Below, in pieces: positions 1 through 64,000 of a stretch of DNA of 64,000 nucleotides. The notes below the pieces were generated by a model. That model saw only the letters and a program-made list of their open reading frames with translations, did not search any database and was not told where the DNA came from. Source of the stretch: Verrucomicrobiota bacterium (GTDB taxonomy: Bacteria > Verrucomicrobiota > Verrucomicrobiia > Limisphaerales > UBA9464). The DNA lies in the NCBI GenBank assembly GCA_041688515.1, contig JBDNHZ010000185.1, forward strand, positions 1,376 through 65,375, given 5' to 3'. The translations under genes were made by a program, and so were the position numbers. How positions within the stretch are numbered: position 1 is the first letter of the stretch; every line of letters begins with the position of its first letter.

Positions 1-1
1 C

Positions 2-523
2 AGCATCGGCATCGGCCTCTATCGCGCCTCCGGACTCGCCGCAGCGGATGAGGCCTACTACCTACGGTTCATGGGCGATTTCATCGATTCCACCTCTCAA
101 CCCTACCCGGCGTCTCTCGACGCTGCCCATCGTCTCCAACAGGAACTGGATCAACGCACCGGATTGCACAACCGAACCAAGATCTTCAGCCAGATGCTGC
201 TTCCTGCCTTGATGAATTCCGCCACCCGCAACGCCGAGGATCAGGCGCACCTGCGGATCCTCCTGACGGCCCTCGCCATCGAACGTCACTCTCGTCAGCA
301 TCAAGAACAACCCCCAGCGAGTCTCGCAACCCTGATCCCGGCTCTTCTCCCCGAAATCCCCCTGGATCCCTTCGATGGAAAGCCATTGCGGTACTCGGTC
401 CTCGCGACCGGCTACCGGATCCATTCCATCGGGCCGGACCGGAAGGATGACAACGGCAAGCCGCGAGTCACGGGCAAGAAGAGGACCGACGAGTACGACC
501 TGGCCTTCGAGATTGCCCGTTGA
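2..523 (+). CDS. hypothetical protein, C-terminal portion (5' end outside window)
   Basis: Frame 2 is open from the window edge (SIGIGLYRASGLAAADEAYYLRFMGDF...) to TGA 521-523. ORF-track entry 71..523 is its tail. No family motif recognised. Confidence 0.45.
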   Translation, partial: SIGIGLYRASGLAAADEAYYLRFMGDFIDSTSQPYPASLDAAHRLQQELDQRTGLHNRTKIFSQMLLPALMNSATRNAEDQAHLRILLTALAIERHSRQHQEQPPASLATLIPALLPEIPLDPFDGKPLRYSVLATGYRIHSIGPDRKDDNGKPRVTGKKRTDEYDLAFEIAR

Positions 524-532
524 TCCGACGGG

Positions 533-1434
533 TCAACCCAAGGCCCGGCTCAGTGCCTCCAGGCAGTAGCCGGTGGTGATCTCCTCGGATCCCCAGCCGA
601 GTTCTTCGTTGCGACCTCCGTAGTAGACCCGCTCGGCCGCCCAGCTTCCATCGGGTTGCTGCTGTCCGAGAAGGAACTCCACGCCCCTCCCGACTTCGCG
701 TGGCGTAGCTCCGAGCATGCGCAGGCTGGCAACGGCCTGCGCCGTGTCGCAGAGACCCTCCCCGAATAGACCCTCAACGGACCCCGCCCCGCGGAGGCGA
801 TCCATAAGTTCCGACGCCTCGCCCGCCAACCCCTTGACTCCGGCCGCCAGGCACCGCGCCACCGCGTAGTACACGGCAAACCGACTGTGATACCAACGAT
901 CGCAGGTCGACTCTTCCCGCCCGCGAAGGATCTTGCATAGGAAGTCCACGGCTCCCCTCGTGTCCGGACCTTCCCCCAGATACAAGAGCACGTTGGCATT
1001 CACGACCCCGTCCACATCCGGCGCCCGGGCCTGTCCCGTGCGGAAGAATTCATTCACCCGACGCCGATGCCGAACGATCCGCGCCAATGCGGGCCACGAC
1101 TGCGGCCATCCGAGATGGCGGGGACGCGGGACAATCCAGGTGTAGAATCTGCCTGAGGAATCGCGATTCCCCAGCAGCGCGGGAACATTGTCTGGAAACG
1201 CGACGCCTCCACCCCTCGCACCACCTCCTGGGCTCCGTGAGCCGGGACCCACCGCAACGAGTGCCCCACTTGTGCCGCGGCGAAAACCGAACTGTCGAAC
1301 TGCCGGGCCGTCCGAAAGGTGGGATCGTTCGACACCCAGCAACGGAGTTCTCCGTGGGGCAGTTGGCTGCGTCGCAGAAAGTCCACCCCGAGGGCGATGG
1401 CGCGATCGACTCGTTGTCTCTGGGCCGGGCTCAT
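533..1434 (-). pseudogene. terpene-cyclase / prenyltransferase-fold (squalene-oxidase-repeat) protein with an apparent frame break near 1195-1215
   Basis: The N-terminal ~75 aa read from ATG 1434 (MSPAQRQRVDRAIALGVDFLRRSQLPHGEL..., ORF 1054..1434). The rest continues sensibly only in the frame of ORF 533..1465 (...FLLGQQQPDGSWAAERVYYGGRNEELGWGSEEITTGYCLEAL, a QxxDGSW-type repeat). ATG 1434 overlaps the P450 stop (ATGA at 1431-1434). The break could be real or a sequencing error. Confidence 0.5.
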
Positions 1435-2768
1435 CCCAACTCCAGTTGAACCCGGCGCACGGCACGGAAGAGGTCGCTCGACTCGTACGTCAGGGCGTCG
1501 GGCTCCTCCATCAGCTTCAACTGGGGAAACGCCGTCAGCACGCCTTCAAGCGCCACCGCCGCCAGGGTTCGGGCGATGGCCGCACCCAGACAGAAATGAC
1601 CCCCCACTCCGAACGCCAGGTGGGCGTGGGGCGGTCGCTCGAGCCGAAGGACATCGGGATCCGGAAACCGCGCCGGATCGCGGTTCGCCGAAGCGAGGTG
1701 AAACTTGACCAAAGCTCCCGCGGGGATTGGAACACCGTCGAGTTCGATCGCTTCCACAGCCTTCCTCGGCACCCATTGCGTTGGGGACTCGAGGCGGAGG
1801 ATCTCGGACACGAAGGCCGGCATCCGGGACGGGTTGCTGCGCACTGCGGCCATCGCTTCCGGATTGCGGAAGCCCAACAACAGAGCGGACGGAATCAGCA
1901 TGCTAAGGGTCGAAGTTCCGGCGAACCAGAGATGACGAACCAGATGGAAGATGGCCAGGCGCGGCAGTCGCTCCGCCTCCGGCGCATGAATCCACTGACT
2001 GCACAATCCCGGACGCGGCTGCTTCTCGACTTCATCCAGCACTGCCGAGAGGACCTCACCCACCGCCGCGAGCACCGCGGTCATCTCCGCACGATTCGGG
2101 GAAAGCACGCGGACCACCGAGGCGGTTTCCGCCTCCGTCAACCCCAGCAATTGCGCCGTGAAGGCCCGGGGCAACGGCACGGACAGGTGTCGCACGACTT
2201 CGAACCTTCCCGCCGCCCGCGTCCGGCTGATGAAGCCTTCCATCCATGCCCGCGCGAAGGCCTCGATGGCGGCAGGTTCAAACGACGAGAAGACCGGAGA
2301 GACGGCCTGGCGAAAGAGCACGTGCTGGGACGGGGACGAGCCCGCCAGGAACGGATCAAAAGCTGCCGAATACTCGTTGCTGAACGCGTTGGGTCGTTTG
2401 AGGGCCGCGGTGACCAGATTGTGCCTCATCACCAGCCAACAGCCGCCCACGGGATCAAAGGAAACCGGCGCGTGTTCCCGGAGGGCCGCGTAGGCCGGGT
2501 AGGGGTTTGTGTAAGAGCTCGCCCCATGAAGTGAGTAGGGAATCAGTCCCGCGCCGGGACTGGCCACCCGCGATTTCCGACGGAAGCATTGCTGCAGGAA
2601 GCGACGGCTGCCGGCCTCTCCCAATCGCGAGGCGTTCACAGGGCTGTCCCAGACCGGAACCCGACGGTGCACGGCGTTGGTCCAACCCAGCGCCGTGTCG
2701 CGAAACCACGACGACCGGCGCATCAGCGCCGATATCGTGCCCCGCACTGGGTGAAATAAGTTCGGCAT
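1431..2768 (-). CDS. cytochrome P450
   Basis: Heme-thiolate loop FGVGGHFCLGAAIA and ExxR motif (EILRLESP) in ORF 1431..2873. Start placed at ATG 2768 (MPNLFHPVRG...), 11 nt after the UbiA stop. The longer ORF-track start overlaps the upstream gene. Confidence 0.9.
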   Translation of the reverse strand: MPNLFHPVRGTISALMRRSSWFRDTALGWTNAVHRRVPVWDSPVNASRLGEAGSRRFLQQCFRRKSRVASPGAGLIPYSLHGASSYTNPYPAYAALREHAPVSFDPVGGCWLVMRHNLVTAALKRPNAFSNEYSAAFDPFLAGSSPSQHVLFRQAVSPVFSSFEPAAIEAFARAWMEGFISRTRAAGRFEVVRHLSVPLPRAFTAQLLGLTEAETASVVRVLSPNRAEMTAVLAAVGEVLSAVLDEVEKQPRPGLCSQWIHAPEAERLPRLAIFHLVRHLWFAGTSTLSMLIPSALLLGFRNPEAMAAVRSNPSRMPAFVSEILRLESPTQWVPRKAVEAIELDGVPIPAGALVKFHLASANRDPARFPDPDVLRLERPPHAHLAFGVGGHFCLGAAIARTLAAVALEGVLTAFPQLKLMEEPDALTYESSDLFRAVRRVQLELG

Positions 2769-2779
2769 CCCAAATTTTT

Positions 2780-3868
2780 CTATGCCCGGTTCCCTGCCAA
2801 CAACCGTCGACGAAGGGCCCCGAGGATCCGGCGACTCCAGCCCCAGATTTCGTCCCAGCGACGTCGCGCACACCGGGGGAAAAGCACGGCATGCATTGGG
2901 ATCAGCAGCAAGGCCAGAGGTTCGCGGCCCGCCAGCGCCAGGATGAAGGTCAACGGGAACAGCACCTGATGATATTCGTACAACAGCGCCGAACCGCGGG
3001 CTTCAGGTTGGACCAGGAACGGTCGCAATCCGTCGAGGCGATACCGGAGCCAAAGGAATGCACCCTCCATCAGCAAAAGCGGCCAGGCCCATCGAGCCCC
3101 AGTCTGGTGGACCAGCCATCCGAAGGAGGCCAGTTCGATGGGGAGGGTCCCAAAGGCAACCAGCTTCCGAACCCGCTCGGGTCCCCATCGTACGGCCAAC
3201 GTCCGGCCCCCGACGACCCGATCCTCCTCCAAATCGGTCATCTGGTGGAGCAGGATGCTGCGCAACCCCAGTGCCAGCGACCACAGGCCCAGGGGCAACC
3301 AGAACGCCGGCCACCGTTGCCCGGCGGCGTCCGCCACCCAGAACGCGGCCCACAACGCCGGCAAACACTGCCCTCCGGAGGCGTCGGCCAGCACGCCCGC
3401 GATTCCCCGGTGCTTCAGCCGGAATGGCCGAACCGAGTACAAGGTGAAAGCCAACCAGTTCCCCGCATAGAGCAGAAGTGCTGCGGGATGCGTCCGCAGA
3501 AGCCAGATCGCGACGCAGCCCAGCGCCAGACAGAGTCCCAGCGCCGTCCCCTTGAACCAGCGGGAACGCCCGGCAAGTCGGTTGGCCTTACCCGCCCGAA
3601 GGTCATCCGCTTCGTCCGTCAGATCATTGATCACGCTCACATAGGCGGCGGCAGCGACGAGCGCGAACATCACTCCAACGATCAGGGGGAAGAGCTCCAC
3701 CATCGGCATCGAATGCCGGTAGGCCGTGGCGTAGACCACTGCCAACACGCACGGAATCTTGTGTTCCCACCAGTCGCTGGCGCGGGAGACACGGGCCACC
3801 TGCGCCCAGAACGCCGGCTCCGGCGACGCTACGACCGTTCCCGCACTGATTCCTGGGCGAGGATTCAT
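2780..3868 (-). CDS. UbiA-family aromatic/polyprenyl prenyltransferase (polytopic membrane protein)
   Basis: First Asp-rich motif NDLTDEADD and second motif DLEEDR, with many hydrophobic segments. Start taken at internal Met (MNPRPGISAG...) 13 nt after the GT stop; the ORF-track start is 3934. Confidence 0.8.
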   Translation of the reverse strand: MNPRPGISAGTVVASPEPAFWAQVARVSRASDWWEHKIPCVLAVVYATAYRHSMPMVELFPLIVGVMFALVAAAAYVSVINDLTDEADDLRAGKANRLAGRSRWFKGTALGLCLALGCVAIWLLRTHPAALLLYAGNWLAFTLYSVRPFRLKHRGIAGVLADASGGQCLPALWAAFWVADAAGQRWPAFWLPLGLWSLALGLRSILLHQMTDLEEDRVVGGRTLAVRWGPERVRKLVAFGTLPIELASFGWLVHQTGARWAWPLLLMEGAFLWLRYRLDGLRPFLVQPEARGSALLYEYHQVLFPLTFILALAGREPLALLLIPMHAVLFPRCARRRWDEIWGWSRRILGALRRRLLAGNRA

Positions 3869-3881
3869 CTTGAATGAGGAT

Positions 3882-5018
3882 TCAGGAAGATGCCTGGAAG
3901 GGATCCGCGGAGAGCGGGGGTTGGCGAACGGCACCCGTGATCCCGCGGGCCCTTTGCTCGCTCATCAGAGTCTCCAGTCGGGTGGCAAATTCGCCACAGG
4001 GGTCTGCGGGAACCGCTCGCCGGATGGCCATCGACGCGAGCAATCCGATCTGCTTCCACTCCGCTCGACGTGCCCAGGCGCGCTCCATGGCATCGTCGAG
4101 AGAATCTTCCGTCGCCGCCTTCGAGAGGAATCCAGTGACACCGTCCGTCAGGAGTTCGCGGGAGCCCCCGGCGTCACCCACGATCCCAAACCGTCCGCAC
4201 ATCATCGCTGCCACCAGTGCCAGCGGAAGTCCCTCTGCCCTCGAAGGCAACACCAGTCCATGATACCCAAGCCAGACCTGCTTGATGTCCGAGGCAAAAC
4301 CGGACCTTCTCCAACCGGAGGTACTCGGCCATCTCCTCCAATCCCTGCCCATACACCCCGGAACCAAAGAAGCTCACCTCCAGATCCCGCTCCCGCCACT
4401 TGGGTCGCGATAGGACCCGCAGCAACCAATCCTGCCCTTTCTCGGACGGGTACAACCGCCCCACACAAGCTAGGCGCCAGGGTGAACCCTCGGAGTCAGG
4501 CCAATCGAGTGGGCCCGCGACTTGAACCATGAAGGGGTTGAAGATCACTTCCGCCTGCGGCAGCGACATCGCCAGGTGCTCTTCCGTCAGCAATCGATTG
4601 TGATGCGAGACGAAGTAAACCCGTTCGGCATGCCGGAACGCCGCCTGAACCCGCTCGCGCGAAGAATCCCAAGGCCAATACAGGTCAGAGGATTTCTGGC
4701 AGATCAGCACATACGGCTTGCCGACTCCCTCAAGGCAGACCCCCCATCGAGATCGGGGGTCATCGAGGCTGGAGGTCTGGATTGGAAGGAATTCCGTCCT
4801 GGAGGGAAGACGACAACGTGGTTGGCAAACGCATATGAGGTGCCGCAGGACCTATCCCATTTCTGCTCAGCGCGGCAAGGAAAGGACTCCGCGCAAGGGG
4901 CGCTTCTTGAAACTGCCCCCGGGAGTCGCGTGCCAGAGGGAAGATCTTCGCGAGCCCGGAGCTTCGCAGCGATAGGGATGGTGGAACTCGTCCCTCCAAA
5001 AACGGGTCTGGCGATCAC
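3882..5018 (-). pseudogene. GT4-family glycosyltransferase, reading frame broken at least once (near 4300) and probably again near 4770-4850
   Basis: The middle of a GT4 domain lies in ORF 4174..4710 (RLACVGRLYPSEKGQDWLLRVLSRPKWRERDLEVSFFGSGVYGQGLEEMAEYLRLEKVRF). The C-terminal part lies in a different frame in ORF 3882..4367 (LVLPSRAEGLPLALVAAMMCGRFGIVGDAGGSRELLTDGVTGFL). The expected N-terminal ~100 aa are not in frame with the middle part. A GTG at 5018 overlaps the HlyD stop (GTGA). Confidence 0.55.
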
Positions 5019-6118
5019 TCCCCAGGACGCAGATCAACGATCTCCCCGGGGATCAGGCCCAACTCGGGCGGCACGCTGACCAGGATCGGGAGTCCGTACT
5101 CGAGGACGGAAGTCCCTCCGGGACGCAGGGGCATCAACTCGGCCAGGATCGGCTCCATCTGACCGCCCACTTGGAGAACCTGCCCCATCGCGCTGCCGCG
5201 TTGATGCGACCTCGAACGGATCTCCACCGCCATGCCCACTCGGGCGTCCATCCGCACCGGCTGTCGGAGGAAGGCCACGATCTTTTCCGCACGGGTTCCG
5301 CTGATGGTCAGGATCGGTTCACCCGGAAGGACCGATTCACCCGCCCGACGGTGCACCATGCTCACGAATCCATCGATTGGAGCGAGGAGCACCGTGGGAT
5401 TGAGCTGGGCCTCGATGGATTCCAGAGCTTTCTGTTCGACGGCAAGTGCCGCCCGGATGGACGCCGGCAGTTCTTCGTCGAGCTTCTTGTCGTCTGGGGC
5501 CAGCTTATCGATCGTCGAGGAGATTTCGTCGACCAGTCGCCCCTGCTCGAGGATCTGGGCCCGCAGGGAATCGAGATCCCGCTGCGCCAACTGAAGGTCC
5601 CGGGCGCTGACGAAAGGAGTCCCGTTGGTGATCCGGGACAGTCGGGTGACCCGGTCGGTCTCCGACTCGGCGAAGGCGAGCTGGGCACGAAAAGTCGCCA
5701 ATTCCACACGCGCCCGCAGCCAATCGAAGCGCAGTTGCGTGAAGTTGATCTGATTGTTTTCGCGCCGAATCTTGGGTTCAACGGTGACGCGCACAAACTC
5801 CAACCGGGCACGCGAAAGTGCTGCCTGAGCCTCCAGATAGCGCGGGTCGGCCGCCACCAACTCCGCAACCGGCTGCCCGGTGGTGACGCGGTCCAGCGTG
5901 GCCACCTTCAGCAGGGTCAGCCGGGAGGGTTGGGAGGCACTGACGATGGTCCGGACCATCTCGACCTCCCCCACCAGGGCAGAGGGGCCGGCATAATTCC
6001 GCCAAGCAACCGCGGTGAGCGCCACCGCCAAGAAGAACGCCAAATAGGGCAGCACCCCAATCCGGAACTCGCGGAATGCGGTACCTGGCGGACTGGGGAT
6101 GGGAGGAAGCTTTTCCAT
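5015..6118 (-). CDS. HlyD-family periplasmic adaptor / membrane-fusion protein
   Basis: One N-terminal TM segment (VLPYLAFFLAVALTAVAW), a long coiled-coil middle, and a barrel-like C-terminal part (LLAPIDGFVSMVHRRAGESVLPGEPILTI). This is typical HlyD/MFP architecture. Confidence 0.8.
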   Translation of the reverse strand: MEKLPPIPSPPGTAFREFRIGVLPYLAFFLAVALTAVAWRNYAGPSALVGEVEMVRTIVSASQPSRLTLLKVATLDRVTTGQPVAELVAADPRYLEAQAALSRARLEFVRVTVEPKIRRENNQINFTQLRFDWLRARVELATFRAQLAFAESETDRVTRLSRITNGTPFVSARDLQLAQRDLDSLRAQILEQGRLVDEISSTIDKLAPDDKKLDEELPASIRAALAVEQKALESIEAQLNPTVLLAPIDGFVSMVHRRAGESVLPGEPILTISGTRAEKIVAFLRQPVRMDARVGMAVEIRSRSHQRGSAMGQVLQVGGQMEPILAELMPLRPGGTSVLEYGLPILVSVPPELGLIPGEIVDLRPGE

Positions 6119-6122
6119 CGAT

Positions 6123-6812
6123 TCAAACCTCGGATTCGTCCTCGGCCTTCAGGCTGGTCACCCGGGAAACACCCGGAAAGGCCTTGAGCTCGGTGATCAA
6201 TTCGTCCGTGCGCCCGGAATCCCGCAGCAGCAGTCGGTAGGAAACATCGGCACCGTCGTACCCCTGGGCCGAGCGCTGGCTGGCAATGGCTGCCCGGCGC
6301 GCATGCCGCTCGAGCAGCAACCGCAGGTCGGCAAGTTCGCCCAGTGGCCGCCCCCAATGAAGATTGAGGATGAGGTCGTAGCGGTGACGGCTGCCAAACT
6401 GGGTCCAGTGCAGATACAGCATCACCACCGCGAAGAGGCCGGCACCGATGACCGCCGTACTGAATTTCTTGGTTCCAGCAGCCATCCCGACCGTGATGCT
6501 GGCAAGGATGTAGGCGGTGTCGAGGGTGTCACGTAGGACGTTGCGAAACCGTACGATCGCGAACACGGCCATCAGGCCGAAGGCGATCAGGAGATTATTG
6601 GCCATGACCATCATGACCAGGGCCACGATGATGCAGAGGACCAGCAGGGAATTGACGAATGACCGGGAGTAGCTGAGCCCGGAGTGGCAGATCATGTAGA
6701 TCCAGGCCACCACGTGGCCGCAACAGAAGGCCACCAACAAGCCCAGCAACATCCCCACGAGATCGTCGGGCGCCGAACCAAAATCACCTCTCAACATCCA
6801 TTCCATTCGCAA
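6123..6812 (-). CDS. DUF4956 membrane protein
   Basis: Four hydrophobic segments and the family-typical FAIVRFRNVLRDTLDTAYILASITVGMAAG block, followed by a soluble C-terminal half. The start lies 9 nt after the VTC stop, and the stop lies 4 nt before the HlyD start. Confidence 0.8.
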   Translation of the reverse strand: MRMEWMLRGDFGSAPDDLVGMLLGLLVAFCCGHVVAWIYMICHSGLSYSRSFVNSLLVLCIIVALVMMVMANNLLIAFGLMAVFAIVRFRNVLRDTLDTAYILASITVGMAAGTKKFSTAVIGAGLFAVVMLYLHWTQFGSRHRYDLILNLHWGRPLGELADLRLLLERHARRAAIASQRSAQGYDGADVSYRLLLRDSGRTDELITELKAFPGVSRVTSLKAEDESEV

Positions 6813-6821
6813 TTCTCCCCG

Positions 6822-7664
6822 TCAGGCATCCGCCAGCAACCCACCCAGTCGCTCTTGCCGCGCCCGCTTGTTGGATTCCGATGCCGAGCGATCCTGACCG
6901 TCCGGCACACGAAGACCTGCCCGATAGAAATACATCTCGCCCATGTTGGCGATGCCATCCGCATACTTTGATGCCGAACACTGCCGAAGGTTGAAAACCC
7001 GGACCAAATCCTTGAACCAATCAGGGAATCGCCCAGTGAACTTCAGTTCGAGAATCACCAACTTGCCGAACACCAGGAACGGCTCGTCCATCGCCGACGT
7101 AAAACGGGTGGTGAACTCCGGCGAGATGAAGACGTTTCGATCCATCGTGACCCGGACCGAGTTGTCGGCCGGGCTGATCCATGCTTCCCGCTCGTAGGTC
7201 ACGTGCGCCGTGGGTGCCGCACCGTCCCGGGTCATCAGTTCCACAAACCGCTGGATCGCCACCAACTGACGCGCATCTCCCGATACCAGATCGTCCGGCC
7301 CCGGAAATTGCCCCGCGAGGACCGGTTCCACCGCATGGCGCTTGACCCCGCCGCGTTGCTTGATGATCGCGTCGTTCATCCGACGCTTGATCTCAAAGAA
7401 GATGGGGGCCTTGGGATTGTCCTCGTAAAACCGCAGGCGCAATTTGTAGCGGTTCTTGTCGCCATTGATCGTGCCCCAGTAGATGGCGAGATCATCCGAA
7501 TCCAGATAGAGGTTGTGAATGGTATACGAGAGATTCGGGCGGCCGGCGCCATACTCGTCGATCTCCAGATAAGCGCGCACGTACTCCCGCACCGCCAAGG
7601 CGGTTTCCGCGGGAATCACGTACTTCAGCTCCCATCGCTGAAGCTGCATCTTGTCGTCGGCCAT
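6822..7664 (-). CDS. VTC-domain (polyphosphate-polymerase / triphosphate-tunnel fold) protein
   Basis: RWELKYVIP..., KLRLRFYED...IFFEIKRR, VTYEREAW, LELKF; alternating charged beta-strands typical of the CYTH/VTC tunnel. Start set at ATG 7664 (MADDKMQLQRWELKY); the ORF-track start is 7697. Confidence 0.85.
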   Translation of the reverse strand: MADDKMQLQRWELKYVIPAETALAVREYVRAYLEIDEYGAGRPNLSYTIHNLYLDSDDLAIYWGTINGDKNRYKLRLRFYEDNPKAPIFFEIKRRMNDAIIKQRGGVKRHAVEPVLAGQFPGPDDLVSGDARQLVAIQRFVELMTRDGAAPTAHVTYEREAWISPADNSVRVTMDRNVFISPEFTTRFTSAMDEPFLVFGKLVILELKFTGRFPDWFKDLVRVFNLRQCSASKYADGIANMGEMYFYRAGLRVPDGQDRSASESNKRARQERLGGLLADA

Positions 7665-7992
7665 GAAACAATTGGAGCGAAGCTCTTTTAGGCACAAACC
7701 AGCCCACTGTCACGCGCGCGTCTCGGAACCGTAACGCAAACCGTCCCGGGCGCGACCGATAGCTCAGGCGTCCCGGGGTAAAACAGGTTTCTAAGCACTG
7801 CCTGTGCCGCCCGACGACGCCAAATCCAGAATGTGGCTGTCGGGGAACGACCCGCTCTGCTCTCAGGACGTTTCAATGAATCTCCCCCCGCGTGGCAGGC
7901 CGGCCCCCCTGAGCGATCGGCCAACGAGTCCGCATTGAATGTTTTGACCCTTTCACCGTCCTTCGGCAGCGTCCGAAGATTCGAAAACTGAC

Positions 7993-8391
7993 ATGAAACC
8001 GACTGTATTTCTCGCCCTGCTGACCACTGCTCTGGGTGCGCTGTCCCTCGCCGCTGCCGACGTCGACGTCAGCAAGCTCCCCCCCGCTTCCACCAAGACG
8101 GGCCTGACCTTCACCAAGGACATCCTGCCCATCTTCGAAAAGTCGTGCGTGAAATGCCACGGCACCGAGAAGCAGAAGGCCAAACTGCGCCTCGACACCC
8201 TCGATGCCACCCTCAAAGGAGGCGAGAACGGCGAGGCCGTGATCAAGGCGAGCAGCGCGAAGAGTCCCTTGGTCCACTCGATCGCCCGCCTCGACCCCGA
8301 CGCCGCCATGCCCCCCGACGGCAAAGGCGAACCGCTCAGCAAGGAGCAGATCGGCATCATCCGCGCCTGGATCGATCAGGGCGCCAAGTAA
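7993..8391 (+). CDS. small secreted c-type cytochrome domain protein (PSCyt1-like)
   Basis: Signal peptide MKPTVFLALLTTALGALSLAAA, then ILPIFEKSCVKCHG (CxxCH) and KLRLD..GGENG; 132 aa. Confidence 0.8.
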   Translation: MKPTVFLALLTTALGALSLAAADVDVSKLPPASTKTGLTFTKDILPIFEKSCVKCHGTEKQKAKLRLDTLDATLKGGENGEAVIKASSAKSPLVHSIARLDPDAAMPPDGKGEPLSKEQIGIIRAWIDQGAK

Positions 8392-8448
8392 GGCAGGAGA
8401 TCGGACTGATCCGTCTGATCGACCGATCAGTCCCATCCATCGGATCGC

Positions 8449-11400
8449 CTACGGCTGCACCCGCACCCGGAACAGATAGGTTAACCGGGGGTCCAGGGCT
8501 GGCAGCGTCACGACCAGATCCTCGCCCTCCCCGCGGATTGGCAGGGAGAATGGCTTCCACTCGACCAGGTCGGTCGAGACCTCCAGCACGTACTCGCGTC
8601 CTTCAGTGGTGGGCCATTGCAATTCCACCAAGCGGTTTGGCAACTCGCGCGGAGGCGAGAGCACCAAGGCCGACAACCGGTTGGTCGGGTCGGTTCCCGC
8701 CATGAATTCCATTCGATCGCTGGCTCCGTCACCATCGGAGTCCCCGGTCGGAGGGGTGTTCAACAACCCGCCGAAATACCGGGTCTCCCAGGAGTCGGAG
8801 AGTCCATTGGTGTTGGCATCGGCAAAGGTGTAGAGGCCCCTCATGACCGTTGGGTTGGTCGAAGCGCCGATGCTGAAGGCCTGCGGGGCCGGGGCCTGAT
8901 GAAAGCGGACCGGCGCCCAGGCGATGGTGTAGGCCGCTGCCGGCAGATTGGTCCGCCAGACGGTTCCTTCGCCGACATACTGATTGGTCCCCGCGCTCAC
9001 GACGAACCGGGCTTGGGCGAGATTGTTCGATACGACCAAGCCACTCTCCGCCACCGACACAAGTTCTACGCCGACGTCGTCGATCAGCCAACCCAGGCGG
9101 TCTCGGGCAGTAAAACTGAACATCTGGTAATTGAATCGGAACCGCACGACCTGCCCGAGGAAGGGCGTGAGATCGATGGATTCCTGAACCCATCCGTCGG
9201 TGGTCTCGTCCTGATTGGCGTACAAGGGCCGCCAACTGGCACCGTTATCCGCAGAAACAGCGACTTGCGCCGCCTCGATGGTCAGGTCGCCGAACTCGTC
9301 CTCCGTTCCATCGTCGGGCGTTGAAAAATCGAACTGATGCCAGAACGTCAATCGCGCCCGATTCCCCCCTACGAGACTCACGGCCGGTGAAATCAGGTCG
9401 GTGATGGCGAAGTCGACATCCGTCCCGCCGAGATTGGTCCCCCAGCAATTCTCGCCGCTGTGGGCTTCGACTCCATGACGATTGGTCGGAGTGCCGAAAG
9501 CCCAACCAGATGCCGAGAAGCCACCTCCCCCTCCCTCGTCCTCACCGTCGTCGACAAAGATCGATTCGTCGTTATGGACCGCCCAGCCCTCGTCCCCCGA
9601 CTCCAGATCGTCGAGCCAGGGCGGGGTCACGGGCCGAAGGGTCCGAAATTGGAAGGACTTCCCCGCGTTATTGTCCGTCCCCACATTTCCAGCCGAGTCG
9701 CGGCTGGTAACGATAAAGTAGTAATTTCGATCGGGCAGCAACCCGGTCAGCAGGACTTCATGGACCCCCCCGGACTCGGCGGAATAGGCCGAACGCGAAA
9801 GGAAGGTTTCGTCCCCCCCCCCTTCGCCGAACCGGACCAGGGCATCCGTTGCCTTGTCCGTCACCCAGGTCACCACCGCCTCGTTGTAGGCAGGGTCCAC
9901 CCCCACCGCCGAGAGCCTGGGCGCCACCGTGTCTACCCGAGCCGAGGTGACCACGGTCCGATCGGCAGTGTCGACGTAGCGAACCTCCAGAGTGTCCCCA
10001 TGCCGCGCCGCCAACCGCGTCGGTGCGCCAGGAACGGGCGGAGGATCCCCCGCGGGACCGGCCGTCTGCGGCGGTTGCAGGACGAACCGGCCCCGGAAGA
10101 TTCCACGCACCGGAGTCGCGAAGCACTCCACGGTCACCGGCGTGGGCGCGGTGGTGCTGGCGAGGCTCACGCCCACGACATCGGACACCCCACGCTTGGC
10201 ATCGGACACCTCGATTACGCCGGAGCCCGGAACGGTGTAGGCATCACTGCTCAACGCCAGGGTGGACAGACCCCGCAGGCCAGGCATCAGGAACTCCAGG
10301 GTGTTGCCGAGCACCGTCGTCCGGTTGTTGGGTGCCGCAGCCGACGCCGGCAACGCCTCCAGCGCAAACGAAAGGAACACCCCGCGCCCGGCGCTGTCGT
10401 CCCCGGTCCGAGGAAACCGAAGCCCTACAATCCGCCCGTCCTCCTGAAGGAAGATCGGGGCGGCGTTGGTGGAGACCTGGAGGTGATCGGGCCCATCTTC
10501 CCAAACAATCCCCAGCAGATCGATGAACAGGCCGCTGGGAAAATCGGTGTAGTCCAGGTCGATCCGGGAACCCGCCCCGACCGGATCCCCAGCAACCGAG
10601 ATCACCCGGAGCGCCCCAAAATCCTCCTGAAACGAGGCTACCCTCAGGGTCTGGGTCGCGAACGCGGTCTGATTGAGTTCTTTCAACCGGGTCAGGAGAT
10701 CAAATGACGCCACGAAGAGGGATCCACCTGAGGCCACGTAGCCGGCCATGGAGGACAGGATGCCCGGCGGCGGTGCCTGCAATTCCTCCGGCCGCCAGAG
10801 CACCAATCGGTAGGGCTTCAATTGCTCCGCCGACGGTGCCGTCCCACGTTCGGTCGTGTCCCAGACCTCGTAGTCGACTCCGAGCGCGTTGAGGGCATCC
10901 GTCCACGTCTCCCGTCCTGGATAGGGCGTCTCCGCCAGCAACTCGATGAAGATTGCCTCCGGCGAATACACCAGCAACGCCGTGGCCGGCCGGGGTGCCA
11001 CCACCCGGAAGAAGAATCCGCCATTGTCGTTGGTCGAAACGTTGCCCGCCCGATCCGTCACCACCACCGAGTAAAAGTAGGTGGTTCCGGCCTCCAACGA
11101 CGGCAACGTCATCCGCGGTTGGGTCCGGTAGGCCAGATCCTCGACGACACGGGTCACCGCGTTGGTCGTCCCGAAGTAGACGCGTGACGACGCACCTTCA
11201 CTTGCCAACCAACTCACGACCACGCTGCCGAATTGGGACACGGCAGTGACCCCGGTGACGACCGGCGGTTGGCTATCCACCCAGGCCACGGCATCTCGTA
11301 AGCCGGCCGGCTGCGCATCCGAGTACACCGCCGTCAGGGCGTCCCCGTCCCGCACCTGCAACTGCCCGGAACCGACAGGCCCGCTCACGAGGAGGACTGC

Positions 11401-13704
11401 CCCCGTGAAGGTATTCGCCGCCGCCGCACGCTGCAGGGTCAGCGTGAGGGAATTCGTTGCAACCCCCGTCAAGATGCGAACGGTGGCCGTCGTCTCGCCG
11501 CGAAGCCCGTCGTCCAACAAGCGGACCGTCGCCACCGACGGCACCCGATAGGCCGGCCGATCCCACGAAAGCACTCCCTCGCCCGGTGCGGGCAGTTGCC
11601 CGGAGACCACCACGGCAAAATCCTGGGTCGGCACTCCCGATCGACGCCGGATGTCCAGGACGACGTTGACCGCACGCACCCGCACGATCCATTCGCCCGC
11701 GGGCGGTGCCGCCAGATGCACGGCCTCGACGTTGTTGATCCGGTCTCCCTGGGGGGTGCCCGGGGTGGATTCCCCCTCCGCAAAGGCGTTGCCCCGATAC
11801 ACAAATCCCGACGGAGAGATGAGTTCTAGATCGAGATCGTTGACGAGGGCGGGGATCGCCGCGGGCAGGCCCGGGACATCGGTGTAAACCAAGGTCACCT
11901 TCAGGGGTTCACCATCCGCCACGACGATCCGCTGCTCCCAGAAGTCGGCGGTCGCCAGTTCCCTCGACTGGTCGAACATCTCGAATCGCCGCTCCGAATC
12001 GATCAACGTTTCAAGGTTGATCCGGCCCCAGCCTTCGTCGTTGTTCGGCACCGGTTCCGTGTCCCCGACCACTTCACCCGGATCCTCCGGATCATCCGGG
12101 TCGGTGGGAACCAGCGCCGTCCCCATGTCGTCTGCCGAATTGATTAAGGCCGCCTTGACCAGCGCTGGCGAAGGCGTCCCGCCACCGCGATTTTCACGGT
12201 ACCACTGGATGAAGACCGCACAGGCACCGCTGGCGTGCGGCCCCGCCTGGGAGGTCCCGCCCTGATACAGATAGTTGTCGTTGATGGGCGACCACGCGTT
12301 CTCTTCGCCCGCCGCCTGCGACTTCAACGAGGCAATCCACGTTCCAGGTGCCACCACGTCCGGCTTGATCCGTCCATCTTCACAGGGTCCCCGACTGGAG
12401 AAATCCGCCATGACCTCCTGGCCTTCTCCGTAGATGCCAAAGGTGTACCGGTTGTTCTGGCAGGCTCCGGTCGCGATCACGTTTTTGGCGACCGCGGGAC
12501 TCCCGATGGTCCGGCCGCCAGGTCCCGAGTTGCCGGCACTGAATTCGAGCACGTATTGCTGGTCCCCCGGAGTCAATGCATCGGCGTCACGCACCAACGC
12601 ATCAAATTCCGCCGCACTGAGGTCGTAGCGTCCCTGGGTGTCGTCCCCCCACGAATTGGAGCCAACCGCAGCTCCCGACCGGACGGCATCCCGGGTCAAT
12701 GCTTCGAAACTGGGAGGCGGCCGGTAGTTGCCCTGCCCATCAAAGATCCGCTGGGCCACGATGTGCGCTCCGGGAGCCACACCCAGGCCGAACAGCGCCC
12801 CGTCCTCGTCCTTCTGACCGAGTGCCGCGTTCCCCGCGACGATTCCGGCACAATGCGTGCCGTGACTATGCTCGTCGCTCGCGTCCTCCAGACCGTCGTA
12901 GGCGAACAAGGCATCCACCCTCCCATCAAGGTCAGGATGCATCAGGTCGATGAACCCGAGGTCCAAACCTGAATCCGCCACCGCCACCGTCACCCCGTCG
13001 CCGTCATAACCCAACTCATGGACCCTGGCCAGGCTGCCCGTTTCGAAGGTCTCACCTGCGACGATCTTGGTCGCGACCTCGTCCATCATCCGGATCCGCG
13101 GTGCGGGCTCGACCCAGACCACTTCCCCGGATCGCACCCACTCGATCAGATCCCGGGCTCCGACCTGCCCAGTGGCCACCGGGCCAAGGGACTGACTGGT
13201 CTGGATCCGGACGTCGGTCATGCGCACCCGGGCCAGCGCCTCAGCGACTCCGCCACTCTCCGCACGCAACAGGGCCTTCACCGTCACCCGGCCACCCGGT
13301 TGTTTCCGAAGAGCCTTGATCACCCGCGAATCCACCTTGTGCCGCGCCTCCATCGGCCCGCTCCACCGCACAAACTCCAGATCTCTCAAAGCCCCCAACC
13401 GGGTCCCCTCCAACCGGGCCACGAAGGCGTCATCCGGCACGAAATGCAGCAACTTCACCCCCGCAGCCGCCAGTTCCACGCGCCACGCCTCCTCAAACCG
13501 CCCCTCGAACTGGATCAGGAAAAGTCCGTTGACCGGTGGATCTTCGGCCTGCGCCGGTCGGGCCGACCGACTCGAACGCGACGGAGTTTCGATCGCGCCA
13601 TTGCAAAGTCGGATCTGCCGGAACTCCTCCGCTCCCAGCAATGGGAGAAGCGAAAGGGTCAGAATCAGACCTCCAACAAGGCATCGACGCAGGGGGTGGA
13701 TCAC
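8449..13704 (-). CDS. giant secreted subtilisin-like (S8) serine protease with multiple accessory domains
   Basis: Signal peptide MIHPLRRCLVGGLILTLSLLPLLGA. Catalytic triad contexts VAVADSGLD, HSHGTHCAGIVAG and GGTSQAGPHASGACA. Repeated FN3/PAP-like modules (YFYSVVVTDRAGNVS; YYFIVTSRDSAGNVG). C-terminal Ca-binding type repeat DSDGDGASDRMEFMAGTDPTN. Confidence 0.9.
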   Translation of the reverse strand: MIHPLRRCLVGGLILTLSLLPLLGAEEFRQIRLCNGAIETPSRSSRSARPAQAEDPPVNGLFLIQFEGRFEEAWRVELAAAGVKLLHFVPDDAFVARLEGTRLGALRDLEFVRWSGPMEARHKVDSRVIKALRKQPGGRVTVKALLRAESGGVAEALARVRMTDVRIQTSQSLGPVATGQVGARDLIEWVRSGEVVWVEPAPRIRMMDEVATKIVAGETFETGSLARVHELGYDGDGVTVAVADSGLDLGFIDLMHPDLDGRVDALFAYDGLEDASDEHSHGTHCAGIVAGNAALGQKDEDGALFGLGVAPGAHIVAQRIFDGQGNYRPPPSFEALTRDAVRSGAAVGSNSWGDDTQGRYDLSAAEFDALVRDADALTPGDQQYVLEFSAGNSGPGGRTIGSPAVAKNVIATGACQNNRYTFGIYGEGQEVMADFSSRGPCEDGRIKPDVVAPGTWIASLKSQAAGEENAWSPINDNYLYQGGTSQAGPHASGACAVFIQWYRENRGGGTPSPALVKAALINSADDMGTALVPTDPDDPEDPGEVVGDTEPVPNNDEGWGRINLETLIDSERRFEMFDQSRELATADFWEQRIVVADGEPLKVTLVYTDVPGLPAAIPALVNDLDLELISPSGFVYRGNAFAEGESTPGTPQGDRINNVEAVHLAAPPAGEWIVRVRAVNVVLDIRRRSGVPTQDFAVVVSGQLPAPGEGVLSWDRPAYRVPSVATVRLLDDGLRGETTATVRILTGVATNSLTLTLQRAAAANTFTGAVLLVSGPVGSGQLQVRDGDALTAVYSDAQPAGLRDAVAWVDSQPPVVTGVTAVSQFGSVVVSWLASEGASSRVYFGTTNAVTRVVEDLAYRTQPRMTLPSLEAGTTYFYSVVVTDRAGNVSTNDNGGFFFRVVAPRPATALLVYSPEAIFIELLAETPYPGRETWTDALNALGVDYEVWDTTERGTAPSAEQLKPYRLVLWRPEELQAPPPGILSSMAGYVASGGSLFVASFDLLTRLKELNQTAFATQTLRVASFQEDFGALRVISVAGDPVGAGSRIDLDYTDFPSGLFIDLLGIVWEDGPDHLQVSTNAAPIFLQEDGRIVGLRFPRTGDDSAGRGVFLSFALEALPASAAAPNNRTTVLGNTLEFLMPGLRGLSTLALSSDAYTVPGSGVIEVSDAKRGVSDVVGVSLASTTAPTPVTVECFATPVRGIFRGRFVLQPPQTAGPAGDPPPVPGAPTRLAARHGDTLEVRYVDTADRTVVTSARVDTVAPRLSAVGVDPAYNEAVVTWVTDKATDALVRFGEGGGDETFLSRSAYSAESGGVHEVLLTGLLPDRNYYFIVTSRDSAGNVGTDNNAGKSFQFRTLRPVTPPWLDDLESGDEGWAVHNDESIFVDDGEDEGGGGGFSASGWAFGTPTNRHGVEAHSGENCWGTNLGGTDVDFAITDLISPAVSLVGGNRARLTFWHQFDFSTPDDGTEDEFGDLTIEAAQVAVSADNGASWRPLYANQDETTDGWVQESIDLTPFLGQVVRFRFNYQMFSFTARDRLGWLIDDVGVELVSVAESGLVVSNNLAQARFVVSAGTNQYVGEGTVWRTNLPAAAYTIAWAPVRFHQAPAPQAFSIGASTNPTVMRGLYTFADANTNGLSDSWETRYFGGLLNTPPTGDSDGDGASDRMEFMAGTDPTNRLSALVLSPPRELPNRLVELQWPTTEGREYVLEVSTDLVEWKPFSLPIRGEGEDLVVTLPALDPRLTYLFRVRVQP

Positions 13705-13788
13705 CCCGGCACCCTAGCCAGTCGCGTGCCGGACTCAAACCTGAACCCAGGACAGCAGTTGTCCCACCCCTGCTGCCAGGATGGGCGT

Positions 13789-13971
13789 ATGAAGAATGCG
13801 AATCGCAGCATCAACAAACCTCAACTCGCCCTCACCCTGCCGGAGCCGGCCACGACCGCCGCGCGGCGTTCGCGCAAGCCTTGCAGCCGCGAACGTGCCG
13901 CGTGGTGGTTCCGTCAGATGCACCGGGTGATCGAGGAGGGCAACGAGTTCCAGGCGCCCGGAGTCTTTTGA
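13789..13971 (+). CDS. possible small ORF (60 aa) in the divergent intergenic region
   Basis: ATG 13789, MKNANRSINKPQLALTLPEPATTAARRSRKPCSRERAAWWFRQMHRVIEEGNEFQAPGVF. A basic peptide with a WWFRQM core. No other support, and GC-rich DNA gives many such ORFs. Confidence 0.2.
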   Translation: MKNANRSINKPQLALTLPEPATTAARRSRKPCSRERAAWWFRQMHRVIEEGNEFQAPGVF

Positions 13972-14025
13972 CCGGATGAATTGCGCTCTTTCCATCAGGA
14001 CGGCCGAGGCGTTTGACTAGGGATC

Positions 14026-15207
14026 ATGCGTCTCACGCACGGCATTCATCTGGCCTACTGCACCAACATCCACCGGGGAGAATCCTGGCCCGAGACTTTC
14101 GCCGCCCTTGAGAAGCACACACTCGCGGTTCGCAAACGCGTCTGCCCGGATCAACCCTATGCCATCGGGCTCCGGCTCTCAGATGCCGCTTCACGCGAAC
14201 TCGCCCAACCGGGAGTCCTGGCCGCCTTCAAACGGTGGCTGAAGCACCACCATTGCTACGTTTTTACGATCAATGGATTTCCATTCGGACGCTTCCACGG
14301 CACGCGGGTCAAAGAACAGGTGTACTCGCCCGACTGGACCCAACCCGAGCGTCTCGCCTACACCCGCCGTCTCTTTGAGATCCTGGCCGAACTGCTCCCG
14401 GAGGATGACGCCGTGGAGGGATCCGTGAGCACCGTTCCGGTCTCGTTCAAGGGTTTCCGGTTGGATGACCGGGCCGAGCGCAGCGCGCGCGAGAACCTCT
14501 GGTCCTGCGTCGATTTTCTCGAACAACTCGCTCGCCGTTCGGGACGCAAACTCCACCTGGGCCTCGAACCCGAACCCTGCTGCCACCTCGAGACCACCTA
14601 CGAGACGGTCCGCTTCTTCGAACGTCTGCGCAGCGATCGACCTGGCGACCTCCGGTTGGATGCGCACCTGGGGGTGAATTACGACTGCTGCCACCTCGCC
14701 ATCGAGTTCGAGACTCCCGCCGAGGCCCTCGGGCGCCTGCGTCGCGCGGGAATTCTCATTTCCAAGATTCACCTGAGCAACGCCCTGCGCGTGCATCCCA
14801 CCCCGGAGACCCGCGAGGCCCTCCGCAGCTTCCTGGACACGGTTTACTTTCATCAGGTCATCGAACGACGTCCGGACGGCGAACTCATCCGCTACACCGA
14901 CCTCGACGAAGCATTGACCACTTCGCTGGAGGGACCGCAGATGGACGTCGAGTGGCGAATCCACTTCCATATCCCATTGCATGCGTCCCCAGGCCGTGGG
15001 TTCGCCACCACCTCCGATCACGTGACGGGCGTCCTCGACGAGATCCGGCGGCAACCCGCCCTCTGCCGCCATTTCGAGATGGAAACGTACACTTGGGAAG
15101 TCCTTCCCGCCGCCCTCAAACAGCAGTCCGTCGTCGATCAACTCGCCGCGGAGTACTCTTGGACGCTGGCCGAAATGGGCAAGCGCGGCATCGTTCCCCG
15201 CATCTGA
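14026..15207 (+). CDS. xylose-isomerase-like TIM-barrel protein, EboE-like
   Basis: N-terminus HLAYCTNIHRGESW, then FTINGFPFGRFHGTRVKEQVYSPDW and LGLEPEPCCHLET. As far as I recall, this pattern matches the EboE (metabolite traffic protein) family; the family call is from memory, not from a search. Confidence 0.7.
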   Translation: MRLTHGIHLAYCTNIHRGESWPETFAALEKHTLAVRKRVCPDQPYAIGLRLSDAASRELAQPGVLAAFKRWLKHHHCYVFTINGFPFGRFHGTRVKEQVYSPDWTQPERLAYTRRLFEILAELLPEDDAVEGSVSTVPVSFKGFRLDDRAERSARENLWSCVDFLEQLARRSGRKLHLGLEPEPCCHLETTYETVRFFERLRSDRPGDLRLDAHLGVNYDCCHLAIEFETPAEALGRLRRAGILISKIHLSNALRVHPTPETREALRSFLDTVYFHQVIERRPDGELIRYTDLDEALTTSLEGPQMDVEWRIHFHIPLHASPGRGFATTSDHVTGVLDEIRRQPALCRHFEMETYTWEVLPAALKQQSVVDQLAAEYSWTLAEMGKRGIVPRI

Positions 15208-15292
15208 AGGGCGGATCACCTTCCCCATTCCACCTTCCCTTGCCCGTCGCTAGTCTCCCCGTGTGGCCGACCGCATTCCCACCGGTGAACGC

Positions 15293-17038
15293 ATGTATCG
15301 AGGCATCCCCGTTTCCTCGGGAGTCTCCCATGGCAAGGTAATCGTGCTCGGCGATGCCGCGCGGACGATCCTGCGCCGGGAGATCAGCCCGGAGGAGACG
15401 CCCCGGGAACTCCAGCGTCTTCAGGAAGCGGTAACCCAGACGCGACGCGACCTTCTCGAGATCCAGAGGCAGGTCACGGAGGCAATCAGTTCCCACGAAG
15501 CCTCCATTTTCGACGCCCACCTTCTGGTCCTCGAAGACGCCACCATGCTGGGCGAGGCCCACCAATTGATCCGCGACCACCATATCAATTGCGAGGCAGC
15601 CTATCATCAGGTGGCCGAGAAATTTGCCCGGGCCCTCGGTGAATTGGGTGACGAATACCTCCGGGAACGCGCCGCCGACATCCGAGACGTCTCCGGGCGG
15701 GTCCTCGACCATCTTCTTGGACGCGCCACCGAGCAGGATCTCAGGCACCTCCGTGAGCCCTGCATCATCGTCGCCCCCGATCTCGCCCCCAGCACCACGG
15801 CCGTGCTCGATCGGACTCTTGTCCTGGGCTTTGCCACGGACGCTGGCGGCACCACCAGCCACACGGCCATCATGGCCCGGAAGCTCGGGATCCCGGCGGT
15901 CGTGGGTCTCGGTGACATCACCTCCCGCGTCCGCACCGGTGAGTACGCGCTCATCGACGGCCACGGAGGAACGCTCAGCATCAATCCGACTGACCAGACC
16001 CTATTCGAGTACGGCCAACTCAAACAACGTCGGGCCGCCCTCGATGACCGTCTGGCCGTGCTCCGCGAACAACCTGCGGTCACGCTGGATGGCCATGAGA
16101 TCATCCTCGCCGCCAACATTGACCAAATCGAGGATTTCCCCGCACTGGTGCAATGCGGGGCGCATGGGGTCGGGCTGTTCCGGAGTGAGTTCCTCTTCCT
16201 GAATCGCCGGGATCTCCCCACGGAGGACGAACAATTCGAGGCATACCGCCGCGTCGCCGAAGCCTCCGCCCCCCATGGGGCGACCATCCGCACGCTGGAT
16301 CTTGGCGGCGACAAGCTTCCAGCGGCTTGGGCCCGGAGCGGCGAGCAGAACCCCTTTCTGGGCTGGAGAGCGATCCGGATCTGCCTTGCCCTGCCGGAGG
16401 TGTTCCAGGCCCAGTTGCGCGCGATCCTGCGTGCCTCTGCCCATGGAAAGGTGCGGATCATGTTCCCCATGATCTCCAGTCTCCCGGAACTCCGCGAAGC
16501 CAACGCCAGCCTGGAGCGATGCCGCGAAGACCTCCGCTCCGAGGGAATCCCCTTCGATGAACAGATCGAAGTCGGGATGATGATCGAAGTTCCCGGTGCC
16601 GCGCTGATTGCCGAGACGCTGGCGCGGGAAGTCTCCTTCTTTTCCATCGGCACCAATGATCTCACCGGCTACACGCTTGCCGTTGACCGACTGAACGAAC
16701 GGGTCGCCGCCCTCTTCGCCCCGACCCATCCGGGCGTCCTCCGACTCATTCAACTGACGGTCGCTGCCGCCCGGAAACATGGCCGCTGGGTCGGTGTTTG
16801 TGGCGAGGCTGCCGGGGATCCCGATGTGATCCCCATTCTGCTCGGGCTCGGCATCGACGAACTCAGCGCCACACCGGCCGCCATCCCCTCGGTCAAATTC
16901 CTGCTCCGTCGACTCCGCCTTCCCGAAGTCACCGCCGCCGCAGAGGCCGCCCTGGCTGCCGAATCCGCCGAGGAGGCCTTGAAGATCTCGCAGGCCCTTG
17001 CCCGCAAGGCCGCCCCGGAACTCTTCCACTCAGCCTGA
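15293..17038 (+). CDS. ptsI: phosphoenolpyruvate-protein phosphotransferase (PTS enzyme I)
   Basis: Phospho-histidine region GGTTSHTAIMARKLGIPAVVG, PEP-utilising C-terminal barrel (FFSIGTNDLTGYTLAVDR). ATG 15293 (MYRGIPVSSG) is preferred over GTG 15263. Confidence 0.9.
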   Translation: MYRGIPVSSGVSHGKVIVLGDAARTILRREISPEETPRELQRLQEAVTQTRRDLLEIQRQVTEAISSHEASIFDAHLLVLEDATMLGEAHQLIRDHHINCEAAYHQVAEKFARALGELGDEYLRERAADIRDVSGRVLDHLLGRATEQDLRHLREPCIIVAPDLAPSTTAVLDRTLVLGFATDAGGTTSHTAIMARKLGIPAVVGLGDITSRVRTGEYALIDGHGGTLSINPTDQTLFEYGQLKQRRAALDDRLAVLREQPAVTLDGHEIILAANIDQIEDFPALVQCGAHGVGLFRSEFLFLNRRDLPTEDEQFEAYRRVAEASAPHGATIRTLDLGGDKLPAAWARSGEQNPFLGWRAIRICLALPEVFQAQLRAILRASAHGKVRIMFPMISSLPELREANASLERCREDLRSEGIPFDEQIEVGMMIEVPGAALIAETLAREVSFFSIGTNDLTGYTLAVDRLNERVAALFAPTHPGVLRLIQLTVAAARKHGRWVGVCGEAAGDPDVIPILLGLGIDELSATPAAIPSVKFLLRRLRLPEVTAAAEAALAAESAEEALKISQALARKAAPELFHSA

Positions 17039-17098
17039 GCCGGAGGCAAAACAAGCGCTTCCACGAATCCAAAACACCAGTACCGTTTCGCCGCTGAC

Positions 17099-17845
17099 AT
17101 GAAAGTCCTCATCCTCGCCGCCGGCTACGCCACCCGACTGTATCCCCTCACCCTGACCCAACCGAAACCGCTCCTGCAGGTCGCCGGCAAGCCCATGGTG
17201 GACTACGTCCTTGAGAACCTGGCTCCAATTCCAGGGATCGACCGCGTCTACATCGTCACCAACGCCAAGTTCGCCGACACCTTTCAGGCCTGGGCCGACC
17301 AACACCGGGCCACGGAGCCCAAGCTCGAGTTCACCATCGTGAATGATGGGTCCACCGATGACTCCAACAAACTCGGGGCGATCGGGGATCTCAATCTGGT
17401 TCTCGAACGCGAAAACCTCGACGACGACCTGATCGTGGTGGCGGGCGACAACCTGTTCAACCAGTCCCTCGCGGGCTTCGGCACCTTCTGCAAATCCCGG
17501 GAAGAAGTCGTTCTGGGAGTGTACGACGTCGGCAGCCTGGATCAGGCCAAGAAATACGGTGTCGTCGATGTCGACAGCACCGGACGCATCGTCAGCTTCG
17601 TCGAGAAACCCTCGAACCCGGCCTCCACCCAGATCGGCATTGCCCTCTACTACTACCCGAAGAAGACCCTCCCGCTCATCCGTCAGTACGTCGCGGAAGG
17701 GAACAACCCGGACCAACCCGGTCGGCTCATCCAGTGGCTCTATCCCCGGCAACCCGTGTTCACCTGGGCGGTTCCCGGCATTTGGTACGACATCGGTTCC
17801 AAGGAAACCCTGGAGGAGGCCAATCGGATTTTCAGCCGCAAGTAG
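17099..17845 (+). CDS. sugar-1-phosphate nucleotidyltransferase family protein
   Basis: MKVLILAAGYATRLYPLTLTQPKPLLQVAGKPMVDY (GxGTRL-type NTP-transferase signature); 248 aa. Confidence 0.85.
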   Translation: MKVLILAAGYATRLYPLTLTQPKPLLQVAGKPMVDYVLENLAPIPGIDRVYIVTNAKFADTFQAWADQHRATEPKLEFTIVNDGSTDDSNKLGAIGDLNLVLERENLDDDLIVVAGDNLFNQSLAGFGTFCKSREEVVLGVYDVGSLDQAKKYGVVDVDSTGRIVSFVEKPSNPASTQIGIALYYYPKKTLPLIRQYVAEGNNPDQPGRLIQWLYPRQPVFTWAVPGIWYDIGSKETLEEANRIFSRK

Positions 17846-18124
17846 GCCAGGCACGGCCTGAGCCATTAAACCCGTGCAATGGCGGCCGTGATCCGAACAT
17901 TTTCTGACCATCGGATTGACTTCCAGGACCTCCTTCCTACTCTGAATCCGATTCGGGTTGCGGGACGTTTCTTCAGCGGGGTTCCCCACCCCCACCTCCT
18001 TGGCGTCTGCAGCCCGAATCCATTTTTTAGAAGCCGTCGAATCGCGAGATCGACGTGTGCGCGCAAAATTCTGAAGAATGTTTTTGACCGTAGCCAATAG
18101 CACGGTACAAAGCGCGCCTCACGC

Positions 18125-18201
18125 GGGGGTGTAGCTCAATTGGTTAGAGCGCTGCCCTGTCACGGCAGAGGTTACGGGTTCGAGTCCCGCCACTCCCGCC
18201 A
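18125..18201 (+). tRNA. tRNA-Asp (anticodon GUC), CCA encoded
   Basis: Hand-folded cloverleaf. Acceptor gggggtg/cactccc (one G-U), D arm gctc-aattggtta-gagc, anticodon arm ctgcc-ctGTCac-ggcag (GTC at 18159-18161), T arm acggg-ttcgagt-cccgc (one outer mismatch), discriminator g, cca. Confidence 0.9.
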
Positions 18202-18213
18202 CTTTCCCGCGGA
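18170..18213 (+). repeat. proximal copy of an imperfect 44-nt direct repeat (tRNA-Asp 3' part plus 12 nt downstream), attL-like
   Basis: ggttacgggttcgagtcccgccactcccgccactttcccgcgga recurs at 44667-44710 in the same orientation (hand alignment, about 39 of 45 columns identical). Confidence 0.6.
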
Positions 18214-18353
18214 AAATGAGGGGGTCTCTCCTGACCGGACAAAAGCCGGGCAGAAATAAAAAAGAAAGGCCCCCTCCGGATGGTTCGCGGAGACAGTGTT
18301 TTCACTCCCATTTACCCCGCCTCCACCCGCTCCGGTGAAACCTTCGTCGTTGC

Positions 18354-19031
18354 GTGGGACGAAGCTCCGTTCGCAGGCGTCGCTCTCTCGCTGATCTCCC
18401 AGAGGCCACCCCCTTCGCGCAGAAACGAGCCAAGGAACTGCTCGAAGGTCTTGTAGGACCCATCGACGTCGCGATTGCCGAGTACGTGGAAGCCCGGCAG
18501 GCCCGCGGTGCGATTCCGCTGTCGGTAACTGCCCGAGAGTATGCCCTGCTCCGCCCTTCCGCCGTGTCCTCCCCGCCGGTTTCCCAAGTCATCGACGAAT
18601 TCCTGGTCGCCGAGCGGTCCGCAGGACGAAGCGACCGCCACCTGGAGGATTCGGCATCCCGACTCGGGCGATTCCGGGACGACTTCAAGGTGCCGATGTC
18701 CGGCATCCGAGTGTCCGACGTCGAGCAGTGGATCGACGGCTAGGACGCGCCCCCCCTCAAACGGAAGCGGAAGAAGCACAGCGAGACCAAAATCTCCAAG
18801 CAAGCTTTCAAGGGTCGAACCCGGAGCAACCACCTGACCGCCATGCTGATCGTCGTCCTCCGGGCAGCCGACCCGGCCCAGTTCGAAATCCTGACCTGGA
18901 AGGAGATCCGGATTGCGTCCGGGGAGTCGTTCTATCGGGTCGAGGTGAAGCGCTCGCGCTTCGGGACTTCGAGGCTCGCCCTTCTCACCGGTGACCGGGT
19001 GAACGAGATACTCCGTTTACTCGGTTTGTGA
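18354..19031 (+). pseudogene. tyrosine-recombinase (phage-type integrase) remnant
   Basis: N-terminal SAM-like region (VIDEFLVAERSAGRSDRHLEDSASRLGRFRDDFKVPMSGIRVSDVEQWIDG) ends at an in-frame TAG 18741-18743. The same frame continues (RTRSNHLTAMLIVVLRAA...ILTWKEIRIASGESFYRVEVKRSRFGTSRLALLTG) and stops at 19031 without the HxxR...Y catalytic end. It lies 153 nt downstream of tRNA-Asp. Confidence 0.6.
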
Positions 19032-19447
19032 GCACCTCGGCACCCGCCGAATCCGCAGGGACGCTCATCCCGGACTCCACGAAACGGACCGGCGGTGTCA
19101 GTCCCGACACCAAAGCGGTGGCCGTGGCCGCAAGTCGCTTGAGCTGGTAACAGTTGATCCTCAACTCTCGGGCCATGCGGGCCAGACCCTAATCCCCCGC
19201 TTCCTTCGCGCCTTTGCATCTTCGTTGTTCACTCGCGTCATCAGGTGGCAACCGTCGGTCACCAGCCATTGTTCTCCAACCATCGCACAAGATCCTGCTC
19301 AACAATTCGCCACTCCTGCCGGGTGAGCGGGCGGATAGACAGCAAGTCACGGAATACCTGGCATGCGTGGAGACGCACCATCCGGCGGGTCACGCCCGGG
19401 GTAAGCGGAGGAGGCTGGATCTCAGCAGGCGGCCGGCTGTTTTTCAC
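18985..19447 (-). mobile_element. possible degraded IS accessory (IS66 TnpA / IS3 OrfA-like HTH) gene fragments
   Basis: Two short minus-strand ORFs in different frames. 19259..19447 reads ...RPLTRQEWRIVEQDLVRWL. 18985..19176 reads ARELRINCYQLKRLAA...TPPVRFVE. These recall the RRxWTxEEKxRIV ... VARxxGxxxxLLxxWRR ... FVPV layout of IS66-type TnpA. Weak, pattern-level similarity only. Confidence 0.3.
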
Positions 19448-19626
19448 GAGACATGTCGATGGGGTTACCCGGCGGATGTTGTAGCACTCCCGGTATCGTA
19501 CCGGTCGGCTGCCCGGTGCGACTACTGGTGAGAACGCGATCCGTCGGTGAGTGAAAGGACTAGCCCGGATATTTCACAGGCATTCGACGCGGAATGCAGC
19601 GGAAGATCGGCACCCCACCCGGGTGT

Positions 19627-21057
19627 TCAGATCCGTGCCGGCGGCACCCCGGGTTCCAACGAGGCACGGACCCTGGGCAGCGCCTGAGGATACCGCTCCT
19701 GGAGATGGGCGATCAGTTTCTCACGGATTTCGCAGCGCAGATTCCATGCCTTGGAGGCGTCGGCGGACGTCGCCAGCACCCGGAGTTGCATGGCGCGATC
19801 GGTTGTTTCCGTCACCTGCAGGTTCCAGAAGCGTCGGTCCCAGTCACCGCACCCCTTCACAATCTGTTCGATCGCCGGCCGCAGTTCGGCGAGCGGCAGG
19901 GTGAAATCAACCCACACAAACACGGACCCGAGGATATCCGCCGATTTCCGCGTCCAGTTCTGGAAGGGCTTCTCGATGAAATGGCTGAGCGGCACGATGA
20001 GACGGCGGTCATCCCAGATGTGCACCACCACGTAAGTGAGGCTGATCTCCTCGATGCGGCCCCATTCGCCCTCGACGATGACGACGTCGTCGATCCGGAT
20101 CGGCTGGGTCATGGCGATCTGGAATCCGGCGAAGAGGTTCGCGATGGTGCGCTGGGCCGCGAAGCCGATGATGATTCCCAGCACGCCCGCCGACGCGAGA
20201 ATGCTTGTGCCGAAGCGCCGGACTTCATCGAACAGCATCAGCACGGACGCCGCAGTGAAGATTCCGATGATGACGGAGAGCGTCTTGCCCAGCACGTGAA
20301 CCTGCGTGTACACCGTGCGCGCCTGGAGGTTGTCCGCCGCTTTGATGTCGTATTGGGACAACACGGCCTTCTCCGCCAAGGCGACCGCCTGGAACAGGAT
20401 GTAGGCGACCGCACCGATGATGAGGATGCTGCTCGCCCTGCCGAGGACGCCGGCGGATTCCGGGGACAATCCGATCATCGGCAGGGCGAAGATGACACCG
20501 ACCACCGGAACAATGACGCGCAGGCTCCGCCCGAGCAGCGGCACCACGAGGTCGTCCAGCTTGCTCTCCGTCCTGCCTGCCCATGCTTTAAGACCGGCTT
20601 CCAAGACATGGGTGGATTTGAAGAACAGCCAGAAAACCGCGACAAAAATGCCGGCGTTGAACAGCGTGTCGAAGAGCAGCCGTGCGGGGTGGGATCCATC
20701 GGTGCCCGAGAGCTTCAACAGCACGGGGGTCGCGGCGATGCCGACGCCAAGGATCCAGAGGAGGAGGTAGAGCGGGCGTCCGATGGTCCGCCAGAACATC
20801 GCCCTCCATTGACCCGATTCGGAGCCACCTTCGGCTTGGCGGACCTTCCGTCTGAGGAACGAGGCCGCAAGACCATTGACCACCACCACCAGAAGGACCA
20901 GGCAGAGGACGACACCCCCGTCTGCCCGGGAGAGGTTCCCGAAAAGCGGTGCACCGACCTCCGGTCCAAAAATCTGTTCCGCCAGGGTGGTCAGCAGTTT
21001 TGTCAGGCCAACGGCGATGCCGTCGAGGAAGCCATTTCCGGCCGCAGTGGTGTTCAT
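19627..21057 (-). CDS. MscS-family mechanosensitive ion channel
   Basis: Multiple N-terminal TM helices, then the MscS core LGIIIGFAAQRTIANLFAGFQIAMTQPIRIDDVVIVEGEWGRIEEISLTYVVVHIWDDRRLIVPLSHF. ATG 21057 overlaps the treY stop (ATGA 21054-21057). Confidence 0.9.
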   Translation of the reverse strand: MNTTAAGNGFLDGIAVGLTKLLTTLAEQIFGPEVGAPLFGNLSRADGGVVLCLVLLVVVVNGLAASFLRRKVRQAEGGSESGQWRAMFWRTIGRPLYLLLWILGVGIAATPVLLKLSGTDGSHPARLLFDTLFNAGIFVAVFWLFFKSTHVLEAGLKAWAGRTESKLDDLVVPLLGRSLRVIVPVVGVIFALPMIGLSPESAGVLGRASSILIIGAVAYILFQAVALAEKAVLSQYDIKAADNLQARTVYTQVHVLGKTLSVIIGIFTAASVLMLFDEVRRFGTSILASAGVLGIIIGFAAQRTIANLFAGFQIAMTQPIRIDDVVIVEGEWGRIEEISLTYVVVHIWDDRRLIVPLSHFIEKPFQNWTRKSADILGSVFVWVDFTLPLAELRPAIEQIVKGCGDWDRRFWNLQVTETTDRAMQLRVLATSADASKAWNLRCEIREKLIAHLQERYPQALPRVRASLEPGVPPARI

Positions 21058-23666
21058 GAAGCGTGGGTTGCCTGGGTTGAGGCCCGGGCGTCCGGATCGA
21101 TCTTTTCCAGAAGTGCCACCGGAAAATCGGCCAGCACTTCGGCCAGCATCACGGAGGGGTTCCCTCCGAGTGCCCGGACTTCGAGATGCGCCCCGGTGAA
21201 AACATTGCGGAGACGACAGCCGGAAAGCGCCGGCGGGAGGGCCAACCGCGTGTCGCCCCAGATTTCTCCACCAACGGGGATCGGGTCCCGGCCTCCGGCA
21301 AGTCCATGGACCAACCGGGGCACCACCGTGATGGCAATGGTGCCTCCCAGGGATCGGGCGAAGGCGCAGACATGCATCGTGCGCACCCCTGTTGCGGACA
21401 GGGGAAGATAGTCACCTTTGCGGTAAAGCAGCTCGTGTAGCCGACGGAAATGGAGCGTCCGGTGGATGACCGACATCTTGATCCGGCCATCATCCGAAGC
21501 CTCGCGAAACGTTCCGGTGGTGAGGGGGACGGTTCTGGACCTGGACTCCCGCTCCAAATGCTTCAAAGCCTCCTCCCGCACGCCGTAGTCAACCGGCCGG
21601 CGGTTGTCCGGATCCACCAGACTCAAATCCCACAGTTCGGTTCCTTGGTAGAGGTCCGGAACGCCCGGCGTGGTGAGTTTGAGCAGCGTCTGCGCCAACG
21701 AATTGATGCGACCGGCTACGATCACGTCCGGGAGGAACTGCTCAAGCATCCCGACGAACTCCGGGTCGCCGATCACCGAGGAGACGAAACCCGCCAGCGC
21801 CTCGTCATACGCAGCATTCCGGTCGGTCCAGTTGGTGTGCTGCTTGGCCTCGCGCGACGCCTTCTCCATGTAGGCCAGCGCGCGATCCACCGGCAGCGGC
21901 CAGGCCCCCACCAGGATCTGATAAAAGAGGTACTCGGCATTCCGGTCCGGCAGGCCGTCGCGGCGATGGCGCTCATTCCAGTCCGACCATCGACGTACGG
22001 CCTCAGCCCACCGGTCCGGAATCTCCGACAAAACGGTGAGCCGGGCCCGGACATCCCCACTGCGCTTGGTGTCGTGGGTCGTCGACGCCAGCATGGTCCC
22101 CGGCCATTGCTCCAGCGAGCGACGGCAGGCGGCATGGAACGTCTGCAATCCCACGCCAAAGTGAGAAGGATCGCCCCCCACCTCATTGAGGACTACCAGG
22201 CGGTTGAAGCAGTAGAACGTGGTATCCTCAACCCCCTTGGCCATGGCGGGTCCGGCCAACTGCTGAAAGCGCATCACGAACTCGGCCTCCAATCCCTCCT
22301 CCAGACGATCCTGAAGGAGGTCACCAATGAAGGTCAGTATCCAGGGAGCAGGCGTGGGGTGCTCCTGCGTCGCCGATGCGAGCGCCTGCGCTATCCAGGC
22401 ACGGTCGGCATCGGACCGTCCGCTCTTTCCCACCTGGGCATAGGTTCGATAAACCGGAAAACAAACCAGCATCGCGACGATCGCCTGTCGCGTCTCGTCG
22501 AAACCCACCGCCCGTTCCGGGCAGCGCGCAGCGAGGATCACTTCCAGCAAGCGGACCAACCGTTCCACCTCGGTGAGGAGCTGGTTCGTCAGGATCCACC
22601 GCTTCTTTTCCCGCACCATTGGACCGTAGTCAGTCGGTTCCCCGGTGAATCGGGAGTAGAACTCCGTGATCGGCCGCTCCCCGGCGGGGTCAACAAACAA
22701 TTCGTCAACCCGGGCGAGATAGTCGTAGCCCGTGGTGCCATCGACCGGCCAGTCGACCGGGAGGTCCTCGCCCGGCTCCAGGATCTTCTCAACGACGATC
22801 CACGCGCCCGGAACGGACTCCCGCAAGTCCGAGAGATACTGCTGCGGATCACGCAACCCGTCCGGATGATCCACGCGCACGCCGTCGATCCAACCCCGCC
22901 GGTGCCAGTCGATGATGCGATTGTGAGTGGCCGTGAAGACTTCCGGCCGTTCAACACGGATCCCCGCGAGGTCGGTGATGGTGAAGAAGCGCCGGTAGTT
23001 CAACCGGTGATCGCCCTGCCTCCAGAAGGACAGCCGGTAATGCTGCAACTCCAGCAGGCGGACCAGGGACTCCCGGTCGGTGTTGAACCCGGCGATCGCC
23101 TCCTCCCGCAATGTCCCGGGGGCGGGGAGGGTCTCCGGGTTGACCGGATACCGGTGGTCAAAATACCGGACCATCACCTCGCCGCCCTCGGACAGCACAC
23201 CGAGTTCATCCCGTTCCAAGACCTGCTGCAGTTCATCCCCCAGCACAGGCAGGAGAACCTTGCCCCTCAACCCGTCCCCAGGCGACTCCCAGTCGATGTC
23301 GAAGTAGCCCGCAAACGGGCTCTTTCGTCCGTTCCTCAGCACATCCCACCACCACGGATTCTCCCGTGCGGCAGCCATATGGTTGGGAACAATGTCCAGC
23401 ACCAGGCCCAGGCCCCGCTCACGGAGTGCGGCAACGAACGCCTCGAATTCCGCAGCGGTGCCCACCTCGGGATTGACCCGGGTCGGGTCGCAGACGTCGT
23501 AGCCGTGGGTGCTGCCCGCCCGGGCCGCGAGCAACGGGGATGCATAGGCATGGCTCACGCCCAGCGCGGCGAGATAGGGCACGATGGCCAGCGCATCCCG
23601 CAGCGTGAACCCGCGATGAAACTGAAGCCGGTAGGTGGCCCGCGGCCGCTTCGTTTCCATGCTCAT
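21054..23666 (-). CDS. treY: malto-oligosyltrehalose synthase
   Basis: ATYRLQFHRGFTLRDALAIVPYLAALGVSHAYASPLL...GSTHGYDV, LVLDIVPNHMA, GVRVDHPDGL. Start set at ATG 23666 (MSMETKRP), overlapping the GH57 stop (ATGA). Confidence 0.9.
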   Translation of the reverse strand: MSMETKRPRATYRLQFHRGFTLRDALAIVPYLAALGVSHAYASPLLAARAGSTHGYDVCDPTRVNPEVGTAAEFEAFVAALRERGLGLVLDIVPNHMAAARENPWWWDVLRNGRKSPFAGYFDIDWESPGDGLRGKVLLPVLGDELQQVLERDELGVLSEGGEVMVRYFDHRYPVNPETLPAPGTLREEAIAGFNTDRESLVRLLELQHYRLSFWRQGDHRLNYRRFFTITDLAGIRVERPEVFTATHNRIIDWHRRGWIDGVRVDHPDGLRDPQQYLSDLRESVPGAWIVVEKILEPGEDLPVDWPVDGTTGYDYLARVDELFVDPAGERPITEFYSRFTGEPTDYGPMVREKKRWILTNQLLTEVERLVRLLEVILAARCPERAVGFDETRQAIVAMLVCFPVYRTYAQVGKSGRSDADRAWIAQALASATQEHPTPAPWILTFIGDLLQDRLEEGLEAEFVMRFQQLAGPAMAKGVEDTTFYCFNRLVVLNEVGGDPSHFGVGLQTFHAACRRSLEQWPGTMLASTTHDTKRSGDVRARLTVLSEIPDRWAEAVRRWSDWNERHRRDGLPDRNAEYLFYQILVGAWPLPVDRALAYMEKASREAKQHTNWTDRNAAYDEALAGFVSSVIGDPEFVGMLEQFLPDVIVAGRINSLAQTLLKLTTPGVPDLYQGTELWDLSLVDPDNRRPVDYGVREEALKHLERESRSRTVPLTTGTFREASDDGRIKMSVIHRTLHFRRLHELLYRKGDYLPLSATGVRTMHVCAFARSLGGTIAITVVPRLVHGLAGGRDPIPVGGEIWGDTRLALPPALSGCRLRNVFTGAHLEVRALGGNPSVMLAEVLADFPVALLEKIDPDARASTQATHAS

Positions 23667-26092
23667 CCGTTGACCTTGAATCCCAGTTGCTCGCTCAGGC
23701 GATCGAACTGGGCCAGCCATTCCACGGAGGCCGTGTCCCCCTGGTCGGCCTTCGAGCGTCGCTCCGCGGCGATCGTCTTCAGCATCCCGAAGCAGAGATT
23801 CTGGGTCTTCCAGAGATTCACCTCGATGCCCATCATGCGGACGACCTCAGCCAAGTTTGCCGTGCGGGTCAGCAGCGTCATGTCGTCCGGAGACTGCATC
23901 AGACGTTCCATACACCGGTCGATGTTGCCCTTGATGGCGTATCCGAGCATTTCGTGCTGCAGTTCGACACTGTCGGCGCGCGCCTCCTCCACAAGGGCCT
24001 TCACCCGGGCGGGATCGGCGGCATCGGATTCGAACTGTCGACGCAGATCGCAGTTCAGCACGAAGTCGACGGCCGTCTTCAGCTCAGCCGGTGCCGGCGC
24101 GCCGATGTCCTTCAGGAAGCGGGCGAGCGGAGTGTACTGGTTGGAAATGTCACGGTAGTGCTTCTCGATATCCAGGCTGGTGGATGCCAGCACCTGCTTG
24201 ATGATTTTTCGCTGCTCATCCCGGAACAGGTATTTCAGCGTGTAATAGGACTCTCCGAAATGGCGGTCCATGAGCCGGATCACGGTCGGAAAGTCGGCGC
24301 GGTTGAAGGCCTCGGTGAACTCGGCCACCAGCTTCTCAAACGCCTCTTCCCCCCGGAAGAACCGCACGCCGCCGTTCACATTATGATCCCCCAGGTGCAG
24401 GGCCGCGTAGCTGATTACGTCGGAGGCCCGCGTAATGTCGAAGGTCACCTTGGACCGTCCGATGATGAGCCGGGCCTTTCCGGCGGTCAGCAATTCGCGA
24501 TGCTGTTGCTCGAAGGTGAAGGCGTAGATGTGTCCCTTCTCGGGATACGTTTCGAACAGCGAGCTGACGGCGAAATGCGCCCCAACCTTCTCGCGATCGA
24601 TGATCGCCGGCTTGACGAACTTCTCATAGATCACCTTCCCGTTGCGGTGTTCGGAAATATTGCTCGGCGCCTTGGCCAGGCGCTCGACGAAGCCGGGTTC
24701 CAGGTCCTCACCACAGAGGTTCTGGAGCAGCTGGAGGGCGCGGCCGGCGTACTGGATCACCTGCACCGTCTCGATCCCGGACAACTCGTCGAAGAACCAT
24801 CCGCAGCTGGTATACATCAACATCGCGTGGCGCTGGAGCTCCATCAGGCGGAGGAACGCCAACTGCTGCTCCTCATTCAGCGGATGCCGGGCGTGACGCC
24901 CGATGAATGCCGCAAGGCTCGCGTCGGAACGGTCGAGGATGACGGAGACATAATCATCGCGGGCGGCCCACGGATCCTTGACCAGCACGGCAGCCTGCGC
25001 CTCGAAGCGCGAGTACAGTTGATCGCGCAGCCAGTCCAGCGCCTCGCGCAGCGGGCCGCGCCACCGCTGGTTCCATCCCGCCCTTCCGCCGCTGTTGCAA
25101 CCGCAGTCCGTGAACCAGCGTCCCACCCCGTGCGAGCAGCTCCAGGCGCTCTTCTCATGGATCTGCGCCTCCATCGCCGGAGGATGGTTCTCCAGGTACT
25201 CGCCGTAGTTGGTGAGCTTCGCCAGGTGGTTGGACTCGATGTGATTCAGCGCGTGAGCCAGGCCCATTTCGCCGTACCGATGGTGGTGCCCGTAGGATTC
25301 ACCGTCGGTGGCGATGTGAACGAGCTGGTCCCAGTCACGCCCGTCGTCAAACCCATCGGCGAGCCGGTGCGCAAAGGTTTCCCCGCTGTTCAGCAACCCC
25401 TCGAAGGCAACCGCCTTGGAGATGTGCGCGTCGTAGAAGAAGACCACGATGCTCCGTTGGGAGGGCAGCTTCACGAGGTACGGACGCGACGGGTCCACCC
25501 GGCCTCCGCTGACGTCGGACCACTCCCCGCCCTGCAGGGGTCGGATCCGGTTCGCCTGGTAGGGGGAGAGGATGGTGAACTTGATTCCCTGCTCCGCCAG
25601 CACCTCGAGGGACGGCGTGTCCGCGGCGGTCTCCGAGAGCCACAACCCCTCCGGCTTGCGGCCGAAGCGATGCTCGAAGTCGCGGATACCCCAGATCACC
25701 TGGGTCTTCTGGTCCCGGGGATTCGCCAGCGGCAGGATGATGTGATTGAACACCTGCGCGATCGCCGAGCCGTGCCCGGAGAATCGCAGGCAGCTCTGTT
25801 GGTCCGCCTCCACGATGGACGCGAGGATCTCGGGACAATTCTGTTCCATCCACGCCAGCAGGGTCGGCCCGAAATTGAAGCTGATACGCGAGTAGTTGTT
25901 GACGATGTCCACGATGCGCCCGTCGCCATCCAGCGTCCGGGCGGTGGCATTGGGCGCGTAGCATTCGGCGGTGACGCGCTCGTTCCAGTCGTGGTAGGGA
26001 TAGGCGGAGTCCTGCAGCTCAACCGCCTCCAGCCAGGGATTCTCGCGCGGCGGCTGATAGAAATGTCCGTGTAAACAGAGGAATCGTTCCAT
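23663..26092 (-). CDS. glycoside hydrolase family 57 protein (long form with C-terminal DUF3536-like extension)
   Basis: N-terminus MERFLCLHGHFYQPPRENPW and ...HIATDGESYGHHH..., typical of GH57 alpha-glucan-active enzymes; 809 aa. Confidence 0.85.
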   Translation of the reverse strand: MERFLCLHGHFYQPPRENPWLEAVELQDSAYPYHDWNERVTAECYAPNATARTLDGDGRIVDIVNNYSRISFNFGPTLLAWMEQNCPEILASIVEADQQSCLRFSGHGSAIAQVFNHIILPLANPRDQKTQVIWGIRDFEHRFGRKPEGLWLSETAADTPSLEVLAEQGIKFTILSPYQANRIRPLQGGEWSDVSGGRVDPSRPYLVKLPSQRSIVVFFYDAHISKAVAFEGLLNSGETFAHRLADGFDDGRDWDQLVHIATDGESYGHHHRYGEMGLAHALNHIESNHLAKLTNYGEYLENHPPAMEAQIHEKSAWSCSHGVGRWFTDCGCNSGGRAGWNQRWRGPLREALDWLRDQLYSRFEAQAAVLVKDPWAARDDYVSVILDRSDASLAAFIGRHARHPLNEEQQLAFLRLMELQRHAMLMYTSCGWFFDELSGIETVQVIQYAGRALQLLQNLCGEDLEPGFVERLAKAPSNISEHRNGKVIYEKFVKPAIIDREKVGAHFAVSSLFETYPEKGHIYAFTFEQQHRELLTAGKARLIIGRSKVTFDITRASDVISYAALHLGDHNVNGGVRFFRGEEAFEKLVAEFTEAFNRADFPTVIRLMDRHFGESYYTLKYLFRDEQRKIIKQVLASTSLDIEKHYRDISNQYTPLARFLKDIGAPAPAELKTAVDFVLNCDLRRQFESDAADPARVKALVEEARADSVELQHEMLGYAIKGNIDRCMERLMQSPDDMTLLTRTANLAEVVRMMGIEVNLWKTQNLCFGMLKTIAAERRSKADQGDTASVEWLAQFDRLSEQLGFKVNG

Positions 26093-26098
26093 GAAGTC

Positions 26099-27949
26099 TT
26101 ATTTTTTCACAGGATTGCAGTAGAGCGCAAAGGATGTCTTGGAGATCTCCAGACGCACACGGCCTTCCGACACAATCTCCGGCGCGGTCAGCGATCCAGG
26201 TCCGCCCCATTGCGGGTCGGCCGAGTCCAACCGCCGGAGCCATCGGCCAGGCGGCAAGGGCAGGTCCATCGCACGCCGTTCCGGGGAGAAGTTGAAAAGG
26301 AGGAGAATCTCGCTGTCTCCACACCATTGCCGGATGACGAGGACGCTCTCCGCCTCGAACGCCATGGTTTCCAAGGTCTCCTTCTCAACCCTGGAAAGTG
26401 CCGGCACCTGCGTCCGCACCGCCAGAAGCTCACGGTGGAATTCGCGCAACTCTTGGTGCGCGCCTTCCTTGCCGAGGGCGTGGTTGAGTTTACAACGCAG
26501 GAAGGTGGCCTCGTCCTGAGGATCGGGCACCTCCCCCTTCCATCCAAACGCGGCAAACTCCTCGCGCCGCCCCTTGCGAACCGCCTCGACCAGCGCCGGA
26601 TCCGTGTGGCTGATGAAATACTGGAAGGGCGCCGTCTCGCCGTACTCCTCGCCCATGAAGAGCATGGGGACAAACGGCGACAGAAGCAGTGCCCCCGCTG
26701 CGAGCCGCTGCCGGGCGGGTAAAATCGAGCCGCTGATGCGGTCGCCGAGCATCCGGTTGCCGATCTGGTCGTGGTTCTGGCTGCAGACCACAAACTGTCC
26801 CACGGGATTCAGGCGGGGATTGCTGCCATGCCGGTGTCCCCGGTGGGGGGCGTACTCGCCGGTGTAGGCGTATCCCTCCCGCCAAACCTTGGCGAACTGC
26901 CGGACGCCCTTGAAGTCCGAGTAATAGCCGCTCTGCTCGCCGGTCAGCAGCACGTGCAGGCAATGATGGAAATCATCGCTCCATTGCGCATCAAGACCGT
27001 ATCCACCGAGTTCGACCGGCAGGATGTGCCGCGCCATGTTCATGTCGCTCTCGGCGATGAGATGAAACGGGCGGCCAAGGATCTCCGCCTGCCGGTGGCA
27101 GGCCGAGGTCATTTCCTCCAGAAACGGAACCGCCGAGAAATCGCGGATGGCGTGGACGGCATCCAACCGGAGCGCATCGATATGAAACTCGGTCTGCCAG
27201 TAAAGCGCGTTCTCGGTGAAGTACCTCCGGACGCCGTCGCTTTGCGGTCCATCGAAGTTCAGGGCCAGTCCCCACGGGGTGCGATAGCGATCCGTGAAGT
27301 AGGGCGCGAATTCGCCGAGGTAATTCCCCTCCGGGCCCAGGTGGTTGTAGACCACGTCCAGAATGACGGCGACTCCGTGCGCATGAGCGGCATTGACGAG
27401 CCGTTTCAAACCCGTAGGCCCCCCGTAGGAATCCTGCACCGCGAACGGGCTCACCCCGTCGTAGCCCCAGTTCCGTGTTCCCGGGAATTGCGCGACCGGC
27501 ATCAGCTCGATGGCGGTGATGCCGAGGTTCCTCAATTCGGCGAGATGGCCGACCACGCCGTCGAACGTGCCCTCCGTGCTGAACGTCCCAACGTGGAGTT
27601 CGTAGATCACATGGTCACGCAGTGGCGGTCCGGACCACGCCTGATCAGTCCACGGAAACCCCGGGTCCACGACCCGCGACGCTCCATGAACCCCCTGCGG
27701 TTGCCAGCGTGAAGCCGGGTCCGGACGTGTGGGTCCGCCATCAAGCCGGAACAGGTAGTCGCTGCCCGCAGGGACACTTTCAACCAAGGCGGCATGGTAA
27801 CCCATCGCGTCCTTCTGCAGCGGCAGCACCCGCTCCGTTGTGCCGGGGAGGTGAAGTTCGACCCGCTCGACGCCGGGCGCCCAGACGCGGAAGGAACACC
27901 GATCCACACCCTGCGGAATCGCACCAAGGAAAAGGGGGGGAGGATTCAT
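26099..27949 (-). CDS. treZ: malto-oligosyltrehalose trehalohydrolase
   Basis: GH13 motifs [51 protein letters not shown]. Start set at ATG 27949 (MNPPPLFLG), overlapping the glgB stop (ATGA); the ORF-track start is 28030. Confidence 0.9.
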
Positions 27950-29949
27950 GAATGGGCGACCTGATGCTTGAAGAACACGGCTCCCAATGGCGGAAGGGTG
28001 AGATGGATCGAGTTCGCCTTGAAGTGCCATCCCAACGGCGCGGCTTCCACCCCGCCCTGGTTGCCCTGTCCGCTGCCGCCGTAGTCCGGGGCATCGGTGT
28101 TGAGGATTTCGCGCCAGAATCCCGACCGGGGCACCCCGATGCGGATGTTGGTCCGCGCCACCGGCGTGAAATTGAACACCGCCAGGATAAGGTCACCGGT
28201 GCGCTGCGATTTGCGGAGGAAGCTGAGCGTGCTGTGCTCACTGTCGTTCGCGTCCACCCACTCAAACCCCGCGGGATCCGCGTCACCCTCGTGCAGGGCG
28301 GGTTCATTCCGGTAAAGCCCGTTCAACTGCCCGACCAGCTTCTGGATGCCATTGTGCGCATTGCCGTCCTCGACCAGGTGCCAGTCCAGGCTCGACTCAT
28401 GGTTCCACTCGCGCCACTGGCCAAACTCGCCTCCCATGAACAGCAGTTTCTTGCCGGGTTGCGCCCACTGGTACGCCAGCAGCAGCCGCAGATTCGCCAT
28501 CTTCTGCCAGACATCTCCCGGCATTTTTCCGAGCAGGGATCCCTTGCCGTGCACGACCTCATCGTGTGAGAGCGGCAGGGTGAAGTTCTCCGCGAACGCG
28601 TACACGCCGCGGAACGACAACTGCTGATGATGGTACTTCCGGTGGATCGGATCCTCCGAGAGGTACTTCAGGGTGTCGTGCATCCATCCCATGTCCCACT
28701 TGAAGCCGAATCCAAGGCCGCCGGCATAGGAGGGACGGGACACCTGGGGCCAGGAGGTCGATTCCTCCGCATAGGTCTGCACATCGGGAAACTCCCGATA
28801 CACGGTCTCATTGAATCTCCGGAGGAAGTCGATCGCCTCCAGGTTCTCGCGCCCACCGTATTTGTTGGGCACCCATTCCCCCTCCTTGCGCGAGTAATCG
28901 AGATAGAGCATCGACGCCACCGCATCCACGCGCAGGCCGTCAACGTGGAACTTCTCCAGCCAGAAGACCGCATTGCTGAGAAGGAAGCTGCGCACCTCGT
29001 GCCGGCCGTAGTTGAAGATGTAGCTGTTCCAGTCCGGGTGGAACCCCTGCTTCATGTCCGCATGCTCGTAGAGGTGGGTGCCGTCAAAATAGGCCAGCCC
29101 ATGCTCGTCGGTGGGGAAGTGCGACGGCACCCAATCGAGGATCACCGCGATGCCCTGCTGGTGCAGGACGTCGATCAGGTACATCAGGTCCTGCGGCGTT
29201 CCGTAGCGTCCCGTCGGGGCGAAATAGCCGGTCGTCTGGTACCCCCACGATCCATAGAACGGATGCTTCATCACCGGCATGAACTCGACGTGCGTGAATC
29301 CGTGGCGGACCAGGTAGGCGGCCAACTTCGGCGCCAGCTCGCGATAAGTGAGCCACCGATTGTCCTCCTCCCCCACGCGCATCCACGAGCCGAGATGCAT
29401 CTCATAGATCGAGATCGGGCTTTGCAGGGTCTGGCGAGACCCGCGGGTCTTCATCCAATCGGTATCATTCCACTCGTAGTCCAGGCTCCAGACCATCGAC
29501 GCCGTCTTCGGCGCGGTCTCATGGCGGAACCCGTAGGGATCGGCCTTGTCCACCTCGAAGCCGTCGAGGCGCGAGACGATGTGGAACTTGTAGGTTGCGC
29601 CGTGGCCGATCTTGGGGACGAACCCGCTCCAGACGCCGGAACCGCCCGTCGGCTGCAGGGGATGCCGCTCCTTGTTCCACTCATTGAAGTCGCCCATGAC
29701 GGAGACCCGTGCCGCATTCGGAGCCCAGACCGCGAAGGAAACTCCCGGCACGCCATTCTGCTCCACGGGATGCGCGCCCATCTTCCGGTAGACATGACAA
29801 TGCGTTCCCTCGTTGAACCAATGCAGATCATCGCCCGTCATCCACGGAAGGCTCTCGCGGGCGGGCGCGCGGGCCGGAACGAGGTCGGGGGAGGTTTTTC
29901 GTTTCGCCATATAGTGTCGGATGCTCGGATTCCTGCGTGCCATCCGCAT
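27946..29949 (-). CDS. glgB: 1,4-alpha-glucan branching enzyme
   Basis: [50 protein letters not shown] 29949 lies 2 nt after the glgC stop; an alternative ATG at 29910 (MAKRKTS) is possible. Confidence 0.9.
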
Positions 29950-29951
29950 CG

Positions 29952-31250
29952 TCAGATGGTCGTGCCGCTCGGGATGATCTGGTTCTTGGGAATGATGACG
30001 ATCCCGTCGCGGATGTAGTACAGATCGTGATCCACGTGGGCCGGCTTACCCTCGGGCGAGATCACCACCCGGTCACCGATCCGGACGTTCTTGTCGATGA
30101 TCGCATTCTGAATCCGGACATCACGCCCGATGCCGAGGCGGGGCCGGCCGGTGCCCGCATTTTCCTGGAGCGATTCGGGGGTTTCATAGTAGTCGGAACC
30201 GAGGATGAGCGATCGATGGATGTCGCTTCCCTCCCCGATAAAACTTCGGATCCCCACCACGGCCTCGGTGAGCCGGCAGCGATCCAGAATGCAGCCGTCC
30301 GCAATCATGGACAACCGGGCATGGACGTCATTGAGCCGCGTCGAGGGGAGAACCCTCCAGCGGCTGAAGATGGGCGCCTGCGGGTCGAAGAAGTCGAAGC
30401 GCGGCTCGAGGCTGGCGAGCTGCAGGTTAGCCTCGAAGAAGGAGCGGATCGTCCCCACGTCCTCCCAATACCCCTGAAACACGTAGGGATGAACCTGCGT
30501 CGTCTGGATGGCGTGAGGGATGACGTGTTTGCCGAAATCCATCAGCGTATTGTCGAGGAGCTTGAAGAGCGCCTCGCGCTCGAAGAGGTAGATTCCCATC
30601 GAGGCGAGGAAGAACTCACCCTCCCCTTCGATGCCGAGCTGGTCCTTCCGTGCGGCGTCGAGGCGGAGCGGATCCTGGTCCTCCTTCTCCTTGGGTTTCT
30701 CCAGGAAACCGGTGATCCGGGACTGCTCGTCCAACTGGAAGACTCCGCAGGCCGGCACGTCGGAACGCCGGATCGGGATCGCCGCAACGGTCACCTGGGC
30801 CTTCGTTCGCTTGTGCTGCTCGATCAGGTCGGCGTAGTCCATCCGATACAACTGGTCGCCGCTCAGGATCAGGAGCCGCTCAAAATCATGATCCTTCAGG
30901 TGCGCCAGGTTCTTCCGGATCGCGTCCGCGGTCCCTTGGTACCAGTCGGAATCAGCCGTGGTCTGCTGCGCCGCCATGATCTCCACGAATCCACCGCCGA
31001 ACGAGTCGAACCGGTAGGAGTGGGTGATATGATGGTGTAACGATGCTGAATTGAACTGCGTCAGCACAAAGATCCGGCGAAGGCCCGAGTTGATGCAATT
31101 GGAGATCGGGATATCCACCAACCGGAACTCGCCTCCGATCGGCACTGCCGGCTTGGACCGGTCCTTGGTGAGGGGAAACAGGCGGGTGCCCGCGCCGCCG
31201 CCCAGGACCGCCACCAGCACGGAACGATTAAGGGAACTGCTCTTCTTCAC
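29952..31250 (-). CDS. glgC: glucose-1-phosphate adenylyltransferase
   Basis: [44 protein letters not shown] plus a left-handed beta-helix C-terminus. The ORF-track start at 31574 adds about 108 implausible residues. GTG 31250 ([10 protein letters not shown]...) gives a normal 433-aa protein. Confidence 0.9.
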
Positions 31251-31320
31251 ATCGCGATTCTTTACCGGGTGGAAGCGACGGTCTACTGGGCAGTTCCCGG
31301 CTCGGCTCTCAGTAAAACAC

Positions 31321-33456
31321 TTAGTGCAATGATGCCGGACGGGCACGGCGCAGTCGGACCAGCACGCGCAGCGAGTCCGCCAGGTCCCGGGCCGCACGAA
31401 TGGCCTCCAGACTGATCCGTGTCCTGCGCCGCCAATTGATGCGTTCGCTCGAGGTCCCCGGGGTGTTTTGGGGCAGGGTCTCCAGCCAGAGATCCTCCAG
31501 ATTGATGACCACCCACCGGGCCGGGCTGGCGGCAAGATGGTTCTGGAGCGCCTCCAATACCGCGCCGGGCCCAACCGCTCCGCGCTTCAACCCTCCGCAG
31601 CGGCGGAGGTAGCGGACCAATGCGGTGCGGATGCGATCCCGGTCAAGGCGTTCCTTCGCAAGGTCGCCCCGTTTGATCAGTCCGAGGTGGTGGCGATCGT
31701 CGATGTCGATGCCTTGCCAGAAGGCGGCAAAGGTCGGCATGTCATGGGTGTTCAGGCTCGCGATCACAGACGACGGAATCCGGGGCAGCGCGGCATTGGC
31801 CTTGGGACGCGCCTCATACTGCACCACGAACATGCCGCTGACGCCGTGGCGCCGGAGGGAACGATCCACCTCCGCAGGCACCGTCCCGAGGTTCTCGCCG
31901 ATGATGACGGCCTGGTGCCGGTGCGATTCGATGCTCAGCATGGCGTAGAATTCCGGGGCCGGATACGAGACGTAGGCTCCCTGACTCGCGGGGACACCCA
32001 CCGGCACCCAGTAGAGACGGTGCAATCCCATGACGTGATCGAAACGAAGCATGCGGGCGTGCCTCAGGTGGTGGCGCAGGTAGGACCGGATGTACGCATG
32101 CCCCTGCTCCTGGCTCCGTCCGGGATGGATGGGAGCGAATCCCCAATCCTGCCCCTGGGTGAAGACCGGATCCGGCGGTGCCCCCCCCGATGCCGCCAGC
32201 GCGAACAATTTCTGGTGCCGCCAGGCATCGTAACCGTCGCGATGCGTGCCCAGCGGCATGTCGAGATAGAGATCGACGTCCTGGGCGCGGGCATGGCGCG
32301 AAAGCGCGGCCATCTGCTCATGCGCCAGCCACTGGGTGTACAGATGGTATCGCAACCGCGCTGCCCGGCAGTCGCCATCCCGCACATCGCCGCGGCGCAT
32401 CCGCACTGGCCACTGCGTCCACGAACCTCCCTGCTCTTCATGCATTGCGCGGAATCGCGAATAGTCGGCGACCTCTGGATGCTCCCGCAGAAAGTCGTCG
32501 AAAACCTGACGCCGCGGGCCGGACCGGGCGAAGAACGAGCGACTCAATACCTCCAGCACCTCGCGCTTGAGCGCCATCTGGGCGGCGTAGTCCACCAGCG
32601 AAGCCTGGTTCAACGAACGGATCCGTTTCCCGAACGACAGCGATTCCATCAGCCGCCGGGCGGCGGGACACGACGCCAACTCCGGCACAGCCGTCACATC
32701 GAGATAGAATTCGTTCCAGAAGAGGCGGCTCACCGGCGAGTAAGGGCTCGGTTCGCAGGGCTTCTCCAGAAACGCGGGCAGGAGCGGCAATGTGCCGACA
32801 AATCCGCCTCCCTGTCCGCCCAGCCACGTGATGAAATCCGACAGGTCCGTGAAATCACCCGCACCCCAGCTGCGTTCCGAATGCAGGGCATGGAGCGGGG
32901 CGAATGCCCCCCATTCGCGACGCGATGCCGGGCCTTGAAAGCATCGCTCGGGAGCCGAGAACACCTCGGTTTCAAACTGGTTGCCGGCGCATTCCACCGT
33001 CACGCGATGGTATCCGGCGGGCAGCCGTCCGGGAATCGGCAGCAGCCGGGTGACGAACCGCACGCCGTCCACCCTCCCAAACGCCTTCACCTTCAATCGT
33101 TCCAGCCGGGTTTCAGTCCGGCGGGTTTCCCCGTCTTCCATCCGCCACTCGCAGCGCAGCGCGCCGGCGGAATCCGGGGCCGGCAATTGCACCGGGACCG
33201 CCGTGCGGGTTCCGATCCACGCGACCTGGACCGGATCCAATACGCGTTTCGCCCGGGTGAGTCGCATGACGTTCAAGGCTTCGGGCACGTCACCCGCACC
33301 CTCCATCGGCACCCCCAGCGTTCGCAGTACGGCCAGCATTGACTCCGTCGAGGCCGGTTGACGTCGTCCGGCCATGTCCACATAGCCGGTCTGAATGCCG
33401 CTGAGACGCGCGAGGTGGCGCAACGCGATGATGGATGGTTCTGAAGTATGGCTCAT
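31321..33456 (-). CDS. malQ: 4-alpha-glucanotransferase (amylomaltase, GH77) with N-terminal extension
   Basis: RMLRFDHVMGLHRLYWVP, IIGENLGTVP, SLNTHDMPTFAAFW. Start at ATG 33456 (MSHTSEPSII). Confidence 0.85.
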   Translation of the reverse strand: MSHTSEPSIIALRHLARLSGIQTGYVDMAGRRQPASTESMLAVLRTLGVPMEGAGDVPEALNVMRLTRAKRVLDPVQVAWIGTRTAVPVQLPAPDSAGALRCEWRMEDGETRRTETRLERLKVKAFGRVDGVRFVTRLLPIPGRLPAGYHRVTVECAGNQFETEVFSAPERCFQGPASRREWGAFAPLHALHSERSWGAGDFTDLSDFITWLGGQGGGFVGTLPLLPAFLEKPCEPSPYSPVSRLFWNEFYLDVTAVPELASCPAARRLMESLSFGKRIRSLNQASLVDYAAQMALKREVLEVLSRSFFARSGPRRQVFDDFLREHPEVADYSRFRAMHEEQGGSWTQWPVRMRRGDVRDGDCRAARLRYHLYTQWLAHEQMAALSRHARAQDVDLYLDMPLGTHRDGYDAWRHQKLFALAASGGAPPDPVFTQGQDWGFAPIHPGRSQEQGHAYIRSYLRHHLRHARMLRFDHVMGLHRLYWVPVGVPASQGAYVSYPAPEFYAMLSIESHRHQAVIIGENLGTVPAEVDRSLRRHGVSGMFVVQYEARPKANAALPRIPSSVIASLNTHDMPTFAAFWQGIDIDDRHHLGLIKRGDLAKERLDRDRIRTALVRYLRRCGGLKRGAVGPGAVLEALQNHLAASPARWVVINLEDLWLETLPQNTPGTSSERINWRRRTRISLEAIRAARDLADSLRVLVRLRRARPASLH

Positions 33457-33516
33457 GGTGTATCGTTGGGGTCCGCCGCGGGCACTCCGCCCAGGGCGGA
33501 GCATCCGGCAAGCGCA

Positions 33517-34755
33517 TCAAGGCTCATTGGACTTTGCGGGAATGTCCTCCAGGCGTTTTTCCTCGACACTGATGGTGACGTGACGGGGGGCGATGTCGTC
33601 GAGTTTAAGCTCCCTCGGAAACGTCAGGTCGCCGGGCTCGATGAGCACCCTGTTCATACCCTTGCCCACGCCGGAAAGATCCAGGACGAGCTTGATATCC
33701 TCGCTTCCCCTGAACCCGAAAGCACTGCGCTGACCGACCACCGTCACCTTGACAACGTCAGGCACAATCTTGGCCACCGAGAGGGTGCTGGGCACCAGCC
33801 CATAGCTCACCGCGACATCAAAGGTCTTCTGCACCGTCTGGGAGCGCTGGACCACCACCACCCACAAACCGACGGCCAGCGCCAGGGCGACGGCCTTCTC
33901 GCGATAGTTGACCTGCAAGATCCTCCGAAAGGATGTGGTCTCGGTGCGGGGCGCAATCTCGTCGTAGAAGGCGGTCAGGATATCCACAAGCTGCGCCGGC
34001 GTGGATACCCCCAGGATACTGCCGGCGCGGGCCACCGAGATGGTCCCCCGTTCCTCCGACACGATCAGGCACAACGCGTCGGTACGTTCGGAAAGGCCGA
34101 GCCCCGCCGCATGGCGCGTTCCGCTGCGGGGCAACTTCTCCAGGTTCTTGGACAGCGGCAGATGGCATCCCAGCTTGTCAATCAGGTGACCGTCGATGAT
34201 GACCGCGCCATCGTGGCCGATGGAATGCGGGTCAAAGATGCTCTTCAGAAGAGGTTCGCTCAGGCGTCCTCCGACCTCCTCCCCGCCCTCCAGGTGCCGG
34301 GCGATGGAGTCCTTTCCACGGATGACCACCAGCGCACCGATCCGGGCGCGGGCGAGGTCACCCAGCGTTCGCGCCAGCGTCTCAACCTCACTGCGGGGCA
34401 GGCCCGCGGTCGTCCTCCGGTAACGCGGCAGCCGGCACTCGACCCACCAGAGGCCGACGCGCTCAAAGAAGTACCGCAGGTCCTCCTGGAAGATCACCAC
34501 CAGCGCCACGAGGATCACCGCGAAGAACCCCTGCAGCAGGGCGATGGTGAGCACGAGATTCAGCTTCTGAGCCGCGAGGTAGATGGCGGCGACAATGACC
34601 ACGCCCATGAAGATCAGGCCGGAGCGCCGGGTGCGCTTCAGCGCGATCAGGAAGGCGTAGATGACCAGCGTCACGACCACGATGTCCAACAGGCCTGACC
34701 AGCCGACGTCGCCCAGGGCCGAGGCGGCGTGTTTGAGGCGGTCCACGAGGTTCAT
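33517..34755 (-). CDS. cdaA: diadenylate cyclase CdaA fused to a C-terminal YbbR-like (CdaR-type) domain
   Basis: Three N-terminal TM helices. DAC domain with HDGAVII (DGA) and GTRHAAGLGLSERTDALCLIVSEERGTISVA (RHR-type). A further TM (AVALALAVGLWVVVV), then a YbbR-like beta module (VKVTVVGQRSAF...IKLVLDLSGVGKGMNRVLIEPGDLTFP...IAPRHVTISVEEK). Confidence 0.85.
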   Translation of the reverse strand: MNLVDRLKHAASALGDVGWSGLLDIVVVTLVIYAFLIALKRTRRSGLIFMGVVIVAAIYLAAQKLNLVLTIALLQGFFAVILVALVVIFQEDLRYFFERVGLWWVECRLPRYRRTTAGLPRSEVETLARTLGDLARARIGALVVIRGKDSIARHLEGGEEVGGRLSEPLLKSIFDPHSIGHDGAVIIDGHLIDKLGCHLPLSKNLEKLPRSGTRHAAGLGLSERTDALCLIVSEERGTISVARAGSILGVSTPAQLVDILTAFYDEIAPRTETTSFRRILQVNYREKAVALALAVGLWVVVVQRSQTVQKTFDVAVSYGLVPSTLSVAKIVPDVVKVTVVGQRSAFGFRGSEDIKLVLDLSGVGKGMNRVLIEPGDLTFPRELKLDDIAPRHVTISVEEKRLEDIPAKSNEP

Positions 34756-34759
34756 GGCA

Positions 34760-35821
34760 TCAGCTCAGAAAGGGCTTCCGCGGCTCGACCCTGGACGGGA
34801 CGCGCAGCCGTTTCAACAGGCGGGCCTGAAGCCACAACTCGCGGGCGCGCCAAATCTCCTCGGTGGCGTCGATGCTGACGGGGCAACTGCCCCCCGCGAT
34901 CGGTCCATGGCCGCCGGCTTGTTTGCAATTCTCAAAGACGTCCCGCAACACCTCACCGGCCTGGGCGTCAGAACGGTTGGTGCGCAACGAGGCATGCAGA
35001 CGCCCCTTGTACCGCCCGGTCACGAAACAGCACACCACCCGCTGGTAGGCCAGGAGGAACTCCGCCACCTGCGAGACCAGGTCGGGAGTTTCCACGGTCC
35101 CCAGGTGGGACACCAGCACCCGCCGGTGCAGCGTGGCGTCGCGGATGCCTTTGCCCAGTGTGGCGAAAAACTTCCGGGAGCGCACCGGGTTCTGGATGCG
35201 TGCCAGCAGGCGCATGTCGCAGTGATGCAACACCTGCAGATACGTCGCAACGACATCCGGCCGTTTGGCGCGGTAGAGGTCAAGTGTGTCGGTCAGGATG
35301 CCGTACGCCAGCGCAGTGGCCACGCGCGTCGGAATCTTCGTCCCGTTCTGCAGAAGGGCCTGGGCAATGATCACGCACGTCGCGCCGCATTCCGGATCCA
35401 CCACGGCCAGATCCGCGCTGGGAACGGAAGCGGACGGATGCTGGTCGATGACCATCGTCGCCTTGCGATCCTTCGGAAATGAGTTGTTCTCAAAGGCCGG
35501 CTGGGTGTCCACCAGCGCGACCGAGGCGTACTTCTTGAACCACGCCGGTTTGATCCGGTGGATTGGGATCTTCAGCAGGCGCACCATCGCCTTGTTTTCC
35601 GTGCGTCCAACCTCACCCCCGTAGGCGATCCGCGACGTGATTCCGAAACCGCCCTGCGCCAGGTGCTGCAACGCCATCGCCGCCGCCAGGGCATCGGGAT
35701 CCGGGTAGTCGTGGGTCAGGATCAGCAGCGGGGAGAGCTTCTCGCGATTGCGGGCAAGATACTGAAGGAGCCGCTGCGGGGCGGTGCCGATGGTCGACTG
35801 TGGTTCGGATCGGTTGATCAT
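34760..35821 (-). CDS. DHH/DHHA1-family phosphoesterase (NrnA / c-di-AMP phosphodiesterase-like)
   Basis: LILTHDYPDPDALAAAMAL, ALVDTQP, MVIDQHP, GILTDT, GGHGPIAGG (DHHA1 GGGH-type). Start at ATG 35821 (MINRSEPQ), overlapping the upstream stop (ATGA). The stop lies 4 nt before the cdaA start. Confidence 0.8.
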   Translation of the reverse strand: MINRSEPQSTIGTAPQRLLQYLARNREKLSPLLILTHDYPDPDALAAAMALQHLAQGGFGITSRIAYGGEVGRTENKAMVRLLKIPIHRIKPAWFKKYASVALVDTQPAFENNSFPKDRKATMVIDQHPSASVPSADLAVVDPECGATCVIIAQALLQNGTKIPTRVATALAYGILTDTLDLYRAKRPDVVATYLQVLHHCDMRLLARIQNPVRSRKFFATLGKGIRDATLHRRVLVSHLGTVETPDLVSQVAEFLLAYQRVVCCFVTGRYKGRLHASLRTNRSDAQAGEVLRDVFENCKQAGGHGPIAGGSCPVSIDATEEIWRARELWLQARLLKRLRVPSRVEPRKPFLS

Positions 35822-36303
35822 TCCGGCTTCAGGGCCAGGGACGTCAGGGTAGCCCGACACGGGCGGCCGCCCTTGTCGGGTTTGATCCACAGCCGGAGAT
35901 GGGTGATTGCCTCGCCGGCGATCGCCCAATCCTCGCGTTCAAGGGTGGTGTTGGGCGGCGAGAAGTTGAACTCCTGGCGGACCAGTTCCTGGTAACCGCG
36001 GCCCCCGTCCCGGGAGACCGCCAGTTGCAGTTCCTGGGTCCGGCTGTCCTGCGTTTCTTCCACCTCCACGAGGACACGCCCGATCCGCTGGGGGACGTCA
36101 AACGCAAGGATCAGCGTCTGTTCACCCGGCGTCGCGGCGATCCACCGGCTGGCGCCCGGGCCGCGATGGCCATCGAACGCATTCTCGACGGGATGCTCCG
36201 GCGACTCGGACGTGATCATCACGGTGGCGAGGGAGGCCACATCCAGTTCGTCGTGCGACGAAACCGGAGCGGCAGGATCGGACCCAAGGATTTGTTTTCG
36301 CAT
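35818..36303 (-). CDS. small galactose-binding-domain-like (F5/8 type C / discoidin-like) protein, no signal peptide seen
   Basis: 161 aa. ESPEHPVENAFDGHRGPGASRWIAATPGEQTLILAFDVPQRIGRVLVEVEE resembles the discoidin-domain N-terminal strands. Fold call is by pattern only. Confidence 0.55.
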   Translation of the reverse strand: MRKQILGSDPAAPVSSHDELDVASLATVMITSESPEHPVENAFDGHRGPGASRWIAATPGEQTLILAFDVPQRIGRVLVEVEETQDSRTQELQLAVSRDGGRGYQELVRQEFNFSPPNTTLEREDWAIAGEAITHLRLWIKPDKGGRPCRATLTSLALKPE

Positions 36304-36341
36304 GGCTTATTCCTCGAACGCGCCGGCTCGGAGGCCCGGCG

Positions 36342-39300
36342 CTACTTGTTTTCGTCCAGAAGGTGAAGGACCCCCTGCAGCGGGATCTTCAGCCACGCCG
36401 GACGGTTGTTCAGTTCGTATCCGATCTCATAGATGGCTTTATTGAGCAGGTAGGCCTGCAGGACCATGCGCCGTTCCTCGGAGGTGGAGGGGAGGATCTC
36501 CGAACTACCCAGAGCCTTTAGGTAGGCCCGCAGGAAACTGGCGCTGACGGCAAGGTTCCAGAAGCGCGCCCACGGTTCGTAGGTCGCCCGGTTCTCCGGC
36601 GACAGTCTCCCGCGCTCCACCTGCTGCTCCAGTCCGAAGTAGGCGGCGTAGTGGAAGGACCGGATCATTCCCGCCACGTCGCGCAGCGCCGACCGCTTGA
36701 TGAGACGTTCGCTCAGGGCCACCGCGGGCTCACCTTCGAAATCGATGATGACGAAGTCCTTGCCTGTCCAGAGGACCTGGCCCAGGTGATAGTCGCCGTG
36801 AATGCGGATCCGCCGGGCGCTGATGTTGCGCTGGAACAGGGGCTTGTACCGGTTGATGATCTCGCCCTCGAGCGCGCCGACCTTAGCCGCCATCGGCGCG
36901 ACGTCCGCGGGAAGCGTCTTGATCTGCTTGCGCAGCACCCGGAGGTTCTGCGACGCAAGATTGCGCATCGACTGGAACAGCCCGCGCAGGTAGTGCGGCG
37001 TGAAGGGTTCGGAGGCGAAGCTCGTATCCTCCGGCTCGGACGCCAGCGCGAGGTGCATGGCGGCGGTGCGCTCACCCAGCATCCGGGCGGACTCCAGGTA
37101 GGTGCCGACGGTTTCCTGCACGATAGAGGAAGGCTCCTCGCCGCTGAGGCGGAACAAGTCGCCGCCCATGGCCGGCGGCTTTTCGCCCTTCGCATGGAGC
37201 ACGCCCACGCGGTCGTAGTAACGACCCAATGCGTCCAGGGCGACCTCCCAGGCATCCTTCGCGTTCGGAACGAATCCTGAGATGATGGCGAGGCTGCTCC
37301 GCTCGCCGTTGGAGGCGTGATACTCCAGCGCTCCGGCCAGCGGGGCCACGTTCGGGAACTTCTTTTCCGTAAGGAACCGTCCGATCTCCAGGTCGGGATT
37401 GATCCCCACGTCCAGGCGCCGGAACAGCTTCATCATGAGCTTGTCTCCGAACAGTACCGACGAGTTGCTCTGCTCCGCCTTGCCGAGCGTGGGAGTCGGG
37501 GCCTTGGCTGCCCCCAGGATGCTCCGCATCGCGAGGGTGCGCGAACCTTCGACCACGCCCTGCGCCCCCGCGCTGCGGCCGCCCTTGGAGGCCATTCCCA
37601 GCAGCGCCTTGCAGAAGGCCGGGCTCCCCAGCGCGTCGTGCAGGACCCCGGCGGGTCCGCCTTCCACCTTCAGGTCGGCGATGACCAGCCGGGGCGAATT
37701 CTCGCGGAGCTGTTGGGCGTCCTTGCCGGACGCGAATGCCAGCGGCATGGAATACAATTCCGGATCCCCCTGCACATAGTCCACCAGCAGGAGCGTCAGG
37801 TAACCCAGTTCCTTCCCATCCGCCGGCACCGGTGCGGCTTCCTTGAGGGTGAGCGACTTGATCTCCTTGGCCTTCCCCCCGAACCACCGTTGGGCCCGGA
37901 CATAGTCCGGCAGCAAGGCTTCCAAGGCGGTTTTGGACCTTCCTTTGAACACATCGGACCACTCGTTCATCACCGTCAACGACCGTGCCGCCAGCGGCCC
38001 ATTGGACAGGGTTGCCGAAACATCGGCCTGCTTGTTCTCCAGCGAGAACCAGTAGAACGCGTGCGGCCCCATCGTAATCAGGTACGGCTTGTCGGTGATG
38101 GGCGGGAAATCCGTGCGGCCGAACAGCTCGACCGGCACCATCTTGTCGAAGGCGGAGAGATCCAGTTGGACCGGTTGCACGAAGCGCGACAGGTTGGCCA
38201 CGACCAGCAGGGTCTCCTTCTCATGCCGCAGGACATAGCAGAGGATCCTGCGGTTTTCGGGTTGGAGGAACTCGCATTTTCCCTCGCCCAGAGCGCGCCA
38301 CTTCTTCCGAAGCGCCAGCAGGCGGCGGGTCCACCACAGCAGGGAATGGGGGTTGCCCATCTGGCCTTCCACGTTCACCGCCTCATAGTGGTACTCCGGG
38401 TCGTAGATGATGGGCAGGTAAAGGGCCTGCGGATTCGCACGTGAGAAGCCGGCATTCTTGTCGGAACTCCACTGCATGGGCGTCCGCACCCCATTACGAT
38501 CCCCGAGGAAGATATTCTCACCCATGCCGATCTCGTCCCCGTAGTAGAGGACGGGCGTGCCCGGGAGGGAAAAGAGTAGCGCGTTGAGCAACTCGATGCG
38601 CTTGCGATCGTTTCCGAGCAGGGGCGCGAGCCGGCGGCGGATGCCCAGGTTCAGCCGGGCCTGGTGAACGTTGGCGTACATGCGGTACATGTAGTCACGC
38701 TCCTCGTCCGTCACCATTTCCAGCGTCAGTTCATCGTGGTTGCGCAGGAACAGTGCCCACTGGGCGGTCTCCGGGATCGCCGGCGTCTGCTCAAGGATGT
38801 CCACGATGGGGGTGCTGTCCTCCATGCGAAGCGCCATGAACAGGCGCGGCATGAGGGGAAAGTGAAAGGCCACATGGCACTCGTCGCCCTTGCCTTCACC
38901 GAAGTACGCCACGGCGTCCTCCGGCCACTGGTTGGCCTCGCCCAGCATCATACGGTCCCCGTACTTCTCGTCCACGTGGGCGCGCAGCCTCTTCAGGGCC
39001 CCGTGGGTCTCCTTGAGGTTCTCGCAGCTCGTGCCCTCGCGCTCGAAGAGATAGGGCACAGCGTCCAGCCGGACGCCGTCCACGCCGAGATCCAGCCAGA
39101 AATCCATCACCTTGATCATCTCGTCGAAGACCTCGGGATTATCGAAATTGAGGTCCGGCTGGTGCGAGAAGAAACGGTGCCAATAATACGCTCCGGCCAC
39201 ATGGTCCCAGCTCCAGTTCGACACCTCGACATCCTTGAAGATGATGCGGGCCTCCTTGTACTTCTCCCGGGTGTCGCTCCAGACGTAGAAATCCCTCCAC

Positions 39301-39713
39301 CGACTGCCCGGCTTGGCGCGGCGCGCACGCTGAAACCACGGATGCTGGTCTGAGGTGTGGTTCATCACCAGCTCGGTGATGACCCGCAGCCCCCGCTGAT
39401 GGGCTTCGCGCAGGAAAACCTTGAAGTCCGCCAGGGTGCCGTAGTTGGGATGGACGGTGAAGTAGTCGGCGATGTCATATCCGTCGTCACGCAGTGGCGA
39501 CGGATAGAACGGCAGGAGCCACAGCGCGGTGACACCCAAGTCCTTCAGGTAGTCCAGCTTGCTGGTCAGTCCCTTGAAATCCCCGATGCCGTTCCCGTCG
39601 CTGTCGCAGAATGCACGGACGTGCAGCTCGTAGATGACACCGGATTTATACCACAATGGATCCCGATCCAGACCCGGGTTGTTAGCTTTCTTGCTCGGCC
39701 TGATTTTTGCCAT
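36342..39713 (-). CDS. treS: trehalose synthase (maltose alpha-D-glucosyltransferase) fused to maltokinase
   Basis: TreS part: [77 protein letters not shown]. Pep2 part: [27 protein letters not shown]. 1123 aa. Confidence 0.9.
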
Positions 39714-39743
39714 GGTAGAGGAGTGAAAGTGACGTAAGGGGGA

Positions 39744-41759
39744 TCAAAGATAATAATCGAAGCTTTCTTCCGTGCAGACCCGGCGTCGCAGGCGGAAGAC
39801 ATGGGCGGGGGCAAACGCCGGGTCCAGTTGCACGAAATTCCGGGCGCCGTTCCACAGGTATCGCCCATCGGTCAGGAGGTCATGCACCTGGTAGCTACCG
39901 GTCGGAGCGATATCCCACTCCTCCACCGGAAGCGTCAGCCAACCGCTCTGGACGTGATGGGGATCCAGATTGACCACCACGAGGATGAGGTTGTCGGACC
40001 CCTCCGCGGATTTGCTGAAGGCGATCATCTGGTCGTTGTCGGTGGGGTGGAATTCCAGGCCGTCGTTCCGGTGCAGCGCGGGATTGTCACGACGGATCTG
40101 GTTCACGCGGCGGATCAGCTCCGTCAGATTGCCCGGAAGATTCAGGTTCCAGGAGCGAATCTCGTACTTCTCCGAATCAAGATATTCCTCGGCACCGGCG
40201 GCCCGGGACTGGTTCACGCACAACTCGTACGCAGGCCCGTAGATTCCGTAACTGGCGCCGAGCGTGGCCGCCAGAATGAGCCGCGACATGAACGCGGGGC
40301 GTCCCCCATATTGCAGGCTGAGCGGGAGGATGTCCGGAGTATTCGGCCACAGGTTCGGCCGGAGAAATTCGCTCACCTCGGTGCGCGTGAGCTCCGTCAG
40401 GTACTCCGTCAACTCCTTCTTGGTGTTGCGCCAAGGGAAGTAGTTGTAGGACTGCGTGAACCCTGCCTTGGCCAGCCGGTACATGACCTTGGGACGGGTG
40501 AAGGCCTCGGACAGGAAGATCATCTCCGGGTGCTTCTTCTTCAGCTCCGTGATGCACCACTGCCAGAACGGAAATGCCTTGGTATGGGGATTGTCGACGC
40601 GGAACACTGTTACCCCCTGCCCATGCCAGAATTCGAAGACACTCTTCAATTCCAGCCACATCGCCTTCCAGTCGCCACTCTCAAAGTCGAACGGATAGAT
40701 ATCCTGGTATTTCTTCGGGGGATTCTCGGCGTACTGGATGGAGCCATCCGAACGTTGGCGGAACCAGTCCGGATGCGCCTTCACGTACGGATGGTCCGGC
40801 GCGCATTGGAACGCGATATCCAGCGCGATCTCGATCTTCAACTCCCGCGCCCGCATCACAAGACGACCGAAATCTGCCAGTGTTCCAAGCTCCGGAAGGA
40901 TCGACTTGTGCCCGCCTTCAATGGCCCCGATGGCCCACGGACTGCCCGGCTCACCCGGCTGGCATTCGGGATTGTTGTTCTTCCCCTTGCGGAAGGCCCG
41001 GCCGACCGGATGGATCGGCGGGAGATAAAGGACGTCAAAACCCATTTCCGCCACCCGAGGCAGATGGTCGATCACATCGTCCAGAGTTCCATGTTTCCCG
41101 TCCTTTCCGAGCGATCGGGGGAACAATTCATACCACGCACCGAATCGAGCGAGCTCCGGATCAACGGTGATGCACAACTCCCTGACATACCGGGTCGAAC
41201 GTTGCCGGTCCGGATTGGCCGCCATCAATGCGGCCAACTGGGGCGACAGGGCGAGCGCGATGCGGCTTTCCAGTCCGGACGGATCCTGCTCGGTCAACGC
41301 CCGGGCCGACGCCGTCAGTTGCAGCGTTCCTTCCTGGACGGCCCGCCTTGCGGCGGCACCGACCAACCGCGCACCGTCCCGGAGATCCACCGAGAGGTCC
41401 TGCCCGGCCTTGTGCTTCTTGGCCAGGTCATGCTGCCACGACTTGAAATGATCAACCCACGCCAGGACGGTATAGCGGTATCCGCCCATTCCGGTGACCT
41501 CGAACCGCCCCCGCCATCGGTCGTTTACCAGCGGCACCATCGGGACTTCACTCCAGTCCGTTTCGCCCTCCTTCCGATAAAGCAGCACCGCAGCGATAAG
41601 GTCATGACCGTCGGTGAAGATGTCCGCCTCGACCTCGACGTGATCACCGACGGTACGCTTGATCGCAAACTGTCCGGCCTCGATCTCCGGACGCACCTCC
41701 GAAATGACCACTCGGCAGTCACCATCCAATTTTTCAGCTGATTTCTTAGAATCCGACAT
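39744..41759 (-). CDS. glgE: alpha-1,4-glucan:maltose-1-phosphate maltosyltransferase
   Basis: GFDVLYLPPIHP, FRVDNPHTKAFPFWQW, FLSEAFTRPKVMYRLAKAGFTQSYNYFPWRNTKKEL; 671 aa. Confidence 0.9.
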   Translation of the reverse strand: MSDSKKSAEKLDGDCRVVISEVRPEIEAGQFAIKRTVGDHVEVEADIFTDGHDLIAAVLLYRKEGETDWSEVPMVPLVNDRWRGRFEVTGMGGYRYTVLAWVDHFKSWQHDLAKKHKAGQDLSVDLRDGARLVGAAARRAVQEGTLQLTASARALTEQDPSGLESRIALALSPQLAALMAANPDRQRSTRYVRELCITVDPELARFGAWYELFPRSLGKDGKHGTLDDVIDHLPRVAEMGFDVLYLPPIHPVGRAFRKGKNNNPECQPGEPGSPWAIGAIEGGHKSILPELGTLADFGRLVMRARELKIEIALDIAFQCAPDHPYVKAHPDWFRQRSDGSIQYAENPPKKYQDIYPFDFESGDWKAMWLELKSVFEFWHGQGVTVFRVDNPHTKAFPFWQWCITELKKKHPEMIFLSEAFTRPKVMYRLAKAGFTQSYNYFPWRNTKKELTEYLTELTRTEVSEFLRPNLWPNTPDILPLSLQYGGRPAFMSRLILAATLGASYGIYGPAYELCVNQSRAAGAEEYLDSEKYEIRSWNLNLPGNLTELIRRVNQIRRDNPALHRNDGLEFHPTDNDQMIAFSKSAEGSDNLILVVVNLDPHHVQSGWLTLPVEEWDIAPTGSYQVHDLLTDGRYLWNGARNFVQLDPAFAPAHVFRLRRRVCTEESFDYYL

Positions 41760-41912
41760 AGGCAGGTTGAAGTTTTCCGGACGGGTTGGAGCGGTCCGTC
41801 GTTATCAAATCCTGACCGATGACCCCGTTCTTGACCACCCGTGACTTCCCGTGCCAGGCCTCAGTGAAAGGCTTATCGGGGGGCGGAGGGCGTCGGGATC
41901 CGTCGCCGTCAT

Positions 41913-42593
41913 TCAACCGATCGCCTCGACCCAGAGCACCGCGTGGCGGGTGAGTTCGGGACCGGTCTTGAGACGTAGCTTCCGTTTGATGCTGGCGCGA
42001 TGGGCTTCGACTGTCTTTCCGCTCATGCTGAGGCGCCGGGAAATCATCTTCGTCTCCACGGCCTGGCCGATGAGCGCAAAAACCTCCAGTTCACGATCGG
42101 TGAGCAGTTCCACCGGGGAAATCGGTCCCGCCCGTTGCTGTTTGCCGCCCAGGCTGCCGAGCAGGCGGGTGGAGACTTCATCGCTGAGATGGATCTGCCC
42201 GACCAGGACTCGACGGATGGCCGTCAGCAGCGCCTCGCTGCTTGCCTGCTTGGAGACATAGCCGCGCCCCCCCGCGCGGAGCACGCGCTCGGCGAAGAGC
42301 GATTCATCGTGCATGGAAAGCACGAGCACCGGCAGGCCGGGACGCAGGGCGGCGATGTCCCGGATGAGTTCGAGTCCGTTGCGGCCGGGTAGATTGATAT
42401 CGACCAGCACCAGGTCCGGGTTGAGCCGGCCGACAGCGTCCACGGCTTCACCCGCATCCACCGCCTCGCCACAGACCACGAGGTCCGCCTCGCGGTTGAT
42501 CTGCGTGGTCAATCCCTCGCGAAGCACGGCGTGGTCGTCCACGACCAGGATTCTGCGGCGGGCGGGCGTGGTCTGGGGAGGGGGGGCGGGCAT
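41913..42593 (-). CDS. NarL/LuxR-family response regulator
   Basis: Receiver domain RRILVVDDHAVLREGL...DLVLVDINLPG. C-terminal HTH LTDRELEVFALIGQAVETKMISRRLSMSGKTVEAHRASIKRKL. Confidence 0.9.
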   Translation of the reverse strand: MPAPPPQTTPARRRILVVDDHAVLREGLTTQINREADLVVCGEAVDAGEAVDAVGRLNPDLVLVDINLPGRNGLELIRDIAALRPGLPVLVLSMHDESLFAERVLRAGGRGYVSKQASSEALLTAIRRVLVGQIHLSDEVSTRLLGSLGGKQQRAGPISPVELLTDRELEVFALIGQAVETKMISRRLSMSGKTVEAHRASIKRKLRLKTGPELTRHAVLWVEAIG

Positions 42594-42614
42594 GTCGGTG
42601 GGAGTGTTGAAAGC

Positions 42615-44273
42615 TCAATGCCGGCAGAGGCGCTCATCAACCGGCGGTAATGGCACGGTGCAGACCACCTCGGTGCCGTGCGGGCGACGCGGCCGCACCT
42701 CCAGGTGCCCACGGATTAATCCGGCCCGATGCTGCATGATGTGCAACCCGAGCCCGCGCCGGCGCGGTGAAAGCGGGCCGATGCCGCGGCCGTCATCGAC
42801 AATGCCCAGGGTCAGCCGTTTCGCGGTGGTGCGCAGCGAAAGGACGATGACCCGAGGACGCGCGTGCTTCACGGCGTTGTTCACCGCCTCCTGCGCGATG
42901 CGGTACAGGTGTCCTGCCACGAGCGTGTCATGGACCAGCGCTGGGGCCCGACTGCTCATGCGGCAACGAATCCCCCTCAACTCGGCGGTCTGCGCGGCCA
43001 GTTCGGACAAGGCGTCCATCAGGCCCTCGGGTGCCTCGGCGATGGGGGACAATCCCCGCGCCATGCGCCGCGTCGCCTCGATGGCCCGGCGCATCAGGTC
43101 GAAGATCCGGCCCGCAGCCGCAACCTCGGGCGCCGAACGTTCGGCCAGTTTCTGCCTTAGGACGTTGCTGAGGTACGCGATGCCGCCCAGTTGCTGTCCA
43201 AGCCCGTCGTGAAGTTCATGGGCAAAAATCCGGCGTTCACGGTCGCTCGATTCCAGCAATTCGCGCTCGAGCTGGCGGCGTCGGGAAATGTCACGCACGA
43301 ACCAGCGGGTGTGAACCAGCCGACCCTTCTCCCAGTGACCGTCGGCGTCCACGAGCACAAAGCGAACGTCCCCCTTCGCGGCATGAAACTCCGTGGCGAA
43401 ATGGATGACGGTCTCGCGGCGCGCCAAGCGTTTCAGCAGCTCGTCGGGAACCCGAGCCTCTGGATGAAAGGAGTGGATCGGGCGGTCCACGACATCCTCG
43501 GCGCGACGTTCCAGCAGAGCGGTGAACGCCCGGTTTGCCCGCAACACCACGCCCTCCGGCGACACGAGGACCAGTCCGACGGATGCATGCTCGAAAAGGT
43601 CGTCCAGCTCCGCCTCGCGCCGCACGAGGGCGTCGCCCAGCCGCCGCTGCGCGGTGATGTCCCGAGCGATCGTCGAGAACCCATTGAGACGGCGGTCGGA
43701 ATCGTAAACCGGGGATAACGTCAGCGAGACCCGGATGCGTTGTCCGTCCTTGCGCAGCCGCTCCGTTTCGAAGTGCTCCACCACCCGGCCCCGGCGCAGG
43801 CGCGCCAGTAGCCCCTGGTATTCGTCTTCCGCACCGGCCGGCAGCAGCGACCGGCTGGAGCGTCCCAACATCTCGCTGGCAGTGTATCCAAAGATGCGCG
43901 CCGCGGCGGCGTTCCAGGTCGTGATGATGCCTTCGAAGGTGCGGCAGAAGATGGCGTCGCTGGAATGCTCCACGATGGCGGCGAGCTGGCCGTGGGGGTC
44001 GGGGACGTCGGCGACGACAGCCCCCGGACGCGGCGCGGTTTTGCCGCGTGCCGCCACCCGTTTCCTTGCAGGCGGGCGCCCCGCGGGCGACTGCTTCACC
44101 GGGCCGTTCAGTTTCGATCTCAACCGCGGTATTTTAGGTGGGTTCCGACCGGAACACAGCAAAGAAGAAACGATCACAAACGGGTGGATTGTCGAGTCCG
44201 GGCGCTTTTCGAGGTTTACGAAGAGAGGGTTGCCGCAAAGCGCGATGCCGGCCTGGGCAGGCGGTCCATTCAA
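42615..44273 (-). CDS. PAS-domain sensor histidine kinase (HisKA_3 / HATPase_c)
   Basis: Two PAS-like modules (LAAIVEHSSDAIFCRTFEGIITTWNAAAARIFGY; LFEHASVGLVLVSPEGVVLRANRAF). H-box FAHELHDGLGQQL. ATPase part NAVKHARP...DDGRGI. The start is uncertain: TTG 44273 (ORF track), or GTG 44099 (VKQSPAGRPP...), which I find at least as plausible. Confidence 0.85.
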   Translation of the reverse strand: MNGPPAQAGIALCGNPLFVNLEKRPDSTIHPFVIVSSLLCSGRNPPKIPRLRSKLNGPVKQSPAGRPPARKRVAARGKTAPRPGAVVADVPDPHGQLAAIVEHSSDAIFCRTFEGIITTWNAAAARIFGYTASEMLGRSSRSLLPAGAEDEYQGLLARLRRGRVVEHFETERLRKDGQRIRVSLTLSPVYDSDRRLNGFSTIARDITAQRRLGDALVRREAELDDLFEHASVGLVLVSPEGVVLRANRAFTALLERRAEDVVDRPIHSFHPEARVPDELLKRLARRETVIHFATEFHAAKGDVRFVLVDADGHWEKGRLVHTRWFVRDISRRRQLERELLESSDRERRIFAHELHDGLGQQLGGIAYLSNVLRQKLAERSAPEVAAAGRIFDLMRRAIEATRRMARGLSPIAEAPEGLMDALSELAAQTAELRGIRCRMSSRAPALVHDTLVAGHLYRIAQEAVNNAVKHARPRVIVLSLRTTAKRLTLGIVDDGRGIGPLSPRRRGLGLHIMQHRAGLIRGHLEVRPRRPHGTEVVCTVPLPPVDERLCRH

Positions 44274-44666
44274 GATCTGGAATCGCGTCCACGACTATCG
44301 ACAGGTCGAAGGGAGATGAGGTGGGGTATGAGGCTTTCGATATGCCCTGACACTTTGGACTGGGGCAGCCCTCTGCCGCTTTCTCGTGACCGGGCGCGGG
44401 TCAATGAAATGAACCCCCGATTCGTTGGGGGCGTGCCGTCTTACTTCCGGAATAAACACGCCCCGAAAATCCAAGACACCCTCCATGTAGCCTGCCGGCC
44501 ATCCGGTGCATCCGCGGTCGGACTCGCTTTATCAAAATCGTCATCATCGAGTTCGTTGCTCGGTGGAGTCCATGCTCTCCATGCAAATGGTCGTCTTGTC
44601 TGTTGCGATTCAAAGCGTTGGTAGTGAGCATCCAACCGTATGTTCGCGAACCAAGGCGAAGTACCC

Positions 44667-44710
44667 GGTTTGGGTTCGAGCCCCGCCACCCCCCGCCCCT
44701 TTCCCGCGGA
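44667..44710 (+). repeat. distal, diverged copy of the tRNA-Asp 3' end plus 12 nt of its downstream flank (attR-like); not a complete tRNA
   Basis: ggtttgggttcgagccccgccaccccccgcccctttcccgcgga compared with 18170-18213. The identical tail ctttcccgcgga extends beyond the tRNA CCA end. No matching 5' acceptor strand (gggggtg) within tRNA distance upstream. Confidence 0.6.
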
Positions 44711-44714
44711 GACG

Positions 44715-44745
44715 AAGACCGGCCATTCGGCCGGTCTTTTGTTGT
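44715..44745 (+). terminator. Rho-independent terminator, plus-strand orientation
   Basis: aagaccggcc-attc-ggccggtctt is a perfect 10-bp stem with a 4-nt loop, followed by ttgttgt (with the stem's terminal tt this reads ttttgttgt). It lies 4 nt after the tRNA-like repeat. No plus-strand protein gene ends here. Confidence 0.7.
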
Positions 44746-44778
44746 CTCGATCCGGCCAAATCGGACTTCCATCGCCTG

Positions 44779-45726
44779 TCACTGCCCCCGCCCCGTCGAG
44801 CAGTCCCCTGCCAGTTCCCGCACCCGTTGCAGGATCACCTCCGGGAGATTGGACTCATCCCCGATGCTTCGGCTGTACCAGACCCAATGAGGGTCGCGGA
44901 ACGTCGGGTTGAGCCACGGATGCATCCCCGCACTCAGACGCCGCTGAACCTCCGCGGCATCGGCACCCAAGAGCACCGGAATGTCCTCGTAGCTGTGAAG
45001 CCCATCGCTGATGAAGAACGGCACCTGAACGATGTGGCGCGTCCCCGCCAGTCGATAGCAGTCTGCAATTCTCGGTTCCTCTTCCATGAACACTCCATGC
45101 ACATCGTGGAATCGCCCGCTCGCCCGAAGCCGTTCGACCTGATCCTCGATGGCCCGACGGGAATTCTCCGAATTCCCAGTCCCATGACCTGCGATGAACA
45201 CCGACAAATCCGATGGATCCGGGACTCCGTGAGGGGGGGGATTCAGCCGAACAACCTCGATCGCCCGGCGGGCGAGAATCTCGGTCATGGAAGGGTGAGT
45301 CCCCACTGGACCGCAGTAATGGACACGGTGGCGGCCAATCTGTTGGATCCGCTCGAAGCCGGCCGCATCCGCTGACACCAGGCCCAATTCCCTAGGAATG
45401 ACCTGTTCCGTGAAGTACCCCTCGGAAATGAAGAGCGGCACAACGAACACGGTGGGATGCCATGCTCCGCGGAGGACACCGGAAATGGAGGGTTCCTGCT
45501 TCCAGTAGGCCTCCAGGACCTGGCCGAAAACTCCTCGCCTCCGAAGGGTCTCAGCGTGCTGCCGGGTGGGCGCAGACGATTCGCGGTTCAGGGTGGAACC
45601 GTGTCCGATCAGAACGACGGTGGAATCGGAAAAAATGGACGGCACGCTCGACACGATGGGCGAGAGTTGCCGGGGAGCAAGGGTCTGATTTGCCCATCCC
45701 TCTCCCCGGTCCTTGCAGAAATCCAC
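44779..45726 (-). CDS. two-domain CbiX/SirB-type sirohydrochlorin chelatase-like protein
   Basis: Duplicated CbiX pattern: VVLIGHGS...VVPLFISEGYFT and VFIAGHGT...QVPFFISDGLHSYEDIP. Confidence 0.75.
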   Translation of the reverse strand: MDFCKDRGEGWANQTLAPRQLSPIVSSVPSIFSDSTVVLIGHGSTLNRESSAPTRQHAETLRRRGVFGQVLEAYWKQEPSISGVLRGAWHPTVFVVPLFISEGYFTEQVIPRELGLVSADAAGFERIQQIGRHRVHYCGPVGTHPSMTEILARRAIEVVRLNPPPHGVPDPSDLSVFIAGHGTGNSENSRRAIEDQVERLRASGRFHDVHGVFMEEEPRIADCYRLAGTRHIVQVPFFISDGLHSYEDIPVLLGADAAEVQRRLSAGMHPWLNPTFRDPHWVWYSRSIGDESNLPEVILQRVRELAGDCSTGRGQ

Positions 45727-46869
45727 TTACTTCACGCCGTAGCCCAGTACCGGTTTGCCGTCGTCCTGAAGCTTACCGGTGGACCAGAGCAGTCCCCGGC
45801 TCAGGAGATCCAGAATCGCGGGATCCTGAAGCGTGTGGTTGTAATGCCCGAGAGTCGTACCAAACACCCTGCCCTTGCCAAACTGGTTGACCCACACATT
45901 CACCTCGGCGCGCTTGGTCTCATGGGACCATCCGGTGGCCAGCGCGGTCGCGGTGGGCTCAACCTTTTCGATGTGGTACAACTCTTCCTTCGGCGTCCGC
46001 CAGGTCGCCGGGAATCCGATCATGACCGGATGGGCCGGGGCGGTGTTGGTCATGGGATAGTCAAAGTGGGATCCGTGGCGATGGCTGGTGACTCCGACAA
46101 ATCGGAACCAGTCGTTGGTCGGCGCTCGGTAACAGTGCATGGCGCAGTGGATGACCACCGCTGGCACGCCCTCACGATGGGGCTTCACGATCCGCTCCAG
46201 CCATTCGAGCTCCTTCTCGTCCGAGAAACATTCGTTGTGGACGATCACATCGTATTTCCTCGCCCAGTCCTCTGTTTTGTAGACGGACACCTTGTGCTGC
46301 GTGCCGGTCTGCCCCGGATCCAGCACGATATCCCAGGTGACATTGGCGCGTTTGGAAAGGCCTTCGGTGAGAAGCGTAGACTGACCGGGATAGTCGTGGC
46401 AGCAACCGCCGGTGATCAAGAGCCCACGCAGGGGACGCACCGTTCCAGCCTTTCGTTTGTAGCTCGCCAGGAGATGGCTGTTGCCCCCATCCGAAACAAA
46501 GGTGCCTGGCCGCGTCGCCCCCTCCATGTCAGCCGCCATGCGCCAACCGTCGGTGGTGGACTCGACAATCCCGAGGAGAGTTCGGCCAACATTCCGGCCT
46601 TCGACCTCGGTCAGGTCGATTTGGGCGGGCTTCTTGGAGGCGTCGAACCGGACGGTTCCCTTGGCCGTGAGATCCCCCATTCGGAAGGTGTACTTCCCGT
46701 TGGAGATCTCCATTTCCGCCGAGGCAATGCTGTCATCCTCGATCACGTTGCCACCCACCTCGATCCGAGCATGGACCCAGGTACCCGCAAGGTCGGCAGA
46801 TTCGATGGCAAGGGTGATCCCTGGCACCAGGGCCAAGGCAGCGATGACGACAGCAAGAATGCGCTTCAT
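45727..46869 (-). CDS. secreted TIGR03067-like domain fused to a ThuA-like (class I amidotransferase-fold, trehalose-utilisation family) domain
   Basis: Signal peptide MKRILAVVIAALALVPGITLA. N-domain LAGTWVHARIEVGG...KGTVRFDASKKPAQIDL...RPGTF. ThuA-like LLITGGCCHDYPGQSTLL...VIVHNECF...GTTLGHYNHT. The stop abuts the CbiX-like start (45727/45726). Confidence 0.75.
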   Translation of the reverse strand: MKRILAVVIAALALVPGITLAIESADLAGTWVHARIEVGGNVIEDDSIASAEMEISNGKYTFRMGDLTAKGTVRFDASKKPAQIDLTEVEGRNVGRTLLGIVESTTDGWRMAADMEGATRPGTFVSDGGNSHLLASYKRKAGTVRPLRGLLITGGCCHDYPGQSTLLTEGLSKRANVTWDIVLDPGQTGTQHKVSVYKTEDWARKYDVIVHNECFSDEKELEWLERIVKPHREGVPAVVIHCAMHCYRAPTNDWFRFVGVTSHRHGSHFDYPMTNTAPAHPVMIGFPATWRTPKEELYHIEKVEPTATALATGWSHETKRAEVNVWVNQFGKGRVFGTTLGHYNHTLQDPAILDLLSRGLLWSTGKLQDDGKPVLGYGVK

Positions 46870-46968
46870 GGGAGTCTCGGAAGGCTGGCGAGACCGCCAC
46901 ACAATGAAAGCGGCAATTTTCGCGGGAAGCAGGTTTGGATGCGAACTGGAGAAATGCCACCGTGAGGG

Positions 46969-48054
46969 ATGCGAAGGTCGGCAAGTCGACGAGGCGCCGT
47001 TGCATTCCTTCTCTGGGTCCTGAGCCTGGGGCGGGTGGGTGCCGTGGTGGTCTTCGGCCCCGGAGGAGCGGACCGCAACGCCAATGCCCCTACCGGGTCC
47101 TTGGCAGACTCAGGGTGGCAGTGGACCGGCCATTTCAATGCCTTCTGCGGAGTCCCGGTGGGTCGATCGTCCTTCCTCACCGCGGCACATATCGGCGGCC
47201 AGGTGGGCGACCGATTCGACTGGCGGGGTCGTTCCTACCGGACCGTCGGGTTCGAAACCGATTCGGCATCGGATCTTCGGCTCTGGCATGTGAGCGGCGA
47301 ATTCGAGGCTGCGGCCGCCGTCACCACTCAGGATCTCCGTGTCGGCGAGAGGGTGGTTCTCCTGGGTCGCGGCACCGAGCGTGGGACGCCCATCCTCGCG
47401 GATCGCGGCGACGACAGCCCGATGCTCGCGGGGTGGCGATGGGGGGCCCTGGACGGCCGACTCCGCTGGGGCACCAATGCGATCGCCCAACTGATCGACG
47501 GATCCGATATCGGGCTGTACGGACCGTTGGCCGGTTGCGCCTTCAATGGAGGTATCGGAAACGATGAAGCCTGCATTTCGCTGGGAGATTCGGGTGGCCC
47601 GATGTTCGTCCGCCGTGGCCAGGAGTGGCAACTCGCCGCCATCCATTTCGCGGTCGAGGCCGCTTTCAACACCAGCAATTCCGGGAACGGCGATAACGGC
47701 ACCTTGTTCGACTACCGCGGCCTGTATCATCGCTCGAACTCGACCTGGGAACTCGAACCCCCTGCAGGAGCTTCCCCGAAACCGTCCTCGTTCTTTTCCA
47801 CTCGAATCATGCCCCGCCGCGCCTGGCTGGATGCCGCCAACGCCAAGGCACCGACTGCACCCACCCTCGAACAGGCTGCGAGCCCGGAAGGACCCTTCAG
47901 ACCTGCAGTCGAAAGCGTCCATGATCCGGTGGCCCGCACCTTCACCGTGGACGCCTCGGGCGGCTCGACCTTTTTCCAACTCCGGGGGACCGCCGGATTG
48001 ATGGTCGTCCAGGTGCGACTCCAGTCCGGACAAGCGGTCATCCAGTACGACTGA
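46969..48054 (+). CDS. secreted trypsin-like (S1) serine protease
   Basis: N-terminal hydrophobic leader. Catalytic contexts FLTAAHIGG (His), SDLRLW (Asp) and SLGDSGGPMF (Ser). The C-terminal ~100 aa have no recognised motif. Confidence 0.8.
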   Translation: MRRSASRRGAVAFLLWVLSLGRVGAVVVFGPGGADRNANAPTGSLADSGWQWTGHFNAFCGVPVGRSSFLTAAHIGGQVGDRFDWRGRSYRTVGFETDSASDLRLWHVSGEFEAAAAVTTQDLRVGERVVLLGRGTERGTPILADRGDDSPMLAGWRWGALDGRLRWGTNAIAQLIDGSDIGLYGPLAGCAFNGGIGNDEACISLGDSGGPMFVRRGQEWQLAAIHFAVEAAFNTSNSGNGDNGTLFDYRGLYHRSNSTWELEPPAGASPKPSSFFSTRIMPRRAWLDAANAKAPTAPTLEQAASPEGPFRPAVESVHDPVARTFTVDASGGSTFFQLRGTAGLMVVQVRLQSGQAVIQYD

Positions 48055-49385
48055 TGAACCCAAAATCCCATCGCCCACGCCTCCACTGCGTCCTCCTGCT
48101 CATCGGCTGCCTCCTGCAAGGACTGGCTCAGAGGGCCGACGAAATCCGGTTCCCCGTGAGCTTCAATTCGATCTATCGGCTCGAAGGAACATCCGATGGG
48201 GGCGCATGGCACGTTCTCGAGCCCGCGATCCTGGGACGGGCCTCCGACTGGGTTCGGCCTCGGCGCGAACTGCCCGACGGCATCGGCGAGATTCGACTGG
48301 TCCCGGAGTTGGTCGCCGATCTCCGGCCCATGCTCGAAAAGCTACGGGAAAAATACCGTGTCCCCGCGCTCGGCGCCCTCCTGATTCGATCCAACCAAGT
48401 CATCGCAGCAGGCGTGGTGGGGATCCGGGTCGAGGGCACCGACGCACCCGCCATGTTGGGAGACACCTGGCATCACGGGTCACTGACCAAATCGATGACG
48501 GCGACCCTTGCTGCCACTTTGGTCGAAGAGGGGCGCCTCGCTTGGACAAATACGATGGGCGGAATCCTGGGGCCAAAGGTCCCTGGCATGCACCCCGATT
48601 GGAGGGACGTCACTCTGAGCCAACTCCTACGGCACCGCAGCGGCGCGCCCGATCAGGATTACCTGGTCCAAAAGAGCATCTGGCCAGCGATCTGGATAAA
48701 CCGGGGCCCAATCCAAGATCGGCGACTGCACTGGTTGACCGCCGTCACGACCAATGCGCCCGCTGCCAAGCCCGGCATGAGCTATATCTATTCGAACTCC
48801 GGATACGTCTTCGCCGGCATGATGCTGGAGGCCGTCACCGGAGAAACGTGGGAAGACCTGATGCGGGCACGGATCTTTCGCCCACTAGGCATGTCCACAG
48901 CCGGCTTTGGCCCACCAGGCGAACGTGGGCGAACCAACCAGCCCTGGGGTCACCAGTGGATCGCCGACAAACCCGTGGGCACGCCACCCGGTCGCTTCGC
49001 GGACAATCCAGCGGCCCTGGGACCTGCGGGAACGGTTCACGCTTCGCTGTTCGACCTAGCCAAGTACCTGATGTGCCACGCCCGCCAGGGCAACGGAGAA
49101 GGAGTGCGACTCCTTTCTCCCGAAACCTTCCACCGACTCCATGAGCCCGAGCCGGGGGAGACCTACGCCTTTGGCTGGTGGACCAGCCATCGGGCCTGGG
49201 CCGGAGGCAGCGTCCTGAACCACACGGGATCAAATACCCAGTGGTTCAGCAACGCCTGGATCGCACCGAAAAAACAGGCTGCCTTGATCGTGGTCACCAA
49301 CGTGGGCGACGGCCCCGCAAAAGCCGCCTTCGGCGTCACCGATGAAGTGTTGTCCCGGATGATTGCGAGTTACCTCGGTCGATGA
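48054..49385 (+). CDS. serine hydrolase of the beta-lactamase / PBP (class C-like) fold
   Basis: SxxK (HHGSLTKSMTA) and YxN (IYSNSGY). Signal-like N-terminus. ATG 48054 overlaps the preceding TGA (TGATG). Confidence 0.85.
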   Translation: MNPKSHRPRLHCVLLLIGCLLQGLAQRADEIRFPVSFNSIYRLEGTSDGGAWHVLEPAILGRASDWVRPRRELPDGIGEIRLVPELVADLRPMLEKLREKYRVPALGALLIRSNQVIAAGVVGIRVEGTDAPAMLGDTWHHGSLTKSMTATLAATLVEEGRLAWTNTMGGILGPKVPGMHPDWRDVTLSQLLRHRSGAPDQDYLVQKSIWPAIWINRGPIQDRRLHWLTAVTTNAPAAKPGMSYIYSNSGYVFAGMMLEAVTGETWEDLMRARIFRPLGMSTAGFGPPGERGRTNQPWGHQWIADKPVGTPPGRFADNPAALGPAGTVHASLFDLAKYLMCHARQGNGEGVRLLSPETFHRLHEPEPGETYAFGWWTSHRAWAGGSVLNHTGSNTQWFSNAWIAPKKQAALIVVTNVGDGPAKAAFGVTDEVLSRMIASYLGR

Positions 49386-52300
49386 ATGAATTCGTGGCAG
49401 CGAATCTGCTGCAAGGCTCTCATTCCACTTGTTTTCGGATTTAGTCTGGCCGGCGTCACTCCTCCACATTCCATGTCTATGCAACTCTTCCTTCTCCGAC
49501 TCCTGAAGGTCCTTGCGGCGCTGAGCTGCTCCGCGTTCGGGCGGGCCGCAATCGTCATCAATGAGATCCACCCGTCACCCGACGTGGCTCAGGAGCGGGT
49601 CGAATTCATCGAACTCTTCAATGACGACAACCAACCGGCCCAACTCGATGGCTGGCGCGTCACCCGCGGAATAGAGTTTATCTTTCCCACCGGAACCACC
49701 ATCGCTCCCAACGGATTCCTCGTTCTTGCTCAGGATCCGTCCGCCCTTGCCCTGAAATTCGGGCTCTCCGGGGCCGCGGGCCCTTGGACCGGTCGCTTGT
49801 CGGGACGAGGCGAGACAATCGAATTGATTCATTCCGACGGAACCGTGATCGACCGTGTGAACTTCGAATTAGGTTTCCCGTGGCCTACCGTGGGCGGCTC
49901 CTCTGGGAATTCGATGGAACTCATTCATCCCTCGCTCGACAACACCCTTGGCGGCAGCTGGCGGTCTTCGATCGCACCCGAATCTGGCCTCCCAGATCAA
50001 AGCCTGATCGAAGCCGCGTCATCCTGGCGCTACCTCAAGGGCTCTGCGGAGCCGTCCATGATCACCGGTGCGTGGCGATTGCCAGAATTCAACGACTCCG
50101 CCTGGACGGTCGGGCCCGGACCAGTCGGGTACGACCCCGATGTCCTCGGAGTCGCCACCACCGGGGGATCGCGCCTCACGGACATGCGTGGGAACTACAC
50201 CACGTTCTATCTGCGCCAAGATTTCAGCGCGGTCTCGCCGGAGACCTATGGCCGGATCCGTCTGGAAGCTTTGTTCGACGATGGTTTCAAGGCGTGGATC
50301 AACGGGCACCTCCTGTTCACCGACGCACTTCCGAACCCCGAAACGGCCTTCAACGCCACCAGCACCAGCGGGCGAGAGAACAATAGCTATCAGGTATTCG
50401 AAGCCACAATCCCCGTAGGGTTGCTCCGCCCGACCGGCAATATCCTGGCCGTCCAAGTCGCCAACTCCAGCCTGGGCGACAGCTCTGACTGCTTCTTCGA
50501 CTGTCGCTTGCGCCTGCTCGGAAATACCGCCGGACAAGGACCAACCCCCGGTCGAGTCAACCGGGCGTTTTCCACCAACGCGCCCCCAGCCCTGCGGCAG
50601 GTCGTCCATCAACCGAAATCGCCACGCTCTCAGCAAGCGGTCATCATTACTATCAAGGCCACCGATCCCGACGGAATCACATCGCTGGTCCTCGAGTACC
50701 AGGTGGTCAAACCCGGAGAGTATATCCGAGTTGACAGCCCCGGGTACGCCTCCAATTGGTCCACGGTACCCATGAACGATACCGCCGCTTCCCCCGACAC
50801 AATCGCCAACGATGGCATCTACAGTGCGCTTCTGCCGGGTGACATTCAGGAACATCGGAGTCTCGTTCGATACCGCATTCGGGCCACTGACTCCAAGGGT
50901 GCCACGGTCCAAGTCCCCTATTCCGATGACGATGCGAAAAACTTTGCCTACTTTGTTTACGATGGAGTCCCGGCCTGGAGTGGTGCGGTACGACCGGGCG
51001 TTCCCGGCGATCCCGGCAGGATGTTCACCGTCCAGACCAACGAAATGAACCGGTTGCCTGTCTACCATCTGCTCGCCCAGCGGAAGGACGTGGAGGATGC
51101 CACCTGGCGGGACCGAAGCCGCGGCGACGAGTACTTCTGGCGTGGGACGCTGGTCTACGAGGAGGAGGTATATGAAAACATCCGATTTCGCCCACGAGGG
51201 GGCGTCTGGCGATATGCAATGGGCAAAAACATGTGGAAATTCGACTTCACTCAGGGACACGACTTCCGCGGTCGCGACAACTGGGGCCGCCGCTTCAACG
51301 CCGATTGGACCAAACTCAATCTGGGTTCCGCCATCCAGCAGGGCGACTACCTGCATCGTGGAGAGCATGGAATGTTTGAAAGCGTCGGGTTCCGACTATT
51401 CCAACTCACAGGCGCTACAGGATGCGATACTGCCTACGTACAATTCCGAATCGTAGATGCCGTGGACGAAGCACCGGCGGGTGCCCAGTACGCTGGGGAC
51501 TTCTGGGGTGTTTATCTGGCCGTCGAGCAACCCGACGGACGCTATCTGGAATCCCACGGCCTCGCCGACGGAAATCTCTACAAAATGGAAGGTGGATTCG
51601 GAGACCCGAATAATCTGGGCCCTGACGGGCCTGTAGATTCCAGTGATCTCTCCACATTCATTACACAGTACAATGGGTCACCCTCAGAATCGTGGTGGAG
51701 TACGAATTTCAATCTGACCAGCTATTACAACTACCAAGCGATCGTACAGGCGATCCATCACTACGACATCGCAGACGGAAAGAATTACTACTACTACCGC
51801 AACCCTGAAACCAGACGCTGGCAAGTAGTGCCGTGGGACCTCGACCTCACCTGGTCGGACAATATGTATCGCGGAGGCCAAACCGGCGGAGATGATCCAT
51901 TCAAGAGTCGGGTATTGAACAATTTCAACTGGACCAATCCACGCCTTCCAAACATTGCCCTGGAGTTCCGGAATCGCGTTCGAGAGATCCGAGATCTGCT
52001 CTGGAACAGCGATGAAGCATTTCGACTGCTGGACGAACATTCGCGACTGCTTCGCGGCCCCAATCAGTGGAGTCTGATCGATGCCGATCGGGCTCAATGG
52101 GACTACAACCCGATCATGGCGGATGGCTCTTTGGTCAACACTTCAAAGGCAGGGCGAGGACGCTACTATCAATCTGGCGTTGGAACCAGGGACTTTTCCG
52201 GGATGGTCGCAAAGATGCGCAACTACGTGACCTACCGCGCATCCAATGCCGTCTTTTCTCTGGATACCATGGCCGCGGAATCAACCCGACCTCAGACTCC

Positions 52301-53342
52301 TATGATTGCCTATTCCGGTGCCGAAGGCCAGCCGGTGGATCAGTTAAAGTTCACCGTCTCCCCCTATTCTGGGGCCAGCGCACGCGCTGCGGTGCGCTGG
52401 CGCATCGCCGAGATCTCGCGACCCGGGCATCCGGCCTATGACCCGACCAAACCCCTGCCCTATGAAATTCAAGCGACAGTTGAATCCGGCAATTTACCAC
52501 CGACGACTGCCACATGGGTGCCGCCTACCGGAAACCTTAGAACAGGACGACTCTACCGAGCTAGAGCCCAGTTTCTCGATATCGTTGGAAGAACAAGCAA
52601 TTGGTCGTTGCCAGTGGAATTTACCGCAGGTGAACCGATGGAAGCATCGAATCTGACAACTGACCTGAAGGTTACAGAGCTCATGTACAACCCGCCCGAG
52701 GATGGATTTGAATTTCTGGAGCTTCACAATGCTCATCCCTACCGCCGTTTGGATTTGTCCGGATCCCGGTTTACTTCGGGAGTCAGCTTTGAGTTCCCGT
52801 CCGGAACAATCTTGGAGCCTGGTGAGTATGCGCTGCTGCTGCGGACGACGAATTCAGCCGCCTTTCGGCTGGCCTACCAGCTCCCGGAGTCTATCAGAAT
52901 TCTTGGAACCTATTCCGGAGCTCTGGCCAATGGGGGTGAGACATTGACGATTCGAGCCGCCGCTGGTTCAACGAACCAGGTTACTCTCACCTATTCGAGC
53001 GCGCCACCCTGGCCAGCCAATGCCAATGGAAATGGCTGGTCTCTGGTCCCACTCGAAGCCGGCTCCGGCACACCATCCGAACCGAACTTCTGGCGGGCGA
53101 GCTTCGGTCGAGGCGGATCTCCAGGCGGACCCGATTCACTCACGATTTCCGCTATCCGCCGTGTTCCTGGTGGCCTCGAACTCCGGTTCAACAGTATCGA
53201 TCCCGGAGTCCGAACTTGGGTGTCCCAAGATCTCCTTATATGGTCCCAATTGGACGGCATTGCCGGGCCCGGCCGGGTCATGATTCCTGACCGCCTCGAC
53301 GGGGCTTCCGGATTTGTCCGACTCCAACTGGATGTTCGATGA
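49386..53342 (+). CDS. large secreted LTD - CotH kinase-family - LTD multidomain protein
   Basis: Lamin-tail domains at both ends (IVINEIHPSPD..VEFIELFN; KVTELMYNPPEDGFEFLELHN). Central CotH-like region (GDYLHRGEHGMFESVGFRLF...GNLYKMEGGFGD...HHYDIADGKNYYYYRNPETRRWQVVPWDLDLTW). ATG 49386 follows the previous TGA with no gap. An internal start at 49473/49479 (MSMQLFLLRLLKVLAALSCSAFG) would give a cleaner signal peptide. Confidence 0.85.
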   Translation: MNSWQRICCKALIPLVFGFSLAGVTPPHSMSMQLFLLRLLKVLAALSCSAFGRAAIVINEIHPSPDVAQERVEFIELFNDDNQPAQLDGWRVTRGIEFIFPTGTTIAPNGFLVLAQDPSALALKFGLSGAAGPWTGRLSGRGETIELIHSDGTVIDRVNFELGFPWPTVGGSSGNSMELIHPSLDNTLGGSWRSSIAPESGLPDQSLIEAASSWRYLKGSAEPSMITGAWRLPEFNDSAWTVGPGPVGYDPDVLGVATTGGSRLTDMRGNYTTFYLRQDFSAVSPETYGRIRLEALFDDGFKAWINGHLLFTDALPNPETAFNATSTSGRENNSYQVFEATIPVGLLRPTGNILAVQVANSSLGDSSDCFFDCRLRLLGNTAGQGPTPGRVNRAFSTNAPPALRQVVHQPKSPRSQQAVIITIKATDPDGITSLVLEYQVVKPGEYIRVDSPGYASNWSTVPMNDTAASPDTIANDGIYSALLPGDIQEHRSLVRYRIRATDSKGATVQVPYSDDDAKNFAYFVYDGVPAWSGAVRPGVPGDPGRMFTVQTNEMNRLPVYHLLAQRKDVEDATWRDRSRGDEYFWRGTLVYEEEVYENIRFRPRGGVWRYAMGKNMWKFDFTQGHDFRGRDNWGRRFNADWTKLNLGSAIQQGDYLHRGEHGMFESVGFRLFQLTGATGCDTAYVQFRIVDAVDEAPAGAQYAGDFWGVYLAVEQPDGRYLESHGLADGNLYKMEGGFGDPNNLGPDGPVDSSDLSTFITQYNGSPSESWWSTNFNLTSYYNYQAIVQAIHHYDIADGKNYYYYRNPETRRWQVVPWDLDLTWSDNMYRGGQTGGDDPFKSRVLNNFNWTNPRLPNIALEFRNRVREIRDLLWNSDEAFRLLDEHSRLLRGPNQWSLIDADRAQWDYNPIMADGSLVNTSKAGRGRYYQSGVGTRDFSGMVAKMRNYVTYRASNAVFSLDTMAAESTRPQTPMIAYSGAEGQPVDQLKFTVSPYSGASARAAVRWRIAEISRPGHPAYDPTKPLPYEIQATVESGNLPPTTATWVPPTGNLRTGRLYRARAQFLDIVGRTSNWSLPVEFTAGEPMEASNLTTDLKVTELMYNPPEDGFEFLELHNAHPYRRLDLSGSRFTSGVSFEFPSGTILEPGEYALLLRTTNSAAFRLAYQLPESIRILGTYSGALANGGETLTIRAAAGSTNQVTLTYSSAPPWPANANGNGWSLVPLEAGSGTPSEPNFWRASFGRGGSPGGPDSLTISAIRRVPGGLELRFNSIDPGVRTWVSQDLLIWSQLDGIAGPGRVMIPDRLDGASGFVRLQLDVR

Positions 53343-53366
53343 CTGGATCTGGACGGGTTCCAGAAA

Positions 53367-54308
53367 CTACGCGCAAGGCGATTCCAATAGCCGGAAGTCG
53401 CCATGGTCGGCATCCAACCGCGCCATTACTCCCCATGGCAGACTCCGCTTTCGCACTTCGTGCCCATAGGCGTAGCTGCGAACACAAGGCACCCGGAGAT
53501 CCTCCAAGAGCTCACGGAGGATTGTCGGGAGGTCATGAAACGACTTTTCCGGGTCGGCCGGTCTGCACTCGGTGAATTGCCCAAGCACCAATCCCGCGAT
53601 TTCTCCAAGCACTCCAGAAAGGCGCAACTGCACGATCATTCGATCCAATCGGTGTAAATGCTCATGGATGTCTTCCAGCACCAAGATCGCTCCGCGGAGA
53701 TCGGGGAGATAGGGAGTTCCAAACAGCGACATCACCAACGAGAAGCATCCCCCCATTAGACGTCCCTCCGCGACGCCTCCCTGAATCGGGATCCAGGGAG
53801 AATCCGCTGGATTGGAAAGCTCCAGGCCAGCTTCGTCCCCCGTCACCAAGGACCAGAAGTGCCGATCGGTAAATGGATCCGGCACACCACGGAACTCCAC
53901 ACCGGCCATGGGCCCCGATACCGTTTCCACTCCCGCCTTAGCCATCATCCCCATCTGGAGGGCCGTGAGGTCGCTGTAGCCCACCACCCATTTCGGATCC
54001 GATCGGATAGCGCTGTAGTCAACTCCAGGTAGCAGGCGCCCGCATCCGTACCCTCCACGGACTGCCATGAGCATTCGAATTTCCGGATCCCGAAGGAACG
54101 CGTTCAGATCCGCCAAGCGCTCCTGATCGGTACCTGCAAAGGTACCATGGCTCGATCGAACATGAGCCCCCAGACGCACGCGATACCCCCTGGCCTCTAG
54201 GGCTCGGGCTCCAAAGTCGATCCGATCCGCAGGGACAGGCGCGCCCGCAGGACAAAAGAGTCCGATCGTCTGCCCTGACTGCAAGGCCTGCGGCTTGAGC
54301 AACGTCAC
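53367..54308 (-). CDS. LD-carboxypeptidase (peptidase S66, LdcA-like)
   Basis: GQTIGLFCPAG, GTFAGTDQERLADLNAFLRDPEIRMLMAVRGGYG, VVGYSDLTAL (nucleophile Ser context), and a C-terminal YGHE. Confidence 0.85.
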   Translation of the reverse strand: MTLLKPQALQSGQTIGLFCPAGAPVPADRIDFGARALEARGYRVRLGAHVRSSHGTFAGTDQERLADLNAFLRDPEIRMLMAVRGGYGCGRLLPGVDYSAIRSDPKWVVGYSDLTALQMGMMAKAGVETVSGPMAGVEFRGVPDPFTDRHFWSLVTGDEAGLELSNPADSPWIPIQGGVAEGRLMGGCFSLVMSLFGTPYLPDLRGAILVLEDIHEHLHRLDRMIVQLRLSGVLGEIAGLVLGQFTECRPADPEKSFHDLPTILRELLEDLRVPCVRSYAYGHEVRKRSLPWGVMARLDADHGDFRLLESPCA

Positions 54309-54367
54309 TCGGACATACTGGCCTTACGACCGGTTCAAGTCATCTGTGAAGCAGGACACCGATTGAC

Positions 54368-54396
54368 GAAAAAGGGGCGCCCTGGAGGGCGCCCCT
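54368..54396 (-). terminator. Rho-independent terminator downstream of rpoC
   Basis: The minus strand reads aggggcgccc-tcca-gggcgcccct (10-bp GC stem) followed by ttttcg (with the stem's terminal t this reads tttttcg). It lies 27 nt after the rpoC stop. Confidence 0.8.
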
Positions 54397-54422
54397 GTTG
54401 GCTTAGGTCGATGTATTTTAGA

Positions 54423-57400
54423 TCAGCCCAGCAAAGGCGCTGCCGACGAATCATCGCCGTCTGGCAGATCGAAGCCGGGCGCCTCCTCTACCGGTACATC
54501 GACCAACGTGCGGACATCCATCTCGCGATGGCCACCGTAACCGGTCCCCGCAGGAATGATGTGTCCCATGATGACGTTCTCCTTGAAACCACGGAGTCCG
54601 TCGCTCTTGCCGAGGGTCGCGGCTTCCGTGAGGACACGGGTCGTATCCTGGAAAGAAGCCGCGCTGAGGAACGACTCGGTCTCCAAGGAGGCCTTGGTAA
54701 TGCCCAGAAGAACTGGAACACCTTCAGCCGGCTTGCCACCGATCTTCTCGATCCTCTGGTTCTCGTCTTCGAAGGAGACCTTGTCGATCTGTTCGCCCCA
54801 AAGGAAAATGGTGTCACCAGGCTCGGTAATGCGCACCTTTTTCAGCATCTGGCGGATGATGATCTCAATGTGCTTGTCGTTGATCGTGACGCCCTGAAGT
54901 CGATAAACCTCCTGAATCTCGTTCACGAGGTGTTCCTGCAACTCCTGCGGTCCGCAGACGTCGAGGATCTCGTGCGGGACGACCGGTCCATCGGTCAACT
55001 GCTGTCCCTTCTTCACGAAGTCGCCCTTGTAAACGATGATGTGTTTGCCGATCGGGATAAGATGTTCCTCTTCCTGAGCGGTCTGGGGATCGCGAACCAC
55101 GACGCAACGCTTTCCGCGAACGCTCGCGCCGAAATCGACGACGCCGTCAATCTTCGCAATCTCAGCGGCATCCTTTGGACGACGCGCCTCGAACAACTCG
55201 GCCACACGCGGAAGACCGCCGGTGATGTCCTTCGTCTTCGAAGCCTTGCGCGGCGTCTTGGCCACAAGCGCGCCGGCATTGATCTCATCGCCCTCGGCAA
55301 CGACCAGATGCGCTCCAGCCGGAATCGGGTACTGAGCCACCGGCTCTCCCCGCTGGTCTTCCAGGATGATCGTCGGGTGCAAATCCTCCTTGTGGTCAAT
55401 GATGACCATGTCCTCTGTTCCGGTGGCCTCGTCGACCTCCTGCTTCATCGTGACCCCTTCGATGATGTCGATAAACTTGACCCGGCCACCCTTCTCGGAG
55501 ATCACCGGCACGTTGTACGCATCCCACTCGACAAAAACCTCGTTCTTCTTCACCTGACCGCCATCGGGAATGGAGATCACGGAGCCGATGACAATGGAAT
55601 GGGTTTCCAGTTCCTTGCCCTCGGGAGAAAAGATCGACAGCGTGCCGTTCTTGTTGAGGACAATGTTGTTGCCGTCTTCCAGCGAAACATAGCGAAGCTC
55701 GTTGTACCGGACGGTCCCGTCATGCTTGGTTTTGATCTGCGGCTGCTTGTAGGTCTGTGACGCTACACCACCAACGTGGAAGGTACGCATCGTCAACTGA
55801 GTGCCGGGCTCGCCGATCGATTGCGCGGCAATAATGCCGACCGCTTCGCCCAGTTTCACAATCCGACCCGTCGCCAGATTGCGGCCGTAGCACTTGGCAC
55901 AAACGCCGTGCTTGGTTTCGCAGGTCAGCGCTGACCGGATCTTTACCCGTTCGATACTGGCCCGCTCGATCCCCTTCGAGGTATGCTCGTCGAATTCCTC
56001 GCCAGCCCCGATCACCTTGTGCTTTAGGTCCGCCGGGTCATGGATATCCTCGGCGGAGTAGCGTCCAAAAATTCGCTCACTGATCTTTACCACCTCTTCC
56101 TCACCCTCGTAAATCGAGACGACGGAGATGCCATTGGTCGTTCCGCAATCGAGCTGCCGGACGATCACATCCTGCGCAGCATCGACGAGCTTCCGGGTCA
56201 TATAACCAGAATCAGCGGTTTTCAATGCAGTATCAGCGAGACCCTTTCGGGCACCGTGCGTCGAAATGAAGTATTCCAGCACGGTCAAACCCTCGCGGAA
56301 GCTTGAAAGAATCGGCTTCTCGATGATTTCGCCGCTTGGCTTGGCCATCAGACCGCGGAGGCCAGCCAACTGTCGTACCTGCGCCTTGTTGCCTCGGGCA
56401 CCGGAATCCACCATCAGATGAACCGGGTTGAACTCCTTCTTGCCCTGATTGTGCTGGAGGGTCTTGAGCATCACGGCACCAATCTGATCGGTGCAGTGCG
56501 TCCAGATGTCGATGACCTTGTTGTAGCGCTCCTGATTGGTGATGACGCCCTTGCGGTGCTGCTTGTCTACTTCGGAGATCTGCTTCAAGGCGTTTTCGAT
56601 CTCCTTCTCCTTCTCGATCGGAACGATCATGTCATCGATGCCGATGGAAACACCGGCACGTGTCGCCTCGCGGAATCCAACTTCCTTCAACTTGTCAAGC
56701 GTGTGGACCGTGCGCTCCTGACCGCAGTACTTATAACAGTTGAAAATAACATCCCCAAGCTGGCTCTTGCCAATCGGTTTGTTGATGAACCCGAGCTCTC
56801 CCGGCCAAATCTCTGAGAACAATACGCGACCGACCGTAGTCTCAATCAGCTTGGAATGCGCGTCACCGTATTTGGTTTCCCTACCCAGGTCGGGATTGAG
56901 GAGATGGATCCGGTCGTGGGTGCGAAGCGCCCCGTCGTTGTGAGCGAAGATGGCCTCCATCTTTGTCCCGAAGAGCATCAGACGCTCTTTCTCCTTTCGG
57001 GCTTTGCGAGGTTCCGCGGTCAGGTAGTAACACCCAAGGGTGATATCCTGCGTCGGCGTCATGATCGGCTTTCCGCTTGAAGGACTGAAAATATTCAGCG
57101 GAGCCATCATGAGGAGTCGCGCCTCCAATTGGGCTTCCACCGACAACGGCACATGAACAGCCATCTGGTCACCATCGAAGTCGGCATTGTACGCGGTACA
57201 CACCAACGGATGAATCCGGATGGCTTCACCCTCAATCAGGACGGGCTCGAAGGCCTGAATGGAAAGACGATGCAAGGTTGGCGCTCGATTGAGCAGAACC
57301 GGATGTCCCTTGGTTACCTCTTCAAGGATGTCCCAAACCTCAGGTGACTGACGCTCGATCATCTTCTTGGCCGAGCGAACCGTGTGGACGTATCCAAGTT

Positions 57401-58571
57401 CCTTCAGTCGCCGAATAATGAACGGTTCGAAGAGAACCAACGCCATCTTCTTGGGAAGACCGCACTGGTTCAGCTTGAGTTCAGGGCCGATGACGATGAC
57501 CGAACGGCCTGAGTAGTCGACCCGCTTCCCGAGCAGGTTTTGGCGGAATCGGCCCGACTTGCCCTTGAGCATGTCGGAGAGCGACTTCAAAGCCCGGTTG
57601 CCCGCGCCGGTAACCGCCCGGCCATGGCGACCATTGTCGAACAACGCATCGACGGCCTCCTGAAGCATTCGCTTCTCGTTCCGAATAATGACCTCGGGAG
57701 TCTTCAACTGGAGCAAGTTCTTCAGCCGGTTGTTCCGGTTGATTACCCGACGATAGAGATCGTTCAGGTCGGACGTGGCGAACCGTCCGCCCTCAAGGGG
57801 CACCAAAGGACGTAAGTCAGGCGGGATCACCGGCAGGACCGTGAGAATCATCCATTCAGGCCGCATCTTGGACTTGGAGAAGCCCTGAAACAGCTTGATG
57901 CGCTTGGCGATCTTTTTGCGGTTCTGCTTGGACTTCGTCTCCTGCATCGCAATCTGAAGCTCTTCAATCGTCTTCTCCAGATTGATCTTGCAGAGAGCAT
58001 CACGAACCGCTTCGGCTCCCATCTTGGCCGAGAAGGCCTCGGTTCCATAAGTCTGCCGTGCCTCACGGTACTCGTGCTCGGACAGAAGTTGGTTCTCTTT
58101 GAGCGGAGTGTTGCCGGGATCAATGACGAGGTAATCCTCGTAGTAGATGACCCGCTCGAGGTTCCGCGCCGTCATGTCCAGCATGAGGCCGATCCTCGAC
58201 GGCATACACTTAAAGAACCAGATGTGAGACACCGGCACCGCGAGCTCTATGTGGCCCATCCGCTCCCGGCGAACCCGTGCCAACGTCACCTCGACACCGC
58301 ATCGGTCGCAAACGACCCCGCGGTGCTTGATCCGCTTGTACTTTCCGCATGAGCACTCCCAGTCCTTGACCGGACCGAAAATGCGCTCGCAGAACAAACC
58401 ACCCTTTTCGGGCTTGAAGGTACGGTAATTGATTGTCTCCGGGTTCTTCACCTCTCCCTTTGACCAGGATCGGATGATTTCCGGCGATGCAACGTGGATC
58501 GCTACATGATCCACCAGATTGACCTTGTCGAGGCCCAGCAACTCGCGGGCGGTGTCCTTGGAAGGAAGCAT
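54423..58571 (-). CDS. rpoC: DNA-directed RNA polymerase subunit beta'
   Basis: Zn-ribbon [23 protein letters not shown], catalytic [13 protein letters not shown], trigger-loop region, and so on. Start set at internal ATG 58571 ([13 protein letters not shown]), since the ORF-track start overlaps rpoB. Confidence 0.97.
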
Positions 58572-58614
58572 ATCTTTAAGGTTCAGCAGGACGATTCTGT
58601 GGGTGGATTGAGGA

Positions 58615-62514
<3,900 letters not shown>

Positions 62515-62689
62515 TGCGACCTCGTGTTCAATTTGCGCCCGCCTCACGGCGGGAGCGTGTCGAGTGAAAAGACAATACGACGAGTTCTAGCGCATCGGGT
62601 ACATACTCCGTGCGCCAGAACTCGTCAGACTGGCATGCCTACTAAACTTCGGTTGATAATACGAGCAGAAATCCGTTTGCCAAATCAAG

Positions 62690-62729
62690 CTTTGAATAAA
62701 GAGAGGACGGCTGTTTGCCACAGCCGTCC
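62690..62729 (-). terminator. hairpin plus T-rich tract between rplL and rpoB (attenuator/partial terminator)
   Basis: The minus strand reads ggacggctgt-ggcaa-acagccgtcc (10-bp stem) followed by tctctttattc. It lies 18 nt after the rplL stop. An rplL-rpoB attenuator is well known in E. coli. Confidence 0.6.
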
Positions 62730-62747
62730 CTTGTTAACAGGAGTAGG

Positions 62748-63128
62748 CTACTTCAACTCAACCTTGCCACCAGCCTCCTCGAGCTTCTTCTTTGCGGCCT
62801 CCGCTTCGGCCTTCGGAGCACCCTCAAGCACAGGCTTGGGCGCACCCTCAACGAGGGCCTTCGCTTCAGCCAGACCGAGTCCTGCTTTGACCTCGCGAAC
62901 CGCCTTAATGACCCCAATCTTCTTGTCAGCAGGCACCGAAGCCAGAATGACATCAAAGGTATCCTTCGGTGCTTCGGCAGCAGCGGCAGCAGCAACCGGA
63001 GCGGCGGCAGCAGCGGCCGGAGCGGCGGCAGTAACGCCCCACTTCGCTTCAAGTTGCTTAACCAAGTCAGCGGCCTCTAGGACCGTGAGCTTGCTGAGTT
63101 CTTCCACCAACGTGTTGATATCGGGCAT
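62748..63128 (-). CDS. rplL: 50S ribosomal protein L7/L12
   Basis: [32 protein letters not shown], Ala-rich hinge, [28 protein letters not shown]. Confidence 0.95.
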
Positions 63129-63259
63129 GGTATTCTGCGATTCGTATCGTCGTGGGAAAGGCGATCCCCAATTGGTCCAACGCCTGCAGACCGACGATTT
63201 ACTTGTTTTTTGTTTGTGACGGAACCCTCACGGGATCTGTCGAGAGTGGCGCGGCGCTG

Positions 63260-63769
63260 TCAGCCCTTGTCGGCGTTTGCCTGAATGACGCGGGCCAACT
63301 GCGTGGCGGGAGTATTGATGAGTGCTACCAACTTCTGGGCAGGGGCTTGGAGGATTCCAAGGATCCTGCCCTGCAACTGCTCCAGGGGAGGAAGATCAGC
63401 AATCACCCGAATCTCCGCAGCGGTCAGTGCTTTGGATCCGATGTAGGCGAATTGCAACTTGGGCTTGTCGAACTCGGCCTGGTAGCTCTTGAGACCCTTG
63501 GCAGCTGCGGCCAAGTCCTTCTTGCCGGTAACAACAGCCAATTGACCCGCCAAGGTTCCCCCTAGGTCTGCCACTCCGGCCTCTTTTGCAGCAACCCGGA
63601 ACAGAGTGTTCTTAACTACATGCATTTCCGCATGGGCCTTTGCGAGGCGCTTGCGGAGCTCATTGAACTGCCCTACCGAAAGACCACGGTAGTCAACGAC
63701 GAGGAAAAACGGCGATTGGGAGAGACGTTGGACGTACTCTGCCGAAATGAATTTCTTTTCAGCGCGCAT
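63260..63769 (-). CDS. rplJ: 50S ribosomal protein L10
   Basis: FFLVVDYRGLSVGQFNELRKRL...MHVVKNTLFRVA; 169 aa, immediately upstream of rplL. Confidence 0.95.
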   Translation of the reverse strand: MRAEKKFISAEYVQRLSQSPFFLVVDYRGLSVGQFNELRKRLAKAHAEMHVVKNTLFRVAAKEAGVADLGGTLAGQLAVVTGKKDLAAAAKGLKSYQAEFDKPKLQFAYIGSKALTAAEIRVIADLPPLEQLQGRILGILQAPAQKLVALINTPATQLARVIQANADKG

Positions 63770-63782
63770 GGGTCAGAGAAGA

Positions 63783-64000
63783 TTAGGCTTTGGCGAATTC
63801 ACGGATATCGACCCGAACCGCAGGGCTCATGGTCAATGACAAGGTAATGGTTCGAACGAAAACCCCTCTGGCGCTCGCGGGGCGAGCCTTGTACACCGCC
63901 TCAATGACGGCGCGGGCATTCTCATTGATCTGGGCGGCAGAGAAAGACGCCTTCCCGATAGCGACGTGAACGTTACCGGCCTTGTCGATCTTGAATTCAA
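63783..64000 (-). CDS. rplA: 50S ribosomal protein L1, C-terminal part (5' end outside window)
   Basis: Hand translation of the minus strand: ...FKIDKAGNVHVAIGKASFSAAQINENARAVIEAVYKARPASARGVFVRTITLSLTMSPAVRVDIREFAKA, then TAA at 63783-63785. Not in the ORF track because the start lies outside the window. Confidence 0.85.
   Translation of the reverse strand, partial: EFKIDKAGNVHVAIGKASFSAAQINENARAVIEAVYKARPASARGVFVRTITLSLTMSPAVRVDIREFAKA

Follow-up and report, generated by a model that had tools for sequence, protein, structure and literature searches.

The window analysed here is a stretch of 64,000 nucleotides from a contig of an uncultured Verrucomicrobiota bacterium. One tRNA-Asp(GTC) was called in it, at 18125-18201, by both ARAGORN and Rfam. 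Part of this tRNA gene recurs about 26.5 kb downstream, and the block between the two copies contains 14 cargo genes. The features of the locus are as follows.

18125..18201, plus strand: intact tRNA-Asp(GTC), the integration target, on the attL side (ARAGORN; Rfam RF00005, 67.5 bits)
18170..18213, plus strand: proximal direct repeat (attL), comprising the tRNA T-arm, acceptor 3' strand, CCA and 12 nt further
18214..18255, plus strand: element-side leader that contains the conserved hairpin CCTGACCGGACAAAAGCCGGGCAGA, just 5' of the integrase start
18256..19030, plus strand: tyrosine-integrase pseudogene (phmmer, tblastn, pairwise alignment, family profile)
19031..19626, no strand: decayed or non-coding stretch, earlier termed 'IS-like debris'
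19627..21057, minus strand: MscS-type mechanosensitive channel (PF00924)
21054..23720, minus strand: TreY-like maltooligosyl-trehalose synthase (alpha-amylase domain; homologues found)
23663..26092, minus strand: GH57 + DUF3536 glucan enzyme (Pfam)
26099..28030, minus strand: TreZ-like protein with CBM48, alpha-amylase and DUF3459 domains (Pfam)
27946..29949, minus strand: GlgB branching enzyme (Pfam)
29952..31574, minus strand: GlgC ADP-glucose pyrophosphorylase (Pfam)
31321..33504, minus strand: MalQ 4-alpha-glucanotransferase (Pfam)
33517..34755, minus strand: CdaA diadenylate cyclase (DAC and CdaA_N domains)
34760..35929, minus strand: DHH/DHHA1 phosphoesterase (Pfam)
35818..36303, minus strand: small F5/8 type C (discoidin)-like protein (marginal Pfam match; gene conserved in L095 and L097)
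36342..39713, minus strand: TreS-Pep2, a trehalose synthase-maltokinase fusion (Pfam)
39744..41759, minus strand: GlgE maltosyltransferase (Pfam)
41913..42593, minus strand: LuxR-type response regulator (Pfam)
42615..44273, minus strand: PAS histidine kinase (Pfam)
44274..44666, no strand: non-coding right end of the island without a supported ORF; promoter region of the kinase operon and presumed att arm
44667..44710, plus strand: distal direct repeat (attR), a 3' piece of tRNA-Asp lacking the 5' half (spanned by independent contigs L001 and L002)
44714..44745, plus strand: tRNA-Asp intrinsic terminator, displaced (directly 3' of the intact tRNA in L012, L179 and L182)
44779..46902, minus strand: right chromosomal flank with CbiX-like and ThuA-like genes, syntenic in all relatives

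The preliminary description of this DNA had claimed that the tRNA-Asp 3' end, together with 12 nt past the CCA, is repeated at the far side of the block. The two copies, GGTTACGGGTTCGAGTCCCGCCACTCCCGCCACTTTCCCGCGGA (18170-18213) and GGTTTGGGTTCGAGCCCCGCCACCCCCCGCCCCTTTCCCGCGGA (44667-44710), are identical in 39/45 columns, with 4 substitutions and 2 single-nt indels, which reproduces the original count exactly. The best gapped local alignment matched 35/39 positions with one gap (score 56). When the tRNA region was compared with the rest of the window in 1.5-kb chunks, both strands included, the next best score was 30. The direct repeat is unique within the window and far above background, and the alignment across the whole window found no internal att-like copy or second junction inside the block. 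The distal copy has no tRNA 5' half, as described, and neither ARAGORN nor Rfam called an RNA gene there; a tmRNA or other RNA gene at this position was rejected on the same grounds. The differences clustered in the distal copy (CACCCCCCGCCCC versus CACTCCCGCCAC) probably reflect an imperfect att copy carried by the element rather than later decay. A viral-contig match to the tRNA 3' end at 'both ends' (L003/L009) was discarded because it comes only from the redundant ends of a circular phage contig; the sequence downstream in L003/L009 differs from that of the window.

A repeat of this kind could arise if a chimeric metagenome assembly were misjoined at a tRNA-like sequence. The MAG contig that holds the window is 67 kb long, the tRNA-integrase junction (18125-18297) is spanned by no second independent contig, and two contigs, L184 and L182, end close to the repeat. 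Against this, the copies differ at 6/45 positions, which makes them poor substrates for misjoining, the attR junction is covered by two other assemblies (L001 and L002) at 99.8-100% identity, and the tRNA-integrase adjacency was seen again in L011, L013 and L183. We regard a chimera as extremely improbable. Internal pieces of the block were also confirmed by independent assemblies at 99.5-100% identity, the segment from the integrase through mscS to treY by L184 and others by L096 and L098.

An empty site, in which tRNA-Asp would be followed by the terminator and CbiX, had been predicted, and it is present in four independent contigs of close relatives (L012, L178, L179 and L180). The order there is NTP-transferase, tRNA-Asp, CTTTCCCGCGG, the same terminator, CbiX and ThuA with nothing intervening, and the entire 26.5 kb is absent. 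ThuA identity to the window is 89.5% for L012 and L178, and 92.9% for L179 and L180. L179 has at its empty site a tRNA identical to the window tRNA-Asp. L179 positions 4614-11023 correspond to window 18215-11804 and positions 3622-4653 to window 45699-44672; the two matches share 40 nt, which is the repeat, so the breakpoints lie exactly on it. Across the four contigs both flank alignments overlap by 36-40 nt, and the single repeat copy aligns to attL and attR alike. Judged from where the blastn matches to the empty sites overlap, the shared core is 18176-18215. L182, the contig of the closest backbone relative, ends precisely at the left border of the repeat.

The terminator was examined on both sides of the block. 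The stem after the distal copy (44714-44739; -29.3 kcal/mol, z = -3.8) is made of 11 pairs, and a T run comes after it. The terminator is thus real. Its orientation suits the tRNA and there is no plus-strand gene upstream of it, in line with its description as unneeded by any plus-strand gene. A terminator-like site was looked for downstream of the intact window tRNA-Asp and none was found, again as described.

The integrase remnant begins 43 nt past the proximal repeat and corresponds to about residues 1-250 (as far as 288 on P0248) of a protein of ∼400-420 residues. Searches of Pfam and PHROGs and a word-indexed protein search returned only the remnant itself; exhaustive phmmer alone identified it, with 247 homologues that are mostly 400-430 aa. 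PF00589 was found in the C-terminal half of eight homologues among those tested, and this Pfam model matches the family weakly (20-34 bits). The remnant was mapped onto P0242 and P0248 by tblastn and pairwise alignment, and a family profile matches 18339-18740 (E = 1e-29). A truncated tyrosine integrase with an in-frame TAG is therefore borne out, and what survives is the N-terminal part. The start ATG has become ATA, a frameshift lies near 18364-18386, the TAG is at 18741, and the catalytic domain has been lost. Catalytic residues R271, R350/H351 and Y382 of P0242 are invariant in alignment A2 and have no counterpart in the window, and a search of 19000-19700 for remains of the C-terminus gave nothing. 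Since the start codon, the frame and the whole catalytic domain are lost, the island should no longer be able to excise alone, and its description as immobilised fits. No excisionase was recognised in the island. A single-sequence query of IMG/VR with the intact integrase returned no relatives. The 'IS-like debris' between the integrase and mscS was dropped, as the small ORFs in 19031-19626 had no match in Pfam, PHROGs or NCBIfam.

The leader between the repeat and the integrase is conserved 3' of tRNA-Asp in L011 and L013 (alignment A1) and 5' of the intact integrase in L183, where blastn aligned positions 62-271 with window 18231-18439. The intact 401-aa homologue P0242, encoded in L183, is preceded by the 3' end of another tRNA and ∼60 nt with the same hairpin. 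L011 and L013 carry the same ∼80 nt of element-side sequence, including the first integrase codons, 3' of their own tRNA-Asp, which suggests that the element family used tRNA-Asp repeatedly or anciently. In both contigs the tRNA is inverted relative to CbiX and the integrase is truncated.

The retention in these outgroups means that the occupied state could be old, and recombination between direct repeats would restore a clean empty site. The block might then be ancestral at this locus; the 'empty sites' would have arisen by separate deletions, and the distal copy would be left over from a tandem duplication of tRNA-Asp. The distal copy, running from the T-arm to 12 nt past the CCA, has the extent expected of an att site, not that of a gene duplicate, and the proximal copy adjoins an integrase pseudogene. 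Exactly the same clean junction occurs in at least two distinct relative lineages, and repeat-mediated deletion itself presupposes repeats made by integration. We felt that an ancestral block was very unlikely.

The 14 cargo genes form one co-oriented array from attR through to the integrase, and their ORFs are all open. All named identities were recovered with Pfam, with two reservations: the YbbR domain claimed for CdaA was undetected, and the discoidin match, at 28.0 bits, falls just short of the cut-off of 28.2. All four components of the GlgE alpha-glucan pathway are encoded (TreS-Pep2 fusion, GlgE and GlgB), as predicted from Pfam architecture. The storage-glucan/trehalose pathway had been called 'complete', which overstates the content of the block. 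Glycogen synthase (glgA), phosphorylase (glgP) and debranching enzyme (glgX) are not among the island ORFs and may be elsewhere in the genome. The Pfam domains of the 14 proteins are metabolic, signalling or channel domains; none belongs to a relaxase, type IV secretion system or coupling protein. Phage structural or replication genes were likewise not found by Pfam, and the small ORFs had no significant PHROGs match. The DHH-family phosphoesterase may degrade c-di-AMP.

A comparison of GC and tetranucleotide composition had been proposed to set the block apart, and it did not. The GC content is 0.632 in the block versus 0.634 in the flanks, and the tetranucleotide signature of the block correlates with the left flank at r = 0.93, as high as between the flanks. 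Without a compositional signal, composition-based island finders would miss this island. GlgE homologue identity declines much like ThuA homologue identity, which argues that the cargo is native to the lineage and not exotic. The same gene order is found as ordinary chromosomal DNA in other Verrucomicrobiota, in L097 (GlgE 72%) and L018 (65%), which also points to a source within the lineage. In a GlgE scan of a genome collection the best match was 67% identical, with no near relatives among the matches listed. A TreY metagenome scan returned the same organism (L098) and otherwise only matches of ≤61% identity. The closest known relative of the block, L095, is a 90%-identical block contig with 77-84% identity at fourfold-degenerate sites; no link was found from it to any backbone contig. 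The closest backbone relatives, whose sites are empty or unresolved, have 53-71% identity at such sites.

Deviant base or oligonucleotide composition is a common but non-obligatory criterion for genomic islands. The locus has an intact tRNA, att repeats, an integrase gene, now a pseudogene, at the tRNA-proximal junction and empty sites with breakpoints at the repeat; it has neither compositional deviation nor a functional recombinase, the catalytic domain being absent. We consider it highly probable that the 26.5-kb block is a now-immobile tRNA-Asp genomic island, familiar in kind and uncommon in cargo. In the proposed history, a tyrosine-integrase element would have entered the chromosome by recombination between its own attachment site and the tRNA-Asp(GTC) gene, at the 3' end of the latter. 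Integration would have kept the tRNA intact beside the integrase gene (attL), and displaced the original terminator, along with a ∼40-nt copy of the tRNA 3' end, to a position 26,496 bp downstream, beside CbiX (attR). The present island would be everything between the copies, from mscS through the LuxR/PAS-kinase pair. The integrase would then have lost its start codon, reading frame and catalytic domain, so that self-excision was no longer possible. Of the claim that the block is a single island, integration at tRNA-Asp stands, on the repeats, integrase remnant, empty sites and displaced terminator observed here. That the cargo entered together with the element in a single event, rather than by later accretion, we infer.

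Such accretion is a rival reading: a small integrative element would have made the repeats and the integrase, and a native glucan/trehalose block would have moved in later by rearrangement or accretion. A block indistinguishable from the host backbone would fit this, as would a cluster that in other Verrucomicrobiota is a normal locus outside any island. The tRNA-Asp locus is also prone to rearrangement, judging from L011 and L013, and ∼600 nt of unassignable DNA lie between the integrase and the cargo. But the empty sites miss the whole 26.5 kb and not merely a small element, the single array is co-oriented from one end to the other with no second junction within it, and an additional event that left no trace would be required. 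Later entry is unlikely on balance, and entry of the cargo with the element is preferred.

The island places a large, housekeeping-looking gene set on DNA delivered by an integrase, in a Verrucomicrobiota lineage that is uncultured; the set is predicted to span GlgE alpha-glucan synthesis, trehalose interconversion and c-di-AMP synthesis. The island reveals no new mechanism. It does define a family of tRNA-targeting integrases that is poorly modelled and has a conserved hairpin in its leader, and the occupied/empty pair offers a natural test of unit-wise gain and loss of carbon-storage capacity in the clade. More tentatively, the island may be, or recently have been, a vehicle for the horizontal transfer of a near-complete glucan/trehalose module, together with c-di-AMP and two-component control of its own, between closely related Verrucomicrobiota, which we hold to be less likely than not. 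The vehicle reading is hinted at by the block being closer to L095 than the backbone is to its relatives, and by the stop of L182 at the repeat, as an assembly fork from coexisting occupied and empty forms would give. If it were true, the core carbon storage of the clade would be an exchangeable integrase-borne cassette, not a fixed part of the chromosome. Nothing was found in the literature on islands carrying glgE or trehalose clusters.

Among known systems, the chromosomal clusters of L097 (GCA_942490575.1) and L018 share glgE, treS-pep2, (DHH-cdaA), malQ, glgC, glgB, treZ and GH57 with the island, but have no tRNA, att repeat or integrase of the window family within the 6-10 kb fetched, and their flanking genes differ. 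ICEs and integrative mobilisable elements also integrate site-specifically into tRNA genes and leave att repeats; unlike ICEs, the block has no conjugation module (relaxase, T4SS, coupling protein), and unlike a prophage it has no phage structural or replication genes by Pfam. tRNA-linked 'fitness' or 'metabolic' islands with P4/lambda-type tyrosine integrases occur, for example, at tRNA genes of Enterobacteria and Pseudomonas. The window block resembles them in its insertion at a tRNA 3' end, with the integrase directly 3' of the intact tRNA, an imperfect tRNA 3'-end repeat at the far junction and an empty site in related strains. The non-phage, non-conjugative cargo and the decayed integrase that fixes the island are also alike. 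It differs in its Verrucomicrobiota-like host, its composition, which is not atypical, and its integrase family, poorly matched by PF00589. It also differs in its cargo: such islands elsewhere carry virulence, resistance or catabolic genes, whereas this one carries storage alpha-glucan/trehalose genes, a c-di-AMP cyclase/DHH pair and a two-component system of its own.

The only tRNA gene found in the window by ARAGORN and Rfam is a tRNA-Asp(GTC), and the 3' end of this gene recurs in a second copy far downstream. The block between the two copies and its surroundings are laid out as follows.

Left flank, in order: S8 peptidase, AP_endonuc_2, PtsI, NTP-transferase, then the tRNA
18125-18201, plus strand: tRNA-Asp(GTC) (ARAGORN; Rfam RF00005, 67.5 bits)
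18170-18213: proximal repeat, GGTTACGGGTTCGAGTCCCGCCACTCCCGCCACTTTCCCGCGGA
19627-44273, minus strand: island cargo, 14 genes, all minus (Pfam)
44667-44710: distal repeat, GGTTTGGGTTCGAGCCCCGCCACCCCCCGCCCCTTTCCCGCGGA
44714-44739: terminator stem after the distal repeat, 11 pairs, then a T run (-29.3 kcal/mol, z = -3.8)
Right flank, in order: CbiX, ThuA, a 361-aa protein, a beta-lactamase-fold protein, an LTD/CotH protein, RpoC

The two repeat copies are identical in 39/45 columns, with four substitutions and two single-base indels, which reproduces the count in the preliminary description. The tRNA region and the distal site give a local alignment score of 56; every other 1.5-kb chunk on both strands of the window scored 30 or less. 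Other features of the preliminary description were recovered as well. Identity extends 12 nt beyond the tRNA CCA, the distal copy is without the tRNA 5' half, and neither ARAGORN nor Rfam calls an RNA gene there. The terminator, described earlier as one that no plus-strand gene needs, begins four nt after the distal repeat. No plus-strand gene uses it, because all supported genes over 25 kb upstream lie on the minus strand. No terminator-like site was detected downstream of the intact tRNA-Asp.

An uninterrupted locus had been predicted in relatives, with tRNA-Asp followed directly by the terminator and CbiX. Contigs of relatives were fetched by a homologue search with the flank gene ThuA, and four of them have this arrangement. 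In L012 (JGI 3300032315; ThuA 89.5% identical) the order is S8 peptidase, AP_endonuc, PtsI, NTP-transferase, tRNA-Asp, CTTTCCCGCGA, GGACAAGACCGGCCAGTCGGCCGGTCTTTTG, CbiX and ThuA, with no intervening DNA after the tRNA. L178, L179 and L180 are arranged in the same way. By blastn, L179 4614-11023 corresponds to window 18215-11804 (86.5% identity) and L179 3622-4653 to window 45699-44672 (81% identity), and the 40 nt common to both alignments are the repeat. L012 and L178 show the same breakpoint pattern (blastn). The repeat is present once only in each relative locus and the inserted DNA is 26,496 bp long. The terminator at 44714 is tRNA-Asp's own, displaced by the insertion.

A truncated tyrosine-integrase remnant with an in-frame TAG had been proposed just inside the proximal repeat. 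Pfam, PHROGs and a word-indexed protein search matched ORF 18354-18740 only to itself. An exhaustive phmmer search of 1.84 billion representatives generated 247 homologues at E <= 1e-3, mostly 400–430 aa long, of which residues ∼80–190 are the aligned part. In eight of them, a domain scan located the catalytic domain of Phage_integrase (PF00589) within the C-terminal half. The best homologue is P0242, an intact 401-aa integrase on contig L183. Its residues 1–36 map to 18256-18363 with 61% identity, and the remnant has ATA at the position of the P0242 start ATG. Residues 45–190 map to 18387-18734 in a different frame. An in-frame TAG follows at 18741, with weak similarity persisting through it to about 19020. 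The last ∼110–150 residues of P0242 have no resemblance in the window up to 19700; R271, R350/H351 and Y382, invariant in the integrase alignment, fall in this missing part. The remnant described earlier was thus confirmed, and the gene is dead on several counts, having lost its ATG, its frame and its C-terminal catalytic residues and gained a TAG. The ∼600 nt between the remnant and mscS gave zero matches in Pfam, PHROGs and NCBIfam, so the "IS-like debris" reported beside the integrase is not endorsed.

The integrase gene starts 43 nt after the repeat. In L183, P0242 directly follows another tRNA at its 3' end, so the integrase family targets tRNA 3' ends, with int placed beside the tRNA as in the window. 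The ∼80 nt after the proximal repeat, which include hairpin CCTGACCGGACAAAAGCCGGGCAGA and the start of the integrase coding sequence, are also conserved after tRNA-Asp in two relatives that are more distant, L011 (GCA_965284395.1, ThuA 84%) and L013 (ThuA 81%). Similarity in both breaks off a few codons into int, leaving only ∼80 nt from the element side, with unrelated genes beyond. In these two loci (L011 12227-12990, L013 12247-12710), tRNA-Asp and its 230-nt upstream region adjoin CbiX but point the other way. Both genomes have thus undergone rearrangement here, and the tRNA-Asp locus is a rearrangement hot spot. In each of the four stretches listed next, the conserved hairpin comes just ahead of the int start codon; in L183 this is the start of P0242, as blastn also found.

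Window, 18214-18300: hairpin
L011, 12925-12990: hairpin
L013, 12642-12710: hairpin
L183, 55-110: hairpin

The fold of window 18200-18300 is unusually stable (-45.1 kcal/mol, z = -4.2), with base pairing between GGGGGTC and the opening codons of int (GGCCCCCTCC). This leader hairpin may serve as an arm site, or it may control the translation of int.

The contig was compared with other assemblies. The right junction is covered by L001 (43894-51976) and L002 (44290-47254), int-mscS-treY by L184 (18297-21818), kinase-LuxR-GlgE by L096 and GH57-TreY by L098, all at 99.5–100% identity. None of these five spans the tRNA-int junction; the tRNA-int adjacency is seen again in L011, L013 and L183. The two repeat copies are too dissimilar to be confused in assembly, and a chimeric contig is very unlikely. 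Contig L182 belongs to the closest relative by backbone (ThuA 94%); it stops precisely at GGGTTCGAG (10256-10296), where the repeat has its left edge, and this end adjoins the terminator and CbiX. It looks like an assembly-graph fork between intact tRNA and island end, and the island may be polymorphic in the sample of L182 (SRR27489476).

The mechanism with the best support is site-specific integration, carried out by the tyrosine recombinase of the element. The recombinase would have joined the element's own att site to the tRNA-Asp 3' end, and later loss of the integrase would have fixed the island in place. Most mismatches between the repeat copies fall where the distal one corresponds to the acceptor and CCA. 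The final 11 nt of the repeat (CTTTCCCGCGG) are conserved, as is the terminator that follows. Such a distribution is consistent with a crossover close to CTTTCCCGCGG, in which the distal repeat took its left portion from an imperfect copy on the element. Equally, the differences may have arisen after integration, through decay of a fragment no longer under constraint. That the block is ancestral and was repeatedly deleted elsewhere, the distal copy being a relic of tRNA duplication, is very improbable: an integrase is present, and the repeat does not have the shape of a duplicated tRNA.

Pfam recovered the cargo genes listed previously: MscS, TreY-like, GH57+DUF3536, TreZ-like, GlgB, GlgC, MalQ, CdaA, DHH/DHHA1, discoidin-like (marginal), a TreS-Pep2 fusion, GlgE, a LuxR response regulator and a PAS histidine kinase. 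The YbbR domain reported on CdaA was absent from the Pfam results. The GlgE route (TreS, Pep2, GlgE, GlgB) and TreY/TreZ are present. The pathway had been called complete, which is too strong because glycogen synthase, phosphorylase and GlgX are all missing within the block. Every cargo ORF is still open, which argues that the genes are in use. The CdaA and DHH/DHHA1 pair (33517-35929) sits between treS-pep2 and malQ. The same pair follows TreS in a distant Verrucomicrobiota MAG, L018 (14582-17141), and is not found in L097; this suggests a conserved link of c-di-AMP signalling to glucan/trehalose metabolism in part of the phylum. In the right flank, the ThuA-like protein (45727-46902) has a ∼200-aa N-terminal extension. 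JGI assigns its homologues the label "TIGR03067 family". Those of ∼260–300 aa match only ∼60% of the query, the extension apparently missing.

Composition had been proposed as a test for foreign DNA, and the block does not deviate from its flanks. Island and left flank are level in GC (0.632 versus 0.634), and their tetranucleotide profiles correlate at 0.93, as high as flank versus flank. GC falls from ∼0.63 to 0.55–0.57 across the LTD/CotH to RpoC side (50000-64000), which is backbone and not another island since it is syntenic in all relatives fetched.

The best GlgE among species-representative genomes is 67% identical (Verrucomicrobia MAGs). A larger protein collection gave a series of 90, 79, 76, 74, 73 and 72%, resembling that of ThuA (94, 93, 90, 84 and 81%). 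L095 has 90.2% nucleotide identity over window 34540-41940 and keeps the cluster order, as does L018 (GlgE 65%), DHH-CdaA pair included. L097 (GlgE 72%) keeps it too and reads LytTR regulator, GlgE, TreS-Pep2, MalQ, GlgC, GlgB, TreZ. None of these three loci, nor any of the ∼160 further loci retrieved with GlgE or TreY, has an adjoining tRNA or an integrase of the window's family. Host-like composition, the ThuA-like GlgE series and these loci together show that the cargo is native to the lineage and ordinary chromosome elsewhere. GCA_965284395.1 (7.9 Mb) is missing from the 120 best GlgE matches (at least 62% identity), which hints that it is without a close GlgE.

Identity at fourfold-degenerate sites is 0.77–0.84 between the block (34540-41940) and L095 versus 0.53–0.71 when the flanks are compared with L179 and L182, their nearest relatives by backbone. 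L095 may come from a closer relative otherwise unsampled for backbone, or the backbones may have split before the island arrived. A further reading, which we consider unlikely, is that a small element inserted first and native DNA accreted into it later. The now-immobile integrative island of the preliminary description is supported by its repeats, dead integrase and empty sites, and not by composition.

The island is neither an ICE nor a prophage, because it has no conjugation genes (Pfam) and no phage genes (Pfam, PHROGs). No account of a tRNA-linked island with a GlgE/trehalose cluster turned up in a limited search of the literature. With its tRNA target, att repeats, adjoining integrase and empty site in relatives, the block is a classical tRNA-linked genomic island. 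Its composition is host-like, deviation being an optional criterion, and its recombinase is dead. The mechanism is textbook; the cargo and the host are uncommon.

Follow-up and report, generated by a model that had tools for sequence, protein, structure and literature searches.

A minus-strand trehalose/alpha-glucan gene run with candidate c-di-AMP enzymes and a terminal MscS-family channel in a Verrucomicrobiota bacterium

In a 64,000-nucleotide stretch of a Verrucomicrobiota contig (hereafter the window), twelve consecutive genes, all on the minus strand, extend from glgE (41759) to mscS (19627). They encode enzymes for both directions of trehalose/alpha-glucan conversion, a candidate pair of c-di-AMP-making and c-di-AMP-breaking enzymes, and an MscS-type channel. 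We consider it fairly probable that these genes, together with an upstream two-component system, constitute a conserved osmoadaptation cluster of PVC bacteria. Among named relatives, the nearest belong to the Verrucomicrobiota orders Pedosphaerales and Limisphaerales. The recurrence of the combination in relatives with rearranged gene orders suggests that an osmotic second messenger is tied to the making and release of trehalose.

Layout of the gene run and its metabolic core

An earlier sequence-only reading had described a tightly packed co-directional run from glgE to mscS. The ORF layout and our analysis of start codons and junctions agreed with it: the intergenic distances are −4 to 70 nt, all 4 proposed start/stop overlaps read ATGA on the minus strand, and every gene identity that had been named was matched by Pfam and NCBIfam. 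The trehalose-to-glucan route is complete in the cluster and consists of glgE (39744–41759; Pfam GlgE_dom_N_S, E 4e-61, and GLGE_C, E 6e-32), encoding the alpha-1,4-glucan:maltose-1-phosphate maltosyltransferase, a treS-pep2 fusion of trehalose synthase and maltokinase 30 nt downstream (36342–39713; TIGR02456, 907 bits, and TIGR02457, 457 bits, both above cutoff), and the branching enzyme gene glgB (27946–29949; NF003811, 978 bits).

A further 38 nt downstream of treS-pep2 is the twelfth gene, which had been left unnamed and which encodes a 161-residue protein with an F5/8-type-C (CBM32-like) domain (35818–36303; PF00754, E 2.7e-6, just below the gathering score). No signal peptide, transmembrane (TM) segment or hydrophobic stretch was predicted from its sequence, and such a gene also stands between treS-pep2 and the DHH gene in one relative (L017). 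It overlaps the DHH phosphoesterase gene by 4 nt (ATGA, 35818–35821), which is separated by 4 nt from cdaA, and cdaA by 12 nt from malQ (31321–33504; Pfam GH77, E 4e-100, plus MalQ_N; TIGR00217, 309 bits), the gene of the 4-alpha-glucanotransferase.

The genes for the glucan-to-trehalose route come next. The largest gap of the run (70 nt) separates malQ from the glucose-1-phosphate adenylyltransferase gene glgC (29952–31250; NF002772, 578 bits, above cutoff). Its start codon is uncertain; we infer GTG at 31250 because the NCBIfam alignment begins at residue 117 of the long ORF. After 2 nt glgC is followed by glgB, which overlaps treZ (ATGA, 27946–27949), encoding malto-oligosyltrehalose trehalohydrolase (26099–27949; TIGR02402, 728 bits). 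A gene for a GH57 glucan-active enzyme with a DUF3536 domain (23663–26092; DUF3536, E 3e-118; GH57, E 6e-17) lies 6 nt further on, a position that it keeps in 3 relatives (L086, L087 and L030). It overlaps treY (ATGA, 23663–23666), encoding malto-oligosyltrehalose synthase (21054–23666; TIGR02401, 959 bits), and the stop codon of treY overlaps the start of mscS (ATGA, 21054–21057).

The packing and direction of the run stand as first described, but 41759 is not its beginning. Minus-strand genes go on upstream to about 46902, and the unit probably starts at a two-component system (41913–44273). Its probable first gene encodes a cytoplasmic PAS-domain histidine kinase of the HisKA_3 type (42615–44273, minus strand; NCBIfam PAS S-box, E 4.6e-38) with a NarX/UhpB-like kinase core. 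The gene of a NarL/FixJ-type response regulator (41913–42593, minus strand; NCBIfam response-regulator matches, E 1e-39 to 1e-35) lies 21 nt downstream of the kinase gene and 153 nt upstream of glgE. A Pedosphaerales relative (L090) keeps both genes as an orthologous pair in front of glgE, and the 2 regulators, in the same position, are 72% identical. A strong hairpin (44714–44739) lies between the kinase gene and the gene preceding it. Scans for sigma-70 promoters and terminators inside the run gave no signal above chance; promoters could lie in the malQ–glgC (70 nt) and regulator–glgE (153 nt) gaps.

The metabolic core has a precedent in Pseudomonas, in which the same enzymes are encoded by 2 operons, glgE-treS/pep2-glgB and glgA-treZ-malQ-treY-glgX in P. 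aeruginosa and P. syringae. These are induced by osmotic and water stress, their signalling inputs are called undefined, and the trehalose protects against salt (PMC8084333). In both systems TreS-Pep2, GlgE and GlgB lead from trehalose to branched glucan, and TreY and TreZ, with MalQ, lead back. The window differs from Pseudomonas as follows: (i) both halves are joined in one co-directional run; (ii) the GH57–DUF3536 gene takes the place of glgX; (iii) glgC is present, though glgA is absent within the window; and (iv) the Pseudomonas operons lack the diadenylate cyclase, the DHH phosphodiesterase and the MscS channel of the run as well as the two-component system upstream of it. Therefore, the wiring of both directions, which the sequence-only reading had put forward, is not new in itself. 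No paper on its combination with c-di-AMP enzymes and MscS was found in the literature searched, and the earlier reading knew of no described operon that joins these modules.

The candidate c-di-AMP cyclase and phosphoesterase

The protein encoded by cdaA (33517–34755, minus strand; Pfam DAC, E 4e-32, plus CdaA_N) is a CdaA-type diadenylate cyclase with an added TM helix, its fourth, and a single YbbR (CdaR-like) domain. The profile of its C-terminal region matched the YbbR domain of Lmo2119/CdaR (E 1.2e-5), and the six best Foldseek matches of the model were all YbbR domains. Comparison with the Firmicute cdaA-cdaR-glmM system, in which CdaA is regulated by the YbbR protein CdaR and by GlmM, showed that in both the CdaA is a membrane protein with a DAC domain and 3 TM helices at the N terminus, is partnered by a YbbR domain and is linked with a sugar-phosphate-related pathway. 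By contrast, (i) the YbbR domain of the window protein is single, not repeated, and is fused through the fourth TM helix; (ii) glmM is absent, and the neighbours are the DHH phosphodiesterase gene and trehalose/glucan genes; and (iii) the RHR motif reads RHA in the window protein. In the alignment with full-length CdaA (9g69), HDGA is kept and GTRHAAG stands where GxRHRxA is expected.

The neighbouring gene encodes a stand-alone DHH-DHHA1 phosphoesterase (34760–35821, minus strand; Pfam DHH, 37 bits). Its AF2 model (pLDDT 89.7) has the fold of the GdpP/NrnA-class c-di-AMP/pApA hydrolases: the top Foldseek matches in the PDB were the GdpP catalytic domain, TM1595, DhhP, Rv2837c and Pde2/NrnA (E 1e-18 to 1e-15), and family II pyrophosphatases ranked below them. 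The window protein shares the two-domain fold over its full length with Pde2/NrnA, Borrelia DhhP, M. tuberculosis Rv2837c/CnpB, T. maritima TM1595 and the GdpP catalytic domain, has motifs I, II and IV and the DHHA1 GGH motif (G303-G304-H305, invariant in 40 homologues), and is likewise encoded beside a diadenylate cyclase. It is only 16–20% identical to these proteins, and its family has DQH (D126-Q127-H128) in place of DHH in motif III throughout the 40 homologues.

The activities of both proteins are thus only assumed, because of the changes from RHR to RHA and from DHH to DQH and because CdaA scores below the cutoff of the TIGR00159 equivalog (162 versus 189 bits). The pair could be unconventional, making and degrading another nucleotide, serving as nucleotide-binding sensors or scaffolds, or including a nanoRNase unrelated to c-di-AMP. 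The invariance of RHA in 44 CdaA homologues and of DQH in the DHH family, the subthreshold score of CdaA, a DHHA1 match below the Pfam gathering score and one DHH homologue without an adjoining cdaA (L092) all point in this direction. Nevertheless, we regard such a function as improbable. The cyclase retains HDGA, SEE and the first two residues of RHR, whose initial Arg is essential in Leptospira CdaA (PMC12974146); the phosphoesterase keeps its other motifs and is matched over its full length by c-di-AMP/pApA hydrolases; and the 2 genes form a widespread DHH>cdaA module (adjacent in 18 of 34 lineages), as expected of a synthesis/degradation pair.

Neighbourhoods of cdaA in relatives

De-replication of 80 metagenome loci fetched by a CdaA profile left 62 lineages. 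Of these, 41 have 3 kb or more of flanking sequence, and 12 of the 41 carry a trehalose-specific gene no further than 10 kb from cdaA; the corresponding figure for flanks of 10 kb or more is 7 of 23. The chance expectation of about 1% is an estimate from genome size, not a measurement, and the lineages are interrelated. The linkage holds in relatives whose CdaA is 41–78% identical and whose loci have 41–66% GC, and it takes at least 7 different arrangements: treS>DHH>cdaA; cdaA>malQ>treZ; DHH>cdaA>mgtE>glgE>treS>glgB; a glgE cluster divergent from cdaA>mgtE>mscS; GH57>cdaA; otsAB<treT<DUF5752 divergent from DHH>cdaA; and cdaA>trehalase. The trehalose routes involved (TreS-Pep2/GlgE, TreY/TreZ, OtsA-OtsB, TreT and trehalases) are non-homologous.

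The whole cluster recurs on one Pedosphaerales contig, in the order HK>RR>glgE>treS-pep2>DHH>cdaA>SLC12>malQ>glgB>treZ>GH57>treY>mscS>GH15 trehalase>mgtE, whose proteins are 58–77% identical to those of the window cluster. In the window and 4 relatives (L017, L021, L018 and L090), the sugar operon encloses cdaA and the DHH gene, with treS-pep2 on one side and malQ on the other. About two-thirds of the DHH-cdaA modules elsewhere have neighbours of another kind (mgtE, transporters of the K/Cl or citrate type, gltBD, or glnA-PII); thus, the trehalose link is frequent but not obligatory.

These other contexts, and the fluid gene order around the module, could be taken to mean that cdaA, the DHH gene and mscS were inserted, or drifted, beside a trehalose/glucan operon without functional meaning. 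Such a strain-specific juxtaposition is very unlikely, and the survey contradicts it: the placement and the gene order are conserved in the Pedosphaerales relative, although its proteins are only about 60–75% identical, and the association recurs, rearranged, in at least 7 architectures and with non-homologous trehalose enzymes. MscS homologues are themselves linked to trehalose genes (see below), and the GC content along the run is uniform (0.61–0.65), without a compositional sign of recent insertion.

Osmotic targets and the MscS channel

c-di-AMP binds MgtE, and its levels fluctuate during osmoadaptation (PMC8844918). Neither a c-di-AMP riboswitch nor, in the domain search, a known receptor domain (CBS, RCK_C, USP or PII-like) was found in the window cluster. 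The commonest neighbours of the window-type cdaA family are MgtE (CBS), TrkA_C/RCK_C transporters and SLC12; mgtE lies directly downstream of cdaA in 10 of 36 lineages, and CitMHS with TrkA_C domains is also frequent. The cluster resembles c-di-AMP control of OpuC, Ktr/Kim, KhtT and MgtE (PMC8844918, PMC10117811) in its theme of turgor and osmolyte homeostasis. However, these targets transport external solutes, whereas the genes linked here serve the synthesis, storage and breakdown of a compatible solute inside the cell, and no receptor domain was recognised in the window cluster. Precedents exist for cyclic dinucleotides reaching alpha-glucan metabolism by protein binding, namely c-di-AMP-SbtB-GlgB control of a glycogen enzyme in cyanobacteria (PMC8654305) and direct binding of c-di-GMP to GlgX in Streptomyces (PMC9530166). 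Their receptors, the PII-like SbtB and GlgX, have no counterpart in the window cluster, and neither case involves trehalose or a cyclase inside a sugar operon.

A possible, though less favored, account of these data is co-regulation only, in which the genes would belong to a common stress regulon or island, the action of c-di-AMP would be confined to ion and osmolyte transporters, as it is in Firmicutes, and the trehalose/glucan enzymes would be neither its targets nor its regulators; clustering would then reflect co-expression or co-inheritance of osmoprotection functions. It overlaps with the osmoadaptation cluster that we favor and differs solely in denying biochemical cross-talk. The account fits the prevalence of known c-di-AMP target types (PMC8844918) beside cdaA, the sugar enzymes without a receptor domain, and the linkage of MscS to trehalose genes at 2 loci without cdaA nearby (L089 and L091). 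Against it, cdaA and the DHH gene lie within the sugar operon at the 5 loci named above, with gaps of 4–38 nt and with no transporter at the window locus, and the association survives a swap to non-homologous trehalose pathways, which goes beyond what inheritance of one island would explain.

In the osmoadaptation cluster that we favor, the two-component system would control transcription of the run from one promoter or a few, and interconversion of an osmotically inert glucan and a compatible solute, trehalose, would be co-expressed with c-di-AMP making and breaking and with a solute-release valve. c-di-AMP may coordinate ion fluxes with the trehalose pool; transporters of known c-di-AMP-binding types (MgtE, RCK_C- and CBS-domain proteins) adjoin cdaA in relatives. 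The YbbR domain, predicted to face the periplasm, could give the cyclase an envelope input, and MscS would vent solutes on osmotic downshift.

The channel gene, the last cistron (19627–21057, minus strand; PF00924, the MscS beta-domain, E 2e-14), encodes a 476-residue protein with about seven TM segments predicted from hydropathy, and residues 217–449 align with T. tengcongensis MscS (3t9n). Window-type MscS homologues directly follow treY or treS-pep2 at all 4 independent loci examined (L086, L087, L089 and L091), and trehalases, TreT or OtsAB occur alongside them. All 5 cdaA loci with an MscS gene also have trehalose genes; the MscS proteins near distant cdaA loci are of a different subfamily from the window type (24% identity). 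MscCG of Corynebacterium glutamicum is an MscS-family channel with a dedicated metabolite role, and the window protein may resemble it as an MscS-type channel tied to release of one major cytoplasmic solute. Unlike MscCG, the window channel is linked to trehalose by gene order alone, and it belongs to another subfamily with a different topology.

Gene content and limits of the run

The sequence-only reading described the stretch from glgE (41759) to mscS (19627) as a run of twelve co-directional genes. The ORF table and the analysis of start codons and junctions bore this out: the genes are consecutive on the minus strand (41759–19627), with intergenic distances in transcription order of 30, 38, −4, 4, 12, 70, 2, −4, 6, −4, and −4 nt. 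The four junctions proposed as ATGA start/stop overlaps (35818–35821, 27946–27949, 23663–23666, and 21054–21057) each read ATGA on the minus strand, and the run is uniform in GC content. Pfam and NCBIfam agreed with every gene identity proposed, namely GlgE, a TreS-maltokinase fusion, a DHH/DHHA1 protein, a DAC-domain CdaA-like protein, MalQ, GlgC, GlgB, TreZ, a GH57+DUF3536 protein, TreY, and an MscS-family protein. The count of twelve was right, with one gene left unnamed, which encodes a 161-aa cytoplasmic protein with an F5/8-type-C domain.

The GlgE pathway is complete, since TreS, the maltokinase Pep2, GlgE, and GlgB are all encoded in the cluster, and TreY (TIGR02401, 959 bits; cutoff 499) and TreZ (TIGR02402, 728 bits; cutoff 539) scored above their cutoffs. 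The conversion of trehalose to glucan is carried out by TreS-Pep2, GlgE, and GlgB, and the opposite conversion by TreY and TreZ. The GH57+DUF3536 enzyme (23663–26092) is encoded at the position at which the treY/treZ operon of Pseudomonas has glgX, as it is in L086, L087, and L030, three of the relatives' loci fetched for comparison; it may supply the debranching step. Small stand-alone proteins of carbohydrate-binding type were also observed inside the cluster. The gene of the F5/8-type-C protein lies between treS-pep2 and the DHH gene both in the window (35818–36303) and in locus L017 (2698–3174), and a 72-aa CBM48/AMPK-CBM protein is encoded upstream of glgE in L090 (2835–3053), a locus of a Pedosphaerales relative.

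This Pedosphaerales-binned contig, of which L086 and L090 are parts, is the best syntenic relative and reproduces nearly the whole window cluster. It differs from the window in that (i) an SLC12 cation-chloride transporter gene lies between cdaA and malQ; (ii) glgC and the F5/8 gene are absent; and (iii) genes for a GH15 trehalase and mgtE are added after mscS. The glgE–mscS run is present as proposed, but the unit is probably wider than these limits: a NarL-type response regulator gene (41913–42593, minus strand) lies directly upstream of the glgE run, and a PAS histidine kinase gene (42615–44273, minus strand) lies upstream of the regulator gene. Because the order kinase, regulator, glgE is kept in the Pedosphaerales relative, the unit more likely comprises fourteen genes rather than twelve.

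A perfect, GC-rich 11-bp hairpin (44714–44739, GAAGACCGGCC-ATTC-GGCCGGTCTTT) separates the PAS kinase gene from a CbiX-like gene and likely marks a transcript boundary upstream of the cluster; it is the sole usable signal from the promoter and terminator scans. Inside the run, where all genes share one strand and are spaced by −4 to 70 nt, terminator-like sites are no more frequent than chance, and the scan with the sigma-70 consensus alone placed no promoter. On the 3′ side of mscS (18125–19626), approximately 1.4 kb without recognisable genes is followed by a tRNA-Asp gene on the opposite strand (18125–18201, plus strand; Rfam). No remnants of the GH15 trehalase or mgtE genes, both of which follow mscS in the Pedosphaerales relative, were found in this 1.4-kb gap. 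Across the whole window, the Rfam scan at gathering thresholds matched the tRNA-Asp alone, with no c-di-AMP riboswitch (ydaO/kimA) or other regulatory RNA. A search of the window cluster proteins for CBS, RCK_C, USP, and PII-like domains found none, nor was mgtE or another c-di-AMP-target transporter gene found in the window.

The CdaA-YbbR fusion, the DHH phosphoesterase, and the MscS channel

The cyclase gene (33517–34755, minus strand) encodes three N-terminal TM helices followed by a DAC domain, which is the arrangement of CdaA (CdaA_N, Pfam E 1.5e-6; DAC (DisA_N), Pfam E 4e-32). The N-terminal TM block is visible in hydropathy, and the protein aligns over residues 22–273 to full-length CdaA 9g69. 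The catalytic motifs of CdaA are HDGA, GxRHRxA, and the SEET metal site (PMC12974146). In the window CdaA, HDGA is present, GxRHRxA reads GTRHAAG, and SEET reads SEER. The first Arg and the His of the second motif are thus kept, and the replacement of its second Arg by Ala is invariant (44 of 44 aligned CdaA homologues). Among the residues tested in Leptospira CdaA, the Asp of DGA and the first Arg are essential (PMC12974146); because both are retained, the predicted synthesis of c-di-AMP by the window CdaA is plausible. The protein missed the TIGR00159 equivalog cutoff of NCBIfam (161.9 vs 188.8 bits) and, judged by its sequence, belongs to a divergent subfamily of CdaA-like, YbbR-fused proteins.

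The fused part is a C-terminal extension of 140 residues composed of a fourth TM helix and a YbbR domain, which makes up the C-terminal third of the protein (approximately 33517–33921). The Pfam YbbR match to the extension is below threshold (20 bits), and the profile of the extension matches the YbbR domain of Listeria Lmo2119 (CdaR) with an E of 1.2e-5. The best six Foldseek matches in the PDB to a confident AF2 model (pLDDT 89.7) are all YbbR domains, and the model superposes on 3lyw with a TM-score of 0.85 and an rmsd of 1.8 Å. Because profile and predicted model both match YbbR, the window CdaA is a natural fusion in which the cyclase carries, beyond a fourth TM helix, one YbbR domain of the CdaR type. 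The CdaA family is large, with member proteins of approximately 405 aa, and the fusion architecture holds across hundreds of metagenomic homologues.

The DHH protein (34760–35821) has the two-domain fold of the DHH/DHHA1 phosphoesterases; Pfam placed DHH above its gathering score and DHHA1 just below. The best 32 Foldseek matches in the PDB to its AF2 model (pLDDT 89.7) are GdpP, RecJ-like proteins, TM1595, DhhP, Rv2837c, NrnA, and Pde2. Over its full length, the model matches the GdpP catalytic domain, TM1595, Borrelia DhhP, Rv2837c, and Pde2/NrnA ahead of pyrophosphatases. A weak preference for family II pyrophosphatases in the PDB sequence search was overturned by this fold search. Motifs I, II, and IV are intact, as is the GGH motif, and motif III departs from the canonical Asp-His-His, reading D126-Q127-H128 in 40 of 40 homologues. 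The DHH gene lies directly upstream of cdaA in 18 of the 34 lineages in which that position is visible, and this adjacency indirectly supports the predicted hydrolysis of c-di-AMP or pApA.

Both signalling enzymes thus deviate family-wide in a canonical motif, from GxRHRxA to GTRHAAx in the cyclase and from DHH to DQH in the phosphoesterase. The analysis defines two tractable protein families, one of CdaA-YbbR fusions in which the motif reads RHA and one of DHH enzymes of the DQH type.

The window MscS (476 aa; PF00924, E 2e-14) contains the TM3 pore helix, the β-domain, and the C-terminal α/β domain, and aligns over residues 217–449 to the T. tengcongensis MscS 3t9n. It reached none of the NCBIfam equivalog cutoffs and is therefore assigned to a separate subfamily. 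All four independent homologues of the window type that could be placed on contigs follow a trehalose gene (">" and "<" mark gene direction): (i) treY>mscS>GH15 trehalase>mgtE in L086 (MscS identity 70%); (ii) treY, an opposite-strand MarR-like gene, and mscS>CitMHS, with a TreT gene and mgtE beyond, in L087 (76%); (iii) otsA-otsB>treS-pep2>mscS in L089, on a 4.6-Mb contig (66%); and (iv) otsA-otsB>treS-pep2>mscS>GH37 trehalase in L091 (60%). A shorter, distinct MscS subfamily, 24% identical to the window MscS, occurs in five cdaA loci, all five with trehalose genes.

Neighbourhoods of cdaA in other lineages

The survey of cdaA neighbourhoods covered 80 metagenome loci retrieved by a CdaA-family profile and several long contigs retrieved by exact look-up. 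The window proteins were mapped on the loci by tblastn, the neighbouring ORFs were clustered, and cluster representatives were annotated; de-replication at 85% CdaA identity yielded 62 lineages. A search of genome contigs with the single CdaA protein returned one weak, irrelevant locus, and an exact look-up of the window CdaA matched no record.

The sequence-only reading had named a placement of cdaA and DHH unique to this strain as an outcome against it. The placement is not unique and recurs, rearranged, in other lineages. A trehalose-specific gene lies at most 10 kb from cdaA in 12 of 41 lineages with flanks of at least 3 kb and in 7 of 23 with flanks of at least 10 kb, where chance would give approximately 1% per 20-kb neighbourhood of a multi-megabase genome, a value that was estimated rather than measured. 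The variety of arrangements is more telling than this frequency. The order is glgE>treS-pep2>DHH>cdaA>mgtE in L004, treS-pep2>F5/8>DHH>cdaA in L017, treS-pep2>DHH>cdaA>malQ in L021, cdaA>malQ>treZ in L018, DHH>cdaA>mgtE>glgE>treS-pep2>glgB in L062 and L054, and GH57>cdaA>mgtE in L063. In L030 and L052, GH57<treZ<glgB<treS-pep2<glgE is divergent from cdaA>mgtE>mscS; in L084 (variants L065, L075, and L080), trehalase<mscS<otsA-otsB<treT<DUF5752 is divergent from DHH>cdaA; and in L068, cdaA is followed by a GH37 trehalase gene after a 5-nt gap.

The trehalose-linked cdaA loci range from 41 to 66% GC, with CdaA identities of 41–78%. Given these varied arrangements, GC contents, and identities, the association of cdaA with trehalose genes outlasts both rearrangement and the swap to a non-homologous trehalose route; such persistence is the classical signature of functional coupling. 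The linkage is not universal, and other neighbours of the DHH-cdaA module are P-type ATPases with ClC channels, CitMHS/TrkA_C transporters, gltBD, and glnA with a PII gene. A chance juxtaposition of cdaA/DHH, mscS, and trehalose genes is effectively excluded.

The gene mgtE (MgtE_N+CBS+MgtE) lies directly downstream of cdaA in 10 of 36 lineages. It is the commonest downstream neighbour of the family, with gaps often below 60 nt, and was observed at this position in L004, L030, L036, L052, L054, L062, L063, L069, L070, and others. In L065, L075, L080, and L084, the block otsA-otsB fusion<TreT-like trehalose synthase<DUF5752 lies on the strand opposite to DHH>cdaA, approximately 1–6 kb upstream of it, sometimes with MscS and GH37 trehalase genes, and the uncharacterised DUF5752 family appears tied to trehalose synthesis genes there. 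Nitrogen/glutamate contexts were observed in L093 (10001–19013), L037, L040, L041, L046, and L050, either as DHH>cdaA>gltB>gltD or as cdaA with PII and glnA genes a few kb downstream. In L002 (1–12716), a unit of three genes (cdaA, a cytidylate-kinase-like gene, and an Adhesin_E-domain gene) occurs twice in tandem. Nearby genes encode a PgpH-type protein (7TMR-HDED/HD), a ClC channel, a P-type ATPase, and a Usp protein, and trehalose genes are absent.

A possible link between c-di-AMP and the trehalose/glucan cycle

c-di-AMP is regarded as the master regulator of bacterial turgor, and its documented targets, studied mostly in Gram-positive bacteria, transport K+, Mg2+, or external osmolytes. 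Compared with known systems, the metabolic core of the cluster corresponds to the Pseudomonas network gathered into one run; a cdaA-cdaR variant that lacks glmM forms the cyclase module; and the phosphodiesterase represents a variant NrnA/DhhP-class enzyme. Cyclic dinucleotides reach glucan enzymes in the c-di-AMP-SbtB-GlgB (PMC8654305) and c-di-GMP-GlgX (PMC9530166) cases, which differ in that they use other receptors and do not involve trehalose. A limited literature search, which is not proof of absence, found no report of a cdaA, DHH phosphodiesterase, or MscS gene within trehalose clusters. The signal is a comparative-genomic one, and as such it is real and testable.

The sequence-only reading had proposed one osmo-responsive transcription unit with its own second-messenger control and release valve. 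This proposal is supported in part: the gene content, the operon-like packing, and the conserved linkage of trehalose/glucan enzymes, c-di-AMP pair, and MscS stand; from these we infer the rest. A conserved osmoadaptation cluster in which the trehalose/glucan cycle is coupled to c-di-AMP turnover and to an MscS valve is, in our judgement, a fairly probable reading. In Pseudomonas, osmotic stress induces the trehalose/glucan genes by a signalling route that is still undefined (PMC8084333). In the window, the two-component system would drive one or a few transcripts, so that interconversion capacity, c-di-AMP turnover capacity, and the release valve would rise together. In Bacillus, the c-di-AMP level falls on upshift and recovers during adaptation, and MgtE binds c-di-AMP (PMC8844918); transporter types of the c-di-AMP-receptor kind (MgtE and RCK_C/TrkA_C proteins) are common in the cdaA/trehalose neighbourhoods. 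c-di-AMP could thereby tie ion fluxes to the trehalose pool, the YbbR domain may be an envelope-side input to the cyclase, and MscS would vent solutes on downshift.

c-di-AMP might conceivably also act directly on one of the sugar enzymes. In its fullest form, which we consider rather unlikely, the arrangement would be a self-contained osmostat in which c-di-AMP or pApA, bound to a cluster enzyme or accessory protein, sets the direction of the cycle, the YbbR-cyclase reads the envelope, and MscS is a dedicated trehalose valve; possible binding candidates are, for example, TreS-Pep2, GlgE, TreY/TreZ, GH57-DUF3536, and the F5/8 protein. If true, this osmostat would be the first case of c-di-AMP control of endogenous compatible-solute synthesis rather than transport. 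The linkage of the c-di-AMP pair and a mechanosensitive channel to five kinds of trehalose enzyme provides a concrete, testable hypothesis of how PVC bacteria, abundant in soil and freshwater, connect their internal compatible-solute pools with second-messenger signalling. Through the mgtE neighbours, the link of c-di-AMP to MgtE, reported for Bacillus, is also extended to distant Gram-negative lineages.

A TIGR03067 domain protein encoded in the window pointed to Planctomycetes, an assignment given up in favour of Verrucomicrobiota, since Verrucomicrobiota/Limisphaerales MAGs supply the nearest named homologues of the window MscS and DHH proteins. The presence of rpoC (54423–58691) and rpoB (58615–62547) indicates an ordinary chromosome. 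The GC content drops from approximately 0.63 to 0.55–0.58 over 50000–64000, the part with rpoC and rpoB, and the largest other genes of the window encode a CotH-kinase/LTD protein (49386–53342) and a 1751-aa subtilase (8449–13704).
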